This document shows positions 1 to 64,000 of a stretch of 64,000 nucleotides of DNA, one piece after another. The position numbers and the translations under genes are program-made. A model generated the notes under the pieces. The model was given only the letters and a program-made list of their open reading frames with translations. It searched no databases and was not told the DNA's origin. The stretch lies in IMG/VR virus record IMGVR_UViG_3300032267_001484; one strand, written 5' to 3'. The stretch comes from a virus. Every line of letters begins with the position of its first letter. Within the stretch, counting starts at the first letter, position 1.

Positions 1-926
1 TTTGTACCCCAATCTTTATCATTGCTAAAATAAATACCGGGTTCACCACTGCCGCTTAATTCAATTTTCTTCCACAATTTGTAGAATTCTTCTTCTGTGA
101 TCTTATGACGCAACACAACGGCAGAATTGTTGGAACGACCACGTTGTGGGTTTTCTTCCCACCAATTACCAAATTTGCATGTTAACATTTCTTCATCATC
201 CAAATCGAATAATGAAATCAATGCTGCTCTTCTAATACCACCACTCAATACAGCATCAGCAATATGACAAGCCATATCATGTGCTTCAAGTGAAGTAATT
301 TTATCACCATTTTTTTTACGCTCAAATATCTTTGCAAGGTTAAACAAACATTCTTTAAGTGGCTCAGGACCAGGTGCTTTACCACCTACAGTAATCAACT
401 GAGCTCCTTTAGGACGAATGTCTCTAAAATCAAATACTGGGAGTGATGCTCCTTGAAAATATGCTTTGCATAACATCCTTACAGCATCAGCCCACCCTTC
501 AATACTATCACCAACTAAATAACGTTTGTGTTTAGTTGGTACTTTGATTTCAGGTAGTTCTTCAATATGGTGATTTTGTACACTATATCCTACTCCGCAG
601 CCAGACAACAATAGGAACATTATTTCACTAAATGCACGCCAGTCATCAAGAGGAAGAAAAGAGCAATTAAATATACGAGCATTATTAAGCTCAATGGGCT
701 TACCAGCGAATTGCAAGCTGCGCATTGAAGGCAATACTTTTTTAGCATATACTAGTTTGTAAACTTCTTCGATTTCATCTTTTAGGTTTGGAAATTTAGT
801 TTGATGCATTTCTTTGTTACGCGTAACTAGTTCTTCCCATGTCTCTCTTCTTTGCTTCTCAGGAGTATATTTCGCGTACTTCATGTACGTGGTAATATCA
901 CTGAGGATACTTTGCGTTACATCCAT
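1..926 (-). CDS. nrdJ: Class II (adenosylcobalamin-dependent) ribonucleotide reductase, 5' portion; continues off the left edge
   Basis: Not in the ORF track. Manual translation from ATG at 926: MDVTQSILSDITTYMKYAKY...RRETWEE...KVLPSMRSLQFAG...IFNCSF...LLSGCGVGYS...DSIEGWAD...DFRDIRPKGA...GGKAPGPEPL...CHIADAVLSGGIRRAALISL...GEPG...WGT, the motif series of monomeric NrdJ/RTPR. Confidence 0.9.
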   Translation of the reverse strand, partial: MDVTQSILSDITTYMKYAKYTPEKQRRETWEELVTRNKEMHQTKFPNLKDEIEEVYKLVYAKKVLPSMRSLQFAGKPIELNNARIFNCSFLPLDDWRAFSEIMFLLLSGCGVGYSVQNHHIEELPEIKVPTKHKRYLVGDSIEGWADAVRMLCKAYFQGASLPVFDFRDIRPKGAQLITVGGKAPGPEPLKECLFNLAKIFERKKNGDKITSLEAHDMACHIADAVLSGGIRRAALISLFDLDDEEMLTCKFGNWWEENPQRGRSNNSAVVLRHKITEEEFYKLWKKIELSGSGEPGIYFSNDKDWGT

Positions 927-988
927 TGTTTGTTTTTTAAATAAATAATTTGATAAAATTGTAGTTATAAATATAGTATATACCGTAA

Positions 989-2365
989 TTAGCTTTCAAG
1001 TCTAAAAAACTTCTTTTGAAGCATTTGTCTTTCTTCAACGTCAACACTTGAAAAGTCATTTACAGGTTTACCATTAGAAGTTGTTTCAATATCATCATCA
1101 TCAATCGGATTAGAATCTACTTCAATAAATCCATTTGATGTGTTGATTTTGGTTTTAAAGGTCATTCCATCGGCTCCATATCTATTTTTCATAATATGAA
1201 AACGACCTGTGCCCTCAATTTTATCTTTACGTTTACGAGCTAAGGATATAATAATATCACCAATCATAATTTTTTCATATGATCCAGCTGCATTATCACC
1301 TTCAATAATATCTGATTTAGCAGCACCTCTATTTGCTTGAGATGGTGATATCAGAGGTATACCTTTTTCTTTAGCAAATGCTTTAGCAGCAACATAAACA
1401 TCGTCAATTTCTTCTTTACGATCTTTTCTAGAACGTGTACGCATGTAATCCAAATAGTCTATAATGATCATATCTGGTTTAAATTCGTTTTGATGTTCTA
1501 GTTGCTGGAGGTGTGCTTCGATTGTATCGAATGATGCTCTTTTAGGTGGATATTCTTTAATAATAACCTTACCTTTTACTTTACCTACTATTTCATCTAC
1601 TTCTTTACGGTGTAGATGAAGTTTATCTACCTCAATACCAGAGAAGATAGCATCGTAGCGTTTACCAACATATCCTTCACCTAATTCAAGTGAATAATGT
1701 ACTACATTATACCCTAATGCTGCTGCATAAGCACCCATTGCTGATATAGCCCATGATTTACCCCCACCTGGATTGCCAAACATAAGTACTAAATCACCTT
1801 TACCATACCCACCTTGAGTTAATTCGTTAAATGTAGCCCAAGGGAATGGAATTGTGTTTCTATCATCTTCACGGTATCTAGCTTCAATATCTAGATTGTA
1901 ATCTAGACCTACAGTTTTGTCTTCACCCGACTTTACTGCTTTACTAATTAATTGAAGGATACTATCAAAATCGTTTACTTCGAGTAGTTGTACTGAATTT
2001 AGAATTGCTGTTTTAACTTGTTGGTTACGACAGAATGAACTAAATTCGGCTTCAACCCACTCAATATCACGCTGATCAGCCATTTTATAGGCATCTTTAA
2101 GTGCTTCTACGATTGATATCCTTAATACTTCATTTTCAATCTTTTTCACCTCAATAGACATTGTTTCTACTGTTGGTGTAGTATGATATTCTGAGAAGTA
2201 TTTTTGAATGTATTCAACAACCCATTTATGTGCTGATGATTCAAAATATTCTGAGTCTAGTGAATCAATAATATTGATTAGAAACTGTCGTTGTGTTAGG
2301 AGAGCACCCAATACTTTAATTTGGAATGCTGACCCGTATTGATTTAATTTACTTAATGTTGTGAT
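989..2365 (-). CDS. dnaB: Replicative DNA helicase (DnaB/gp41 family)
   Basis: Walker A GNPGGGKS, YSLE, Walker B IIIDYLD, SQANR, MKNRYG. The track starts at TTG 2311 but the frame is open to ATC 2365 (ITTLSKLNQYGSAFQIKV), 5 nt behind AAGGAGG; start position uncertain. Confidence 0.92.
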   Translation of the reverse strand: MTTLSKLNQYGSAFQIKVLGALLTQRQFLINIIDSLDSEYFESSAHKWVVEYIQKYFSEYHTTPTVETMSIEVKKIENEVLRISIVEALKDAYKMADQRDIEWVEAEFSSFCRNQQVKTAILNSVQLLEVNDFDSILQLISKAVKSGEDKTVGLDYNLDIEARYREDDRNTIPFPWATFNELTQGGYGKGDLVLMFGNPGGGKSWAISAMGAYAAALGYNVVHYSLELGEGYVGKRYDAIFSGIEVDKLHLHRKEVDEIVGKVKGKVIIKEYPPKRASFDTIEAHLQQLEHQNEFKPDMIIIDYLDYMRTRSRKDRKEEIDDVYVAAKAFAKEKGIPLISPSQANRGAAKSDIIEGDNAAGSYEKIMIGDIIISLARKRKDKIEGTGRFHIMKNRYGADGMTFKTKINTSNGFIEVDSNPIDDDDIETTSNGKPVNDFSSVDVEERQMLQKKFFRLES

Positions 2366-2392
2366 AGGTACCTCCTTTATTTTATAACCTTA

Positions 2393-3073
2393 TTAATTGT
2401 ATTTCCACATAAATCCACCTGCTGTCTTTGCTAGTCCTGTTACTACGTTTTTGATTCCTTTTATACCAGTTTCATTTCTAGCTTCAGTAATAGATTTATA
2501 TTCTTTTAATATATTGTTGTTTTTATCTAATTGTATTACAGGTTTAGATTTAACTTCAATACATTTTTGTCTATTATTTTTAATATTCAAACACCAATCT
2601 AAATTATGTTTTTTGCCTATCCTAACTAAAGATATATTCTTTCTATGTTGTTCACTTTTAGGTTTATTATAATTTCCATGCTCACTTCCTTGTTTATAAT
2701 TTAATGATGTTAAACCAATTCTACCTTTACTAATTTTATCACCGTGATTTAAAGCAATACCTTTTTTAGCTTTGCTTATTTTTTCTTTTGTTTCTTCAGA
2801 TAATCCTGAATTTCCAAAGGGTTTATTTGTTTTATTATAGAAATTAGGATTATTTTCAACATCATAATAATTTAACCAGTATGTTTCTCGTTCTATAAGA
2901 TGATTAATACTATCACAGTGTTCAATTATTTCTTTTTTAAAACTATGTTTACCATATTCTTTAATAGCAATCTTTAAATCAGCACCAGAACCAATATAAT
3001 TAGGATCATTATTTTTGTCTTTACCTATATACTGTTTACCAGTAATTAGATTTGTTGTTTTATATATTACCAT
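2393..3073 (-). CDS. Free-standing GIY-YIG homing endonuclease with NUMOD3-like repeats and C-terminal NUMOD1/IENR1-like domain
   Basis: VIYKTTNLITGKQYIG, YIGSG, ERETYW, FYN; SEETKEKIS and KSEQHRKNIS repeats; C-terminal KPVIQLD...YKSITEA...KTAGGFMWKY. Confidence 0.88.
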   Translation of the reverse strand: MVIYKTTNLITGKQYIGKDKNNDPNYIGSGADLKIAIKEYGKHSFKKEIIEHCDSINHLIERETYWLNYYDVENNPNFYNKTNKPFGNSGLSEETKEKISKAKKGIALNHGDKISKGRIGLTSLNYKQGSEHGNYNKPKSEQHRKNISLVRIGKKHNLDWCLNIKNNRQKCIEVKSKPVIQLDKNNNILKEYKSITEARNETGIKGIKNVVTGLAKTAGGFMWKYN

Positions 3074-3124
3074 AATATTATTTATAATAAATATATGACA
3101 ATACTAGATAAATTAAATCCTATA

Positions 3125-3349
3125 TTATTCTTTGTTATAAGTTTCGTTATAATATTGTTCTGCTTCTGATATTCTTGATTCTAGGCTAAAATGAGGGGTT
3201 TTTTGTCCATTTATATTAGCATTAGTTATCTGCTCTTTTTCCATTGCTTTGGCTTGTTGAATAGCATTATATGTTGTTGCGTCATATTTAGCCATTGCTT
3301 TTGGTATTAGTTGTTCAACTAACCAATCTACTGCTGTTTGTTGTACCAT
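3125..3349 (-). CDS. Hypothetical phage protein (QTAVxWL...AKAMEKEQI...AEQYYNETY type)
   Basis: 74-aa ORF, ATG start, same strand and composition as neighbours. Confidence 0.7.
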   Translation of the reverse strand: MVQQTAVDWLVEQLIPKAMAKYDATTYNAIQQAKAMEKEQITNANINGQKTPHFSLESRISEAEQYYNETYNKE

Positions 3350-3376
3350 ATTTTATTTAATTTTTATAACCTAAAT

Positions 3377-4399
3377 TTATTTGAAAGAATTTGGATAACC
3401 AAATAGTTGAGTTAACCACGATTGTACATTAGGAATACTTTCTCCTAATTTATCATTATGATATAATTGCAAAAATATAGGTATATTTAATTCATAAGAA
3501 TTAGTAAATGCTTGTTTAACTAACTGTTTGTTATCCGGTGATAAAAAATCTCCATCCAAAGACATCAGCCTTCTATTAATTTCTAGTTGATGTCTTCTTT
3601 CTACAACAGATAGATATAATTTATTTTCATTGATTAGTTCAGCGGATTTTTCTATTATACTCTCTAAAGTAACCCTATTACCTGTTAACTCAGGAAACAG
3701 CTTGATTATTTTTTTAGGACCTAAACCACTAATACCAGGAACATTATCAGATTGATCACCTAACAATATTTTGTAGTTGATAAAATTATTACAACTAACA
3801 CCATATTCTTCTTTTACTTCTTTAGGTGTGTATGTTTTCTTTTTAGTAGGAGAATAACAATGAACTTTATTACTTACTAATTGTAAGAAGTCCTTATCAG
3901 CAGACATAATAGTTACTTTTTGAGTTTCTTCATGTGGCTCAAATTTAGTAGCTACATATCCAATAATATCATCTGCTTCTAGTCCATCAATACTAATTAC
4001 AGTTACAGGTAGGCATTTTAAATATTGAACCAATCTTTCCATTTGGTTACTGATGCTTTCCTGTTCTTCATCCTTAGAACTAAAAATATCATAATTAGTA
4101 ATACGGCTCGTATTACGATTTGTTTTATAATCAGGGAATAAGTTACGTCTAGCATTTGAACCTCCTACGCCATCAAATACAATGACAATTTTAGTTGGGT
4201 CTACCATTCTGATAGCATAACCAACTGATTTTAAAAACCCGGTAAGACCACCTATGTGGTGGCCATCCGGGTTTATGTGGTTTACCATAGTGAAGTTTCT
4301 CAAAAAGGTATTGAGACCGTCTATGATTAAAATTGAATTGAGTTCTTTGCGTATATCAGGTTGGATGTTAGAGAGTAATTCTTGGTATTTACTCGACAT
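3377..4399 (-). CDS. 5'-3' exonuclease / flap endonuclease (PolA N-terminal domain / T4 RNase H family)
   Basis: IIDGLN, VFDG, YKTNR, EADDIIG, SADKDFLQL, GDQSDNVPGISGLGPK (H3TH). ATG at 4399 preferred over track start 4408. Confidence 0.92.
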   Translation of the reverse strand: MSSKYQELLSNIQPDIRKELNSILIIDGLNTFLRNFTMVNHINPDGHHIGGLTGFLKSVGYAIRMVDPTKIVIVFDGVGGSNARRNLFPDYKTNRNTSRITNYDIFSSKDEEQESISNQMERLVQYLKCLPVTVISIDGLEADDIIGYVATKFEPHEETQKVTIMSADKDFLQLVSNKVHCYSPTKKKTYTPKEVKEEYGVSCNNFINYKILLGDQSDNVPGISGLGPKKIIKLFPELTGNRVTLESIIEKSAELINENKLYLSVVERRHQLEINRRLMSLDGDFLSPDNKQLVKQAFTNSYELNIPIFLQLYHNDKLGESIPNVQSWLTQLFGYPNSFK

Positions 4400-5468
4400 C
4401 AGCTTCAATTACGTCTTTAATATTTTCGTTCATTTCATCTTCTTCAACAATATCAAAGTCAGTTGAACCAAGAATTTGGAGCCAATTACTAGAATTAGCC
4501 TTTTTATACTCGTCAATTGCTTTTTTATCATCTTCAATAAATCCGTGAACGGTCATTACTGTTGTACCTTTTGTTTGCACTCCGGTAATGTGATTCTTGT
4601 CTACTGAGATTTTGGTGCGTTTAGCAAACTCAACATCTTTACCATTCTTAGTTGCTTTGATTTTACTTGTACCACTATTGGTTACATTACCAAATGTTAC
4701 TACAAGTGATGAATCAAAGAACATAGTATCACCGCCTTTATTTTTAATTTTAGGCATTTCCATTGGTACTGATGGTTTAGCTACCCATACTTTATTTACA
4801 GCAATAAACGTATTCGTATACGGTTTATTTTCTTTACGTGATAGCGTAATTTGCTGATTGATAAAATTACCAAATGTTTGAGACATTGCTCCAGCGTTCC
4901 ATTCGTTGTTATTGCTAGATTTTTCAACACTTAATCTACATGGAATAGATCCAACTGAGTCCCATAGGAAGCAGATATCATATGGTAGTTTGCCTTTGGC
5001 TTGTTCATTTAGTAAATCAGCCATAAACGCACCTACATCTTCAATTGTGTTAAGTGAGCCTCTGTCTACATAAATAAAGAATCCTTTATAATCTGTAATT
5101 TCACCTGTTTCTTCATTAACTACAGGTTGCATTTCAAATCCCATTGTTTGAGCATGTTCCCAATTCCATTTCATTTCAGTAACAATAAACACAGGCAATA
5201 TACCCATCTTTTGTGCTGCTACTGCTGCTTCAAGCATGGCTGTTGTTTTGCCGGTATCCGAGTGACCACGTAACAAAGTTATGTGGCCCATCGGAATGCC
5301 AGGCAATGACAGTACATCTTGGAATGCTTTAGAAAGCGGAATCCAGCGTTGTGGTTTGAACTTAACAGACTGATCTAGAAATTTGGATTTTTTAAACGAG
5401 TCAATGTCGAATGACTTTTTAAGTGACTCAGATACCACTGACGTTAAACTGTCTTTACTTTTTGCCAT
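4389..5468 (-). CDS. recA: RecA/UvsX-like recombinase
   Basis: GIPMGHITLLRGHSDTGKTT Walker A, LWDSVGS Walker B, GG motif, VDKNH; lies in the SSB/exonuclease/helicase cluster. Confidence 0.85.
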   Translation of the reverse strand: MAKSKDSLTSVVSESLKKSFDIDSFKKSKFLDQSVKFKPQRWIPLSKAFQDVLSLPGIPMGHITLLRGHSDTGKTTAMLEAAVAAQKMGILPVFIVTEMKWNWEHAQTMGFEMQPVVNEETGEITDYKGFFIYVDRGSLNTIEDVGAFMADLLNEQAKGKLPYDICFLWDSVGSIPCRLSVEKSSNNNEWNAGAMSQTFGNFINQQITLSRKENKPYTNTFIAVNKVWVAKPSVPMEMPKIKNKGGDTMFFDSSLVVTFGNVTNSGTSKIKATKNGKDVEFAKRTKISVDKNHITGVQTKGTTVMTVHGFIEDDKKAIDEYKKANSSNWLQILGSTDFDIVEEDEMNENIKDVIEADVE

Positions 5469-5470
5469 TA

Positions 5471-6295
5471 TTAGTCGTTAAATAGGTCATTAAATTTATC
5501 TGCATTGCTTGTTTTAGCAGGTGCTGTTTCGAGTGAATAAGCAGGTGTTACTGATTTATTCATCTCAGCAATAAAATCATCACTACTTTCTACTTTAGGT
5601 GCAGATGGGGTTTCAGATGTTGATTCATCTTCAGGATTTAACCACTTAGTCAACACTTCTTTAAGTTGATCATAAGAATATTTACGATTAATAGCAAGGA
5701 TATCAGGTTGTTCTTCAAGTGCTTTTTCTACCAAGGTAGCATCTTCAGAAATTGGAGTTGATTTTACTTTAGGACGAAGAGTACATTTAATACCTTTCCT
5801 ACCAGCAACCATATCTTCAGTTGCTTCGATTGTAAAATCACGACCATCAGTGATGTCTGTAAAATCACCATAATCATCATCAGCAGCGATGCCAAGAAGT
5901 TGATCATGAGTCAATTTACCAAATTCCCACAAACGAGCACCCAAATGTTCTTCACCACGTACTAGTACAGCTGCAAAGAAACGAGATTTAGGACTAATTT
6001 TGTTTGCCAATTGCCAATCTTCTTTATCAGATGACTTACGAAGATTTTTAGCGAAATCAGCAATTGGATCAGCTTCTTGCCAATTGGTAAGAGCCAAAAT
6101 TGGTCCTTTAGCAAACCCATAATGGAATTGTACTTCGCGGATAGGCCATGACTTATCATACTTGTTAGGTAGGATACGTACTTGATACTTACCGGCTTTT
6201 GGTTTAAAGAAAATTTTACTGTAATCAATTTTTTCACGTTGTTGCCCTTTGTTTTGAGCAGCGGCTAACTTCTGCTTTACCAGATTAAGATCCAT
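5471..6295 (-). CDS. gp32: Single-stranded DNA-binding protein (T4 gp32-like)
   Basis: FFKP..GKYQVRILP, HY, DPI, LWEFG, DITDGRDF, acidic C-terminal tail FNDLFND. Confidence 0.85.
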   Translation of the reverse strand: MDLNLVKQKLAAAQNKGQQREKIDYSKIFFKPKAGKYQVRILPNKYDKSWPIREVQFHYGFAKGPILALTNWQEADPIADFAKNLRKSSDKEDWQLANKISPKSRFFAAVLVRGEEHLGARLWEFGKLTHDQLLGIAADDDYGDFTDITDGRDFTIEATEDMVAGRKGIKCTLRPKVKSTPISEDATLVEKALEEQPDILAINRKYSYDQLKEVLTKWLNPEDESTSETPSAPKVESSDDFIAEMNKSVTPAYSLETAPAKTSNADKFNDLFND

Positions 6296-6314
6296 AACTA
6301 TTATAATTTAGAAT

Positions 6315-6346
6315 TAAATATAAGATTTTTTGTTTGGACAACCAAA
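6315..6346 (-). promoter_or_regulatory. Bacteroidota-type primary-sigma promoter (-33 TTTG, 20-nt spacer, -7 TATATTTA) upstream of the SSB/recombination operon
   Basis: Minus strand TTTGgttgtccaaacaaaaaatctTATATTTA matches TTTG-N19-21-TAnnTTTG with one mismatch; same TTTGGTTGTC head as at 23944-23975. Confidence 0.65.
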
Positions 6347-6350
6347 CTTC

Positions 6351-7085
6351 TTAAGACTGAGCAGCCATTTTTACTTTATCTGCTTTGGAGCCAATTATTT
6401 CCCCTGCATCTTTTCTATCGTCTATTGCAATATTGAATAGGGAATTAGTGTCTGTATTTCCTTGCCTAATTTCTCTCTTTATAGAGTTGGCGAATTTTCT
6501 AAACCATCCTGGTCCATTCCATGTAGCATAAGCGAAATGGAAGAACAATCTAGGATCAGATTTAATTATTTGTTGTTCTTTGGGACTGAAGTGTACTTTA
6601 AAAAGTCTTTCAAATTCAGGTTCCATCATCTGGGAGGCTAGGTCTTGTAATTGTCCTTTTATTTCACCTCCGTCATAATATCTTGTCCATTTTTCAGGAT
6701 TTTTCTTTTTATTAGCATCGATTAACTCCCAAAACTTCCTACCAGCATCCGATGTATTTAATTTACCACCTGTTTTTCTATCAATGCCAAACATAGTTTC
6801 GCCTGATTTGCTAAATACTCGTTTTTCACGTTTGTTAGTTAATTGAGATGGATTAACATATGCTCCTTCTAGACTATCGATAACGCTTTTAGTAGCTTTA
6901 TTAAATTCAGATTGAACACTTACTATTTTTTCATCAGGAGCTTTATCACGATTTAAATAAGTTAAACCTCCAGCGGCAGCAGCTGCTGCAAACATAGGAG
7001 CCATAATTTTTGATTTCCAATTTGCTTCATCAACTTGTTGTTGCTCTTCTAAAACTTGATTAGCTATGTCTAGTAGTTTGATCAT
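6351..7085 (-). CDS. Putative glycoside hydrolase family 108-like lysozyme with N-terminal propeptide and hydrophobic segment
   Basis: LEGAYVNP...SGETMFGID resembles the GH108 EGGY...GGET.YGI catalytic motif; YATWNGPG; Ala/Gly-rich hydrophobic stretch at residues ~27-45. Confidence 0.6.
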   Translation of the reverse strand: MIKLLDIANQVLEEQQQVDEANWKSKIMAPMFAAAAAAGGLTYLNRDKAPDEKIVSVQSEFNKATKSVIDSLEGAYVNPSQLTNKREKRVFSKSGETMFGIDRKTGGKLNTSDAGRKFWELIDANKKKNPEKWTRYYDGGEIKGQLQDLASQMMEPEFERLFKVHFSPKEQQIIKSDPRLFFHFAYATWNGPGWFRKFANSIKREIRQGNTDTNSLFNIAIDDRKDAGEIIGSKADKVKMAAQS

Positions 7086-7435
7086 TAAGAAATTGTTAAA
7101 TTAAAATTACCAGTTCCTTTTAAATAGTATGTAGTTCCAATAACATTAGACGTTGGAGTAAATGTTAAAGATGAAACACCAACAGGAATAATAACAGAAG
7201 CAATATATGGAGATGAAACAAATTCCATAGAAGCAGGTACAACCCAAGCCCCTTCAGTATTTTTTGGAGAAGAACCACTAACATAAAACCCATCAGGATT
7301 AGGTATTGTTTCTATAGTAAAATAGTTAACAGTATTTCCTGAATTGGTGAAGGTAAATGTTTTTAATCCTGCTGCTGTGAAATTTTCACCTAATGTTCCT
7401 TGTCCAGATAGTTGTGCTGCTGTATAAGTTGCCAT
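7085..7435 (-). CDS. Hypothetical protein (beta-rich, possibly virion-associated)
   Basis: 116-aa ORF translationally coupled (TAATG overlaps) to both neighbours. Confidence 0.6.
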   Translation of the reverse strand: MATYTAAQLSGQGTLGENFTAAGLKTFTFTNSGNTVNYFTIETIPNPDGFYVSGSSPKNTEGAWVVPASMEFVSSPYIASVIIPVGVSSLTFTPTSNVIGTTYYLKGTGNFNLTIS

Positions 7436-7851
7436 TATTTATTAAGGTCTATAATTTTATAAATAGCAGTGTCTAATTTACGCAATTCAGGGCCAGTATT
7501 AAGTAATATACAGTTTTTATAATCAGCCCAATTAATAATATATTTGGTATCTAGTATACCACCATTTAATTGTCTAATCAATGCATTGAGTGCATTAATA
7601 GTATATAGTGTATTACTTTCCTTTTTACGATGCAATAGAATAGTATTAGGCAATGGATCTTCAGATACATTACCTGTATCGATGTTATAAGTACACATCA
7701 ATTCCTTACTTTGAGGTGATTCAAGAATGAATACCTTGTTGTAAAGTATTGTATAGCGACGATTTATATTGCTAACTGTTGCTTCTAGCTCGTCTTGTGT
7801 AGTAAAGGTGCAGAATAATTTATTCATTAAAAGATCTGAGTTGAATAGCAT
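7435..7851 (-). CDS. Hypothetical phage protein (HRKKESNTLYTINALN motif)
   Basis: Track start 7905 lies inside the HNH gene; in-frame ATG at 7851 just after the ATATTTAT motif (7862-7869) is more plausible. Confidence 0.7.
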   Translation of the reverse strand: MLFNSDLLMNKLFCTFTTQDELEATVSNINRRYTILYNKVFILESPQSKELMCTYNIDTGNVSEDPLPNTILLHRKKESNTLYTINALNALIRQLNGGILDTKYIINWADYKNCILLNTGPELRKLDTAIYKIIDLNK

Positions 7852-7859
7852 CTCATTAC

Positions 7860-8555
7860 TTATAAATATGTCTGGAGTAAGGATAAATGATGTTTTTTGA
7901 TCCATTGTATTGTTTCGTTTAGGTATGTTTTATTAATGTTAAATTTTATATATTTATTTTTTACTTTTCTGTTTTCTTCTTTAGATAATGGATACAAGTT
8001 TCTTAAATCATTTATTATAGAGGGGGGAGTGTTTGGTTCAAACCAACTTACAGGTATATTGTGATGTACTTCCCACTCTCCTATATTATTCCAGTTCATC
8101 CAAGATTCAAATAATGATTCTATGTGGTTTTTTAAATCATTACTTGTATAATCTACTCTATCATCGTTAATGTCATTCAAACATCGTCTCTTAATATTCA
8201 AACATATTAAAACATGAGGATTATCTCTATAATATTGCTTTTTGTATGCTTTTTGATATTGTTTATAATAGTCTTCATTTTCGTATACCCATTCCTTTAT
8301 ATATTTAGCTTGTTTTAATTTTATTTCTGGTTTGTTTCTATATTGTTTTAGTTTGGGTAATATTATGTTTTTATTGTTATGGTAATAGTTATTTACTTGT
8401 TGTTTTATATTTTCATTATTATCAATGTATATCTTTTTATTATTGTCACTAACACATTGTTTGCACCATACATGATAACCATCTACTTTATTTTTATTTT
8501 TATTAAATTCAGTTAGTGGTTTAATAATATTGCACTTATTACATATTCTATCCAT
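7860..8555 (-). CDS. Putative HNH homing endonuclease with N-terminal Zn ribbon
   Basis: CNKC...WCKQC, Lys/Tyr-rich linker, WMNWNN.GEWEVHHNIP...NLYPL..EENRK..N (HNH-like). Confidence 0.72.
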   Translation of the reverse strand: MDRICNKCNIIKPLTEFNKNKNKVDGYHVWCKQCVSDNNKKIYIDNNENIKQQVNNYYHNNKNIILPKLKQYRNKPEIKLKQAKYIKEWVYENEDYYKQYQKAYKKQYYRDNPHVLICLNIKRRCLNDINDDRVDYTSNDLKNHIESLFESWMNWNNIGEWEVHHNIPVSWFEPNTPPSIINDLRNLYPLSKEENRKVKNKYIKFNINKTYLNETIQWIKKHHLSLLQTYL

Positions 8556-8586
8556 GCGTATAAATATATGAAGGGTGCAGAAGAAC

Positions 8587-9891
8587 TTATATCCTTTCTA
8601 AGCCGTGATATGATTTGCCTTGCTTTATACTTACAGGATATTCTAGGATTTTGGTTAGGTCGGATATTATATTACCGTCTTCTTTACTATAGTCGAATAA
8701 AAATGCATCATATGTGTATAATACTAATTTGGTTTTTTTATTTTCTAAATATAAATAGTCTAATACTGATCTGAGTAACTGTACATTAGTTGATGTTTCA
8801 TAACTTTGAACGATATAATTAAACAATTTATTGCGAGCAACATTTTCATTACCACGTATAAATATCTTATTAGCAGTTGTATATGAGTTGCCATATTGAT
8901 AGGTATCCCATATATTATCAATAAACATATTTACTTGTTTGAAGAATGGTTTATCTTGATATTCATTCCAAACACCACCATATAACTGTTTAAATGTTAA
9001 TTCTTTAGCTTCTTGTTTAGATACACCTAATATTTCACCAAGATATTCATATGTGTTTTTATCTTTAGGAAACTCAAAATCAACCATTTCACCAATCAGT
9101 CGTGGATGATATCCTTGAAAATCGATTTCAATGAATGCATCATTCTCTGGTTTGTAGCATGTACGCTCGCCATTATCTTTATTTAATGCTGCAAAGTTGA
9201 TATTATTAAATGTATTAGATGGGCGCGAAGTGGTTGTGTATAAATTATATTGAGTATATATTCTGCCCTTACTAATATTAAATTCGGGATGGTCAATCTT
9301 ATCTTTATAGTGTTCTATAAAGCAGTTTTTATCTAATTTAATGCCGTTTTTTTCAATTTCATGAAATATCTCTGTGGTGTTATTATTTTGAAATTCAAAC
9401 TGTAGAGTAATGGGATTATTTTTAATTACAGGCAATGTGGCTTCAAATATTTTTTCACATTCCTCAAAATGTTTACTAATTGGAATTAGGCAACTTATAT
9501 TAGGTAAATTCCTATGATGCATATAATAAAAATCAAGACACGGAGAATCAGATAATGCATCAGTTAAATCAACAAACTCAAGTAAGTGAGCATCAAACAA
9601 TTTATGTCTGATAGGATAAATCCAATGCATAGCTGCTTTTTTATCTAACAACCATAATCTACCGTTATTAGATAACCATTTTACAACATCAATTTGATTT
9701 AACTTAAATGCTTCGTTGTGATCAATACACAGCATGTATCCTTTTCTTCCATCAAGTGGTCTAATATAGACTAGACTTAGTTGGGTGAGCGAAGGATGGA
9801 AATTACTGTTACATGGAATAAGATGAATGAAGCAATCTTCAAACGGACCTAATTTATCTAATTGGTCTTTACGTTCAATAATATAAAACAT
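8587..9891 (-). CDS. polA: Short family A DNA polymerase (no 5'-3' exonuclease domain)
   Basis: IEKNGI, TTTSRPSN, motif A EIDFQGYHPRL, motif B KQEAKELTFKQLYG, NYIVQS, motif C LYTYDAFLFD. Confidence 0.8.
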   Translation of the reverse strand: MFYIIERKDQLDKLGPFEDCFIHLIPCNSNFHPSLTQLSLVYIRPLDGRKGYMLCIDHNEAFKLNQIDVVKWLSNNGRLWLLDKKAAMHWIYPIRHKLFDAHLLEFVDLTDALSDSPCLDFYYMHHRNLPNISCLIPISKHFEECEKIFEATLPVIKNNPITLQFEFQNNNTTEIFHEIEKNGIKLDKNCFIEHYKDKIDHPEFNISKGRIYTQYNLYTTTSRPSNTFNNINFAALNKDNGERTCYKPENDAFIEIDFQGYHPRLIGEMVDFEFPKDKNTYEYLGEILGVSKQEAKELTFKQLYGGVWNEYQDKPFFKQVNMFIDNIWDTYQYGNSYTTANKIFIRGNENVARNKLFNYIVQSYETSTNVQLLRSVLDYLYLENKKTKLVLYTYDAFLFDYSKEDGNIISDLTKILEYPVSIKQGKSYHGLERI

Positions 9892-9945
9892 ATTTCATAA
9901 CCTTTAAGCCTAAATATAATAAGAAAATTTAGCCTAATAAAATCT

Positions 9946-10455
9946 TTAATCTGGAGGGAGTTCTGATAATATGAAGGTTTTTATTCCTGGCATTTGCTTT
10001 TCAGCATCGTCTAAAGTTTTCTGGTTTGCAAAGTAACCACCTTCAGGAAAGTCTATACTTATAGTTTGATAAATAGGATTATTTTGTAATTCACTAAATG
10101 TATCTTTATTAATTTCTCTTATTAGTATAGGATTGTTATTAATTTTTTTAGTAAAATATCTTGTTTTAGCGTAAATATCTCCTTTACTGATGACTGAAGG
10201 GAAAGAGATATTATTTATTTTAGTATTAGATAATTTCCCAAATATATAAGTTGCTGCTCTTGTTAGTAAAGTATTAGTTTTATTAGTTTCTATCCTTATT
10301 AATTCAGAAGAATTTGTTTTAAATATTTTCCCAGCAAAAAATTTACCGTTTATTTCATAATAATATCCTTGATATTCTTTATATGAAATAGCATACATAT
10401 ACTCTTTACCTATAGTATATTTATTTTCTTTTATTATATTAGAAGGTACTCTCAT
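9946..10455 (-). CDS. Hypothetical protein, last gene of the baseplate block
   Basis: 169-aa ORF directly downstream of the tail lysin. Confidence 0.65.
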   Translation of the reverse strand: MRVPSNIIKENKYTIGKEYMYAISYKEYQGYYYEINGKFFAGKIFKTNSSELIRIETNKTNTLLTRAATYIFGKLSNTKINNISFPSVISKGDIYAKTRYFTKKINNNPILIREINKDTFSELQNNPIYQTISIDFPEGGYFANQKTLDDAEKQMPGIKTFILSELPPD

Positions 10456-10458
10456 ATT

Positions 10459-13400
10459 TTAAAAAGGTGCGTCTGCTACTTGAAAGTGCATCCAGTCATA
10501 ATTTAATTCTCTTCCAAAACTTTTCCACCCATGCTTATACCAAATATTAATAAAAGGTATATATTCTGGTTTTGAGAATAGGGCGCTTCCTGTTTTTTGT
10601 TTATAAGCATTTTCAGAAGCGCATAAATCTATTGCTATTCCCCAAGAGTGGATTGATGGTTCCCCAGGACAACATCTTTTATCTCTAGCATTATATAATC
10701 CTGAGTATCGGTTTAGCCTTAATGTTTTGATTTTTTCTAGGCCATAAGTTGCCAATATTTCTTTAAATATTTGTTCTAGACTATCTTTAGCTAATCTATG
10801 GACTTTGATAGAATTAATTGGAGCTGTTCCGTAATATAAAGTATATGGTAAATTGAGAGTAACTAATTGACTTGTATCTCCGGGTTCTCCATATTTGGCA
10901 ACTACAGCAGACTGGCTTGTTTTTGCTTTTATATTTGATTTTTTCTTTTCAGTTTCTTCAGGATTAGGAGTTGGTGTTGTTGATTTTTTATCTTCTTTTT
11001 TTATCAAATCACTATATTTTAATTCTTCTCCTGAGGGGTCATCTAATGGAATAGTTTGAGCATCTATGTTAGTAGTCCAATCATTATTAGAAACTGAGTG
11101 GCCTATGCCTGTTACTGTATATCCTAGTTTGGAGCCAAGTGTTTCTCCTTTATATCCTTTAGGCAGTAATTCTTCAGGTATTTTAAACATATGTCCTATA
11201 ACTAAACCACCTATGCCATCCATAGTAATAGACAATTTAGTAGGAATAATAGATCTATTTTTTACATCAGATTTAGTTAGGTTTTTATAGAAATTAATCA
11301 AATCTTTTAAAGCATTTTTATAACTATCTGCTTTATCTGTATTATAATCTGAGTCTTCTACAAAACTCCACCAGGTGTTAAGTCTTTCAAAAAACCCATA
11401 GAATATATCTAAAATTGAGGCTAAATTTGATAATTGTTCAGTAGTATTATTAGTTTTATTTGGGTTGGTTAAAGGATCTATTTTTTTAGGTATAATTCTA
11501 TCTTCTAATCCTTTATTAAAATCCAACATTGTATTATTATCAGTAGCCATAGCACCTCCTCCTACTTGAGCCCCAATAGCTATTATAGAAGATTGGTCTG
11601 GGAATATTTGGGATTCTAATTTATAAGACCTAACTGTAGATTTAGTATTATGCATCTCTAATTGGAAGAGATTTTTAAATACATCTTTTCTTGATTGGGT
11701 ATCTACATAATTAATGTCTACCATCCTTATAACACTATCAATAGGATCAACATGCAAATCAAAATTATTTACACGACCAATAGCGGATGATATTTCAGAT
11801 AATATTCTTTTTAAGAAATCATATAAGTTTATATCATTTTTCTCTTTTGTATCTGTAGATTGTAAATTATTATCTAAAGATAATCTATATAAAAAATTTA
11901 CATTAACATATATATTTCCTATGATTCCTATTTCTGTAGTAGGATCATTTTTGTAAAAATATGGATTTAATTTTTTTAAATAGGAAGAACTACTAGCTTC
12001 TTTAATGGTTTTTTCTTGTTGTTTTACTGCTTCTTTCTTTTTTTCCTCTAATTTTTCTTTTTCTACTATTGATGGATCTTTTCTTAAAAAATCAACATTA
12101 TTTTTTCCTACAGCTCGCTCTATTTCCCCAGAAGTAAGACCTTTATCTAAATAACCATATAAATTTTTTCCTCCTCTTGCATGCCATATACGAGATAATT
12201 CTTTTACTTCGTTTGCATCCCCATTTAATTTAGATGATAATTCTTTTATTAATGCTTCTTCATCTGTAAAAGTAGCTTCTATTTCTTTTTTTATATATTC
12301 AATTAATTTATTATATACAGAAACGTTTGTGTTAGTGTAACGTACTACATTTGTATCTGCGGGGGAATTTAGTTCTTTTACTACATCTGGGGAAGGTATT
12401 GTCCCATCAGCCCAAGTAGGGCTATTAATAAGACAAACAGAAGGATCCATGGATATTTGTAAAGGATGACCTAAACACAATAAATATCCTCCTTCTCCTG
12501 TATTAGGGTCGGGGGTGTTAGGGCTAGATTTATCATATTCTCTATCAAATACAGAACAAGTTACATAAGCTGAGTTGCTGTTGGAATCTTTAAATATGAC
12601 ATAGTTATTAATTAGGCTGCTTAGACTTTCTAATGTAATATAAACTTGTACATCACTTGCTCCTACATCTCCTTCACTATTTGATTCCCCTACTCCCCCA
12701 TGTATATTGATTTTTTTTCTAAAAGCATGATATTTAGTATTTTTTCCTTTATCCTCAATATCAAAAGCAGTTTCATCACCTTTTTCTTTTCCTAAATACC
12801 ACAATTCATAAAATAAACCAGCTAAAATATTTTTAGAATATTGGTCTTTTAAATCATCTTCATCAGCACCGGACTGTAGTAACCCTCCATTACCTATTAC
12901 TTGATCTATATTGTTAAGAGGAGAATAATTTACTTTTAAAGATTCCATTATTTCCCCTACTGAGATAATTGTGGTAGTACAATCATATCCTCCATCTTCT
13001 CTAGCAGCCCAGCTATAATTTTTTACATATCCAAATAAAGCATCATAATTACCGTTGTATTTTTTAACAGCAGTATCGTATAAGTCTTTAAATATTTGTT
13101 CTTTTGTTGGAGTTTTATTTATTATATCGTAAAAATCAACAAATGTTTTTAATTTTTCATCATTTCCTAAATAAGGTGCCCATCCCCATTCAACTAATAC
13201 TGTGTATCCGGGGCGCATATAGAGAAGCTCTAAATCTTCAAGTTGCTTAATATCCCAGGCATTAAAATTAACTGTTACTTCTTTTAAAGAACCATATGCT
13301 GATTTGGATTTAACCTCAATATTAGTAATACCAGGCATAGGGCGCATACCCAATCTATTGTATTTATTTCCAGGAGAAAGTAAACTATATGCTTGTCCTT

Positions 13401-13653
13401 CAACCCCTACTCCTGAGCGTACTGTGTTATTGGGGTATAATGTTCCTCCTTGTAAGATATATTGGGAAGCTAAGGTATTTGTTGGTTCTTGGTCAGGTCC
13501 TTCTTTAACATTAACAGCAGAACTCATTCTAACCCAAGCATTGCGAGCATTAAAATATTGAATTGCATCAGGAGTGCGTTCAAATATAGCTTTTTGCCTT
13601 GCTTCTAATTGCCTTGCTATCTCAGGTTTGAATGTATCTTTAAATATTGACAT
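10459..13653 (-). CDS. Baseplate hub / tail-associated lysin with C-terminal M15-family Zn peptidase
   Basis: N-terminal hub-like region (RPMPGIT, LYMRPGYTVLVEWGW, LSITMDGIGG); C-terminal SIHSWGIAID (SxHxxGxAxD) and DWMHFQ. Confidence 0.78.
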   Translation of the reverse strand: MSIFKDTFKPEIARQLEARQKAIFERTPDAIQYFNARNAWVRMSSAVNVKEGPDQEPTNTLASQYILQGGTLYPNNTVRSGVGVEGQAYSLLSPGNKYNRLGMRPMPGITNIEVKSKSAYGSLKEVTVNFNAWDIKQLEDLELLYMRPGYTVLVEWGWAPYLGNDEKLKTFVDFYDIINKTPTKEQIFKDLYDTAVKKYNGNYDALFGYVKNYSWAAREDGGYDCTTTIISVGEIMESLKVNYSPLNNIDQVIGNGGLLQSGADEDDLKDQYSKNILAGLFYELWYLGKEKGDETAFDIEDKGKNTKYHAFRKKINIHGGVGESNSEGDVGASDVQVYITLESLSSLINNYVIFKDSNSNSAYVTCSVFDREYDKSSPNTPDPNTGEGGYLLCLGHPLQISMDPSVCLINSPTWADGTIPSPDVVKELNSPADTNVVRYTNTNVSVYNKLIEYIKKEIEATFTDEEALIKELSSKLNGDANEVKELSRIWHARGGKNLYGYLDKGLTSGEIERAVGKNNVDFLRKDPSIVEKEKLEEKKKEAVKQQEKTIKEASSSSYLKKLNPYFYKNDPTTEIGIIGNIYVNVNFLYRLSLDNNLQSTDTKEKNDINLYDFLKRILSEISSAIGRVNNFDLHVDPIDSVIRMVDINYVDTQSRKDVFKNLFQLEMHNTKSTVRSYKLESQIFPDQSSIIAIGAQVGGGAMATDNNTMLDFNKGLEDRIIPKKIDPLTNPNKTNNTTEQLSNLASILDIFYGFFERLNTWWSFVEDSDYNTDKADSYKNALKDLINFYKNLTKSDVKNRSIIPTKLSITMDGIGGLVIGHMFKIPEELLPKGYKGETLGSKLGYTVTGIGHSVSNNDWTTNIDAQTIPLDDPSGEELKYSDLIKKEDKKSTTPTPNPEETEKKKSNIKAKTSQSAVVAKYGEPGDTSQLVTLNLPYTLYYGTAPINSIKVHRLAKDSLEQIFKEILATYGLEKIKTLRLNRYSGLYNARDKRCCPGEPSIHSWGIAIDLCASENAYKQKTGSALFSKPEYIPFINIWYKHGWKSFGRELNYDWMHFQVADAPF

Positions 13654-13658
13654 AACAT

Positions 13659-13961
13659 TTATCTTGCTTTATTGAATTGATCAAATAATTTCAAAACAGT
13701 TCCTAAATCAGTTGGTATTCTTAATTGAGTACCAGGTGTTGGGTATAATGCTCCTTTAGTAGCATTATTATTAGCCATTGATATTACCCACCATAAAGTA
13801 GCATCTTGATAATAACTATATGCTAATGAATCTAATCTGTCACCTACAGTAGTAATAACATATACATCACTTTCTGATAAAGGTATATTCGGATAGAATT
13901 TACTTTTATAGTAAGGTCTATAGTTTCTTGTTAATATAGGAGTATTATCGTATCGATTCAT
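13659..13961 (-). CDS. LysM-like baseplate wedge protein (gp53/tail X-like)
   Basis: GDRLDSLAYSYYQDATLWWVISMAN...GTQLRIP. Confidence 0.8.
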   Translation of the reverse strand: MNRYDNTPILTRNYRPYYKSKFYPNIPLSESDVYVITTVGDRLDSLAYSYYQDATLWWVISMANNNATKGALYPTPGTQLRIPTDLGTVLKLFDQFNKAR

Positions 13962-16267
13962 TATTGACGACTATTTTTATTGAAAAAATCTCTAAGTGCT
14001 TGATCCTGTTCTTTAGTAAATGGTTTAGCACCACCTTTTTTCTTTTCTAAAGCATCTGCTCTCATTTTAACTTTATCCCTATCAGTAGCCGCAGTATATG
14101 ATGTATCTTTTCTATCCGGTGGTATATCATTTATAGTTTTTACCACTGGTTTTGGATCAGGTTGTTTTGGTTTTGGTGGTAGCTCTGGTTTGGGGTCAGG
14201 TTGTGGTGGAACTGGATCTGGTGTTTTGGTTCTAAATCCACAATCGTAGTGTTGAGGTAAGAAATTATGAATTAGAGTAAACCCAAATGTTACTTTTATA
14301 TAGAATGCTATACCTTCATCTAAGTCCCAAGATGAATCTTGTATAGGAGTAAAAGTTAAGTTATTTATAATTCCTGGTTGGTAGTCAACATAGCCTCCTA
14401 TTTTTAGTTTGGTTATAATTCCACCTAATAATAGATTATTTTGGTATTTTCCAGCTAAAGTAGAAGCTAGTTCACTTAAAGTGCAATGTTTGCTTATTAA
14501 TTCTTCTTTATTAAAACAAGGAATATTAAATCCTACATTTAATGAACGTTTGAAACTATTAAATATATAAAAATTTTCTGCTCTACCTACATATTTTACA
14601 TCACTCCATCCACTATCATATGCTTCAGAATAATCTGTTAAATAACCTAAAAATTTTAATTCTTTTAAAGAAAGACCAGTAAATGGATCTAATGGATTAA
14701 ATATTAAAGCCAACTTATCTTCACTAACAGCAGTATCATTAGTTCTCTCAAATTTATTTTCTAATTCAGCTTTTACATAATTAAAATCTTTATCACTTCT
14801 ATTTACATTAACTGTTACTACACTTTTACTAGTATCTTTAGATGAATTGTAATTAGGAAAAAGTTGTACTTTATTTTGATTAGTATTTCTACTTAATGCT
14901 GTAAGGCCATCATAAGATGAAGTCATTTCATTTACCCTAACAGGATTAGGTAAATTATAATCATCTACTGGATTAATGATTTCAAGCAGATCAGAAGCGT
15001 TACCTGAAGGGCTAATTCCTGGTTTGTCTGTATATAATTTATATTTATTGTTTCTTTTATCAACTGTTTCTTTTATTCTACTGTATATAGCTTGGGGGCT
15101 ATTATCTGTGGGAGAATATTTGACAGCTGTTTTAAGAGGATGATTAACTAATTTTAATAGTTCTGGGGATAATTTTGATATTTCTAGATCAGCCTCTTTA
15201 TTTACCTTTTTAGGTCCAGTTGATGGAGTCCATGTAACTTTTCCAGAATAAGTTTCTGCTTTAGTAATTTCATTTGTTCCATTACTAGGAGAAGATATAG
15301 AACCATAAGAAACAGCTGATGTAAAAGTAGAGGTAGAATAAAGAGAGGCTTCTCTAAACCCACCATTACGAACTTTTTCATCAATTGTGGGGATATGTTG
15401 TTCGTTATATTTTTTATTTTTGGCAGCCTCTATTCTAAGGTTATCATTGGTGTGTTCTGGTATTCTTTTAATTAGGGTTCTTCCTATTCCATAGACTGAA
15501 TTAGGACCTCCTATATAGTCAGCAATTCTGCTACTTTGAATATCATTATAAACAGAGTTAGCAAAAGGTATTCCACCTTCAAAGGTAGCGGCAATAACAC
15601 TTAAAGTTTTTTGTTCTTTTTTTCTTAATTTAATATTACCTTTATAAAGATCATAATTAATACCTAAACCAAATCTATTTCTTAAACCTTCTAATTTATT
15701 ATTAGGAGCTCCTTCTCCTTCATTATTATTTTGAGCAACTGCTAAGTACTTAGTTTGATCATCTTGAACAGGTAATAAACCATGTCTGTTGAAATGTTGA
15801 CCAAAAGCATTAACAGGTACTTGTGCTAATGTATTAATTCCTAAATTATAAATACGAGTAGGACCTACAGCATTTACTATTTTATTTGCTGTGTTTAGAA
15901 TAAAATTGCCTACATTTCGCAATAATCCATTACCCCTAGTAGGTGAATCTGTTTTAAGTTTTTTAGTTTCTAATTGGGGATTAGATAGTTGTAACCCTAC
16001 TTGTTTAACAATAAACAATGGACCTTTTGGGAAATCCTTAAGAAATTTCCCTATACGAAGTGTATCAACAATTGAAGCATTAGCAGCACCTACAGCACCC
16101 CCTCTAACTAACCCATCATCAAATTTGGTTAATCTAAATTGGTTAAAACCACTATCAACTTTATTTATATCTACTTGTTGATAAGGTTGTCCGCTATTAC
16201 CTCCACCAGGTTGATCTTGTCCGTACTTAAGTGATTTTAAGTTTGTTTTTAGATCTAGTAGGGCCAT
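13961..16267 (-). CDS. Putative baseplate / tail tube initiator protein
   Basis: Lies after the tape measure; C-terminal WSDVKYVGRAENFYIFNSFKRSL...PGIINNL..T....SW resembles tube-fold initiator domains; Pro-rich tail. Confidence 0.55.
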   Translation of the reverse strand: MALLDLKTNLKSLKYGQDQPGGGNSGQPYQQVDINKVDSGFNQFRLTKFDDGLVRGGAVGAANASIVDTLRIGKFLKDFPKGPLFIVKQVGLQLSNPQLETKKLKTDSPTRGNGLLRNVGNFILNTANKIVNAVGPTRIYNLGINTLAQVPVNAFGQHFNRHGLLPVQDDQTKYLAVAQNNNEGEGAPNNKLEGLRNRFGLGINYDLYKGNIKLRKKEQKTLSVIAATFEGGIPFANSVYNDIQSSRIADYIGGPNSVYGIGRTLIKRIPEHTNDNLRIEAAKNKKYNEQHIPTIDEKVRNGGFREASLYSTSTFTSAVSYGSISSPSNGTNEITKAETYSGKVTWTPSTGPKKVNKEADLEISKLSPELLKLVNHPLKTAVKYSPTDNSPQAIYSRIKETVDKRNNKYKLYTDKPGISPSGNASDLLEIINPVDDYNLPNPVRVNEMTSSYDGLTALSRNTNQNKVQLFPNYNSSKDTSKSVVTVNVNRSDKDFNYVKAELENKFERTNDTAVSEDKLALIFNPLDPFTGLSLKELKFLGYLTDYSEAYDSGWSDVKYVGRAENFYIFNSFKRSLNVGFNIPCFNKEELISKHCTLSELASTLAGKYQNNLLLGGIITKLKIGGYVDYQPGIINNLTFTPIQDSSWDLDEGIAFYIKVTFGFTLIHNFLPQHYDCGFRTKTPDPVPPQPDPKPELPPKPKQPDPKPVVKTINDIPPDRKDTSYTAATDRDKVKMRADALEKKKGGAKPFTKEQDQALRDFFNKNSRQ

Positions 16268-16277
16268 TTATATTATA

Positions 16278-16574
16278 TTAATAACGTCCTCCGTCAGGTC
16301 CTAAATCCTTATATTGACGTCCTGTTTTAGATTTATATACTTGTGATACAACTCCAACTGGACTTAGGTTTGGGGCTTGAGGGTCTAACTCATCCATTCT
16401 AGATGGTCTAGGAATAATTCCTGCATTTCCATTGCTTGATATCCATCTTACGTTTGGAGTACCATCAATTGAATAAACATTGTGAAGAGCAGTTGCAGGG
16501 CTAACATCAAATGTTGCTGGTCTAATACCTTTTAAACCTAGAGGGCTGTTTGGTAATTTTTCTAATAATGCCAT
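16278..16574 (-). CDS. Hypothetical protein
   Basis: 98-aa ORF with its own ATATTTAT motif (16595-16602). Confidence 0.65.
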   Translation of the reverse strand: MALLEKLPNSPLGLKGIRPATFDVSPATALHNVYSIDGTPNVRWISSNGNAGIIPRPSRMDELDPQAPNLSPVGVVSQVYKSKTGRQYKDLGPDGGRY

Positions 16575-16608
16575 GGTTCTATTGTTTTATACGAATAAAT
16601 ATTTAAAA

Positions 16609-19437
16609 TTATCGTGGTTTGTATGAATTTTGTACTAATGTAGTGCCTACTTTTGTACCATCCATATTGATAGATGTATCTTTATTATATAACCTGTCAA
16701 TAGCTGTTTTAACTTCATTAATTGCTGTTACCATAGGGGTAAGATCTAATGATAGAGTTGCATTGCTAATTGCTGCTGCTATTAAGTTAGAATCTAATGC
16801 CGGAGCTGAGTTGATATTTGGAGAAACAGCTAATCCATCACCTTTTTTAGTGACAGCCATCTTTCCAAATTTATCTTCAATTTTAAAAGGTCCAGAATTT
16901 GAAAATGCAACTCCATCTTCTACTTCTTGTACTTCTTCATTTTCATTATCAGATAGTAATGATCCTAAACCTCCTATTAATCCACCAACACCTGCTCCAA
17001 TTGCTGTACCAATACCTGGGATTATGCTTCCTATCATTGCTCCTATTCCTGCTCCACTTAAAGCGCCACTACCTACTCCTAATGTTTTTGCTAAATTTTT
17101 ATTTCCAGCTTCTGCTGCTTTTTCAGCTCCATAATCTAAAGCCATACCTCCTAATATGCCACCAACAGAGGCTTTTCCTAAAAACCTACCAGCACCTTTA
17201 GCTATTCCTTTAATTCCAGGTTTAACCATTCTTGATAATGATTTACCAGCACCTTTTACTCCACCTCCTTGATAAGCTTGTTTTAATCTTCCAAAAATAC
17301 CACCTCTACTTTTAGTTACACTTCCTTCTTTTCCACCTAATAAATCTCCTAAACCACCACCCCCACCAGCAGCACTAATATCTCTTGTAACCATTGGGTT
17401 TAAAATAGTACCTTTAGTCATTGATTTGGCAACCAATGCTATTAAAGTACCAATTGTAGCTACAGAAGCAATTCCACCTAATAATCCTCCTAATCCAGGA
17501 ATACTTTTAATAAAAGACCCTATCTTACCAAAATAACCAAATATTTTGGCTACATAATTTAAACCATCAGATAATGAATCTACAAATGATCCAAGAGGCC
17601 CTGCTAATAAATTACCAACTATGCTTTGTAGTTTAAGCATAGCAGCGTTAAACTTATCTTGTATATTTTGTCTTTCAAGTGCTTTTATTCTTTCTTCTTC
17701 AGTAACTTGAGCTAATGATTTACCACTAGCTAAAGCTTCTTCTCTTTTCCTTAATGTATTTGCAAGTTCATCAGCTGTCATTCCAACAGCTTCAGCTAAT
17801 GCTTTCTGTTGTAATACATTCATTTTAGAAAAATCAGCTGCTGTACCTACATTTTTGGCTAACTCTTCAGCTAATGCTATTTGATCACCAGCCAAAGCAG
17901 CTGCTCTAGCTCTTTCTAAGTTAAGTTGTTTACCAGTTAATAACTCAGCTTTTAATTCATTTTCAATTGATGATTCAAAGTTAAGAAGAGACTCACCTGC
18001 TTTAGCAACCTGATCTAAAGTCATTCCAAATGCTTTAGCAGTAACAATAGCTTTAGCTATACGTTCTGGGTTGAATCCTAGATTGGCTGCTAGCTGTCCG
18101 GATACTTTTACTGCTTCTGCTAATGTGGCTTTAAAATTAATTCCAACTTTAAGTTGATTAGCAGTTGCATTTAATCCTTTAACAAAGGATTTATATGTTT
18201 GTTCTGAGGTTTTCCCATTTAAAACAGCAAAACGTTGTATTTGTGCTGCTTCATCTGCTTGTAACCCAACTTGTTTAGTTAATTTAATTTGAGTTTCAAG
18301 TTGATCAGCAGTAAATTCATATGAAAAACCTATTGCTTCAGATAGTTGTCCAAATGCTTCTACTAAATTAGCAGTATTAACATTTAAATTATTTGAAACA
18401 CTTTCTATTTGTACTAAACTCTCTCTAAAAGCATCTGCTCTTTCAGCTCCATATCCTAAAGATTTTCCTAATTCTACGGATTGAGCATTTGCATTTAATG
18501 CTGATTTAAAGAAGAAATTGGCAAGCTTTAACATTATTCCCAATTGAGTAACTGGGTCTTTGAGTGCTTCCCCTATTCCTTTAAATATGCCTTTAGTTGC
18601 TGTAGATACAACAGCCCATTTATCCCCAGACTTAGCAGCTTCTTTCATATCATCTTTGAGATCTTCAAAGAAACCACTACTAATTCCTAATTTACCTAGA
18701 GAACCTACAATTCCATCTATTATCTGCCCAGTAAATCCTAAAGTTTTTTGAATTTTCTTTTCAGTATTTAATCTTTCTTCAGTAAGTTGTTCTATTTTTC
18801 TAATACCATATTCTTCATCTTCTAATAAACCTTTTACTTCATTGTTTGCTTGAATTATTTTTCTTGCTAAACTTTCTTCTTTAGCTATTGAATTTATTAT
18901 TTCATCTATTCTTTTTTGTTGTTCTTTAGTAAGATTACCATTTTGTCTTTCTAAAGCAACATATCTATCATATTCCTCATTTAACTTTTGTTGAATTTCT
19001 AATGATGCTCTAAGTGATTCTTCATTTAATTCTAAAGCTTTAGTTAATTCAGTACGCTGAATATTGGTTTTTTTCTTAATAGTTTCCAGCTCTTTTTTAG
19101 ATAAGTCTGATATTCCATCTTGATCATATTTTAGTTTATTAGCTATTGATGATAATTTGGAATAAGAACTGGTTATATCTTTATTAAAGGATTTTTGTCC
19201 TTTTAATTCTGCTGTAACTCGTTTTAAAGATTCATAAAAGTAGTTAGTATCCGTGTCCAAACCATCCATTTCTTTTCTAATGGATTTTAAAGCAGATTCT
19301 GCTCCTCTAACCCCACCACCAAAACTAGCTATAGCTTGATCTACATCTTTAAAAAATTGTCCACCTAACGAAGCAACACGCTGGTTAAGGTCATCTATTT
19401 GTTTTCTAAGTTGTTCTAATTGTTCTTTTGGATCCAT
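16609..19437 (-). CDS. Tape measure protein
   Basis: 942 aa, helical Ala/Leu/Lys/Glu-rich, Gly-rich hydrophobic segments (GAGIGAMIGSIIPGIGTAIGAGVGG), directly after tube and chaperone. Confidence 0.85.
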   Translation of the reverse strand: MDPKEQLEQLRKQIDDLNQRVASLGGQFFKDVDQAIASFGGGVRGAESALKSIRKEMDGLDTDTNYFYESLKRVTAELKGQKSFNKDITSSYSKLSSIANKLKYDQDGISDLSKKELETIKKKTNIQRTELTKALELNEESLRASLEIQQKLNEEYDRYVALERQNGNLTKEQQKRIDEIINSIAKEESLARKIIQANNEVKGLLEDEEYGIRKIEQLTEERLNTEKKIQKTLGFTGQIIDGIVGSLGKLGISSGFFEDLKDDMKEAAKSGDKWAVVSTATKGIFKGIGEALKDPVTQLGIMLKLANFFFKSALNANAQSVELGKSLGYGAERADAFRESLVQIESVSNNLNVNTANLVEAFGQLSEAIGFSYEFTADQLETQIKLTKQVGLQADEAAQIQRFAVLNGKTSEQTYKSFVKGLNATANQLKVGINFKATLAEAVKVSGQLAANLGFNPERIAKAIVTAKAFGMTLDQVAKAGESLLNFESSIENELKAELLTGKQLNLERARAAALAGDQIALAEELAKNVGTAADFSKMNVLQQKALAEAVGMTADELANTLRKREEALASGKSLAQVTEEERIKALERQNIQDKFNAAMLKLQSIVGNLLAGPLGSFVDSLSDGLNYVAKIFGYFGKIGSFIKSIPGLGGLLGGIASVATIGTLIALVAKSMTKGTILNPMVTRDISAAGGGGGLGDLLGGKEGSVTKSRGGIFGRLKQAYQGGGVKGAGKSLSRMVKPGIKGIAKGAGRFLGKASVGGILGGMALDYGAEKAAEAGNKNLAKTLGVGSGALSGAGIGAMIGSIIPGIGTAIGAGVGGLIGGLGSLLSDNENEEVQEVEDGVAFSNSGPFKIEDKFGKMAVTKKGDGLAVSPNINSAPALDSNLIAAAISNATLSLDLTPMVTAINEVKTAIDRLYNKDTSINMDGTKVGTTLVQNSYKPR

Positions 19438-19463
19438 AAGTAAATAATACTACATATAAATAT

Positions 19464-19491
19464 TAAAGCGCCCTATTTCTTGGGCGCTTTA
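19464..19491 (-). terminator. Stem-loop at the end of the chaperone extension (possible terminator), followed by an ATATTTAT motif
   Basis: Perfect 10-bp inverted repeat TAAAGCGCCC / GGGCGCTTTA with 8-nt loop; weak U-tract. Confidence 0.5.
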
Positions 19492-19748
19492 GCTACATAT
19501 GTGGGCTTTTTAGGAGCTATATTTGGTCGTGATAATTCCTTATTAGATGTATTGTTTCTTAATAGATTTTGTTGTTTTTCTGCTTCTTCTTTTTGTTTTT
19601 CAAAATATTCCTTTAATGTTTCAAACGTAAATCTACGTAACCATATAGGCATATTATATATAGTATCCCAATCATATCCACCATTACCATGGAATACTAT
19701 TTGATGTATTTGAGAAAATAATTGAAGTCTATAACTAGGCGTCAGGCC
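19473..19748 (-). CDS. Frameshift extension of the tail assembly chaperone (gpGT-like C-terminal part)
   Basis: Open frame of 91 codons with no initiator near its start: GLTPSYRLQLFSQIHQIVFHGNGGYDWDTIYNMPIWLRRFTF...KAPKK*, beginning right after the T7 run in AAC TTT TTT TGG; fills the chaperone-to-tape-measure gap. Confidence 0.8.
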   Translation of the reverse strand, partial: GLTPSYRLQLFSQIHQIVFHGNGGYDWDTIYNMPIWLRRFTFETLKEYFEKQKEEAEKQQNLLRNNTSNKELSRPNIAPKKPTYVAKAPKK

Positions 19749-20472
19749 AAAAAAAGTTAATAGATACTGGAATATCTATACCCTCCTTTGTATAGTCATC
19801 TCCTTCAGGGTAATAAATTGTATCTATATCTGGGGTTATTTCGTTATAATATTTACGTAATGCTCTTGAATCTTGAGCTAATAAATAATTGTCAACAAAA
19901 TCACGAATATCTTTTTGTTCACGTTTACCCTCAACTGAAGTAACCATATATTTTAGTCGAGTAGTAAGATCTGATGATGAATTAGGGTTAATTTTTTGTA
20001 ATCCCCTAATTTCAGCTTCTATTTTTTGTTCATCACCGTGAGTTAATAATTTAAAAGTAACAACATTTCCTGATTGAGGCAATGTAAATAAGAATTCATT
20101 TACTCCTCTTTTATATAATGAATAATCAACTTTTTTATCTTCTAATTTAGATAAATCAGCAGTATATTCTTTTCCTCCATTATTAAATTTATAATCCTTA
20201 CCATAACCTAAAACACGAGCAGCAATAATAATTGCATTTTTGTCACCAATTAATAATTCATTATAATCAATAGGTGTAACAATTAACGATTGAAGCAATT
20301 TATCAATTACTGTACCTTGACGAATGTAGTTAGCATTAGTAAGAATATCTTCTTCCCTTGCTGTCATATACTTCATTTCAATTTCACCTTTAGCTAGTGG
20401 TGATGTTTCGGGATACAATAAACCTTTTGAAGGAAGCGAAACTGTTTCTGTTGGAATTTTTAATTCAGCCAT
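19735..20472 (-). CDS. Tail assembly chaperone / baseplate hub assembly protein (T4 gp26-like)
   Basis: LPSKGLLY, MTAREEDIL, LLIGDKNAI..AARVLGYG, ends NFFWPDA; between tube and tape measure. Confidence 0.78.
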   Translation of the reverse strand: MAELKIPTETVSLPSKGLLYPETSPLAKGEIEMKYMTAREEDILTNANYIRQGTVIDKLLQSLIVTPIDYNELLIGDKNAIIIAARVLGYGKDYKFNNGGKEYTADLSKLEDKKVDYSLYKRGVNEFLFTLPQSGNVVTFKLLTHGDEQKIEAEIRGLQKINPNSSSDLTTRLKYMVTSVEGKREQKDIRDFVDNYLLAQDSRALRKYYNEITPDIDTIYYPEGDDYTKEGIDIPVSINFFWPDA

Positions 20473-20507
20473 ATAACGTTTTATTTATTTTATATATATA
20501 AATATAC

Positions 20508-20543
20508 AAAAAGAAAAGACGTTTGCCGAAGCAAACGCCTTTT
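20508..20543 (-). terminator. Rho-independent terminator after the tail tube gene
   Basis: Minus strand AAAAGGCGTTTGC-TTCG-GCAAACGTCTTTT-CTTTTT: C(UUCG)G tetraloop and U-tract. Confidence 0.85.
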
Positions 20544-20565
20544 TTAAGAGGAATATAGGGAATGG

Positions 20566-21051
20566 TTAGAAATTCAATACACAGTAATCCATAGCGATTG
20601 TTACAGCTAAACTAACTGCAGCATCTGCACTCCAATCATAATCTCCAAAAGTAGCTGTTTTTACATAAGCTCCTTTTACAATCCACTCACCTACGATATC
20701 ACCTACAGGGCCTAAGATATTCAATGCTAAATCTTTCTTATAGAAATCAGAATAACCATCACGACCAGTTACTGATTCGTGTGCTAAACGAGCCCATTCC
20801 ATTACGGCTTGTCCACCGGATGGGGTTACAGGATCGTATAATTCTAAAGTCATATCATTCCACTTAACTTTACCTTTTACTTTACGGTAAACGTTAATGT
20901 GGTCTAATATAATTTCACCAGCGTCAAATCCAGGAGCAGATGCTTTTTTAATCAAGTATGCAGGAATACCATCAATATACATGATAAAGCGATTCTGAAC
21001 TTTAGGTTCAAATGCTGTGAACATTATTTCGTTTGCGTCTAATACTGCCAT
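20566..21051 (-). CDS. gp19: Tail tube protein (T4 gp19-like)
   Basis: FEPKVQNRF, KGKVKW..MTL.LYD, VMEW, YKKD..L..LGP.G..V.EW...GA; directly follows the sheath. Confidence 0.9.
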   Translation of the reverse strand: MAVLDANEIMFTAFEPKVQNRFIMYIDGIPAYLIKKASAPGFDAGEIILDHINVYRKVKGKVKWNDMTLELYDPVTPSGGQAVMEWARLAHESVTGRDGYSDFYKKDLALNILGPVGDIVGEWIVKGAYVKTATFGDYDWSADAAVSLAVTIAMDYCVLNF

Positions 21052-21099
21052 TTTATTTTAATTTTATTGCTATTAATAAATATTAGCAACTACATTCCC

Positions 21100-22794
21100 C
21101 TATCCAGGGAATGTAGCGCCGGTTGGTTGAACGTTGAAATTCAATATAATAAATTCAGCAGTTTTAGTTGGTTGGATATAAATCTGACCTACTAACTGAT
21201 TTCTATCAATTACATCAGGTGTATTATTTGATTCATCCATTACTACCTTGTAAGCATATAAACCTTGACGTTGTACTACTGATTCAAGATATGGATTAAC
21301 TTGAGACAAGAAGCGATTGCGAGTTACATTTGTATTTTGTTCAAATACTAAATTATTTCCTACTTGGCCAATATAATCTTTCAATGCAATCAACAAACGA
21401 CGAACATTTACACGATCAAGAGCTGTTGCTTTGCGTTGTAATGTTTTCTGGCCAAATACTACAACACCTTCACCAGGGAATGTAGCTAATGGGTTAACAT
21501 TTGCAGTGTATAATGTATCACGATCGGATTGAGATAATCTACGTTCAGCACGTAATACTGAAGGAACACCACCGCGGTTTAAACCTGCAGGAGCAAACCA
21601 TTCAGCACCAACTTGGTCATTAAATGCAAACACACCAGCCATTACTGTTGATGGAGGACACCATACTGCTTTACCTAAGTTGGTTGAGTATAATTGAACC
21701 CAAGGATAATAACAAGCAGCATAATTGCTTGATTGACCAGCAGCGGCATTAGCAGCAGCTGTTATTGAAGAACCATATACACCAGCACCTAAAATTGCTA
21801 TTGCATCACCACGATTTTCAACTGTTGAAATCATTGTTGAAGCAGCACTACAATCTAAACCAACACCCGGAGCAATCAATACATTAAATTTATAATCATC
21901 ACTATTATTTAAAATATTAAATGCAGTAGTATAATCAGTTACTGCAAATCCTTGAATATTGGTTGCAGTAATAGCTTCATTCATTAATTGAATAGTAGCT
22001 GTGGCTGCAGCTCCACCACCAAATGAACCACTTCCTAAAGTAGGTAAAGAAGCAGCGTATGATGAAGATTTAAACAATCCATTATTATCAATAGAATCTA
22101 CTTGTGGGGTATTTATTGATTTAACACGTATGTATTGTGAAGCATTAGCATAAGATCCAGTATATGTTACAATATTGTTTGTAGCATCATATACTGGTTT
22201 AAGATCACCGATTACGCGTGAAATAAAGTTAGGTAACATTGGGTCTAGAGACAAATTAGCCCAACTTTCTAAATAGTTCTTTTGTGCATTATTATCATTA
22301 CCTGCACGAACAGTTATATTAAATACACCGCTACTTGTGTTTACATTAGTAACTTCCCAACGAACGTTAGTTGCACTACCACTAGATAAAGCACCACTAA
22401 TTTCAGGACTTACACTATTCATTTGGTCACCCCAAGCTATAGTTTCAAGTACAAATGAAGTTCCAGAAAAAGCAGCTACACTAGAACTAGCATAAGTGCT
22501 AAGATTAGATGTTCCACTAATGATACGAGTTACTAGTAATGTTTGTCCACCGTTTTGAAAGAAATCTTTAGCAGCTAAAGATGTAAGATATTCATAATAA
22601 TAACTACTACTTTTGAATGTTTCTCCGAACTTTGATACATATTCACTATATGAAGTAACATAAGTAGGAACATATGGTTGACCCATTACGGTAGGACCAA
22701 CAATAGCGGTTGCAGTACCTTGTATGCCTCTCTGAACCAGTGATTGGTCAGATTCATTTTGGAATACACCAGGAGATAAAATTTTTTCGCCCAT
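21100..22794 (-). CDS. gp18: Tail sheath protein (T4 gp18-like)
   Basis: SPGV...E.D, YYPW, PPS, WFAPAGLNRG, VNP, GQKTLQ, LDRVNVRRLL, VFEQN, IQPTKTAEFI. Confidence 0.95.
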   Translation of the reverse strand: MGEKILSPGVFQNESDQSLVQRGIQGTATAIVGPTVMGQPYVPTYVTSYSEYVSKFGETFKSSSYYYEYLTSLAAKDFFQNGGQTLLVTRIISGTSNLSTYASSSVAAFSGTSFVLETIAWGDQMNSVSPEISGALSSGSATNVRWEVTNVNTSSGVFNITVRAGNDNNAQKNYLESWANLSLDPMLPNFISRVIGDLKPVYDATNNIVTYTGSYANASQYIRVKSINTPQVDSIDNNGLFKSSSYAASLPTLGSGSFGGGAAATATIQLMNEAITATNIQGFAVTDYTTAFNILNNSDDYKFNVLIAPGVGLDCSAASTMISTVENRGDAIAILGAGVYGSSITAAANAAAGQSSNYAACYYPWVQLYSTNLGKAVWCPPSTVMAGVFAFNDQVGAEWFAPAGLNRGGVPSVLRAERRLSQSDRDTLYTANVNPLATFPGEGVVVFGQKTLQRKATALDRVNVRRLLIALKDYIGQVGNNLVFEQNTNVTRNRFLSQVNPYLESVVQRQGLYAYKVVMDESNNTPDVIDRNQLVGQIYIQPTKTAEFIILNFNVQPTGATFPG

Positions 22795-22869
22795 TTTTAT
22801 ATTGTTTTTGAAATTTAATTAGGATTAACCTAGCAATAAATATCCAAAAACCACTATAAAACGCAGGAC

Positions 22870-23139
22870 CTATTGTTGGATAGGTGTAATTTCTCCCGTT
22901 TCTGGGTTGATAGAGCCAACTCCGTATTTGTCTTGTAATGATTTCATTAAATCATTTTCTTTTTGCTCAATAGATTCAAGGTCTTTTAGTAGTCCTTTTT
23001 TATCATTTTCAAGCTTTTCAGTTTGACCTAATAAGGCAAGACGTTGAGCCTCAGCTACACCTATTTCAAATAGTGTTTGATTGTACTTAGATTGAAGATC
23101 CCTAATTGATTGTAATTCTTCTTGTGTTAATTGTGCCAT
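22870..23139 (-). CDS. Small coiled-coil protein, paralog of 23364-23621
   Basis: LTQEELQSI...LQDKYGVGSINPETGEITP. Confidence 0.72.
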   Translation of the reverse strand: MAQLTQEELQSIRDLQSKYNQTLFEIGVAEAQRLALLGQTEKLENDKKGLLKDLESIEQKENDLMKSLQDKYGVGSINPETGEITPIQQ

Positions 23140-23146
23140 AACGTTA

Positions 23147-23380
23147 TTATTTTTCCCATTTAGCTAATGGGCAAGCTTTTGGTCCTGGTTTAGGACTGAA
23201 TACTTTTTTATTTAAAGGACATCCACATTCACCACAAATGAATGTATTAATGGCTTTGACATATTCTTTTTTAGAACATGAATCACAAACACCAGCTCGA
23301 TATTGAGCCAGTGCTTGTTCTTCAGGTGTTGGATTAGCAGCTGCTACCCATGATTTAAATATTTCAGAGATCTTGTTCAT
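23147..23380 (-). CDS. Small Cys-rich (metal-binding) protein
   Basis: R...CDSC...CGECGC.L..K...CPLAKW. Confidence 0.7.
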   Translation of the reverse strand: MNKISEIFKSWVAAANPTPEEQALAQYRAGVCDSCSKKEYVKAINTFICGECGCPLNKKVFSPKPGPKACPLAKWEK

Positions 23381-23621
23381 TAGGTTGTGATTCTAATGGC
23401 TTAATTTCTCCTGTATTTAAGTCAAGACTACCATCTCCATATTTAATAGAGAGTTTACTATAAAATTCTTGCTCTTGAGTTGCAATAGTGCGATAAGTAG
23501 CAAGTATGTTTTCTTTTTGAATACGATTTTCTCCTAAAGCAAAAGTAATTTGACTCTTTTGCGTTTTAAAACCATTAATTTGTTTTAATTCTTCTTCGGT
23601 GAGGAATTTAGATTCAGCCAT
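23364..23621 (-). CDS. Small coiled-coil protein, paralog of 22870-23139
   Basis: LTEEELKQI...LSIKYGDGSLDLNTGEIKP. Confidence 0.72.
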   Translation of the reverse strand: MAESKFLTEEELKQINGFKTQKSQITFALGENRIQKENILATYRTIATQEQEFYSKLSIKYGDGSLDLNTGEIKPLESQPNEQDL

Positions 23622-23917
23622 TATTTGTTCTTTTTAATAATTTGTTTCGAAACATGTTGTTTTGTTGCTGATTGTTTAGGAACAGCAGCTTGCTTTGCAG
23701 CTTGTTTCTTAGCCTTAGCTTTTTTTACTTCTTCAGCAATTTCCTGAACTGCTTCTACAATTTCAGCTACTTTTTCTTCTTTTGTAGTTGCTTGTTTAAT
23801 TTCGTTAAACGCTTCATGTACTTCCTTTGCTACAGGAACTACTACTTCGGCTACGTTTTCTACTTTTTCTTTAGTTTTAGGACTAAATAGATTTTTTAAA
23901 AGACTGATGAATGACAT
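23621..23917 (-). CDS. Hypothetical protein with amphipathic N-terminus and Lys/Ala-rich tail
   Basis: MSFISLLKNLF...KKAKAKKQAAKQAA; own promoter upstream. Confidence 0.62.
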   Translation of the reverse strand: MSFISLLKNLFSPKTKEKVENVAEVVVPVAKEVHEAFNEIKQATTKEEKVAEIVEAVQEIAEEVKKAKAKKQAAKQAAVPKQSATKQHVSKQIIKKNK

Positions 23918-23943
23918 AAAATTTATTTTTTATTTGATGTATA

Positions 23944-23975
23944 TAAATATATAGTATTTTTAGAAGACAACCAAA
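23944..23975 (-). promoter_or_regulatory. Bacteroidota-type promoter (-33 TTTG, 20-nt spacer, -7 TATATTTA) overlapping an ATATTTAT motif
   Basis: Minus strand TTTGgttgtcttctaaaaatactaTATATTTA; shares TTTGGTTGTC with 6315-6346. Confidence 0.62.
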
Positions 23976-23980
23976 TTTTT

Positions 23981-24172
23981 TTATATACTTTGTTCTTGAC
24001 TATAAAGTGCTACTTTATATTGTCTACCTGAAGGATCATTATTTTGCAATATCAGTGCCTGATTTATTGCTTCTTCTTCTGTTGGGTAGATGTATTCTGG
24101 ATCTTCTGGATCTAGTTTTGCAACCCAAATTTGGTCATTTCCGGGGATGAATTGTTTTAATACAATGTACAT
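23981..24172 (-). CDS. Hypothetical protein
   Basis: 63-aa ORF, ATG, in operon. Confidence 0.6.
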   Translation of the reverse strand: MYIVLKQFIPGNDQIWVAKLDPEDPEYIYPTEEEAINQALILQNNDPSGRQYKVALYSQEQSI

Positions 24173-24199
24173 TTGTTTTTATTTGAAAGATTAAAAAAA

Positions 24200-24577
24200 T
24201 TAAGTATTAGAAGCACTTGCAGTTACTTCATATGTTTTAGCAGGATTTCCAACCCATTGATAAGTAAACCCAGTACCTACTGTAGTAAATCCTGTAGGTC
24301 CTTGAGTAGACAAAGTTGTATTATCAGTAATGTTTTTAACTATTAAAGTCATAGTTACTGTTTTAGTTGGAATTGATTGAACAGCTATTGATACGCTTGC
24401 TGTCAAAGGGCTAGGACTATTAATAACATCAGTATCAGTACTAGTACTACTAAAATTAGTTAATGTTGTTACTCCTGATTTTAATGTAAATGGAACAACA
24501 GGAGGTGTTGTACCTGTTTTAGTATATGTTTGTCTAATAGTAATAGGAGAGGAGAATACCCAAATTTTATATGGCAT
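24200..24577 (-). CDS. Hypothetical Thr-rich beta-sandwich-like protein
   Basis: 125-aa Thr/Ser-rich ORF in the fibre operon. Confidence 0.6.
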   Translation of the reverse strand: MPYKIWVFSSPITIRQTYTKTGTTPPVVPFTLKSGVTTLTNFSSTSTDTDVINSPSPLTASVSIAVQSIPTKTVTMTLIVKNITDNTTLSTQGPTGFTTVGTGFTYQWVGNPAKTYEVTASASNT

Positions 24578-24594
24578 ATAATATTATATTAATT

Positions 24595-25188
24595 TTAAGA
24601 AGGAATAAAATAACCATTTGCTAATATGCAATATAATTTACTTCCACTAGCAGCATTGTATACATAATTATAATTAAATGATGTGTTAACAGTACCTAAT
24701 CCAAATCCATTATAGACAATTTTATCTGAGTTTATTAGATCATATCCCCCATCAACTTTCCAAGGTCTTCCATATATTATAAAAACATTCTCATTATTTT
24801 CGGAACTTCCAGATATATTAATGGAATAAGTTGTGTTAGTTGTTCCTAACTCTATAACTATCATACTTGAAGGATAGTTTTTATATAAAACATTAGCATG
24901 TTGATATAAAGATCCAGTTATTGCTGTGGGTATTTCTGCTGAATGGTTATATTGGTACCAAGCAGACATAGATAAATTTAGTAAAGGTAGTCTGGAGCTT
25001 TCATTAAATATACTTCCAGAAGATAAAATATTTATAGGAGCATACCCGGTATATGATAATCCACCACAACTAAAAATACTGGCTTCACCCCAAGTCCAGC
25101 CTCCCATTGCATAATTAATCATAGAACTTTGAGAAGTCTCAGTTCTAATCATACTCATTGATAAGGGTCCTGATCCTGGTAAGGCCAT
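24595..25188 (-). CDS. Putative tail fibre tip / adhesin-like protein
   Basis: N-terminus MALPGSGPLSMSMIRTE...LSMSAWY.Y resembles the attachment region of small fibre-tip proteins; downstream of the S74 fibre. Confidence 0.5.
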   Translation of the reverse strand: MALPGSGPLSMSMIRTETSQSSMINYAMGGWTWGEASIFSCGGLSYTGYAPINILSSGSIFNESSRLPLLNLSMSAWYQYNHSAEIPTAITGSLYQHANVLYKNYPSSMIVIELGTTNTTYSINISGSSENNENVFIIYGRPWKVDGGYDLINSDKIVYNGFGLGTVNTSFNYNYVYNAASGSKLYCILANGYFIPS

Positions 25189-25893
25189 TTATTTTTTTAT
25201 GTTTATAAGATGTTTCATAAAATTACCAGAGTATTCATGCCATCCTAAATGATTAGCATTTACTTCTGGGTGGACTAGTAATTGGCCTCCTAATTTTTTC
25301 CATAATAAACAGAATTGCCAGCTACCACTTTCATAAAAGCCGTCATTATTTATTCCGACTCTAAATAAATCATAAAAATCACCATCACCATATCCATCAA
25401 CATAATTTTTATATTTTAGTTCAGGGTGATTGTCTATTATTTTTTGTATGACTTCTCTCTTTATAAGTAAAAATCCAGGAGGGACATATTCTGCGTCTAA
25501 ATATTTATCTTCCGTAATTTTAATACTTCCCCCTGAGGTAAAATTAACATATTCTTGAGTAGGATCTTGTTTTATTCTATCCCAACAAATATACTTTTTA
25601 GGATATGCTCCACTTATCACCTCTTTTTCTGATTCAATTAGTTTAAGTATATCATGTGGTTCAAAAGATAAATCTGCATCTAAAAACAAAAGATGAGTAT
25701 TATTTGGGTCTTGCATAAAAAAAGACACAGCTGAATTTCTAGCCCTACCTACAGATGGATCAGAAAATATAGGATAGAATGATAAATCTAAATTACAGTC
25801 TTTTGCAAAACTAACTAGTTTTATCATAGACACCATGTATTCTGAATAACATGTGTGGTTATAACATATTAAAGGAATAAATATTTTTTTCAT
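25189..25893 (-). CDS. GT-A fold (GT2-like) glycosyltransferase
   Basis: IFIPLICYN, VGRARN, THLLFLDAD (DxD), GAYPKK, GFLLIKREV, FC..W...GG...V.P.V...H.G. Confidence 0.78.
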   Translation of the reverse strand: MKKIFIPLICYNHTCYSEYMVSMIKLVSFAKDCNLDLSFYPIFSDPSVGRARNSAVSFFMQDPNNTHLLFLDADLSFEPHDILKLIESEKEVISGAYPKKYICWDRIKQDPTQEYVNFTSGGSIKITEDKYLDAEYVPPGFLLIKREVIQKIIDNHPELKYKNYVDGYGDGDFYDLFRVGINNDGFYESGSWQFCLLWKKLGGQLLVHPEVNANHLGWHEYSGNFMKHLINIKK

Positions 25894-25912
25894 AACTAAT
25901 TAGTATAAATTA

Positions 25913-26296
25913 TTATTCAGTAACAGGAGAATCTGGTGTTGGTGTTGGTATATTAAGCCATGGAGCTTGTTGTATTAGTATTGGTGGATTGATTTGGTTT
26001 TCAATCTGCTGTTCTAATGAAGCATATATTCTATCAACAAAGCCAGGATTTTGCTCTTCCATAGAAGTAGTTACCCAATTATATACTATATCATAGGTAA
26101 GGTCTTGGAAGGGAATAAATGGGGTTGATCCATCATAAGGTGCTACGTTTTGAGTACCGATATTAGATGCTGTATAAGACCCAGTGCTAGCATATAACTG
26201 CCAGTGTACTAAGAATACAACATCTGTTTCTCCAGATGCAGTAGGATAAGATTCTAAAGGGTTAAAGCTCCATGTATAAGTAATATCTAATGCCAT
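25913..26296 (-). CDS. Tail fibre-associated protein (possible assembly chaperone)
   Basis: TYTW...DVVFLVHW...FIPFQDLT...V.NWV...QI.....P......PW; immediately after the S74 fibre. Confidence 0.55.
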   Translation of the reverse strand: MALDITYTWSFNPLESYPTASGETDVVFLVHWQLYASTGSYTASNIGTQNVAPYDGSTPFIPFQDLTYDIVYNWVTTSMEEQNPGFVDRIYASLEQQIENQINPPILIQQAPWLNIPTPTPDSPVTE

Positions 26297-26300
26297 TTCA

Positions 26301-29300
26301 CTATGTTTTATTTTGTAATAAATATTTTAATTCGTCTATCTGTTTTTGTTGTTCTTTTATAGCCTCAATTAATAGTGGTACTATTTTTTCATATTGTACT
26401 GTCAAATAATTTTCACCACTTATTGATTTATTATTTCCATCATTATCAAATGGAGCTAATTTAACAGCTTCAGGTAATACTGCTTGAACGTCTTGAGCAA
26501 ATACACCTACTAACAACTCTTCTGTATCGTAGTTAGCTACTTCTTTTGCTTTTTCATTCCAATTATAAGTAAATCCAGTTAGTTTATTTATTTTTTCTAA
26601 TGGCTTATCTAATATTTGTACATTATTTTTTAAACGTTTATCTGAAGCGTATGCTATGATGTCGGCTAAGGCTGATATAGTTCCATCAACTGCATTAGGA
26701 ACAACACCAACTCCAAGAGCCCCTGTATTAATTCTAGCATCTCCAATAACATCAAGTGGATAAGATGGGGTTGCATTAGCTATACCAACATTTCCTCCTG
26801 TAAAATAAAATACAGCTGCTGAATCTGAACCAAACACGTATTTTCCTGCATTATCTAAACCCGTATAAAATCTTCTAGTTCCAGCCCATGAATATCCTAT
26901 ATAACTCCAGCTACTATCTGTTGCATCTAGAGTTAACATTTGATCAGCGGTTCCACTAAATACACAAGATCCTCCTGATACATGTAATTTTACTGTTGGT
27001 GTTGTAGTACCTATACCAACATTGCCTCCACTAACAGTTATAGTCTCACTATTATTAGAATATAAGTGTAATTTACTTCCAACTCCACTTTGATAGCCTA
27101 TGTACATATCTTTATCACTGCCATTTAAAGAGTTTCTAATGACTCTTAAGTTAGCATATTGATCTGCTGTGGCTAAGTCAAGACCTTCTTGTGTTGCTGT
27201 TCCACCAATTACTAATTTAGCAGTTGTAGGAGATGTATTAGCTATACCTACATTACCATTATTATCTATTCTAACTTTTTCTCCTGATGTACTTCCGGCA
27301 GGATAAAAAGCTAAGACTGCAGATGATCCTGATGCTCCAGTGATTGTAGGTACTCCGGCTCCATATGTGTTTCCCCAAGTGAGATTATATGTATCTCTTA
27401 AAATTATACTTCCAACAACATCTAGTGTATCTCTTGGAGTTGATGTACCTATACCTACATTTCCTCGAGTATAATATACGTCACTACTATTTCTAACAAA
27501 ACTATTAACTTGATTATTTGTATTAGTTTGTGTTATATTTTTATCAGCAAATGTACTACTTTCAAATCCAACACTCCAAGATCCTGTCCAAGAAGGATTT
27601 AATCCAGAATAGCCTAAACTAACGTCATTTATATGAACTTGAGGATATGACCAAGTATCAGCTAATTCTCCTATAAAAACTACTATTTTAGATCCATCAT
27701 AACCAAATCTAACAGTGTAATTTGTATCTATTTGAGAATTTGATTCTATATAAGCAAAAGTATTATACCATGCACCAGATGAGGGATCTACAGGATAGTA
27801 GTTATATCCTCCAAAATTAACTGTAAATGAACTATTAGTTATATATTCATAAACAGTAATTTTAACACTATGCATTGTGTTAGTCCATCCTACAGGATAC
27901 GTAATTTTAATTGCACCTGTAACTGTAGCAGTTGTAGTATTATAATACCCTCCAAGAGGTTTTAATATTCTATAAAAATTTTGGTCTGTTATAGAATTAT
28001 CATTAGTGATAACATTACTTCCTAATAAGGATAATGATGATGTATAGTATAATTTACCCGTTGATGGGTCTACTGTCATTACATTGTTTTGGGTAGTATT
28101 ACTTAACCCAGTTAAATAAACATCATTATTTCCTCTAATTGCTCCATTTACATCTAAGGTATATGATGGAGATGTAGAATTTACTCCTAGTCTACCATTA
28201 TCATTATCCCATGTAAATTGATTACTTCCTGTTACATTTGATGTACTAGTCCAATAAGCTACTCTACTATTAGCACCAGTACCAGTTACAGTACCTGCTG
28301 AACCACCAGTAGCAGTTAGTGTTCCTCCTGATAATGATAGTCCAGATCCTACATTTATAGATGATAATTGGCCTGTTGAAGATGCTCCTACTATTCTATC
28401 TCCAGAACCTGCTAGTTTAGACAAAGTTATATTTCCATCTGTGGCTATAGCAAAACTAGAAGTCATTGATAAATCACTTCCTGCTGCAGTATTAACAGAT
28501 GCTCTTGTGTGTAAGAATGTTAATGTTCCTCCTCCTATATTTAATATACTTCTATCAGCAGAAAAATTATCAAATGTTGAAACATATCCTGCAGCTCCTG
28601 TTTTGCCTACAGCTCCATAGCCTAAAGTCATAGCACCAGTCGAATATTCTGATCCTAAAACATTAACATAGTCATTATTAGCTCCATCATAAGTTCTATA
28701 TAAGAAAGGTCCACCGTTAGTAGACGCGCCAGATCCTGCTTCTATAGCACCTACAACTGTTAATCTTTGATATGGTGTAGTTGAATTTATACCAACATTT
28801 CCACTAGCTGTAATGAATAATCTAGTAGAAGAATTAGTTAGTAAGTATATATTACCATTAGTTGATTCATTAGTTATATAAAAATCTGTAGATCCAACAG
28901 AAGGAAACCCTAAGTATGCCAATCTTCCAGCAGAGGCTGTTGGATACCATTGCATATAAGCATGGTTATTACCATATATGTTGAGGACTCCTGCATTGTG
29001 CTGTAAAGTTGTAGCCCCACCATTTACATTTAATCTTGCACTTGGTGATGTGGTACCTATACCAACATTACCACTAGTATCAATAAATAAAGATGAACTT
29101 TGAACATAATATGGTTTATTATTTGTTGTTGCATCATATCCTATTTGGTATCCACTAGTAGAACCACCATTATAAGCCATACCAGCAAACCATCTAATAT
29201 TAGAATCTGCAGTAGTCATATTAATACCCCTAGCTCTAACATCAGTATTTGATTTTAGTTCTATAAGAACAGCAGTAGCAGATGAAATTCCTGCTTTATT

Positions 29301-32300
29301 TCCCTCTATATAAACTACAGGAGTTGTATCAGAATTATCTTGAGACTCTATTCTTAACATTGAGTTGGTAGAGCCTGAAATATGGAGTTTTGATGTTGGG
29401 ATTGTAGTACCTATACCAACATTACCAGCACTTTGATACATTACACTACTGCTTAAAGTAGTAGCTCCAGTCCATAATGGAATATAGTTTGTTGCACCAC
29501 CTAAGACACTACCTGCACTTGGAGCAAAGGATGCACTTAAAGCATAACTTGAACTAATAGCTACTGATGCACTCTGTGCCCAGCTAGCAGTTCCAAATAA
29601 AGAACTAGTTATACCAGCTCCAGTAACATTTAAACTACCAGTTATACTTACTGAACCTGTAAATTGATGTGTATTAGTCAATAAACTACCAAAACGAGAG
29701 GACCCAGTAACAAAATTAACAGAAGATGTTACTGTTTGTACTATAAGAGTTTGTGCAGTAATAGTACCTGTTGATAATATATTAGAAGCAGTTACAGCAG
29801 ATGCTGATATATTTCCTGCTACTTCTAATTTTGCAGATGATGGAGTTACCCCTATACCTAAATTACCATTATTATCCAAAATCATCTTTTGGGTAAGAGT
29901 AGCTTGACCACCAACAGCAACTGTTTGTGAAGCACCAGTGAACCATCTAAAAGTATCACTCATTGCAAAAGCAGATCTTCCAATTGCTATTGTTGTTGAT
30001 GATTGGAAAGTATCAGCAGATGATGAAGGGGCAACAGCATATCCAAGAACAGGACCACCACTAGACTGATTTGTACCAAAATTAGTTAAATGTCCTGAAG
30101 TATATTGATCTTGTAATATTATTGATCCATTAACTGCTTGGGCATTACCTGCAAAAATAGTTCCACTAACATCTAATCTTGCTGCAGGGGATATAGTACC
30201 TATGCCAATGTTACTTGCGCTTTGGTACATTACGCTACTGCTTAAAGTAGTAGCACTATTCCATAATGGAATATAGTTTGTTGCTCCTCCTGAAACTCCG
30301 CTAGCGCTAAGAGCATTATTAGCCCAAGATGCTGTACCTTGTAGTGATCCTGTATATCCTAAAGTTGCTATTGAACTACCGGTTATAACTTCATTACCTA
30401 TTATATTTAATTCAACTGCTGCTGAACTAGATAAGGTAAGTGAACCTGTTATTATTTGATTACCTACAAATATATTTGAACCAGTTGTTGCAAAAACAGA
30501 AGATGCGGTTCCATTAAGTAAACCTGCATTAAATGCATAAGAAGCAGTTAATGCAAATGATGAACTTAATGCAAATGATGAACTCAACGTATAGCTACTA
30601 CTTAATGCAAATGATGAACTTATTGCTCTAGATGAGCTTTCAGCCCAGCTAGCTGTACCAATTAATGAACCACTAAATGATCCAGTAAATGAATGTGCCC
30701 ATACTCCACCACTAACATGTAATCTACCTAAAGAAGGTGTTGTAGTACCTATGCCAACTCTACCTACATTATCAATAGTAAAGAAGGCATATGATTGAGA
30801 AGCAACAGTATTACTTTCAGATCCAGTTAATCTTGCTACAACAAATTTGTCTGGGGATGGTTGGGTGCCGTATGGGTTTCCAAAAAACCAGTTAAAACTT
30901 TGAGCAGAGGTGTATGTGTGAATGCCATTACCACGAGCGTGGTCAACACCTCTCATCAATATTCTAGTAGCTAGATAATCAACATTAGTACTAGTTGCTT
31001 CTAAAACTAATGTTGTGTTATTGGATTGATTTTTATAAATATGAAAATCACCTGATGGTGTTAGTGTACCTACGCCAATATTGCTTGCACTTTGGTACAT
31101 TACACTACTGCTTAAAGTAGTAGCGCTATTCCATAATGGAATATAGTTTGTTGCACCACCTTGGATATTAGATGCAGTTAATGCATTTCGAGCCCAAGAG
31201 GCAGTACCAAATAATGAACCAGTTAAATTATTAATAGTAGCAGGACCATCCATATTTAATGATCCTGTTATAGTAACAGATCCTGTTATTTGATGGGTAT
31301 TAGTTGATAAACTACCATGTACTGTAGATCCTGTAATCTGTTCAGTAATAGATATGATAGTTGTTGCAACAATATTAGTTGCAGTTATTGTACCACTAAC
31401 ACTAAAATTGCCTGATATAAAGGTAGGGGCCCATGAAGCAGACAAGGCAAATGAAGCACTTGTAGCTATTGATGAAGAAAGAGCATAGCTACTACTTACA
31501 GCAAATGAAGCACTCTTAACACTATCAAACCCATAAGGACCAAATACACGAGATGAAGTTATCCAAGATGCACTTAAAGCATTATTAGCCCAAGATGCAG
31601 TACCTTGTAATGACCCTGTTATTGATCCTGAAAGTACAATTAGATTACCTATTATGGTTTCACTACCTGATATATTTAGTGATCCTGTAATGGATTGTAC
31701 TCCAATAACAACATTGGAGCCAGTAGTCATAAAAGCAGATGATGCGGTTCCATTAAGTAATCCTGCGTTAAAGGCATAGGCAGAAGTAACAGCAAATGAA
31801 GCACTTTTAACACTATCAAGTCCATAAGGACCAAATACATTTGATGAGCTTACCCACGATGCTGTTCTAGCATTAATTGCATTAGATGCAGATTCCGCGT
31901 ATAAAGCGTATGATGCTGTTGCTACAGAACCAGATTGGGATACAACTACATTGAATGTACTTCCATCACCTTTAGTAAAAGTAATTGTTGTGTTTACAGC
32001 AGATGCTGTTATTATACCTCGTAAAGGTAATGAAGATGTTTCGGCATATGATGCACTAGAGGCATAACTTGAACTAATAGCCACTGATGCACTCTGTGCC
32101 CAAGATGCTGTACCAAATAAAGATCCAGTTATGCTTCCACTAACTAATAAAGAACCAGTAACAGTTAAAGAACCAGAAATAAGAGCGTTTCCTGTAAAAG
32201 GAAAACCAGATCCGGATGAGCCAGGTGATCCAGAAATATTTGTGCTATAGTAAAATCTACCTTCACTATCAGCTACTACAACTCTATTTAATGAAGAACT

Positions 32301-32375
32301 TTCGGTAAGTGCTACTTGCAGTGTATTAAATCTAGCATTACCATCCATTCTAGGGATGTCGATGTATTGGGCCAT
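26301..32375 (-). CDS. Long tail fibre protein with C-terminal peptidase S74 intramolecular chaperone
   Basis: 2024 aa; many GNVGIGTT.P repeats; C-terminal SDKRLKNN...GFTYNW...GVFAQDV..VLPEAV...V.YEKIVPLLIEAIKEQQ. Confidence 0.88.
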   Translation of the reverse strand: MAQYIDIPRMDGNARFNTLQVALTESSSLNRVVVADSEGRFYYSTNISGSPGSSGSGFPFTGNALISGSLTVTGSLLVSGSITGSLFGTASWAQSASVAISSSYASSASYAETSSLPLRGIITASAVNTTITFTKGDGSTFNVVVSQSGSVATASYALYAESASNAINARTASWVSSSNVFGPYGLDSVKSASFAVTSAYAFNAGLLNGTASSAFMTTGSNVVIGVQSITGSLNISGSETIIGNLIVLSGSITGSLQGTASWANNALSASWITSSRVFGPYGFDSVKSASFAVSSSYALSSSIATSASFALSASWAPTFISGNFSVSGTITATNIVATTIISITEQITGSTVHGSLSTNTHQITGSVTITGSLNMDGPATINNLTGSLFGTASWARNALTASNIQGGATNYIPLWNSATTLSSSVMYQSASNIGVGTLTPSGDFHIYKNQSNNTTLVLEATSTNVDYLATRILMRGVDHARGNGIHTYTSAQSFNWFFGNPYGTQPSPDKFVVARLTGSESNTVASQSYAFFTIDNVGRVGIGTTTPSLGRLHVSGGVWAHSFTGSFSGSLIGTASWAESSSRAISSSFALSSSYTLSSSFALSSSFALTASYAFNAGLLNGTASSVFATTGSNIFVGNQIITGSLTLSSSAAVELNIIGNEVITGSSIATLGYTGSLQGTASWANNALSASGVSGGATNYIPLWNSATTLSSSVMYQSASNIGIGTISPAARLDVSGTIFAGNAQAVNGSIILQDQYTSGHLTNFGTNQSSGGPVLGYAVAPSSSADTFQSSTTIAIGRSAFAMSDTFRWFTGASQTVAVGGQATLTQKMILDNNGNLGIGVTPSSAKLEVAGNISASAVTASNILSTGTITAQTLIVQTVTSSVNFVTGSSRFGSLLTNTHQFTGSVSITGSLNVTGAGITSSLFGTASWAQSASVAISSSYALSASFAPSAGSVLGGATNYIPLWTGATTLSSSVMYQSAGNVGIGTTIPTSKLHISGSTNSMLRIESQDNSDTTPVVYIEGNKAGISSATAVLIELKSNTDVRARGINMTTADSNIRWFAGMAYNGGSTSGYQIGYDATTNNKPYYVQSSSLFIDTSGNVGIGTTSPSARLNVNGGATTLQHNAGVLNIYGNNHAYMQWYPTASAGRLAYLGFPSVGSTDFYITNESTNGNIYLLTNSSTRLFITASGNVGINSTTPYQRLTVVGAIEAGSGASTNGGPFLYRTYDGANNDYVNVLGSEYSTGAMTLGYGAVGKTGAAGYVSTFDNFSADRSILNIGGGTLTFLHTRASVNTAAGSDLSMTSSFAIATDGNITLSKLAGSGDRIVGASSTGQLSSINVGSGLSLSGGTLTATGGSAGTVTGTGANSRVAYWTSTSNVTGSNQFTWDNDNGRLGVNSTSPSYTLDVNGAIRGNNDVYLTGLSNTTQNNVMTVDPSTGKLYYTSSLSLLGSNVITNDNSITDQNFYRILKPLGGYYNTTTATVTGAIKITYPVGWTNTMHSVKITVYEYITNSSFTVNFGGYNYYPVDPSSGAWYNTFAYIESNSQIDTNYTVRFGYDGSKIVVFIGELADTWSYPQVHINDVSLGYSGLNPSWTGSWSVGFESSTFADKNITQTNTNNQVNSFVRNSSDVYYTRGNVGIGTSTPRDTLDVVGSIILRDTYNLTWGNTYGAGVPTITGASGSSAVLAFYPAGSTSGEKVRIDNNGNVGIANTSPTTAKLVIGGTATQEGLDLATADQYANLRVIRNSLNGSDKDMYIGYQSGVGSKLHLYSNNSETITVSGGNVGIGTTTPTVKLHVSGGSCVFSGTADQMLTLDATDSSWSYIGYSWAGTRRFYTGLDNAGKYVFGSDSAAVFYFTGGNVGIANATPSYPLDVIGDARINTGALGVGVVPNAVDGTISALADIIAYASDKRLKNNVQILDKPLEKINKLTGFTYNWNEKAKEVANYDTEELLVGVFAQDVQAVLPEAVKLAPFDNDGNNKSISGENYLTVQYEKIVPLLIEAIKEQQKQIDELKYLLQNKT

Positions 32376-32427
32376 GTTTAACCTTTAGTTCTCGTATAAA
32401 TATACTATAAAAAAAACAATGATTAAA

Positions 32428-33237
32428 CTATACTCCATATCTACCTCTTAATATATTAAAGTTTTGTGTAATTTCAGCTTGAGTGAGGGCGCGGTTATAT
32501 ACTATAAGAACACTAGCACTTCCTGCCATATAATCAGCTCCTGATGTTCCTGTTGTACCAAAAAGAGCAAAACTAATACGATCAGCAATTGTATCTAATC
32601 CATGGGTTCCAGTTCCCACAACATTGACTACTGTATTAGTGTTTTGAACTCCATTAACATATATTTTAACATCGTTTCCTGAATTAGGATATGTTCCGGT
32701 GTATGTTACTGTTAGGTTTGTCCATGATTCTACTGGTACATCATTTCTAGTAATGTAATATCTAAGGTTTGAGCCGTTAGAAACTGCACTAAATCCAAAT
32801 CCATTTTGGCCAGTTCCGTTTATATTATTTCCATATTCAATAAACCAACCTCTAGTTGAGTTATTATCACTTTTATACCAAATAATACATTGCTCATTTG
32901 CAGGAAATTTTAACCACATATCAACAGATAATGCACTTAATCCAGTAAGACTTGCTGATGAATTGAATAACATATAGTCATTTGTTCCATCAAAATTAAT
33001 ACTACTAAGAGCTCCAGCATTTGTATATGCAGGACCATTTATTAAGCTACCAGTAACACTTCCTGTTAGACTAAGCCAGTTAGTACCTGAGCCTGAGTAG
33101 CTAAGAGTATTTGCAGCGTCTAGATATAGTAAAGATCCACTTGTTACTATTCCTATTGGGGGAGGTGGATTATATACTTGTAATCCACTACCTTGAAATT
33201 GTCTATAAGAAGCAGGATTAAATATTGTAACAGGCAT
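32428..33237 (-). CDS. LamG/concanavalin A-like lectin domain protein
   Basis: IVTSG..LYLDAAN..SYSGSGT.W, FDGTNDY, W..LTVTY, IYVNG, YNRALT..EI.QNFN..RGRYG. Confidence 0.8.
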   Translation of the reverse strand: MPVTIFNPASYRQFQGSGLQVYNPPPPIGIVTSGSLLYLDAANTLSYSGSGTNWLSLTGSVTGSLINGPAYTNAGALSSINFDGTNDYMLFNSSASLTGLSALSVDMWLKFPANEQCIIWYKSDNNSTRGWFIEYGNNINGTGQNGFGFSAVSNGSNLRYYITRNDVPVESWTNLTVTYTGTYPNSGNDVKIYVNGVQNTNTVVNVVGTGTHGLDTIADRISFALFGTTGTSGADYMAGSASVLIVYNRALTQAEITQNFNILRGRYGV

Positions 33238-33249
33238 AAATTTATTTTA

Positions 33250-34779
33250 TTATCCTCTTGTTATATCGTATTGATGTGCTAGAAAATCTACTGAATGTAG
33301 CCTGGCTGTAGTTCCTATCATTTTTCCTATATGTGCTCCAAATCCTAAAGTAGAGCCTGATCTAGGAAGAGTGCCTGATATTTCAGTTGCTATAACCCAA
33401 GTAACACTATCTGTAGAGTAAAAATAAGTTGCTCTATCCCATGTTGAATTTACATATGTTCCTAACCATATATAGTTAGTATCAACTAATGGGCCTGTTG
33501 AAGACGATGTATAAGTAGAAGCAGAAATAGCAACTGCTGTCCAGTTAGGACCACTAAATCCTCTAGAACCAGCTACTGATCCACTATGATATTGCCAAGC
33601 AATAGCATTTGAAGCAGATGGAGCTGATGTTGAGTCGTGCCAACCAGAGTATATGTGATAAGCCTCTGCACCTGTAGATAAATTTGTTTGTGGTGCTATT
33701 CTACTTAAGCATATAGCTTGACCTCGTTGTGGGATTATGCTAGCGTCGGTTGCACCTATATTTCCACGACCGGTAGCAGTAGTACCTGTTGATATTTGAA
33801 CAGCACCTAATGGTCTTTCTGTAGTATTAACTAAATATGTACTTACTGCTGGTGTTGCGCCAGTACCTGAAAAAGTAGCTGTCCATACACCTGCTTGAAT
33901 ACCAGTAGTTGTGTTTGGGGAACCACCTAAAAAATCATCAAATTGGTCAAAGAATCCATTAAATCCAATATTACCTGATGATCCTAAAGGTTCCCATCTA
34001 GAGGAAATACTATCATACATTAAATGAATAGAGTCATTAGGTACTAAAAACACAACATTTCTAAAATCAAACCTATTTGCTGCTAAAGAAGATGTTGATT
34101 GGTCTTCTAGTATAATTAGCCTATCAGGAGAAGAATTTCTTAAAATAGCTATTCTACCACTAGTACCACCAGCTAATCCTGTTATTTTGATTGATCTACT
34201 TCCAGTTATATCTAATGTAGTTGCTTTACTTGGATCAGTATTATTCCATCCTGTAGGTGAGAAATCGTTTTGGTCTGTAGTTACAGATGCTGTTATAACA
34301 CTAAGTATAAATTGGTTTGTTTGTATATTTGCTACAACAGAACCACTTACTAATAAACTTGAGGTGGTAAAATTGTATACAGTAACACTACCAGAGGATA
34401 TAGTAGCAATAGTACCACTAGAACCAGTAACATCCGTTACCCTAAATAATTCACTTCGTGAGCCAGAAATACTAAAACTACCAGTAACCCTAAAAGAACC
34501 AGTAAATTCCATCACATCACCACTAAATTCTAACACATCACCTGCTATATCTAATACACTTCCTGAGGTATTAAATATACTTAATGATCCTGTTAATGTA
34601 ACACTACCTGAATTTGCAGCTCCCGTTGTTATAGTGGATTGAATAGTGTCTGAGCCGCTGCCTGATTTGCGGAAAAATATCCTTCCATCAGGTATATTCA
34701 TGGCTAGTTCCCCTATTACTAATGAAGCAGTAGTAGGGATTGAACCAGATGTTAAACTTCTTTTTTGTCTTATTGGCAT
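33250..34779 (-). CDS. Fibre/spike-like virion protein with N-terminal attachment domain shared with 49732-54357
   Basis: KRS...G.IPTT.SL..GELA.N..DG..F..KSGS N-terminus; C-terminal FDDF...jelly-roll-like domain. Confidence 0.6.
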   Translation of the reverse strand: MPIRQKRSLTSGSIPTTASLVIGELAMNIPDGRIFFRKSGSGSDTIQSTITTGAANSGSVTLTGSLSIFNTSGSVLDIAGDVLEFSGDVMEFTGSFRVTGSFSISGSRSELFRVTDVTGSSGTIATISSGSVTVYNFTTSSLLVSGSVVANIQTNQFILSVITASVTTDQNDFSPTGWNNTDPSKATTLDITGSRSIKITGLAGGTSGRIAILRNSSPDRLIILEDQSTSSLAANRFDFRNVVFLVPNDSIHLMYDSISSRWEPLGSSGNIGFNGFFDQFDDFLGGSPNTTTGIQAGVWTATFSGTGATPAVSTYLVNTTERPLGAVQISTGTTATGRGNIGATDASIIPQRGQAICLSRIAPQTNLSTGAEAYHIYSGWHDSTSAPSASNAIAWQYHSGSVAGSRGFSGPNWTAVAISASTYTSSSTGPLVDTNYIWLGTYVNSTWDRATYFYSTDSVTWVIATEISGTLPRSGSTLGFGAHIGKMIGTTARLHSVDFLAHQYDITRG

Positions 34780-34801
34780 ATCCTATATAAATATTAGTTT
34801 A

Positions 34802-35050
34802 TTATATTGGTTGATCGGGAAACCATCCATTATCGTTCATATACTGTTGATCTTTTAATTCTAGTATTTCTTGTTCTGTTAATAATGCTTCTTGTCCTTC
34901 CGGTATTTGCATTGCTCCTTCTTCTGTTGTTGGATGTTCAGTACATCCAAACCAATAAGTAGTTGTATCACCAGTACACCCTTGTGATACACATATTTCT
35001 TGTGATCTATTTAAGGCTAACTGCATTGTTGGGAATATTAAATATTTCAT
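34802..35050 (-). CDS. Hypothetical small acidic protein
   Basis: 82-aa ORF following a lectin-like gene. Confidence 0.62.
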   Translation of the reverse strand: MKYLIFPTMQLALNRSQEICVSQGCTGDTTTYWFGCTEHPTTEEGAMQIPEGQEALLTEQEILELKDQQYMNDNGWFPDQPI

Positions 35051-35052
35051 AA

Positions 35053-36033
35053 TTAATATATTGTATAAAATGAATTTATATTCGTTTGTATTCCAGAACG
35101 ATTCGAAAACTGATTAGAGCCGTATATTATAAGTTCACTTAAATATCCTTCATACACTTCTGAGTTATTTGTTCTAGTTCCTATTATCAATGGTGTTCCT
35201 GTATTATTTGTAGATACATTTCCTTGTGTTCTTTCTCTATAGGCCGCCTCTACATTATTAACATAATAACTTGTATTTGCACTTCCTATGAATATAGACG
35301 TTAAAGCATATATATTATTATAAACACTTCCACTTGTATTTATCGCAGGAACTAATCCTACACTAGCACCTGAACCCCAAACCAAAGCCTCCCCTGCTTT
35401 CCAATTATAAAAATCAGAATTCGCTCTTAGTACAATTGCATAGAAATTAGGCCCTACAATATCTGACCCTATAGTAGTTATGAATTTATAAGTACTGGTA
35501 GTTTGATCCATTTTAGTAACAATGAATGTACTCATATAAGAATTTGGTGTAATATTGGTTGTTGTTACCAAACGGCTGTTTGAAGAAGTTACAAACAACA
35601 TTGACGGTTTTCCTCCTTGACTGTCTATAGTTCCTGCATTTACTATTCTTGGTTGGTTTCCAGCGGTTGCTTGAGATGCAGTTACATTATTGCCTGATTG
35701 GTCATACCATCTTGTGATAAAAGCACTATTAGAAGATACAAAAGAACTTAAAGAAGCTGTATCTAATTGATTATTAACAAATCCAATATCTTGTTCAGCA
35801 TTATCGTTAGATCGTCTTACTCTAATTGCGTTACCTGAGTATGCTGATCTTAATTTGCGTAATGAGAAGGCAACAGCAGCATCTGTATATGTGTCTAAAA
35901 GGAAGGTTTCACCACCGCCGCCACCACCACTGCTTCCAGATGTTGTATAAATTGAAGTGAAAGTTCCACCTAGCCCTAAACTAGTAAACCTTATTTTTCC
36001 TCCTTGTCCTGTATTTCTAATTGTTATTCCCAT
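35053..36033 (-). CDS. Lectin/LamG-like (ConA-fold) virion protein, second family
   Basis: LLDTY..AAVAFSLRKL...Y.G.AIRVRR..DN.EQDIGF...WYDQSGN...QP.I...G.LSELIIY. Confidence 0.68.
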   Translation of the reverse strand: MGITIRNTGQGGKIRFTSLGLGGTFTSIYTTSGSSGGGGGGETFLLDTYTDAAVAFSLRKLRSAYSGNAIRVRRSNDNAEQDIGFVNNQLDTASLSSFVSSNSAFITRWYDQSGNNVTASQATAGNQPRIVNAGTIDSQGGKPSMLFVTSSNSRLVTTTNITPNSYMSTFIVTKMDQTTSTYKFITTIGSDIVGPNFYAIVLRANSDFYNWKAGEALVWGSGASVGLVPAINTSGSVYNNIYALTSIFIGSANTSYYVNNVEAAYRERTQGNVSTNNTGTPLIIGTRTNNSEVYEGYLSELIIYGSNQFSNRSGIQTNINSFYTIY

Positions 36034-38225
36034 TAATAAAACCCTCCATCTATGTCTAAAGTAAATGATGATGTTGTTGAAAATGATGCTGTTCCTAATA
36101 GCGAACCAGTAAATGAACCAGTAAACGAACCAGTTGCTCTTAATGTAGTACCATCATACGTTAATGTTGGTACACCTCCAAAAGCTCCTGCATTATTATA
36201 TTGTATTTGTGTAGTTGAACCACCAGGTGTGCCACCACCGCCACCACCAGTAGAACCAGAAGCAGCAGTTGTAATTACATTACCACTTGAGTCTACTGCT
36301 AATACAGCAGCTACTGTTCCAGGAAATGATGATGTTGATGTGTATCTATAGAAAGCCAATTGGCCTGTATCTGATATTCTTACTCTTTCAGCTATACCAA
36401 TAGCAGAACCAGAAGCTACTGTTTGTGATGCTGTTGTATAAAAAGATATTCTATCTTCTAATATAATAGCACTACGCCCAGCAGGAGAAGAAAAGGTAGA
36501 TGTAAAATTATTAGTAGTAACAGTGCTAGGTACACAAGCATATGATATTACAGGACCACCACTAGAACGATTAGTTCCAAAATTAGTTAAGTTACCTGCT
36601 GTATAATAGTCTTGAAGTATAACTGTTCCTTCAGTTGCTGTATTTGATCCAGCTTTAATAGAACCAGCATTTATGTCTAAAGCTACAGTTGGTGCTGTTG
36701 TTCCTATACCAACTTTACCTCTTAATATTGTTCTTATAATACTACTATTACCTAAAGTAACTGTATTTGAACCATGACCCACATTACTAGCACCTATTAC
36801 AATTTCGTTTTGTCCATTACTTTGAGAGGCATAAGCTGAAACTCCTATATAAATGCTATTATCAGCTGTAGTATTTGCTGTGAGTCCGTCACCTAAAGTG
36901 TCTCCTGCATACCACCCAACAGCCACATTAGAACCACCATCTGTATTACTTGCTAAGGAATTATATCCAACAGATGTATTTGCTTGACCTGAGGTATTAG
37001 AAAATAATGCTCCTTCACCTAATGCTGTGTTTTGAGTTCCAGTAAGATTATTTCTCATAGCAAGAGCACCCACAGCAGTATTGCTAGCTGCACCAGCAGC
37101 ATTACTTGCTGACAGGGCATTCCACCCTATAGCAGTATTTCTAGTAGCTGTTGTATTTCTAGCTAAGGCTTGGAAACCAAAGGCAATATTTTCAACAGCA
37201 TTTCCTGCACCTCTTCCTATAGTAAAAGTATTTACATTTATATCAGTACTACTTGTTATACTACCTGTTACTCTAAGAGAACCTGTAATATCTTGGTCTC
37301 CTCTTACTACTAATTCAGTACCAGCAGATCCTGATAGTGTTAGGCTACCTGTTATTGTTTGGTTACCAACAAATGTGTTTGAACCAGTAGTTGCAAATAC
37401 TGTGCTGTCTAACCCATCTAACAAATTAGCATTACTTGCAAATGATGCTGTTGATACAAATGATGCTGTTTGGGCGGTAACTACAAATGAAGCTGTATTA
37501 GCTGTTTGAGCTAATGTTGCAAACGAAGCAGACACTGCTTGAAGTACATATGATGCTGTTTGAGCAGTTGTAACGAATGATGCTGTTTGAGCGGTTGTTA
37601 CAAAAGATGCAGTAGCAGCTGTGCCTAATAAGGATCCGGTAAAGTTAGAAGCAGATACTGCTCCAACTACAGTTAATGACCCTGTTATCCCTACACTACC
37701 TGTAAATTGGTGTGTATTAGATATTAAACTGCCGAAGCGAGTAGAACCAGTAACAAAATTAACAGATGATGTTATTGTTTGTACTACTATTGTAGTAGCA
37801 GTTAATGTATTTCTAACAGTAAAATTATCAGCAGATGATGCTGTTGATGCAAACGAAGAGGATATTGCATTCAAAACATAAGAAGCAGTAATAGCTTGAG
37901 AGGCACTAGTTGCAAAAGATGCTGTTCCTAACAATGAACCAGTTATACTACCTGTTACTATTAGACTACCGGATATTTTTACATTTTTAGACGAGTCAAC
38001 AGCAAGTATATCAATACTACCTGTCGATACTGAAAATAAATTTGTATTTGATGCTGTTACATCTGTAATAGAAAATACACTACCAGCACTTCCAGACACA
38101 CTAAGTATAGTAGAACCGCTTCCAATAAGTCGTAATGCAGTAGCATTTGATGATGCAGACATTATAGTACTGCCCGTTACGGATAGCGAATTAAAACTTG
38201 CTGTATCTGTATAAAATATTGGCAT
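36033..38225 (-). CDS. Ser/Thr/Gly-rich fibre protein with beta-roll-like (N.A.G..AL..N) repeats
   Basis: TGSL.GTAS repeats, ADNFTV...THQFTGSV module, NTA.G..AL repeats, PGGSTTQIQYNNAGAFGG, ends DIDGGFY. Confidence 0.68.
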   Translation of the reverse strand: MPIFYTDTASFNSLSVTGSTIMSASSNATALRLIGSGSTILSVSGSAGSVFSITDVTASNTNLFSVSTGSIDILAVDSSKNVKISGSLIVTGSITGSLLGTASFATSASQAITASYVLNAISSSFASTASSADNFTVRNTLTATTIVVQTITSSVNFVTGSTRFGSLISNTHQFTGSVGITGSLTVVGAVSASNFTGSLLGTAATASFVTTAQTASFVTTAQTASYVLQAVSASFATLAQTANTASFVVTAQTASFVSTASFASNANLLDGLDSTVFATTGSNTFVGNQTITGSLTLSGSAGTELVVRGDQDITGSLRVTGSITSSTDINVNTFTIGRGAGNAVENIAFGFQALARNTTATRNTAIGWNALSASNAAGAASNTAVGALAMRNNLTGTQNTALGEGALFSNTSGQANTSVGYNSLASNTDGGSNVAVGWYAGDTLGDGLTANTTADNSIYIGVSAYASQSNGQNEIVIGASNVGHGSNTVTLGNSSIIRTILRGKVGIGTTAPTVALDINAGSIKAGSNTATEGTVILQDYYTAGNLTNFGTNRSSGGPVISYACVPSTVTTNNFTSTFSSPAGRSAIILEDRISFYTTASQTVASGSAIGIAERVRISDTGQLAFYRYTSTSSFPGTVAAVLAVDSSGNVITTAASGSTGGGGGGTPGGSTTQIQYNNAGAFGGVPTLTYDGTTLRATGSFTGSFTGSLLGTASFSTTSSFTLDIDGGFY

Positions 38226-38264
38226 ATATTAATAAATATTTATTTTGTTATTTATATTATAATA

Positions 38265-38720
38265 CTAACAAGATCCACTAGTAACTGTTATTGGTGCTGG
38301 GTCTAAGGTTCCATAAAATACCCATTGGGTTTCTAAATAAGGATTCGATGGTGCAGGAAAGGTAAGACCTTCATATAGCTCAATTCTTTCTCCTGAGATA
38401 CTGCATATTATATATGTGCCATTAGCGGTTGAATTATCTATACTATAAAAGAAAGGCCCAGGGGATTGATAGACTGGACTAGTATACCCATTAAATGTTT
38501 GGTAACCAATAAAAGTGTATGTTTCATTTGCGGCTGCAACTCCACTAACACATATCGGTCCAGTATATGGAGTTAAAGGTTGAGGAAATGTAGGATCAGT
38601 ATTTATATTAATACTTCCATTTCTATTTACTCTACAATATGTGTTTATAGTTATTGCAGTAGTAGTATCAGTTTTATTTACACTACTATTATTAAGACTA
38701 CCATTTATTATAACTCCCAT
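38265..38720 (-). CDS. Hypothetical protein, possible fibre-tip partner
   Basis: 151-aa ORF directly following fibre 38728-40647. Confidence 0.58.
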   Translation of the reverse strand: MGVIINGSLNNSSVNKTDTTTAITINTYCRVNRNGSININTDPTFPQPLTPYTGPICVSGVAAANETYTFIGYQTFNGYTSPVYQSPGPFFYSIDNSTANGTYIICSISGERIELYEGLTFPAPSNPYLETQWVFYGTLDPAPITVTSGSC

Positions 38721-38727
38721 ATATTAA

Positions 38728-40647
38728 TTAATTAAATGCTGTTGCAATCCAATACACAGGTCCTGTTAATGCAACTGATGAATTTGAATTTATTGTAAAA
38801 CTTCCTGATGTTTTATTTTGTATTGTCCATGATCTTGCATCTTCTCCTGTTACTGTTACTGCGTATAAGTTGTTAGAAAATGCACTTCCAAATGTTATTG
38901 ATGATGTTCTCGGTGTTCCTGTAAATGAAGCAGCTGATCCTGATCCTGCTTTTGCACTAGTGCCTCCACCAGGTGCCCACGATGCAGATGTAGCAAATGA
39001 GGCAGATACTGCCTGTAAAACATACGAAGCAGTTTGAGCAGTTGTAACAAACGATGCAGTTTGAGCGGTTGTAACAAAGGATGCTGTATTGGCTGTTTGA
39101 GCTAAGGTTGCAAAAGAAGCAGATACAGCTTGAAGTACATATGATGCTGTAGAAGCAAAAGAAGCAGATACTGCTTGAAGAATGTATGATGATGTTACTG
39201 CGTTTGATGCCCAAGAAGCAGTACCAAACAATGACCCAGTATAGCCTAAAGTTGCTGTTGAACTACCAGTTATAATTTCATTACCTATTACAGTTAATGA
39301 TCCTGTCACTAAAACACTACCTGTTATTGTTTGGTTACCCCTAAAGGTATTTGAACCAGTTGTTGCAAATGAACTAGTTTGCGCGTTTGTTACGAACGAA
39401 GATGTTTGTGAGTTAAGCACATAAGGTGCTAACATTGATGCGGTTGCACTTGTAAGTACATAAGCTGGGGCTAGAGCAGCTGTAGCAGCAAATGATGCAC
39501 TCAACACCGTCATTGACGATGTCTGTGCATTAGTTACAAACGAGGATGTCTGGTTTGATAATACTGCACTGCTTCCATTAACTGTTAAGCTACCAGTTAT
39601 ATCTACACTACCAGTGAATTGGTGTGTGCTAGTAGCTATGTTACTGCCAAAACGAGTAGAACCAGTAACAAAATCAATACTTGAGGTAATGGTTTGTACT
39701 ACAATTGTTTGTGCTGTTAAAGTACCTCTAACAGTAAAATTATCAGCAGAAGATGCTGTAGAGGCAAATGATGCACTTAGTACAGACATTGACGATGTTG
39801 CACTAGTAAGTACGTAGTTGGGTGCTAAGGCTGCTGTAGCGGCAAATGATGCACTTACTGCATTTAATATATAAGAAGCAGTAACAGCTTGAGAGGCATT
39901 GGTGGCAAACGATGCTGTTCCTAGTAATGAACCTGTAAATGAAGTAGCAGACACATTTCCAGACACACTAAGACCAGAATTCATTATGAATCCTGATGTA
40001 TTTGTAGCTTCAAAGGTAGTAGTAGCTGATGTAGAAATTATTCTAAATCTTCTAGCAGATAGTGATTGTAATTCTAAAGCTACAGTTGCACTTCCGCCAG
40101 CATTTAAAACAGCAGGAGTTGAAGAAACAGTTGTTGTTACTGTAAGACCATTAGCACTATTTATTAATGTATCACCAGAAATTCGGCTTGTGCCATTTAC
40201 ATCTAATTTATAGATAGGTATATTAGTTCCGATTCCTATATTGCCAGATGAAGATACATAAAGTATATTATCAGCAACATTGCTATCTATTTCAAGTAAT
40301 CCTCCAGTACTTCCTGAGATGTGTAGTAATGTTGTGGGATTTTCTAATCCAATACCAATTCTAGATTGAGAGACAAAAAGTGCTCGTTGTCCATATTGAC
40401 CAATACGGACTGTATTGTCAGAAAATGCTTCTATTATGGGTAAACCAGCAGCAGTATTAACAGAAAATAATGATCCAGAAAGTGAATCATCAACGGAAAA
40501 TAAACGGCCTGATGTGCCGTCAACAGTAAATACACTAGATCCTGAGGCATTAATTGCTAAAGCTCCAGAAATAGCGGATGAGCCACTTATATTGGCTCCA
40601 CCTTGGTCTACTAATAGACCATTTTTGACTTTAAATTCGTTTGGCAT
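38728..40647 (-). CDS. Ser/Thr/Ala-rich fibre protein (MPNEFKVK family)
   Basis: N-terminus homologous to 43048-47352; shared modules; C-terminal ITF..AF.N..Y.VTVTG...W......T..F.I....YWIA resembles H-type-lectin/gp53-like fibre tips. Confidence 0.68.
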   Translation of the reverse strand: MPNEFKVKNGLLVDQGGANISGSSAISGALAINASGSSVFTVDGTSGRLFSVDDSLSGSLFSVNTAAGLPIIEAFSDNTVRIGQYGQRALFVSQSRIGIGLENPTTLLHISGSTGGLLEIDSNVADNILYVSSSGNIGIGTNIPIYKLDVNGTSRISGDTLINSANGLTVTTTVSSTPAVLNAGGSATVALELQSLSARRFRIISTSATTTFEATNTSGFIMNSGLSVSGNVSATSFTGSLLGTASFATNASQAVTASYILNAVSASFAATAALAPNYVLTSATSSMSVLSASFASTASSADNFTVRGTLTAQTIVVQTITSSIDFVTGSTRFGSNIATSTHQFTGSVDITGSLTVNGSSAVLSNQTSSFVTNAQTSSMTVLSASFAATAALAPAYVLTSATASMLAPYVLNSQTSSFVTNAQTSSFATTGSNTFRGNQTITGSVLVTGSLTVIGNEIITGSSTATLGYTGSLFGTASWASNAVTSSYILQAVSASFASTASYVLQAVSASFATLAQTANTASFVTTAQTASFVTTAQTASYVLQAVSASFATSASWAPGGGTSAKAGSGSAASFTGTPRTSSITFGSAFSNNLYAVTVTGEDARSWTIQNKTSGSFTINSNSSVALTGPVYWIATAFN

Positions 40648-40656
40648 GTGTATTTA

Positions 40657-40676
40657 CTGTTTTCACTTTCCGACAG
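40657..40676 (-). promoter_or_regulatory. Leader hairpin with GGAAAGTGAA loop, 9 nt before the fibre start codon
   Basis: CTGT-c-GGAAAGTGAA-a-ACAG; counterpart at 47361-47382. Confidence 0.5.
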
Positions 40677-40689
40677 CTACGAATAAATA

Positions 40690-40953
40690 TTAAGACATCA
40701 TACTACCTGACGGGTTAGTCCATTCTTCTGTAGCTAATATTGTTAATATTTGATCGTAAGTATAGGGTCCTTCTTTAGTTGTTAATACTTCTATTGATGA
40801 TGGGATTGTTTCTCCATCCCATTTTACAAATGTTTTTGTTTCGTCTACTGATTTTCTTACTGTATCAATAGATGTTTCTAATACTTGAGTAAAGTCAACG
40901 TTTGGTAGTTCTGATACGTTGAAGATCATGAATTCTCTGTTTTCGTATGACAT
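40690..40953 (-). CDS. Small acidic lectin-cassette partner protein, paralog of 48062-48322
   Basis: YENREFMIFNVSEL..VDFTQVLETSIDTVRKSVD.TKTFVKWDG...TTKEGPYTYD.IL.ILAT.EWT. Confidence 0.78.
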   Translation of the reverse strand: MSYENREFMIFNVSELPNVDFTQVLETSIDTVRKSVDETKTFVKWDGETIPSSIEVLTTKEGPYTYDQILTILATEEWTNPSGSMMS

Positions 40954-40956
40954 AGT

Positions 40957-41619
40957 TTATAAATTAAAGCGTGATTTTTGTGCGTTATAATTTTGTAGGA
41001 CTTCTTGAGCTGAGAGTGCTCTGTTGTATATTTGGACAGGTCCAATATTTCCATTTATTGTATTTGTGTTGGCACCTCCAATACTAAAACCACTCCAAGC
41101 TAGTGGAGTTGTCATATTTTTACTAATTAAAAATGTGCCATTTTTATAAAATGAACCTACTCCTGATCCATAGGTAAAACAAAAAGATTGGTACACTCCG
41201 GTAAATACTATTTGACTAGTTAAATCAGATGGAGTAATTCTTGTAGGTATATCTATTCCTACATATACTCGACCAGTAGTTGTTGTATGAAAAACAAAAA
41301 ATCCCCATCCATTTGTGGCTCCTATAAATTGATTATAATCAGTTGAAGTATTTGGTTTAATTATCCAAAATAAAGTAAATGAAGATGGTGTCCATGTAAT
41401 ACTAGGTATACTAACATAATCATCTACACCATCAAACACAATATTTCCTCCATTAGCACTATTATAAGTAGGTCCATTTATTAATGATCCACTATTGTTA
41501 TTTCCGCTTACATCACTCCAAGTAGTTCCACTACCAGGATAAGAATTTCTATCAGCAGCATCTAATGCTAATACTAATCCGTCTGTTACTATTTTACCAA
41601 ATGCGTATTGTGTTGCCAT
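40957..41619 (-). CDS. LamG/ConA-like lectin domain protein
   Basis: IVTDGLVLALDAADRNSYPGSGTTW...FDGVDDY...YNRALSAQEVLQNYNAQKSRF. Confidence 0.82.
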   Translation of the reverse strand: MATQYAFGKIVTDGLVLALDAADRNSYPGSGTTWSDVSGNNNSGSLINGPTYNSANGGNIVFDGVDDYVSIPSITWTPSSFTLFWIIKPNTSTDYNQFIGATNGWGFFVFHTTTTGRVYVGIDIPTRITPSDLTSQIVFTGVYQSFCFTYGSGVGSFYKNGTFLISKNMTTPLAWSGFSIGGANTNTINGNIGPVQIYNRALSAQEVLQNYNAQKSRFNL

Positions 41620-41623
41620 AACT

Positions 41624-42376
41624 TTATAGATTGAATCTTGATTTTTGTGCGTTGTAATTTTGTAGGATTTCTGATGCTGAGAGGGCCCGGTTGTAGATTT
41701 GAACTATAGAAATATTAGCCTCTATAGGATATGGAGAGATAGAAACGTCGGATTCTGATGCTATACATAAAGTTCTAGCATTACTGACATTTCCCACAGT
41801 CGCAAAAGATGCAGCTCCTACATAAGACTGTAAAGTTTGGGTAACAGCGTTTAGATAAATAGAAACATTAGATTGTGTTCTAATTCCAACAACTGTAGCC
41901 ATTTGCCATAATCCATTTCTAATATTTGCGCCTGAGGTTTGTATTGAATATGATCCATTTGCACCCCAACTACCATTTACACTAGCTATACCGAATCCTA
42001 AATTAGTTCCATTAGATCCATTATTAACTAACCATCCATAATCAGAAGTAGGATTATCACCTATTGATTTTGCTATGAATGTACTTGGAAATGTTGGTTC
42101 TGTTGTTTTAAAAAAAAAGTTAATAGTAAAATCTGATGTTCCGAAATTACCTACTGTGTTATTTATACTAGCATAATCATCAACTCCATCAAACACAATG
42201 CTACCACCATTAGTAGAGCTGAATGTAGGTCCATTAGTTAAAGTTCCATTGTTATTATTAGCAGTTAAATCTGTCCAAGTAGTACCACTACCAGGATAGC
42301 TATTCCTATCAGCAGCATCCAGCTCTAATACTAAGCTACTATCTCTTACTATATATGGTCCACCTGATACTCCCAT
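41624..42376 (-). CDS. LamG/ConA-like lectin domain protein
   Basis: Same conserved N- and C-terminal blocks as its paralogs, divergent core. Confidence 0.82.
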   Translation of the reverse strand: MGVSGGPYIVRDSSLVLELDAADRNSYPGSGTTWTDLTANNNNGTLTNGPTFSSTNGGSIVFDGVDDYASINNTVGNFGTSDFTINFFFKTTEPTFPSTFIAKSIGDNPTSDYGWLVNNGSNGTNLGFGIASVNGSWGANGSYSIQTSGANIRNGLWQMATVVGIRTQSNVSIYLNAVTQTLQSYVGAASFATVGNVSNARTLCIASESDVSISPYPIEANISIVQIYNRALSASEILQNYNAQKSRFNL

Positions 42377-42378
42377 AG

Positions 42379-43038
42379 TTATAAGCCGAATCTTGTTTTA
42401 GTTGCGTTGTAATTTTGTAGGACTTCCTGTGGTGATAAAGCACGGTTGTATATTTGAACATTGGCTATATTACCAAGAAAAAAAGAATTTATCACTGGGG
42501 AGTTTCCTATATAGACGTCGTTACTATCTATTCCAACAGTGCTTCCTGCAGTTGTGGAATTTATAATTCCATTAAAGTATACATTTTTTGAAGTACTATT
42601 TATAGTTCCTACTATATTGCACCATATAGGATCTCCAATTGTAGGTATTGTTGTTGAAAGTAATTGACTTCCATTTGTCCAAAAAGCAAACTGTTTAACG
42701 TTAGGAGCAATATTCATGTAGTATGAAGATATATAACTTTTTCCTATTACAATTTGATTTAGATTTGTTGTTGTACGAATCCATGCTGATAGTGTAAGAG
42801 TTGTTAAGTCTAAAGAAGCCGGCTTACCTAGATTAACAATATCATCAACACCATCAAACACAATACTACCCAAATTAGCACTACTAAAAGTAGGTCCATT
42901 AGTTAAACTACCACTATTGTTATTTCCAGATACATCAAACCAAGTAGTTCCACTACCAGGATAAGAATTTCTATCAGCAGCATCTAAAGATAATACTAAC
43001 CCATTAGTAACTATTCTAGGTCCATTCCCAAATCCCAT
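42379..43038 (-). CDS. LamG/ConA-like lectin domain protein
   Basis: Conserved blocks; TLSAWI...W.NIVGT...VYFNG LamG core. Confidence 0.82.
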   Translation of the reverse strand: MGFGNGPRIVTNGLVLSLDAADRNSYPGSGTTWFDVSGNNNSGSLTNGPTFSSANLGSIVFDGVDDIVNLGKPASLDLTTLTLSAWIRTTTNLNQIVIGKSYISSYYMNIAPNVKQFAFWTNGSQLLSTTIPTIGDPIWCNIVGTINSTSKNVYFNGIINSTTAGSTVGIDSNDVYIGNSPVINSFFLGNIANVQIYNRALSPQEVLQNYNATKTRFGL

Positions 43039-43047
43039 ATAACAATT

Positions 43048-46000
43048 TTATAATAAATTAGCAATAGATTTTACTGTCCATGAACCAGGAGCTGTAAAGT
43101 TAAGGTTTACATTTGCTCCTGATAATACTACAGCAAATGAAGCTGTAGCTGTATTTCCTATATCTGTAGTTGTTACTTCAGTATATCTAACTGTTGTTCC
43201 GTTCCATACAGACATTACTTGACCTGATCTTGCATTTGAAGCGGAAGCAATTGTATAGTTGTAGAAACAAGATGTATATGATCCTGTTGCTAATGACGAT
43301 ACAGTTGTTGTACCGGCTGCTGTTACAGATGAGGTATTATTGAATTGAGATGAGCCAATTGTGAATTGATTCGCATATGAAGCGGTTGCAGCATACGATG
43401 CACTTACTGCATTTAGTACATATGATGCTGTGGCTACAGACATAGATCCTGTCTGATTACTCAACACTACTGCACTTCCATTAACAACTAGGCTACCACT
43501 TACACTTACACTTCCTGTAAATTGATGTGTGTTTGTAATTATACTGCCAAAACGGGTAGAACCAGTAACAAAATCAACACTTGAAGTAATGGTTTGTACT
43601 ACAATTGTTTGTGCTGTAAGTGTTCCTGCTACCGTAAAGTTATCAGCATATGATGCTGTTACAGCAGATTTTACAGACATAGATGATGTCTGTGATGTTA
43701 GCACGTATGGAGCCAACATTGATGATGTTACACTAGTTAACACATATGGTTGTAACATTGATCCTGTAGCACTAGTCAAAACATAGTTAGGTGCTAATGC
43801 AGCAGTTGCTGCAAATGAAGCACTTAATACAGACATTGAAGATGTCTGTGAAGTTAATACATACGGTGCTAACATTGATGATGTTGCACTTGTAAGTACA
43901 TATAAAGGAGCAAACGAAGCTGTAGAAGCAAGTGAAGCGGTTCCAGTTAAGTTTGCAACTACATTTGATGATACATTTAATGTTCCTGAAATTGAATAGT
44001 TACCAACTAGTGTTTTAGAGTTAATCCATTGTGATCCATTATAATATAATAAATCACCTGCTACTCTACCTGCTGCATCTACATCAGATAAACCCTCTAA
44101 TGTAATTGGTACTGGAGCAGTGCCTGATGATCCTACACCACCCACAGATCTGAATAATCCTCCTGGGATGATTGTTGTTTCATCGGCATTTAATAAGTCT
44201 CTTCCACTACCACCTTCAATAATAATATATCCTAAGAATATAGCGTTTATTGCTGTATTTGGAGCCTCTACAAATGGTTCAGAATCTTTAGCATTTACAG
44301 CGTTTAATAGAGTAGAATACTTAGCATTGCCGTAGTAAACTATAAATGCGTTTGTCGGTGAGTTTGGAATCCAGAATACTCTTTGAATACTCCAGTTACT
44401 ATTACCTACAGTAGCTAAATTACCTGTTGTTGTATTAACATATTGAGTATTATCAATAGTTGTATAACCAGCAGCACTAACACCAGTATCAATTACTGGG
44501 GTAGATCCTGAAATATAATAGCGATATATTTTAGATGTATTAATAGCATTTTCTACTGTTGTAGAAGGATGGTTTGCATTAAAACGATAGTTAGCACCTT
44601 CTTTATAAGCAGTACCACCTGTTTTAATAATACTTAATGTTGGTGAGCTACCACTAGGTGATAAAACATGTCCTGATATTTTTAATGGTCCGAATGCTCT
44701 AAAGAAGTCATCTGCTTTTTGTGGTTGACCATATGATATTTGAGGAGCACTAAATACACCTGTAGATACACTACCTGATAAGTGTAATACAACACCTAAA
44801 TTAATTTGAGTATCAAATTGATTAATATCAGTAGAACCCCAAGGTACTGTTTGTTGAACAGGTGTTCCTGTATTATCTATACCAACATAAGTTAATTTAG
44901 CTGACCCGGAATTGGTAATTGGAATGTTTGTTAAATTATCCCAAGTTACATATTGTACTGTTGGATAGGGACTGCTTGATGTAGAGGCATTTTGTGTTAC
45001 AATAATACCACTACCAGAACTAATATTCCATGTAGTTGATCCTATGGATGATGATATCACACCACCGTTTAATATACCTGTATATAAACCGGATTCTAAC
45101 CAACGTAAACGAGTTGTATTTGCATACCCGGATCCATTTTGGGAGAAATATAAGTCATTTGTAGATCCACTTACATAAATGTAAGATGCAGATATTGAAG
45201 TATCTATAGTTCTACCTATAGGATTAAATCTAGTAACACCCGTAAATTGAGTATCTCCATAAATTTGAATAGTTGGAGTTGATGGATTTTCTGATCCTGA
45301 CATTATAATACTGCCTGTTAATACAGTATTACCAATTAAAGTATTATTACCAATTTGAGTAGTAGAACCAGTAATTAATAATGATCCTGTAATTGTAGTT
45401 GATGTATTACGGAAAATTGTTGTACCAAATATAGTAGTAGACCCACTAATATTAACACTACCACTTAAAACAGTATTTCCTGTTAATGTATTATTGCCTG
45501 TTTGGGTAGTAGAACCAGAAACTAATAAACTACCAGTTATTGTTACTACTTGACATAATGGATTTACATATGAAGCTGTTTGAGAATTAATTGCATTAGA
45601 GGCATTTGATGCAGATTCTGCGTATAATGCATAAGAAGCAGTAGCAACAGAACCGGATTGAGATACAGTTACGTTAAATGTACTTCCATCACCTTTAGTG
45701 AAGGTGATTGTTGTATTTACAGCGGATGCTGTTACTAAAAATGAACCCGTATTTACTGTTGCTCCACCAGCATTTAGTGCATAAGAGGCAGTTATTGCAT
45801 ATGATGCACTTAATACAGACATTGAAGATGTCTGTGAAGTAAGTACATATGGTTGCAACATTGAGCTAGTTGTACTTGTAAGTACATATAATGGTGCCAA
45901 TGCAGCAGTTGCTGCAAAAGATGCACTTACTGCATTAAGAATATAAGATGATGTTAATGCGTTTTGTGCCCAAGACGCAGTGCCAAATAGTGATCCTGTT

Positions 46001-47352
46001 ATTACAGGAGCATTAAGAGAACCAGTTATACTTACACTACCAGTAACAGTCATATTACCAGCAAATCTGCTAGATCCAGATACTTGAAGACGTTCACCAG
46101 AATCAGATGTTGAGCCTATTGCAAGATTGCCTGTTGAGAATAGCCGCATTCTTGAATTTGCAGTAATAGCAAAATCTATTGTATTAAGATTTAGAGTATC
46201 TATTCCTGTTGGAGTTAACACCAAAATAGAATTACCACCTGTTGGACTTTGAATCCACATGCCACTATTGCTATATATATGCAAAGGTCTTTGTGGTGCA
46301 TTAGTACCAATACCTAAACTACCAGATAAGAAGTTTGGAGCCGTACCAGAACCATATAATCCCCAAGATGCGGATGGTGATGTTGCGGCATTGTTTGACC
46401 ATTCAATACTTCTCCAATCAGCAGCAGCGGTTAAGGTAGGATTAACGTACAATCCACGGGTAATGCCTGTAGCTCCAGAAGATTGACTAATAATCGGAGA
46501 TAGTAATAATTGAGTATTAGTGGCGCTTCCTCCAACAGGATTAAACGTTTGATTTATAGTAGCAACTGTACTAGATATTACATTTATTGCCGGAAGAAAA
46601 CTAAAAGTTATTCCACCACCAGTACCTTGAGGGTGGTTGAAAATAAAACCTCCAACATTTGCTGAGCTCCAAGATCCTAATATTTGCGCTGCTTGATATT
46701 CATCTACATTTTGATATCTTAATAACGATACTGATGAGCCGTTATTTGTTCCACCTATTCTTTGTTGAATAGTAATAACTGGTGTAGTCTGCGATGCAAC
46801 AACACTCATTAACTGAGTACCATCAATGGTCAAACTCCCAGTTATACCTACACTACCTGTAAATTGATGGGTATTTGATAATAAGCTTCCAAAACGTGTA
46901 GATCCAGTTACGAAATCAGTAGATGATGTAATTGTTTGAGCTACAATCGTTTGAGCAGTTAATGTACCTCTTACAGTAAAGTTATCTGCTGAAGAGGCAG
47001 TTGCAGCATATGAGGCACTAACTACAGAGCCAAGTAAAGTTTGAGCTGTTAAAGCATAAGATGATGTTACTGCATTATTTGCCCAACTTGCAGTACCTAA
47101 TAGACTTCCTGTAATTCGGGCAAAGCTTCCAGAGACTTTAATAGCCTCTGCATTAAACGTTCCTATGTTTACGGTATCGTCTGAGAAAGCCTCCATTACG
47201 GGGATACCTGAAATATCTTTTACTGAAAAAAGAGAACCTGACAAAGAGTCTGTTATTGAAAACAATTGTCCTTGGGAACCTTGTACGTCAAGTATTACTG
47301 AGCCAGAACCATTTACAATGAGTTTTTTTCTAACTCTGAATTCGTTTGCCAT
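43048..47352 (-). CDS. Large Ser/Thr/Gly-rich fibre protein (MANEFRV family)
   Basis: 1434 aa; N-terminus shared with 38728-40647; C-terminal domain shared with 49732-54357; two ADNFTV...THQFTGSV modules. Confidence 0.72.
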   Translation of the reverse strand: MANEFRVRKKLIVNGSGSVILDVQGSQGQLFSITDSLSGSLFSVKDISGIPVMEAFSDDTVNIGTFNAEAIKVSGSFARITGSLLGTASWANNAVTSSYALTAQTLLGSVVSASYAATASSADNFTVRGTLTAQTIVAQTITSSTDFVTGSTRFGSLLSNTHQFTGSVGITGSLTIDGTQLMSVVASQTTPVITIQQRIGGTNNGSSVSLLRYQNVDEYQAAQILGSWSSANVGGFIFNHPQGTGGGITFSFLPAINVISSTVATINQTFNPVGGSATNTQLLLSPIISQSSGATGITRGLYVNPTLTAAADWRSIEWSNNAATSPSASWGLYGSGTAPNFLSGSLGIGTNAPQRPLHIYSNSGMWIQSPTGGNSILVLTPTGIDTLNLNTIDFAITANSRMRLFSTGNLAIGSTSDSGERLQVSGSSRFAGNMTVTGSVSITGSLNAPVITGSLFGTASWAQNALTSSYILNAVSASFAATAALAPLYVLTSTTSSMLQPYVLTSQTSSMSVLSASYAITASYALNAGGATVNTGSFLVTASAVNTTITFTKGDGSTFNVTVSQSGSVATASYALYAESASNASNAINSQTASYVNPLCQVVTITGSLLVSGSTTQTGNNTLTGNTVLSGSVNISGSTTIFGTTIFRNTSTTITGSLLITGSTTQIGNNTLIGNTVLTGSIIMSGSENPSTPTIQIYGDTQFTGVTRFNPIGRTIDTSISASYIYVSGSTNDLYFSQNGSGYANTTRLRWLESGLYTGILNGGVISSSIGSTTWNISSGSGIIVTQNASTSSSPYPTVQYVTWDNLTNIPITNSGSAKLTYVGIDNTGTPVQQTVPWGSTDINQFDTQINLGVVLHLSGSVSTGVFSAPQISYGQPQKADDFFRAFGPLKISGHVLSPSGSSPTLSIIKTGGTAYKEGANYRFNANHPSTTVENAINTSKIYRYYISGSTPVIDTGVSAAGYTTIDNTQYVNTTTGNLATVGNSNWSIQRVFWIPNSPTNAFIVYYGNAKYSTLLNAVNAKDSEPFVEAPNTAINAIFLGYIIIEGGSGRDLLNADETTIIPGGLFRSVGGVGSSGTAPVPITLEGLSDVDAAGRVAGDLLYYNGSQWINSKTLVGNYSISGTLNVSSNVVANLTGTASLASTASFAPLYVLTSATSSMLAPYVLTSQTSSMSVLSASFAATAALAPNYVLTSATGSMLQPYVLTSVTSSMLAPYVLTSQTSSMSVKSAVTASYADNFTVAGTLTAQTIVVQTITSSVDFVTGSTRFGSIITNTHQFTGSVSVSGSLVVNGSAVVLSNQTGSMSVATASYVLNAVSASYAATASYANQFTIGSSQFNNTSSVTAAGTTTVSSLATGSYTSCFYNYTIASASNARSGQVMSVWNGTTVRYTEVTTTDIGNTATASFAVVLSGANVNLNFTAPGSWTVKSIANLL
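46076..46316. repeat. 241-bp near-identical direct repeat, copy 1 (copy 2 at 51950-52190)
   Basis: Aligned by eye without gaps, about a dozen substitutions; encodes GIGTNAPQRPLHIYSNSG...DSGERLQVSG. Confidence 0.9.
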
Positions 47353-47360
47353 AATTTTAT

Positions 47361-47382
47361 CCTTTTTTCATGTTCCAAAAGG
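47361..47382 (-). promoter_or_regulatory. Leader hairpin with GGAACATGAA loop, 8 nt before the fibre start codon
   Basis: CCTTTT-GGAACATGAA-AAAAGG; counterpart at 40657-40676. Confidence 0.5.
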
Positions 47383-47408
47383 TCGACAATAAATATGTAC
47401 ATATCAAG

Positions 47409-48062
47409 CTATAGTCCGTATCTTGATTTTAAGGCTTCGTAGTTTTGTAGGACTTCTGTTGCTGGTAGGACTCGATTGTATACTTTTAAACAGTATAAAT
47501 TTCCTGTAAGTTGTTCATTAAATCCATTAACATCACTTCCTATTCTAAAATTAATATTTGATGGAATATTCCCTGTTAGAGTACCAGTATTATTTAATAG
47601 TCCATTTATATATAATCTAACATTTCCTGATCCATCCCTTGTTGCTGCCATATGATATGTTCCTAGTGGTAATGGTGCGTTTACTACATATACGGCACCA
47701 TTTATCCAAATACCATATCGTCCAGCAAACCAAACTCCTAAACCATATCCGTTTCCATAATTTGTAAAAATAGCTCCGTTTGAAGCTCCTGTCGTTTTAT
47801 AAAAAGACTCAATAGTAAAAGGATTTGTGCCTGCTATTATATTATTACTGTTTAAATCAGCGTAGTCATTAGTTCCATCAAAGACTATACTGCCACCATT
47901 AGCAGAATCAAAAGTAGGTCCATTCACTAATGATCCGCTATTTCTATTCCCGCTAACATCATTCCAAATAGTGGATCCAGGAACATAAGACCTTCTATTA
48001 GCTGCGTCTAAAGCTAAGACTAGTCCGTTGGTTATTATATTTGATCCTCCTATCGTAGCCAT
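47409..48062 (-). CDS. LamG/ConA-like lectin domain protein
   Basis: IITNGLVLALDAAN..SY.PGS..W.D.SGN...FDGTNDY...LYING...YNR.L...EVLQNY. Confidence 0.82.
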   Translation of the reverse strand: MATIGGSNIITNGLVLALDAANRRSYVPGSTIWNDVSGNRNSGSLVNGPTFDSANGGSIVFDGTNDYADLNSNNIIAGTNPFTIESFYKTTGASNGAIFTNYGNGYGLGVWFAGRYGIWINGAVYVVNAPLPLGTYHMAATRDGSGNVRLYINGLLNNTGTLTGNIPSNINFRIGSDVNGFNEQLTGNLYCLKVYNRVLPATEVLQNYEALKSRYGL

Positions 48063-48322
48063 TAGGGCATCATTGGGTTTGGATCAGTCCATTCTGGTGT
48101 AGCTAGTATTGCTAGGATCTCATCATAAGTGTAAGGTCCTTCTTTTGTAGTTAGTCCTTGTACTGATGATGGGATTTCTTGTCCATCCCACTTTACGAAG
48201 GTCTTGGTTTGATCTACTGATTTGCGAACAGTATCAATAGACGTTTCTAATACTTGAGTAAAATCGATCTGATCTAGTTCAGATACGTTAAAGATCATGA
48301 ATTCTCTGTTTTCGTATATCAT
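48062..48322 (-). CDS. Small acidic lectin-cassette partner protein, paralog of 40690-40953
   Basis: Start moved from track 48424 to ATG 48322 (MIYENREF) by alignment with the paralog and to avoid overlap. Confidence 0.78.
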   Translation of the reverse strand: MIYENREFMIFNVSELDQIDFTQVLETSIDTVRKSVDQTKTFVKWDGQEIPSSVQGLTTKEGPYTYDEILAILATPEWTDPNPMMP

Positions 48323-48323
48323 A

Positions 48324-49034
48324 TTATTCTGGGTTATATCGTGATTTTTGTCCTTCGTAGTTTTGGAAGATTTCTGTTGCTGAGAGTGCTCTATTATATA
48401 TTTGAAAATTATATATATTACCATCCATAATATCTGCTCCAGCTCTATATCCTATTTGAGTATTTCCCACATCATATGCTAAACTAACGTTTCCATCTGT
48501 TTGACCAGCATAAGATACTTCTAATCCATTATAGTATAATTTTATGTTGCTGTCTCCAGCATTAACTGTTGCAGTTATCATAAAAATTCTGTTTGCTGTT
48601 ATGTATCCTGTTGTTGATATTGCAAATTTTTGATCATTCCCAAGTGATATAAAAAAATCAGATCCATTATTCCCGGATGCAGTTATAAAAAATCCTTTAC
48701 CGGCACTGTAAGGATAACAATTACTTATTAGTGTTATTCTATTACCAAAACTTGTCGGTTGAGGAGTTGTTTTATTTAATCTAATCCAAGCATTTACTGT
48801 AAATCTGTTAGATACATTTACATTTAAAGCAGTAACTACAAAATCATCGACTCCATCAAACACAATACTCCCTAAATTAGCAGAATTAAATGTAGGTCCA
48901 TTAATTAAAGTACCATTATTCCTATTTCCGCTTAAATCTCTCCACGTTGTAGAACCATTAACGTATGATTTTACATTAGCAGCATCTAATGATAGTACTA
49001 ATCCATTTGTTATTGTATTGGGTCCTGTAAACAT
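48324..49034 (-). CDS. LamG/ConA-like lectin domain protein
   Basis: Conserved blocks; FTVNAWI...LYYNG core. Confidence 0.82.
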   Translation of the reverse strand: MFTGPNTITNGLVLSLDAANVKSYVNGSTTWRDLSGNRNNGTLINGPTFNSANLGSIVFDGVDDFVVTALNVNVSNRFTVNAWIRLNKTTPQPTSFGNRITLISNCYPYSAGKGFFITASGNNGSDFFISLGNDQKFAISTTGYITANRIFMITATVNAGDSNIKLYYNGLEVSYAGQTDGNVSLAYDVGNTQIGYRAGADIMDGNIYNFQIYNRALSATEIFQNYEGQKSRYNPE

Positions 49035-49037
49035 TTA

Positions 49038-49730
49038 TTATAAGTTAAAGCGTCCTTTTAGTGCGTTATAGTTTTGTAGTATTTCTGATGCTGATAGGGC
49101 ACGATTATATACTTGAGCAACTGCATTATACCCACTTGTAAAAAGGGAAGTACTTATACTTCCTATCCACCATCCATTTGTTGATGTTCTTAAACTTGTA
49201 CCAGATGTTAATACTGTTCCGTCAAGAACTCCATTTACATAACATTGAATTGATGAGCCTGCTATCCAAACACCAGTAATATAATACCATGTATTAAGTG
49301 CTAATGTAATTGTACCTGTTGTTCCTAATCCAACAACTGATGGCACTGTAGGTACAACTGCAGCTTGAGCAATTCCACCAGTAGTGATACTTAATTGTAA
49401 GCTCCATCCACTACCGGCACCATCTCTACCCCTTCCTAAAATATATTTTACTTCAGAATAATTATCATTATTAAACCAAGCAGAAAAAGTATAACTATCT
49501 GCTGCTGAACCTGAATAAGGTGTAGATATCCAATCATCAGTTCCATCAGTAAATATACTTCCTCCATTGGCACTATTAAATGTAGGTCCATTAGTTAATG
49601 TTCCTATAATATTATTTCCACTCAAATCTCTCCAAGTAGTTCCACTACCCGGATAAGATTTAGTATTAGCTGCGTCTAAAGCTAAAACAAGTCCATTTGT
49701 AACTATATTTGGTCCTCTTTGAAACGCCAT
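49038..49730 (-). CDS. LamG/ConA-like lectin domain protein
   Basis: Conserved blocks; TFSAWF...NTWYYITGVW...YVNG core. Confidence 0.82.
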   Translation of the reverse strand: MAFQRGPNIVTNGLVLALDAANTKSYPGSGTTWRDLSGNNIIGTLTNGPTFNSANGGSIFTDGTDDWISTPYSGSAADSYTFSAWFNNDNYSEVKYILGRGRDGAGSGWSLQLSITTGGIAQAAVVPTVPSVVGLGTTGTITLALNTWYYITGVWIAGSSIQCYVNGVLDGTVLTSGTSLRTSTNGWWIGSISTSLFTSGYNAVAQVYNRALSASEILQNYNALKGRFNL

Positions 49731-49731
49731 A

Positions 49732-52700
49732 TTATAACATTCTTACTAGTGATCGAATAGTCCAAGCGTTATTTGATGCTGTCGCTTGTAATTGTATGTT
49801 ACTTCCGCTAATTGCGGCTTGTAAAGTTACTCCAGCAGTTGATCCACCAACATCTCCTGTGTAGTTCTCATAGTATTCTGCGTAAGAAGCACTCCAAACA
49901 GAATAAATTGTTCCTGCTCTAGCGATTGAGCCGCTAAACATTACGTAATCGAAGAAGGCAGCTCTATAAGAAGCAGTAGGTTCTGAAGAAATTACTCTCC
50001 ATGATCCTGAAGTTACATTGGTGTTTTCTTGAAACTCTATATTAGTATTTCCTACATTTAAACTTCCACTTACATAGAAATTAGTAGCATATGAGGCGGT
50101 TGCTGCGTAAGAAGCACTAACAACAGATCCAAGTAAGGTTTGAGCTGTTGTAGCGTATGAAGCTGTTACTGCGTTTTGAGCCCAACTTGCAGTGCCAAAT
50201 AAAGAACCAGTAAACCCTAAAGTAGATGTTGTAGATCCAGTTATTACTAAACTACCAGTAATTAAAGCAGAACCAGTAAATGGAAAAGAAGCGCCTCCAC
50301 CTCCTGTGGCGTTGATAGTAACAGATCCTGTTCCACTTGTAGGAGATATAGTTACATTTGTACCTGCTATAATTTGAGTAACGCCACCATTTAAAGCATA
50401 AGATGCTGTTATTACATTAGTAGCCCAACTTGCAGTACCGAAGAGAGAACCTGTGAAGTTAGTTGCAGTTATAGAACCAGATATGGATTGAGAGCCAGAA
50501 TTAGTTAATACTTCTTGCCAACCTGGAGTGGAACCAGAATTGTACATCCATAGACCTTCTGTTGCTGAGTCTATGTCGTATACTAGTAAACCTCTGGCAG
50601 GAGTTCCTATAGCAGTTCTTTGTGCTGCAGTCATCCTTGGAGCAAGGAAACCTTGATCAGTAGAATCAACTTGCAGCATTGAACTTGTGTGCATGTTAAG
50701 TGCATTAGCAGTAGCTGTAATTAATGCTCTATTTGATAATAAACCTAATGATACGTTACCTCCAGAAGCTCCACCGGCTGCATATATTGAAGCACCTTGA
50801 TTGTTATTATTACTAACACCTAAACTACTATATGCTTTTATACCTACTGCTGATGTGACTTGTATACCAGTTGCACCATTATGGCCTGTATTTAATACTA
50901 CCATTGTAGTACCACCAACAGTATACCTATCTACATAGAATGTACTATCTCCATTTAATATTCTACCATCATTTCTAGCTATAAGTGTTGATACTAAGTT
51001 ACTATTTACTATATTTAATCCATTAGTACCACTAGTAGCTCCACTACCAGTAATAACCATATCACCCGCAAATCGACTAGATCCTGATACATCTAGTCTA
51101 AATGATGGTGATGCTGTACCTATACCAACATTGCCAGAACCGCTTACATAAAATACACTTCCAGCAGTTGAGGAATTTATTAAAAATAAAGAATTATCAG
51201 AACCAGATACATGAAGTCTAGCAGAAATAGTCTGATCATTTCCCCCAATGCGTACTCCAGCTGATGTCATGTGCATATATTGGGTTGCACTAGAGTACGC
51301 TGTAAGCGTTATTCCTGAGTTATTTCTAATAATAAGCCTGTTTCCTGTTCCGTAGGTATCTATAAAAGAATCCGATCCTCCAGGAGTAAGAGACATATTT
51401 GTTGCTCCAGTATTATAAAACCCAGTTAGAGTTATTGTAGAGTTAGCACTTGAAGTCATTCCTATACTTCCTGTACCTAAAGAATTAGTTATTAATACTG
51501 TACCTTGATTTGATAAACTACCAGTTATACTTACTGAGCCAGTAAACTGATGTGTATTAGTTGATAAGGAGCCGAATCTTGTTGATCCAGTTACAAAATC
51601 AGTAGACGATGTAATAGTTTGAGCTACAATTGTTTGTGCTGTAAGGGTACCCCTAACTAAGAAGTTATCGGCACTAGATGCTGTTGCAGCAAATGATGCA
51701 CTTATTGCATTAAGAATATAAGATGATGTTAATGCATTTTGAGCCCAACTTGCAGTTCCAAACAATGATCCTGTAAAGTTAGTTGCATTTACGCTTCCAC
51801 TAATACTGAGTGAGCCTGTTACAGTATGAGTATCAGTGATTGTATTACCTATAGTTACACCTGTGTTTGTAACTTGAAACTCAACTGAACTACCGGTGAT
51901 GACTGTTAGTGAGCCTGTAATGGCTGTATTTCCTGATAGTTTTGTTGAGCCAGATACTTGTAGACGTTCACCAGAATCAGAAGTTGAGCCTATTGCAAGA
52001 TTGCCTGTTGAGAATAAGCGCATCTTTGAATTTGCAGTAATAGCAAAATCTATTGTATTAAGATTCAGAGTATCTATTCCTGTTGGTGTTAATACTAAAA
52101 TAGAATTACCACCTGTTGGACTTTGAATCCACATGCCACTATTGCTATATATATGCAAAGGTCTTTGTGGTGCATTAGTTCCAATACCTACATTACCAGA
52201 TGAGGATACATATAATATGTTGGCTAATGTATTACTATCTATTTCAAATAGACCTCCAGTAGTTCCTGATACATGTAGTAAAGCTGTAGGAGATAAATGT
52301 CCTATTGCTACTCTATCACTTGCAACTACAAAAGGATAACTAGTTGCAGTATTACCTAAAAGTACTGCGGAACTTCCTCTCATTCCTACATTTACTCCAC
52401 TAAAACCAGCATAATATAATGCCCCAATATATTCTGCGTAACTATAAGCTAACTGCCCACCAACAGCACCATTCAATGTAAAATTTGTACCACTTCCTAT
52501 TGTAAATGCAGATGTTCCAGACACTCCAACACCAGCTGTAATAGTAGCACTGCCAGTAATAACCATATTACCAGCAAACTTACTAGAACCAGATACTTGA
52601 AGACGATCGCCTGAGTCTGTAAAAGTGCCTCCGTCTTGTATTAAAACATTACCATTTCTAAATATTCTTAACTTTTCAGATACAGTTGAAACATTTCGTG

Positions 52701-54357
52701 TAAAAAATCCTAATCCAACACTATAAGATGATTGGTCAACAGTTGTTATAGACGCGCCACTCGCAGCATCTGATGCTCCAAAAAATCTCAATGAAGTTTC
52801 AACAGCAGTACCCGCAGCACCATTCGGTCTTACTATTATGTTTCCTGCTAATGTTATTACACCCAAATTACTTGGCGTATTAGTCCCTATCCCCAATCTC
52901 TTATTAGTATTATCCCAAAAGAAATTAGTGTTATCTTCTGCAATATTATCTGTAGCTCCAGCAAACAATACACTTCCAGTAGATAAATAAGGAAGAGTTA
53001 AACTTCCAGTAATACTAACAGAGCCAGTAAACTGATGAGTATTACTTAATGAACTACCAAATCTAGTTGATCCAGTAACAAAATCAGTACTTGAGGTTAT
53101 AGTTTGAGCTACAATTGTTTGAGCAGTTAATGTTCCCCTAACAGTAAAATTATCTGCAGATGATGCAGTTGAAGCAAACGAAGCAGATACTGCTTGAAGT
53201 ACATAAGATGATGTAGTTGCATTATTTGCCCAACTAGCAGTACCAAATAATGAACCAGTAAATCCTTGAGTTGCACTTAATGAACCAGTTAATTCATGTT
53301 GATTATTTGGGTTTAATTGGAGCTTCTTATTAACATTACTATCGATACCACCTGCAAAAAATTGTATTGGATAATTAGAAGCATTTCCTATGTGTAAATC
53401 ATTACCTGTTGAATATAGGTAAGCATCATTAGCATCTCCAACTAATCCACTCTGGTTATAGTTAGAGTTATTAATACCCATATTAATAAAATAGGTATTT
53501 TCTGTTGATAAGTTATTTGAAGCAACTATATCAGCAGAAGCATTATTTCCTGTGCTTCTATTTATTAAGTTAAATTGACTATAATAGTTTACATTACTTT
53601 TAGCTGTGATAAGATTATAAGTACTATTATTTACAGCTTGTACTAATAGTGCTTCTGGAGCACCAGGTGTAGGGGTGGAGGTATTAATACTTACTGATCC
53701 TTGAGGATCAATATATAATCTTGCATTGGCATAAGCATTTTCACCACCAGTAAAAATAATTACACTTTTATTGGGATCGGTATTTCCTATTAATAAATTA
53801 CTACCAGTAGTATATAAATAACCATCTAATGCATTACCTATAGCTCCAACAACCCCATATCCGGAGTTATTAATACCCATATTAATATAACCTTGAGTTT
53901 CATCTCCAGACTCAGCTGTTGCTACTATGTCTGAGGAAGCATAGAGACCATTTGCAAAATTTTTTATATTTAATTGAACATAATTATCTATATTAGCATG
54001 ACCAGATATTAAGTTATATGAATCTGTTACACCAGCATTAACTAAAAAACGTTCAACAGATGTATGTATAGATGCTGTAGCTCCTATTGCAGTAAATGAT
54101 CCAGAATCGTAAATTGAGCTAGTAATTAAACTAGAAGTAGTATTAAATACAGGAATAAAAAAAGCAGATCCTGTTGCTGTAATATTGCCTGTACCTGTTC
54201 CTAATGTAACAATTTGTTCACCATTAGAACCTGACTTTTTCATAAAAGCCAGACCATCGTATGTATTAAGGGCTATCTCACCAAAGTCGAGAGAAGAAGT
54301 AGTAGGGATTCTACCAGGTACCGCAGAGCGGCGTAATTTCAAAAATTGATTTGACAT
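49732..54357 (-). CDS. Large Ser/Thr/Gly-rich fibre protein
   Basis: 1541 aa; N-terminal KLRRSAVPGRIPTTSSLDFGEIALNTYDG; FFWDNTNKRLGIGT; STDQGFLAPRMT.AQR.AI..PA.GLLVYD module; C-terminal domain shared with 43048-47352. Confidence 0.72.
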   Translation of the reverse strand: MSNQFLKLRRSAVPGRIPTTSSLDFGEIALNTYDGLAFMKKSGSNGEQIVTLGTGTGNITATGSAFFIPVFNTTSSLITSSIYDSGSFTAIGATASIHTSVERFLVNAGVTDSYNLISGHANIDNYVQLNIKNFANGLYASSDIVATAESGDETQGYINMGINNSGYGVVGAIGNALDGYLYTTGSNLLIGNTDPNKSVIIFTGGENAYANARLYIDPQGSVSINTSTPTPGAPEALLVQAVNNSTYNLITAKSNVNYYSQFNLINRSTGNNASADIVASNNLSTENTYFINMGINNSNYNQSGLVGDANDAYLYSTGNDLHIGNASNYPIQFFAGGIDSNVNKKLQLNPNNQHELTGSLSATQGFTGSLFGTASWANNATTSSYVLQAVSASFASTASSADNFTVRGTLTAQTIVAQTITSSTDFVTGSTRFGSSLSNTHQFTGSVSITGSLTLPYLSTGSVLFAGATDNIAEDNTNFFWDNTNKRLGIGTNTPSNLGVITLAGNIIVRPNGAAGTAVETSLRFFGASDAASGASITTVDQSSYSVGLGFFTRNVSTVSEKLRIFRNGNVLIQDGGTFTDSGDRLQVSGSSKFAGNMVITGSATITAGVGVSGTSAFTIGSGTNFTLNGAVGGQLAYSYAEYIGALYYAGFSGVNVGMRGSSAVLLGNTATSYPFVVASDRVAIGHLSPTALLHVSGTTGGLFEIDSNTLANILYVSSSGNVGIGTNAPQRPLHIYSNSGMWIQSPTGGNSILVLTPTGIDTLNLNTIDFAITANSKMRLFSTGNLAIGSTSDSGERLQVSGSTKLSGNTAITGSLTVITGSSVEFQVTNTGVTIGNTITDTHTVTGSLSISGSVNATNFTGSLFGTASWAQNALTSSYILNAISASFAATASSADNFLVRGTLTAQTIVAQTITSSTDFVTGSTRFGSLSTNTHQFTGSVSITGSLSNQGTVLITNSLGTGSIGMTSSANSTITLTGFYNTGATNMSLTPGGSDSFIDTYGTGNRLIIRNNSGITLTAYSSATQYMHMTSAGVRIGGNDQTISARLHVSGSDNSLFLINSSTAGSVFYVSGSGNVGIGTASPSFRLDVSGSSRFAGDMVITGSGATSGTNGLNIVNSNLVSTLIARNDGRILNGDSTFYVDRYTVGGTTMVVLNTGHNGATGIQVTSAVGIKAYSSLGVSNNNNQGASIYAAGGASGGNVSLGLLSNRALITATANALNMHTSSMLQVDSTDQGFLAPRMTAAQRTAIGTPARGLLVYDIDSATEGLWMYNSGSTPGWQEVLTNSGSQSISGSITATNFTGSLFGTASWATNVITASYALNGGVTQIIAGTNVTISPTSGTGSVTINATGGGGASFPFTGSALITGSLVITGSTTSTLGFTGSLFGTASWAQNAVTASYATTAQTLLGSVVSASYAATASYATNFYVSGSLNVGNTNIEFQENTNVTSGSWRVISSEPTASYRAAFFDYVMFSGSIARAGTIYSVWSASYAEYYENYTGDVGGSTAGVTLQAAISGSNIQLQATASNNAWTIRSLVRML
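51950..52190. repeat. 241-bp near-identical direct repeat, copy 2
   Basis: See 46076-46316. Confidence 0.9.
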
Positions 54358-54406
54358 ACTAGTATATACTAACGGTGAAAGCTATATATATAGCCGTTAA
54401 TAAATA

Positions 54407-54595
54407 TTAGAAATCGCCTAAGTCTAATGTAAAGAAGCTACCACTATCACCAAATGAATCGATATTTTGAATTGATAGTGAGCCAGTTTGAGTTGGGGTT
54501 GAAACTACTTGAGCGGAACCACTAATAACAAGGTTATTAGATCCACTGTTATAGGACATATTAGATAGTAATTGTTCTAGTCTTAATCGTGCCAT
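54407..54595 (-). CDS. Hypothetical small protein ending DLGDF
   Basis: 62-aa ORF coupled to the upstream gene; C-terminus resembles the DIDGGFY end of fibre 36033-38225. Confidence 0.6.
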   Translation of the reverse strand: MARLRLEQLLSNMSYNSGSNNLVISGSAQVVSTPTQTGSLSIQNIDSFGDSGSFFTLDLGDF

Positions 54596-54596
54596 T

Positions 54597-55853
54597 TTAT
54601 GCGAATTTACCTACTGCTACAACTTCATCTGTTGATACTAAAGTATAGCCTATAGCAGTTGTGTTAAAAGTAAATGTTACGTTTCCTCCACCTTCTGCTA
54701 ATGTTACATATGATGAAGGTATATTTTGACCGTTTACATAAAGTGTAAAATTAGCAATTGTAGTTGGTGGAAGTGTTGATCCAGCAGATGGTTGTAAAAT
54801 AGAAGTTCCAGTAAATACAGCTGTGTTTATTGTTACTGTATTTGCTATTTTAGTAATATTAGTATTTAAATATCCAGCATCCACTGAGCCTCCAATATTA
54901 TTAATAGTGGTGTTAGTTATATTAGTTCCACCGCCAACAAATGATGTATTTCCACCACCTTGAGAAGCAGCAATTTGAGAACTTGCTACAAATGTTTCAT
55001 TTACATCTCCTACAACTTCCATACCAAATATTATTTGTGATGGTGAGTAAAACATGTTTGTAGCTGATGCTTTAGCATTTACACTATCGGCTATTAAATA
55101 GCCGTTTAAAGTCATTGTAAAATTAGTTTTTGCTACTCTATCATCCTCTTGTTCATAAATATTAGTAACAGCAAATGTATCTATTTTAGTTCTAAAATGC
55201 CATCTTTTAAAATCACCCCAATATGCGTCTGAGGCATATTCAATTGCTTCAATTAATTTGTTATTTTGTTCTACAAAGTTAGTAAATAAAATACATTCAT
55301 ATGTTACTGTAACATAATCTGGTACTACTGAAACGTAGTATTGTTTGGAGGGTATTGTATTTGTTAATACATCAAATTTATTATAGAAATTTTTTTGATT
55401 ATATCTTGTTTCAAAAACATTAAATAAATGAGCTTCGTTTCCATCTAATTTATTACCTAATGTTCTGTTTTTTTCAACATTAGTGCGTTTGTACATAATT
55501 AGAGGAGCCATTATTTTACCTGCTACATCACGATAAAAACCATCGTTTTGTACAGATTTCCATTTTTCAGGACTACCATATATAACAGGAACTGCTACTC
55601 TGTTATTATTCTGTATGATACTAGGTTTAATTGTATTGTCAAAATAATATTGAATAGCATTATCTAGATCCTCTAATCCAATAGTTATATCTTTTACTTT
55701 ATCATTTTTACGTGATATATCTCTTGCTCTATTACGAGAAAAAACCGTACCCTCTTCACTAGAAGGTTTACCTATGCTAGGTAAATAAGCTTCAAACTGA
55801 GTTTGTTCAACTTCAACTAGGTTGCGTGGTATGGGTTTTAAATCACGTGGCAT
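54597..55853 (-). CDS. Tail terminator / sheath stabiliser (T4 gp15-like) with C-terminal extension
   Basis: VPVIYGSPEKW, API...R, VPDYV.VTYE....T....Q.N.LIE, F.M.L.GYL; follows the neck genes. Confidence 0.65.
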   Translation of the reverse strand: MPRDLKPIPRNLVEVEQTQFEAYLPSIGKPSSEEGTVFSRNRARDISRKNDKVKDITIGLEDLDNAIQYYFDNTIKPSIIQNNNRVAVPVIYGSPEKWKSVQNDGFYRDVAGKIMAPLIMYKRTNVEKNRTLGNKLDGNEAHLFNVFETRYNQKNFYNKFDVLTNTIPSKQYYVSVVPDYVTVTYECILFTNFVEQNNKLIEAIEYASDAYWGDFKRWHFRTKIDTFAVTNIYEQEDDRVAKTNFTMTLNGYLIADSVNAKASATNMFYSPSQIIFGMEVVGDVNETFVASSQIAASQGGGNTSFVGGGTNITNTTINNIGGSVDAGYLNTNITKIANTVTINTAVFTGTSILQPSAGSTLPPTTIANFTLYVNGQNIPSSYVTLAEGGGNVTFTFNTTAIGYTLVSTDEVVAVGKFA

Positions 55854-56233
55854 TATATTCTACCGCTTTTTTTCAATTTAATCAATTTATCTAAAGCATC
55901 CATTGTTCTATACAATTTATTGTATAGTTTATTTATTTCTTTAGCTGTTTCTTTAATATCAGGATCTTTTACAAAATTAAATACATCAAATTCTCTTTTA
56001 TTTTGAATTATTTCTCTTTTAATTTGATCCATTTTAGGTAAGTAAAATACCTGAGATGAGCTAGCTCCTGGGCGGGAAGGATCAGATATAGGGACCATTA
56101 CTGAACCTTTTCTAAATAGATCATCTAATTCCTCTGGTGTTAAGTCAGCAAGAGTTAATTCTTTTCCAGATTCCCTGTCAGCATATATTTTTTCAGGTTT
56201 ATCTAATTCTGCTATTATGTCTAGTAGTTTCAT
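55853..56233 (-). CDS. Hypothetical protein with MKLLDIIAE N-terminus
   Basis: 126-aa ORF in the neck operon. Confidence 0.65.
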   Translation of the reverse strand: MKLLDIIAELDKPEKIYADRESGKELTLADLTPEELDDLFRKGSVMVPISDPSRPGASSSQVFYLPKMDQIKREIIQNKREFDVFNFVKDPDIKETAKEINKLYNKLYRTMDALDKLIKLKKSGRI

Positions 56234-56234
56234 A

Positions 56235-56774
56235 TTATAATCTATCTTGAGTTATACCTAATCTTTCGTGGCGTGTGTAGTGGCCTTTACATATAATTGA
56301 AATAGAAGAACCAAAATCATCATTGTCAGTTGAATATGAATAACTTGGATCTTTACCTACAAATAATTGATTTTCAACTATTGAGTCTATTTCATAGTAG
56401 TCATTTTGCCATAGCATTACATCTCCTACTTCGGGAACAATACCATATTGGAATCCTTTTCCACCTTCTGGCAGCTCAATTGAGAGACTAATGCCTGCCA
56501 AATCATCTCTTAGAAATCTAACTGTTAAATCCTGTTTTACATCAGGACCAAAATCATCAGATACCCAAGTAGGTGGTGTTCTTTCAATTAAGCAATTTAT
56601 TAAAACAGGATTATAAAATGTTTTGGTGCCATTTGATTCACCGTACATGTTATATTCTGTTTTTTCTAAATTAATTTTATAGTATCCAATCTGTTGCTCA
56701 ATAATATTATTGACCAATTCACGATTGATATGTCTAATTAAACTAACGTCTCTAGATGTACCAAATAAACTCAT
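56235..56774 (-). CDS. Neck / head-closure protein (T4 gp14-like)
   Basis: NMYGES..K.F..PV...CLI...FG......V.F......PEVGD...W....YEI. Confidence 0.7.
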   Translation of the reverse strand: MSLFGTSRDVSLIRHINRELVNNIIEQQIGYYKINLEKTEYNMYGESNGTKTFYNPVLINCLIERTPPTWVSDDFGPDVKQDLTVRFLRDDLAGISLSIELPEGGKGFQYGIVPEVGDVMLWQNDYYEIDSIVENQLFVGKDPSYSYSTDNDDFGSSISIICKGHYTRHERLGITQDRL

Positions 56775-57115
56775 TAGTATGATCCTACTTTAATAATTGT
56801 TGGGTATCGTGGAATAAATTGTAATAAACCAGGAACTTTATTCCTAGTTACTGCATTTATACCAATGTCTTTAATTGATGATTTAGCATCTCCTCTACCA
56901 ATATATTTCATTCTGAGTAGAGAGTATTCGTATTTATCTGTTGCTTTGGCATCTAAAAAATCACTTTGTTCAATATTCACAGTAACAACACCATCTAATG
57001 CTCTAATCTCATTATAAACCTCTACCTTATTTTGATCAGCAGCTGTTTTAATTAATACATCACATCTGAATATTGTGATTCCTTCTTGTAATAATATTCT
57101 ACTAAGTAGTCCCAT
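56774..57115 (-). CDS. Hypothetical protein (EIRALDGVVTV motif)
   Basis: 113-aa ORF coupled between the neck genes. Confidence 0.65.
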   Translation of the reverse strand: MGLLSRILLQEGITIFRCDVLIKTAADQNKVEVYNEIRALDGVVTVNIEQSDFLDAKATDKYEYSLLRMKYIGRGDAKSSIKDIGINAVTRNKVPGLLQFIPRYPTIIKVGSY

Positions 57116-58266
57116 TAGAAAATATAAATTGGAAGTGGTACACTATTTAATTGTTTTTGTAGAAAATCAACTTCACTTGCTTGTTGTTCAAGTTGTGCCT
57201 TACGAGATGTTATATCTAAGGTTGCTCGTAATGTTTCAAGCAAAGCCTGCTTTTCAGCTCTAGCATCAGTTAATAAATCACTTTGATTTAATGTTACCTC
57301 AGCTCCAGGAATAGGTACAGTACCATATTTTCCTCGAACATATCCTAACATTTCTTTAACTAATGCTAATGTATATTGGCGAATCCATTGTTTACCAATA
57401 GAATTAATTTGGCTATAAATTGGATTTTGATAAGGTACATTAGATATATTAGTAACTAAATTAGTTCTATTATCAACTACTGGGTTATTTCTTTCATCAA
57501 TTAAAATATAATGAAAGAATATTTTGCTAGCATATGCTGTAGTAGTTGGAATAGGGAATATTCTTAATTTATTATTTACTAAATCAAATGTATATGCTGA
57601 TTTTCTTATCTGATCATTAAATTCAATTGCTTGGATTTTCTGTACATCAAAATAAATTGGCATTAATAAGAAGTTAATACCAGGAGAGAATTGGCCAAAT
57701 CCAAATGTTTCAAGTAATGATTGAATACCAGTACCTGTACCAGCATATGGATCAAAATATCTTGTGATAGCCGGGGGTGCTTCATAAAATACTCTCTTAA
57801 TTTCAATAGAACCTGTTACTCCTGAAGAAGATACTGCTGCTTGTAAATCATAATCTTGTACACCAGGTATTGTATTAACAGAACCAGTATATATATTAAT
57901 TTTTCCACCACTTCCTGCTTCAGTGGCGTACATTTCAGAAATACGAACTATACTACCCATATTTGGGGTAACTAGTTGGTTGCTTAAGTTAGAGCCAGTT
58001 GTACTACCTTCTAAATTGAGATAATTTTCACGTACTTTCCATTGATAAACTTCATTGCCATAAGCAGTAACTGCTTCTTCAAAGGCAGCATAAAATGAAC
58101 CAGACTGTAATTCAACTTCAACTATAGGGAAACCTAAACGAATAGCACACCATTGTGCTACATCATCAGCAGATGCTGAAAATGCAGGATCACTATCATA
58201 GAATCCAAATGGGGTTGATCCAGTAGTAAAATTTGATGTACCGTTCCAGATTGCGATATTAGCCAT
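57115..58266 (-). CDS. Neck / head-tail adaptor protein (T4 gp13-like)
   Basis: RLGFPIVEVEL....Y.AFEEA, NNKLRIFP, WIRQYTLAL.KEMLG.VRGKY..VPIPG.EVTLN. Confidence 0.78.
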   Translation of the reverse strand: MANIAIWNGTSNFTTGSTPFGFYDSDPAFSASADDVAQWCAIRLGFPIVEVELQSGSFYAAFEEAVTAYGNEVYQWKVRENYLNLEGSTTGSNLSNQLVTPNMGSIVRISEMYATEAGSGGKINIYTGSVNTIPGVQDYDLQAAVSSSGVTGSIEIKRVFYEAPPAITRYFDPYAGTGTGIQSLLETFGFGQFSPGINFLLMPIYFDVQKIQAIEFNDQIRKSAYTFDLVNNKLRIFPIPTTTAYASKIFFHYILIDERNNPVVDNRTNLVTNISNVPYQNPIYSQINSIGKQWIRQYTLALVKEMLGYVRGKYGTVPIPGAEVTLNQSDLLTDARAEKQALLETLRATLDITSRKAQLEQQASEVDFLQKQLNSVPLPIYIF

Positions 58267-58301
58267 TAAGTAGTATTTAACACGTATAAATATGTTAGAT
58301 G

Positions 58302-58976
58302 CTACTTTCCATATTCATACTCAAGTATTTTACCAACTAAATCAGAACGATGGTTCTCCTTCAATTTAATCCACTTGATTTCTTCTATTTTTTTAGATAG
58401 TTCGATAGCGTAACTTAAACCGTTTATTTCACCCGTTGACGTTTTGATATCGGTCTGTTCATTATCACCGTTGATAACAATTTTACCTGTTTTACCTAAA
58501 CGGGTTAATATAGCTAGCATTTCACCTTTAGTTAGGTTTTGTGCTTCTTCTACAATTAATATATCATCGATTGTTTTACCACGAATAAACTGTACTGGGA
58601 GTGCTTTAATTTTATCTTCAGCAATAAGATTAGGTACTTCGTTTTTATTTGAACAGCATTTATTAAGGTTTTCAATAAGTGCTTCCATATATGGGTCAAA
58701 TTTTTCACTCAAAGCTCCAGGTAAATATCCTAATGATTTACCTACTTCAATTGCTGCTCTTGTATTGTAAATACAATTAATTTGCTTTTTCTTAAGAAAA
58801 TCTAATGCTGCTTGAGCACATACTAATGATTTACCTGATCCTGCTCTGCCTGTAACTATAACAATTTGATTTTCTACAATTAACCTTTTTGCTTCTTTCT
58901 GTTCTTCATTTAACTGTACGGCATTGATGATTTTAATGTCGTTTTTTCTTTCACGATTTGGTTCCTTCATGAACAA
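58302..58976 (-). CDS. phoH: PhoH-family ATPase
   Basis: GRAGSGKS, LGYLPG, FIRGKT, IVEEAQN, LTRLG, GDNEQTD, NHRS. Confidence 0.93.
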   Translation of the reverse strand: MFMKEPNRERKNDIKIINAVQLNEEQKEAKRLIVENQIVIVTGRAGSGKSLVCAQAALDFLKKKQINCIYNTRAAIEVGKSLGYLPGALSEKFDPYMEALIENLNKCCSNKNEVPNLIAEDKIKALPVQFIRGKTIDDILIVEEAQNLTKGEMLAILTRLGKTGKIVINGDNEQTDIKTSTGEINGLSYAIELSKKIEEIKWIKLKENHRSDLVGKILEYEYGK

Positions 58977-59002
58977 ATTTATTTGGTTACATATAAATAT
59001 AC

Positions 59003-59036
59003 AAAAAAAAACCCAAGCCTTACGGGGCTTGGGTTT
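59003..59036 (-). terminator. Rho-independent terminator after the major capsid gene
   Basis: Minus strand AAACCCAAGCC-CCGTAA-GGCTTGGGTTT followed by a U-run; second hairpin with the same loop at 59043-59060. Confidence 0.85.
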
Positions 59037-59075
59037 AATTTACTAACCTTACGGGGTTAGATTATATGTAAAAGG

Positions 59076-60734
59076 TTAGATAGTATTCAAACCAGAAACA
59101 TAAACTTTACCATAGTAGTCAGGACGAATCATCTTCTTAGCGTAACGAGTCATCAAACCTTTCCTTGGAGTAAAGGTGTTTGGATCGTAAAGAAGTGGAG
59201 TCATGATCAATGGAACATATGGAGCGAATACAGCACCACACTCAAGGAACTGATTTCCTTTGTAACCCATAAGGATTACATTCTCAGTCATGTATGGGTT
59301 TTTGTATACTTTGTAACGGCTATTCAATGAACCAATCTTCTGGATACCGAAGTTGTATTCCATTTTCTCACCATCACCATCAGCAGCAAATCCAGGAATA
59401 GATTCAAGGATAGTTGAAACGGTTGGAGAAGTTACGAGGAAGTTAGCACCACCACGTAAACTCAACTGATGGATGATATTAGATACTTTCTGAAGTTTAG
59501 TACCAAGAGTTTGGAACCAACCACCTTGGGTATTGTAGTAACCAGAAGCAAGAGTAGCTGGAACAGCAGATAGAGTATTGTTAGTTACAGAAACAGTTGT
59601 ATTGTTAACAGCAGACCAAGCATCTACAGTATAAGCGTTTTGGATCAACATATCAAGGATTTCGAGGTCGATTTCCATAGAAATATATTGAGAAAGGATA
59701 CCAGTCAATTCAGCTTCAGCATCTACACTATGGTAAGCGTTAAGATCTTGAGCAAATTCTGGAGTCCATTGTGCTTTCAACTTACGAGTTTTAGCAACGA
59801 TAGCTTCAGACTTCAACTGAACGTTAATTTCTGGGATAGAAATTGTGGTACCTGATTGGGCATTTGGATATCCATTACCAGAAGCGTCTTCAAAATCACC
59901 CCTTTCATCAGGAGTTGGAGCAGAGCTATAATACAATAATACACTACCTACAGAAGAACCAGTAGAGAATACTTTAGAACCAGTTACAATGAATGAAGCT
60001 GTATTATTAGCTACAGTAGTAAATGCTTGTAAAATATCAGTAGCTGCAATAACTGAACCAGAAGTGAATACGAAAGAACGAACTGCATTCTGATCAGCTG
60101 CAGGAGTACCACTAGCATTAGTAATTGGAAGTGGAATTAAAACTTTCTTGTAACCACCAGCAACAGCAGAAGCAGAATAGTTAGAATCGAAAGCAAAGTC
60201 AGACCAAGCAGCTGAAGCGGTAACAGCACTAGTGATAGAAGCAGAGAATTGATTGGAAGAATAACCAAAGCGACCAGCACCATAAAGAGAAGCAGTGTTA
60301 ACGAAATCAGTTACGTTAGTATTTGGGTTAGCACTATAAAGTGAATCACCAACTTTGAATGGATTAATACCAGTACCATATTTGAAGTCAAGATAGAATA
60401 CAAGACCTGAAGGTAAGTTCATTGGTTGTACACTAACGAATTCTTTAGCTGCGATTTCACCAAATACACGGCGAACAAGTGGAAGAGCAACACCAGCCCA
60501 GTTCTCACTGTTGTAACCACCACCCGATTGGGAGTTAGTACCACCGGTTTGAGAAGCTTCAGTAATTAATTGTTTTGCTTGATTCTCAAGCAACATTGCC
60601 ATTGTGTTTTTGTCAGTAGTATTGCTAATTCCTTCCAAAAGACCGGATTTAGCCCACTTGCTTGACAACTTTTTTGCATCATCCATCACCACTTTATATT
60701 GGTTAGATGATTCGAGTAATTGTTGTACGTTCAT
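59076..60734 (-). CDS. gp23: Major capsid protein (T4 gp23-like)
   Basis: KW...GLLEG, LLENQA, LPLVRRVF, VSVQPMNLPSGLVFYLD, AKTRKLKAQWTPEFAQDL.AYH.VDAEAEL, EID.EI, APYVPL, FTPRKGLMTRY. Confidence 0.96.
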   Translation of the reverse strand: MNVQQLLESSNQYKVVMDDAKKLSSKWAKSGLLEGISNTTDKNTMAMLLENQAKQLITEASQTGGTNSQSGGGYNSENWAGVALPLVRRVFGEIAAKEFVSVQPMNLPSGLVFYLDFKYGTGINPFKVGDSLYSANPNTNVTDFVNTASLYGAGRFGYSSNQFSASITSAVTASAAWSDFAFDSNYSASAVAGGYKKVLIPLPITNASGTPAADQNAVRSFVFTSGSVIAATDILQAFTTVANNTASFIVTGSKVFSTGSSVGSVLLYYSSAPTPDERGDFEDASGNGYPNAQSGTTISIPEINVQLKSEAIVAKTRKLKAQWTPEFAQDLNAYHSVDAEAELTGILSQYISMEIDLEILDMLIQNAYTVDAWSAVNNTTVSVTNNTLSAVPATLASGYYNTQGGWFQTLGTKLQKVSNIIHQLSLRGGANFLVTSPTVSTILESIPGFAADGDGEKMEYNFGIQKIGSLNSRYKVYKNPYMTENVILMGYKGNQFLECGAVFAPYVPLIMTPLLYDPNTFTPRKGLMTRYAKKMIRPDYYGKVYVSGLNTI

Positions 60735-60766
60735 TTTAAACGATTTTAAATTTGGGTTTTTGTTAA

Positions 60767-61927
<1,161 letters not shown>

Positions 61928-61936
61928 AAATTGTTT

Positions 61937-62047
61937 CTCCTTAAATTTAATTACGGAAATAAGATTATTGGGAATCTTAATGTGGGGTTTAATAATACCC
62001 GAGGTTGCATAAGAATGGGCAACCTATTGTAGGATGCCCATAAATAT
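61937..62047 (-). promoter_or_regulatory. Structured 5' leader of the scaffold/capsid operon: promoter motif, three hairpins, AAGGAG
   Basis: ATATTTAT 62040-62047; AGGTTGC/GCAACCT 62002-62025; GGGT/ACCC 61985-62000; TAAGATT/AATCTTA 61960-61979; AAGGAG 61937-61942. Confidence 0.6.
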
Positions 62048-62070
62048 ATGTAAATATTATAAGACGTAAA

Positions 62071-62592
62071 TTATCTATATTGACCTGTAGTCATAGAGTT
62101 TGTTACACTATCTATTTTAGCTTGTTGTACTTGTTCTAAACCCTGTACTTTTTTTGCATTGTCAAGTTCACGTTTAAAAGTATCATTAGCTGATTCCCCA
62201 CAAGAGGTTAAAATTACACTAGCCATAGCTGCTGTAAAAAGACCTTTACTAGCTAATAATTTAACTTTAGCAAGTATTTTATTTAAATCAATTCCTTCTT
62301 GAAGATCATTTCCAAGAACAGCATCTACTAATTCTTGTTCTTTTGAATCTAATTTTTCTTTTTCCTCGTTTAATCCTCTTGATTCTATATCATTTTCTAT
62401 TCCAGGAAGAATATTATATAATACATCTTCTACTGCTTCTCTAGCAATATTATCTAAAGCTAATCTATTTACTATAGTTAAAGCTGCTATTGCGTCTTCA
62501 ATAGCTTGTTTGTATTCAGGTTTTATTTGAGCTTCTTTTAAAATACCTGCTAATTTTTGAAATCTTTTTGCTTCTTGTATTAACTGTGCCAT
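62071..62592 (-). CDS. Hypothetical protein with scaffold-like N-terminal motif and internal lipobox-like segment
   Basis: MAQLIQEAKRFQKLAGILKE; ...KGLFTAAMASVILTSCGES. Confidence 0.65.
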   Translation of the reverse strand: MAQLIQEAKRFQKLAGILKEAQIKPEYKQAIEDAIAALTIVNRLALDNIAREAVEDVLYNILPGIENDIESRGLNEEKEKLDSKEQELVDAVLGNDLQEGIDLNKILAKVKLLASKGLFTAAMASVILTSCGESANDTFKRELDNAKKVQGLEQVQQAKIDSVTNSMTTGQYR

Positions 62593-62629
62593 TTAATTTT
62601 TTTTTTTGATAGATGTTTACGTATAAATA

Positions 62630-63238
62630 TTAACAAATAGGACAAACCCCTGTTTGGTTACAAATAATTTCAGTTATTAAACTGTTTACTTTACTATAAT
62701 CTTTTGTAGAACCAAATTTCTTTGATTCAGCTAATTTCATATAAGCCATTGGAGTTGAAGGTACTGATACTAGATCCCAACACAATAATTCGAAATCATC
62801 TTGTACTTCAACTGTTTCACCAAGTTGTTTAACACTACCCATACCACGTGAAGATATTCCAAGTGGAATACCAGCCATTACTAATGCTTTAGCAATGTTG
62901 CCAGCAGGTGTAGGTAATAGTTGTAATTGTCCCATTAAATCATTTCCTTTCCACCATACTTTTGTAATAATATGAGAAGTATTTGCTAAATTTACAACAG
63001 ATGCTTCAGGGTGATCGAGTTCTCCTAAAGCGGTGCGTGTTTTTACAGGACCTTCTACATATTTTTCAACTTCTCTTGCAAGAATTGTATAAGGATACAC
63101 ACGACCATTACCATTTTTTTGTTCAGCTTCTTGTAGTTTACCTACAAGAGTAACTAAGCCGTCTCTATTGCCCTTACCTTCTAATAAGGTAAGGTTTGCT
63201 TGTTGAAATGGAGTATGGTCTATTAATAATGATTTCAT
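62630..63238 (-). CDS. gp21: Prohead core protease (T4 gp21-like)
   Basis: N.NGRVYP, ALGELDHP, SHII, LPTPAG, GISSRGMGS, DFEL...D.V..PS. Confidence 0.93.
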   Translation of the reverse strand: MKSLLIDHTPFQQANLTLLEGKGNRDGLVTLVGKLQEAEQKNGNGRVYPYTILAREVEKYVEGPVKTRTALGELDHPEASVVNLANTSHIITKVWWKGNDLMGQLQLLPTPAGNIAKALVMAGIPLGISSRGMGSVKQLGETVEVQDDFELLCWDLVSVPSTPMAYMKLAESKKFGSTKDYSKVNSLITEIICNQTGVCPIC

Positions 63239-63239
63239 A

Positions 63240-64000
63240 TTATTTAGTGTAGTCAGTTATATTAGCTAAGTCATCTCTACCATCAAAAGTTTCAGCTAGT
63301 GTTTCACGAACTAACTTTTCTAATGCTTCTTTAAAAGCATCTATTTGTGATGCTTTATTAGCACCTGTTTCTAATGATGATCCTAAGTTGCCTGATTTCT
63401 TTTTAGAAGAAATAATGTAGATATATTGCGGTGCTGTTTCTTCATCTGAATCAATATCTTCCTCAACATTAAATTGTAATTTAACAGCATCTAAAGCTTT
63501 GGCAGGCATTTTTTCCCAATATCCGTATCTTAAAATAGCTCTATTATCACGAAGTGGTTGTAGTTCTAATTTGTCAGATAAGGCTTTTAATGTTGGGTTT
63601 GCAATATCACTATCAATATATTGCATAGCATGCTTCATAGTAGCATTTGTTTCTTCACCAGGCATAGCATTGATTCTAACCTCGTTAACTACTTTTTTAG
63701 GCATTTTAACTTTCTGCATTTGGTTGGCTGTATCAACCATTTCAGTTGCATCTTTTTTCTTAACTTTTTTAGCAGCAACTGGTGGTTTAATTTTAGGAGC
63801 TGAAGGTGATTCAATTCCTGAAAGTTTAAGTGCTGTATAGTAGTATGGGTTTTCTGCTAAGTGGTCTAAAGCAATTTTCTTTGCTTTATTTAAGTCGTCT
63901 GTATGTTCTAATTCAACTTTAATACCCATTCTTAATTCACTTGGGTGAATTTGATTTGGGTGAAGTGGTTGTTTTGGTTCTTTTTTCTTTCTTCCTTCAC
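63240..64000 (-). CDS. Hypothetical head-module protein, 5' end outside the window
   Basis: Frame stays open from track start 63929 to the window edge (EGRKKKEPKQPLHPNQIHPSELRMGIKVELEH...KIALDHLAENPYYYT). Confidence 0.7.
   Translation of the reverse strand, partial: EGRKKKEPKQPLHPNQIHPSELRMGIKVELEHTDDLNKAKKIALDHLAENPYYYTALKLSGIESPSAPKIKPPVAAKKVKKKDATEMVDTANQMQKVKMPKKVVNEVRINAMPGEETNATMKHAMQYIDSDIANPTLKALSDKLELQPLRDNRAILRYGYWEKMPAKALDAVKLQFNVEEDIDSDEETAPQYIYIISSKKKSGNLGSSLETGANKASQIDAFKEALEKLVRETLAETFDGRDDLANITDYTK

Follow-up and report, generated by a model that had tools for sequence, protein, structure and literature searches.

Gene content of the array

The window, i.e., the whole stretch of 64,000 nt that was analysed, contains at positions 24,200-54,407 the block of genes with which a large aquatic phage, a myovirus of ~171 kb related to Flavobacterium phage immuto, recognises its host. 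Head and adaptor genes border this block at one end, genes for tail sheath, tube and tape measure at the other, and the T4-type capsid protein shows 57.6% identity to that of immuto. An ORF check of the window confirmed all 22 predicted open reading frames on the minus strand with their predicted lengths. They are listed here in cassette order, together with the motif ATATTTAT, the small protein P, and CTD-1, the C-terminal domain common to two of the fibres.

49732..54357 (-), fibre F1541, 1541 aa, mosaic shaft; ATATTTAT at 54400-54407, 43 nt upstream
49735-50034, CTD-1 of F1541, its last ~100 aa
49038..49730 (-), LamG of 230 aa, cassette 1, first
48324..49034 (-), LamG of 236 aa, cassette 1, second
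48062..48322 (-), protein P of cassette 1, 86 aa from Met35 of a 120-aa ORF; its stop overlaps the start of the next LamG
47409..48062 (-), LamG of 217 aa, cassette 1, third
43048..47352 (-), fibre F1434, 1434 aa; ATATTTAT at 47389-47396
43051-43350, CTD-1 of F1434, its last ~100 aa; all-beta sandwich in the model
42379..43038 (-), LamG of 219 aa, cassette 2, first
41624..42376 (-), LamG of 250 aa, cassette 2, second
40957..41619 (-), LamG of 220 aa, cassette 2, third
40690..40953 (-), protein P of cassette 2, 87 aa; small alpha/beta fold
38728..40647 (-), fibre F639, 639 aa; ATATTTAT at 40683-40690
38265..38720 (-), accessory ORF of 151 aa; no family
36033..38225 (-), F730, 730 aa, fibre or spike, matching the PHROGs tail spike and virion structural protein; ATATTTAT at 38232-38239, 7 nt upstream
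35053..36033 (-), 326-aa protein, N-terminal part a GH54-like beta-sandwich; PHROG 10356 "virion structural protein"
34802..35050 (-), ORF of 82 aa; no family
33250..34779 (-), F509, 509 aa; ATATTTAT at 34787-34794
32428..33237 (-), single LamG of 269 aa with a longer N-terminus
26301..32375 (-), fibre F2024, 2024 aa, C-terminal Peptidase_S74 chaperone domain; ATATTTAT at 32396-32403
24200..26296 (-), four accessory genes of 127, 234, 197 and 125 aa: the 127-aa DUF7936 gene has its own ATATTTAT at 26318-26325, and the last, 125-aa ORF has no family

Six fibre or spike genes, seven LamG proteins and fibre termini common to several genes support the proposed multi-fibre receptor-recognition array. 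The Laminin_G_3 / concanavalin A-like lectin model PF13385 scored above its cut-off (41.6-78 bits against 27.6) in every member of the two triplets as well as in the 269-aa protein, a more distant paralogue with 29-32% identity to the other six. Among solved structures, the LamG profile hits chains of LamG proteins, pentraxins and sialidase lectins; the relatives in that set include the lectin domains of sialidases, pentraxins and the lectin-like domains of neurotoxins. The two P proteins of the window are 80% identical. The P gene of cassette 1 is present as predicted, but probably not at a length of 120 aa: the most likely start is Met35 (48322), which leaves 86 aa and removes a 101-nt overlap with the upstream LamG gene. 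The P family comprises at least 7,997 sequence clusters, for which we found neither a Pfam model nor a match among solved structures.

The predicted similarities between the fibres were all recovered. The C-termini of F1541 and F1434 are alike (33% identity over 183 aa, E 5e-17), as are the N-termini of F1434 and F639 (44% over 95 aa) and those of F1541 and F509 (43% over 77 aa). The N-terminus of F639 is of the same type as those of F1434 and immuto gp047, and family searches detected no gp10-like or other known adaptor domain in the fibre N-termini. Peptidase_S74 is located at residues 1911-1972 of F2024 (E 6e-15, 55.7 bits against a cut-off of 22), which also matches tail-fibre PHROGs. CTD-1, for which no Pfam family was found, was modelled as a beta-sandwich domain of ~100 aa (pLDDT 88). 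The model resembles C-terminal domains of phage tailspikes and fibres and gp9-type baseplate proteins (VIA-align Z 10.7, 9.6, 9.2 and 8.3), a structurally similar domain class that includes Acinetobacter phage tailspikes, Kp9 gp42 and T4 gp9, and Foldseek paired it with 1qex_A (TMq 0.65, E 1.5e-3).

The labels given earlier to the accessory proteins fared less well. The 127-aa "partner" of F2024 is a DUF7936 protein (E 2e-22). The assignment of the 234-aa protein to GT2 fell below the cut-off (19.7 bits against 23.3, E 8.7e-4), its best family being PHROG 1574 of unknown function, and no family backs a "tip-like" 197-aa protein. The 326-aa protein is lectin-like only loosely: it matches the GH54 beta-sandwich in part, and LamG below the threshold.

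The motif ATATTTAT indeed occurs on the coding strand 7-43 nt before the start of each of the six fibre genes. Over the window, 19 of the 26 coding-strand copies of ATATTTAT(A/T) are intergenic, where intergenic DNA makes up 4%. The motif is not specific to fibres but precedes most operons of the window, and a window search found no intrinsic terminators between the cassettes that would insulate them; the "separately promoted" cassettes of the original prediction are therefore nothing special to the array. ATATTTAT is the general promoter-like motif of the phage for its structural gene block. T4-type late promoters consist of the consensus octamer TATAAATA, placed before late genes on their coding strand. 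We rejected this assignment, as ATATTTAT(A/T) is another sequence, having in common with it only the style of a single AT-rich octamer.

The LamG-triplet module in other phages

A fibre ending in CTD-1, three LamGs of ~220 aa and the 86-aa P form a conserved module. The LamG-triplet and P add-on is apparently undescribed and recurs in hundreds of other phage contigs. The cassette linkage expected of CTD-1, LamG triplet and P in related genomes was found in loci seeded by LamG, by P and by CTD-1. Co-regulation, or modules that recombine jointly, can also produce such linkage. Among 69 complete non-redundant runs in the LamG-seeded loci, three LamGs are preferred (38 runs; one in 16, two in seven, four in two), and runs of 1, 2, 4, 6 and 7 LamGs also exist; exactly three were likewise found in 33 of 56 complete runs of the P-seeded loci. 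The linkage of P to LamG is near-obligate, P adjoining a LamG in 68 of 70 P runs of the latter loci, where the commonest orders, LLPL and LLLP, are both forms present in the window. From the LamG side, 15 of the 38 triplets have no adjacent P.

CTD-1 always occupies the extreme C-terminus of fibres ranging from ~500 to 2852 aa. A LamG run lies within 200 nt after the CTD-1 fibre in 17 of 19 non-redundant cases, with gaps of either 1-9 nt or about 200 nt, and directly after six of eight non-redundant fibres when CTD-1 itself seeded the loci. In the window, too, the triplet-bearing fibres are exactly the two CTD-1 fibres, F1541 and F1434, as had been noticed before. However, LamG triplets and their P also occur behind fibres that end in other C-terminal domains (in immuto, in collagen-repeat fibres, and in one case an S74 end, which is normally cleaved off), and some triplets lie behind small non-fibre genes. 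If CTD-1 serves as a docking partner in the first place, there must accordingly be others, and docking on CTD-1 would not be general. Immuto, whose array has the same order relative to the head/adaptor and tail genes, carries one cassette of a fibre, LamGs of 220 and 233 aa, a 458-aa LamG protein and P.

Across 102 LamGs, the ends are constant (59% identity), whereas the cores are hypervariable (18.6%). The conserved ends belong to the LamG fold proper, of which they form the first and last strands, and the variable core is compact, comprising ~120 residues on the constant frame. The LamGs are single domains, in which we saw no separate docking domain or anchoring extension. Cores within one triplet differ as much as random pairs, and single LamGs move between positions and phages, near-identical ones being located at different places in the cassettes of different phages; the first LamG of cassette 1 (230 aa), for instance, has 67% identity to a third-position LamG at another locus (L006). 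Close relatives have kept the fibre end (73%), P (92%) and the N-terminus of the next fibre (81%), yet their LamGs are only ~42% identical to those of the window, having been replaced. From these sequences, the LamGs look like exchangeable specificity modules.

Likeness to known receptor-binding systems

The genes for the LamGs and P lie directly downstream of a fibre gene, as in the gp38 and Tfa types; binding of their products to the distal end of the fibre is putative. In the T-even phages T2, T6 and S16, the small adhesin gene gp38 directly follows the distal fibre gene gp37, gp38 has constant and hypervariable parts, and the host range changes by adhesin exchange. The likeness, drawn from this established knowledge, lies in a downstream adhesin gene with constant and hypervariable parts. 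Nevertheless, the proteins are unrelated in sequence: the window LamGs match PF13385, and neither they nor P matched any gp38-type or Tfa-type adhesin/chaperone family in Pfam or PHROGs. T-even phages have one adhesin gene, whereas the window has three per fibre plus a conserved 86-aa partner; attachment of these proteins is putative.

Myoviruses with multiple receptor-binding proteins, such as CBA120 (TSP1-4), G7C and phiK64-1, encode several of them in one block, as in the window. Their branched multi-tailspike systems also have N-terminal modules common to different fibres, presumably setting the place of attachment, but they deploy enzymatic tailspikes, whereas diversity in the window comes from small stand-alone lectins and no gp10-like adaptor was detected. 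Lactococcal BppA (Tuc2009 and similar phages) comprises separately encoded carbohydrate-binding modules that widen the repertoire of the receptor-binding device. The window has such separate modules as well, but the BppA fold family and phage type are different, no homology was found, and in the window module the number of lectins is conserved at three, with a small partner dedicated to them.

Two multi-LamG fusions, Synechococcus phage S-PM2 p176 and S-SKS1 gp5, have LamG units of the same family as in the window, including the constant ends (E 1e-20 to 1e-52). S-PM2 p176, annotated as "virion structural protein", stands alone as a multi-lectin protein, composed of a beta-propeller, a CBM and, at its end, two LamG units. 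In S-SKS1 gp5, four LamG units are fused; the gene before it encodes a 169-aa "tail fiber protein", not a long fibre, and the next gene is a P with 57% identity to that of the window. In contrast to these fused polypeptides, the window LamGs are separate proteins of one domain each, encoded after a CTD-1 fibre. We also found a 761-aa protein with three tandem LamGs, but none fusing P or CTD-1 with LamG. As an analogy only, accounts of the Streptomyces umbrella toxin particles describe diversified lectins on a common scaffold as bet-hedging over a range of cell-surface glycan targets (PMC13274773, 10.1101/2025.04.24.650519). Several diversified lectins per particle are also proposed for the window, although the particles are a bacterial toxin, not a phage, and their scaffold proteins are presumably unrelated.

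Proposed exchangeable heads and competing explanations

The best explanation overall, to which we assign a probability of roughly 0.55, is a multi-fibre host-recognition block with exchangeable LamG heads and P behind CTD-1 fibres. N-terminal domains common to fibre pairs would probably set two kinds of virion attachment site. The LamGs may serve as exchangeable glycan-binding heads working with the preceding fibre, the constant first and last strands supplying a common framework and the hypervariable cores the specificity; carbohydrate binding at the variable rim is putative. P may be a conserved assembly factor or adaptor for the LamGs. One virion could display several surface-glycan specificities, and recombination at the constant ends would swap entire LamG cassettes and thereby change the host range. 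Less likely is a plug-and-play tip, in which a trimeric fibre end would carry three exchangeable single-domain LamG heads, held or assembled by a universal 86-aa P with a fold unseen among solved structures. Each fibre might address up to three glycans and be rewired in host range by single-cassette swaps, in very many aquatic phages of Bacteroidota and cyanobacteria and across tail types.

A strict heterotrimer, with one copy of each LamG per fibre tip at defined, non-equivalent positions organised by P, fits the sharp mode at three LamG genes per cassette, the tandem three-LamG fusion and the plausibly trimeric nature of the LamG-associated fibres, one of which is taken as trimeric because of its collagen repeats. 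We regard it as very unlikely. The LamGs do not group into clades by position (44 label changes, where shuffling gives 49.8 +/- 2.8) and their constant regions do not fall into three types, all three clusters occurring together in one of 34 triplets against 5.4 expected by chance. Near-identical LamGs at different positions and runs of other than three speak against it as well. As no three position-specific LamG types were found, the heterotrimeric tip, a possibility in the original prediction, has no support.

It is doubtful, though less so, that three LamGs and P constitute an autonomous adhesin mounted elsewhere (baseplate, neck, capsid or another fibre) and travelling with fibres as host-range genes cluster and recombine together. 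Triplets with P behind at least three unrelated fibre ends and sometimes small non-fibre genes, the S-SKS1 fusion behind its 169-aa neighbour and the self-contained S-PM2 protein point in this direction, but CTD-1 fibres nearly always have a LamG run directly behind them at the gaps given above, only the two CTD-1 fibres of the window bear triplets, and the single-domain LamGs have no visible means of anchoring. Chaperone genes are commonly located behind fibre genes, as for T4 gp38/gp57A and Mu/P2 Tfa, and P, being small, extremely conserved and almost never fused, would suit an assembly factor. Both points favour LamGs and/or P outside the virion, either as fibre-assembly chaperones or as lectins on the host surface during infection (superinfection exclusion, binding of released glycans). 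This is nonetheless improbable, because it is receptor-binding parts, not chaperones, that characteristically combine a constant frame with hypervariable cores and are replaced wholesale between close relatives; moreover, LamG units of this family reside in the S-PM2 protein annotated as virion structural, and the operons containing the genes begin with fibre genes and are part of the structural block.

Of all properties of environmental phages, host range is the hardest to predict. The P family gains a first functional context from this analysis. If exchangeable LamG heads do act with P behind CTD-1 fibres, very many contigs of uncultured aquatic phages would carry a recognisable specificity unit. 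The model is directly testable in immuto, which is cultured on Flavobacterium sp. LMO8 and has a single cassette, and, if true, host-range prediction, glycan-target discovery and modular engineering would become tractable.

Gene content and setting of the fibre array

The array at 24200-54407 is a multi-fibre host-recognition block of 22 close-packed ORFs, all on the minus strand, whose lengths agree exactly with those of the original prediction. All seven proteins previously designated LamG contain Laminin_G_3 (PF13385) above the Pfam cut-off, namely the 230-, 236- and 217-aa proteins downstream of the 1541-aa fibre (F1541, cassette 1), the 219-, 250- and 220-aa proteins downstream of the 1434-aa fibre (F1434, cassette 2), and the 269-aa protein downstream of the 509-aa protein (F509). 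A Peptidase_S74 domain was found, as predicted, at the end of the 2024-aa fibre (F2024), and the gene after it encodes a DUF7936 protein. Two other assignments lack such support: the Pfam score of the presumed GT2 protein is below the cut-off, and the 197-aa "tip-like" protein has no family match. The 730-aa fibre (F730) and the 326-aa protein have no sequence relatives among solved structures.

In an all-against-all BLASTP, the six long proteins proved to be built as mosaics from common shaft modules. The comparison also recovered the predicted common C-terminus of F1541 and F1434 (33% identity over 183 aa) and the common N-termini of F1434 and the 639-aa fibre (F639) and of F1541 and F509. 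The two copies of P, the small conserved protein of both cassettes, are 80% identical, and their alignment would move the start of the cassette 1 copy to Met35 (48322), so that the overlap with the upstream LamG disappears.

The major capsid protein (59076-60734) shares 57.6% identity with its counterpart in the Flavobacterium phage vB_FspM_immuto (immuto), a 160-kb myovirus; further capsid matches are to more distant T4-type capsids. Upstream of the array come genes for the head and adaptors, downstream those for the sheath, tube, tape measure and a tail lysin, and immuto has the same order of head/adaptor genes, array and tail genes. The P protein of the window sits on a 170,876-bp contig, and no near-identical phage genome was found in the cultured-phage collection. 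Shine-Dalgarno sequences are all but absent ahead of the gene starts throughout the window, which by inference fits a Bacteroidota host. The tail/baseplate block encodes a 1064-aa protein (10459-13653) with a C-terminal endolysin-like domain (PHROG 17001, E 5e-32), probably a tail-associated lysin.

Transcription signals

The promoter-like motif ATATTTAT occurs 32 times in the window versus 16.9 expected. The coding strand carries 26 copies, 19 of which fall in intergenic DNA, which makes up 4.2% of the window. These intergenic copies precede head, tail and fibre genes alike. Each of the six fibre genes is preceded by ATATTTAT at 7 to 43 nt from its start, and no LamG or P gene has it upstream. 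We therefore best read ATATTTAT as the general promoter-like element of the phage's structural gene block, heading each fibre operon. The idea of separately promoted cassettes holds insofar as each fibre gene has its own motif, but the cassettes are not insulated and the motif is not specific to the array. No intrinsic terminators were found between cassettes, the intergenic gaps within cassettes are 0-9 nt, and sigma-70-type promoters are not enriched. ATATTTAT does not match the T4 late consensus.

Several details of these signals were observed in addition. The S74 fibre gene contains an extra ATATTTAT in its final codons (26318-26325), 22 nt ahead of the DUF7936 gene; this copy may give the accessory gene its own start signal. 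Some copies are just 5-8 nt from the ATG, implying very short or absent leaders. Strong terminator-like hairpins of 10 and 13 pairs, at 19464-19491 and 20514-20543, are each directly followed by a ATATTTAT copy (19456-19463 and 20498-20505, respectively). Both pairs sit between the tube, chaperone and tape-measure genes, and the fibre array has no terminator-promoter pair of this type. The leaders of the F1434 and F639 genes, the fibre pair with a common N-terminus, contain GGAA-NN-UGAA within small hairpins of differing stems (47353-47390 and 40648-40684, minus strand) that are thermodynamically ordinary (z -0.44 and -0.04).

The three-LamG module and the fibre ends it follows

The notable feature of the array is an accessory module of three LamGs and P, which is widespread. 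We scanned viral contigs using one LamG as the query and kept 77 loci from 233 relatives, in which the LamG genes form runs behind large ORFs. Among 69 complete non-redundant runs, 38 contain exactly three LamGs, 16 one, seven two, and two four. A second, independent scan seeded with P gave at least 486 relatives, from which 80 loci were kept; 68 of 70 P-containing runs adjoin a LamG, and 33 of 56 complete runs have exactly three. The commonest orders, LLPL (20) and LLLP (10), where L denotes LamG, are both arrangements of this window. Immuto, which grows on Flavobacterium sp. LMO8, carries one cassette, composed of a 587-aa fibre (gp052), three LamG proteins (gp049-051) of 220 aa, 233 aa and, with an insertion, 458 aa, and a 112-aa P (gp048); the following gene encodes a fibre whose N-terminus matches those of F1434 and F639. 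Cassette linkage in related genomes, on which the original prediction depended, is thus clearly present in the LamG- and P-seeded loci and also in loci seeded with CTD-1, the ~100-aa C-terminal domain of F1541 and F1434. In our searches of the literature, we came upon no account of phage LamG triplets accompanied by P.

The CTD-1-seeded loci were gathered by single-sequence scans, and a LamG run directly follows six of their eight non-redundant fibres, usually in the order LLLP. In fibres whose lengths range from about 500 to 2852 aa, CTD-1 always forms the very C-terminal end, and a LamG run begins at most 200 nt after the CTD-1 fibre in 17 of 19 non-redundant cases. The predicted structure is an all-beta sandwich (pLDDT 88). 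The model comes closest (Z 8.3-10.7, with matches also in Foldseek) to C-terminal domains from tailspikes of Acinetobacter phages, from fibre gp42 of the Klebsiella phage Kp9 and from baseplate proteins of the gp9 type; by this likeness, CTD-1 is an ordinary knob at the distal end of a trimeric fibre or spike.

A second type of fibre end, LEGPE...LP[DE][YH]W...TPIG...ERKD, for which there is no Pfam model, was identified in the immuto fibre and seven metagenomic fibres, all located before LamG triplets. One of them (locus L021) has seven collagen-repeat stretches and hence is trimeric.

Fibres with the second C-terminal domain type
Immuto gp052 (locus L079), 13956-15719
Metagenomic loci L001, L021, L047, L054, L068 and L072

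One further triplet comes after a fibre with an S74 end, and some come after small non-fibre genes. The proposed link between CTD-1, LamG triplet and P therefore stands in part: CTD-1 fibres are mostly followed by LamGs, but LamG and P units are not tied to CTD-1.

Probable exchangeable lectins and their proposed mounting

We compared 102 LamGs belonging to 34 triplets. Conservation (mean 59% identity) covers the N-terminal ~65 and the C-terminal ~28 residues, and the central ~120 residues are hypervariable (18.6%). Cores taken from a single triplet resemble each other no more (18.7%) than random pairs do; for the constant ends, identity is slightly higher inside a triplet (65%), reaching 74-78% in cassette 2 and less in cassette 1. 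Where relatives retain the fibre end (73%), P (92%) and the N-terminus of the next fibre (81%), their LamGs match those of the window at ~42%, and the match runs through the constant frame only. This pattern is as expected of exchangeable specificity cassettes, which would be swapped by recombination at the conserved ends. A separate docking domain was ruled out, since the LamG fold itself supplies the conserved ends as its first and last strands. Some LamGs of the family keep the constant ends and bear 170-340-aa insertions inside the fold, after the first strand or in the variable core.

LamGs with insertions
L138, 2431-4239
L125, 3427-5250
L097, 4001-5290
L091, 1255-2592

The defined heterotrimer of three LamGs envisaged earlier is not borne out. 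The tree signal for position-specific subfamilies is marginal (44 changes versus 49.8 +/- 2.8 when shuffled), sorting the constant regions into three clusters yields no one-of-each-type pattern, and near-identical LamGs occur at different positions in different phages. A count of three LamGs per cassette fits instead a trimeric fibre end whose three sites are equivalent.

P belongs to a family of at least 7,997 sequence clusters; among the matches listed, every cluster is unnamed and lacks a Pfam domain. P was modeled as a small alpha/beta domain (pLDDT 89), for which Foldseek yields no PDB match at E <= 0.001; its look-alikes are all viral proteins that are uncharacterised. When P was predicted in complex with the three cassette 2 LamGs, with an own alignment per chain, a control keeping two LamGs scored too close to it for the prediction to count for or against binding. 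P-LamG fusions were not found. P occurs in only eight proteins above 153 aa, of which most lie on contigs below 1.3 kb and bear unrelated Pfam domains. The only one on a long contig with a C-terminal P (764 aa, 106-kb metagenome contig) is fibre-like rather than a LamG. Its residues 566-631 correspond to the N-terminal module shared by F1434 and F639, and the Met start of P is kept in frame; the joining probably stems from loss of a stop codon and not from genuine fusion.

In the best-supported mechanism, the LamGs would be exchangeable lectin heads acting together with the fibre that they follow, and P would be a conserved assembly factor or adaptor of the LamGs; that the LamGs are attached, form part of the virion and bind glycans is what we infer. 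The main rival is an autonomous LamG and P adhesin unit mounted elsewhere on the virion. Besides the triplets behind small non-fibre genes, long LamG proteins bear on this choice, and none was found to contain CTD-1. In the Synechococcus siphovirus S-SKS1, four LamG units make up part of a 960-aa protein, after which comes a P 57% identical to that of the window, and a metagenomic 761-aa protein has three tandem LamGs. S-PM2 p176 combines a beta-propeller, a CBM and two C-terminal LamG units of the same family as those of the window, and bears the annotation "virion structural protein", a label not traced to primary proteomics. Against the rival speaks that CTD-1 fibres are mostly followed directly by LamG runs.

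Overall, the original observation is confirmed and its interpretation supported in part. The finding falls under the known kinds of accessory adhesins and multi-receptor-binding-protein systems, and immuto is a cultured phage that carries such a cassette and is open to decisive experiments.
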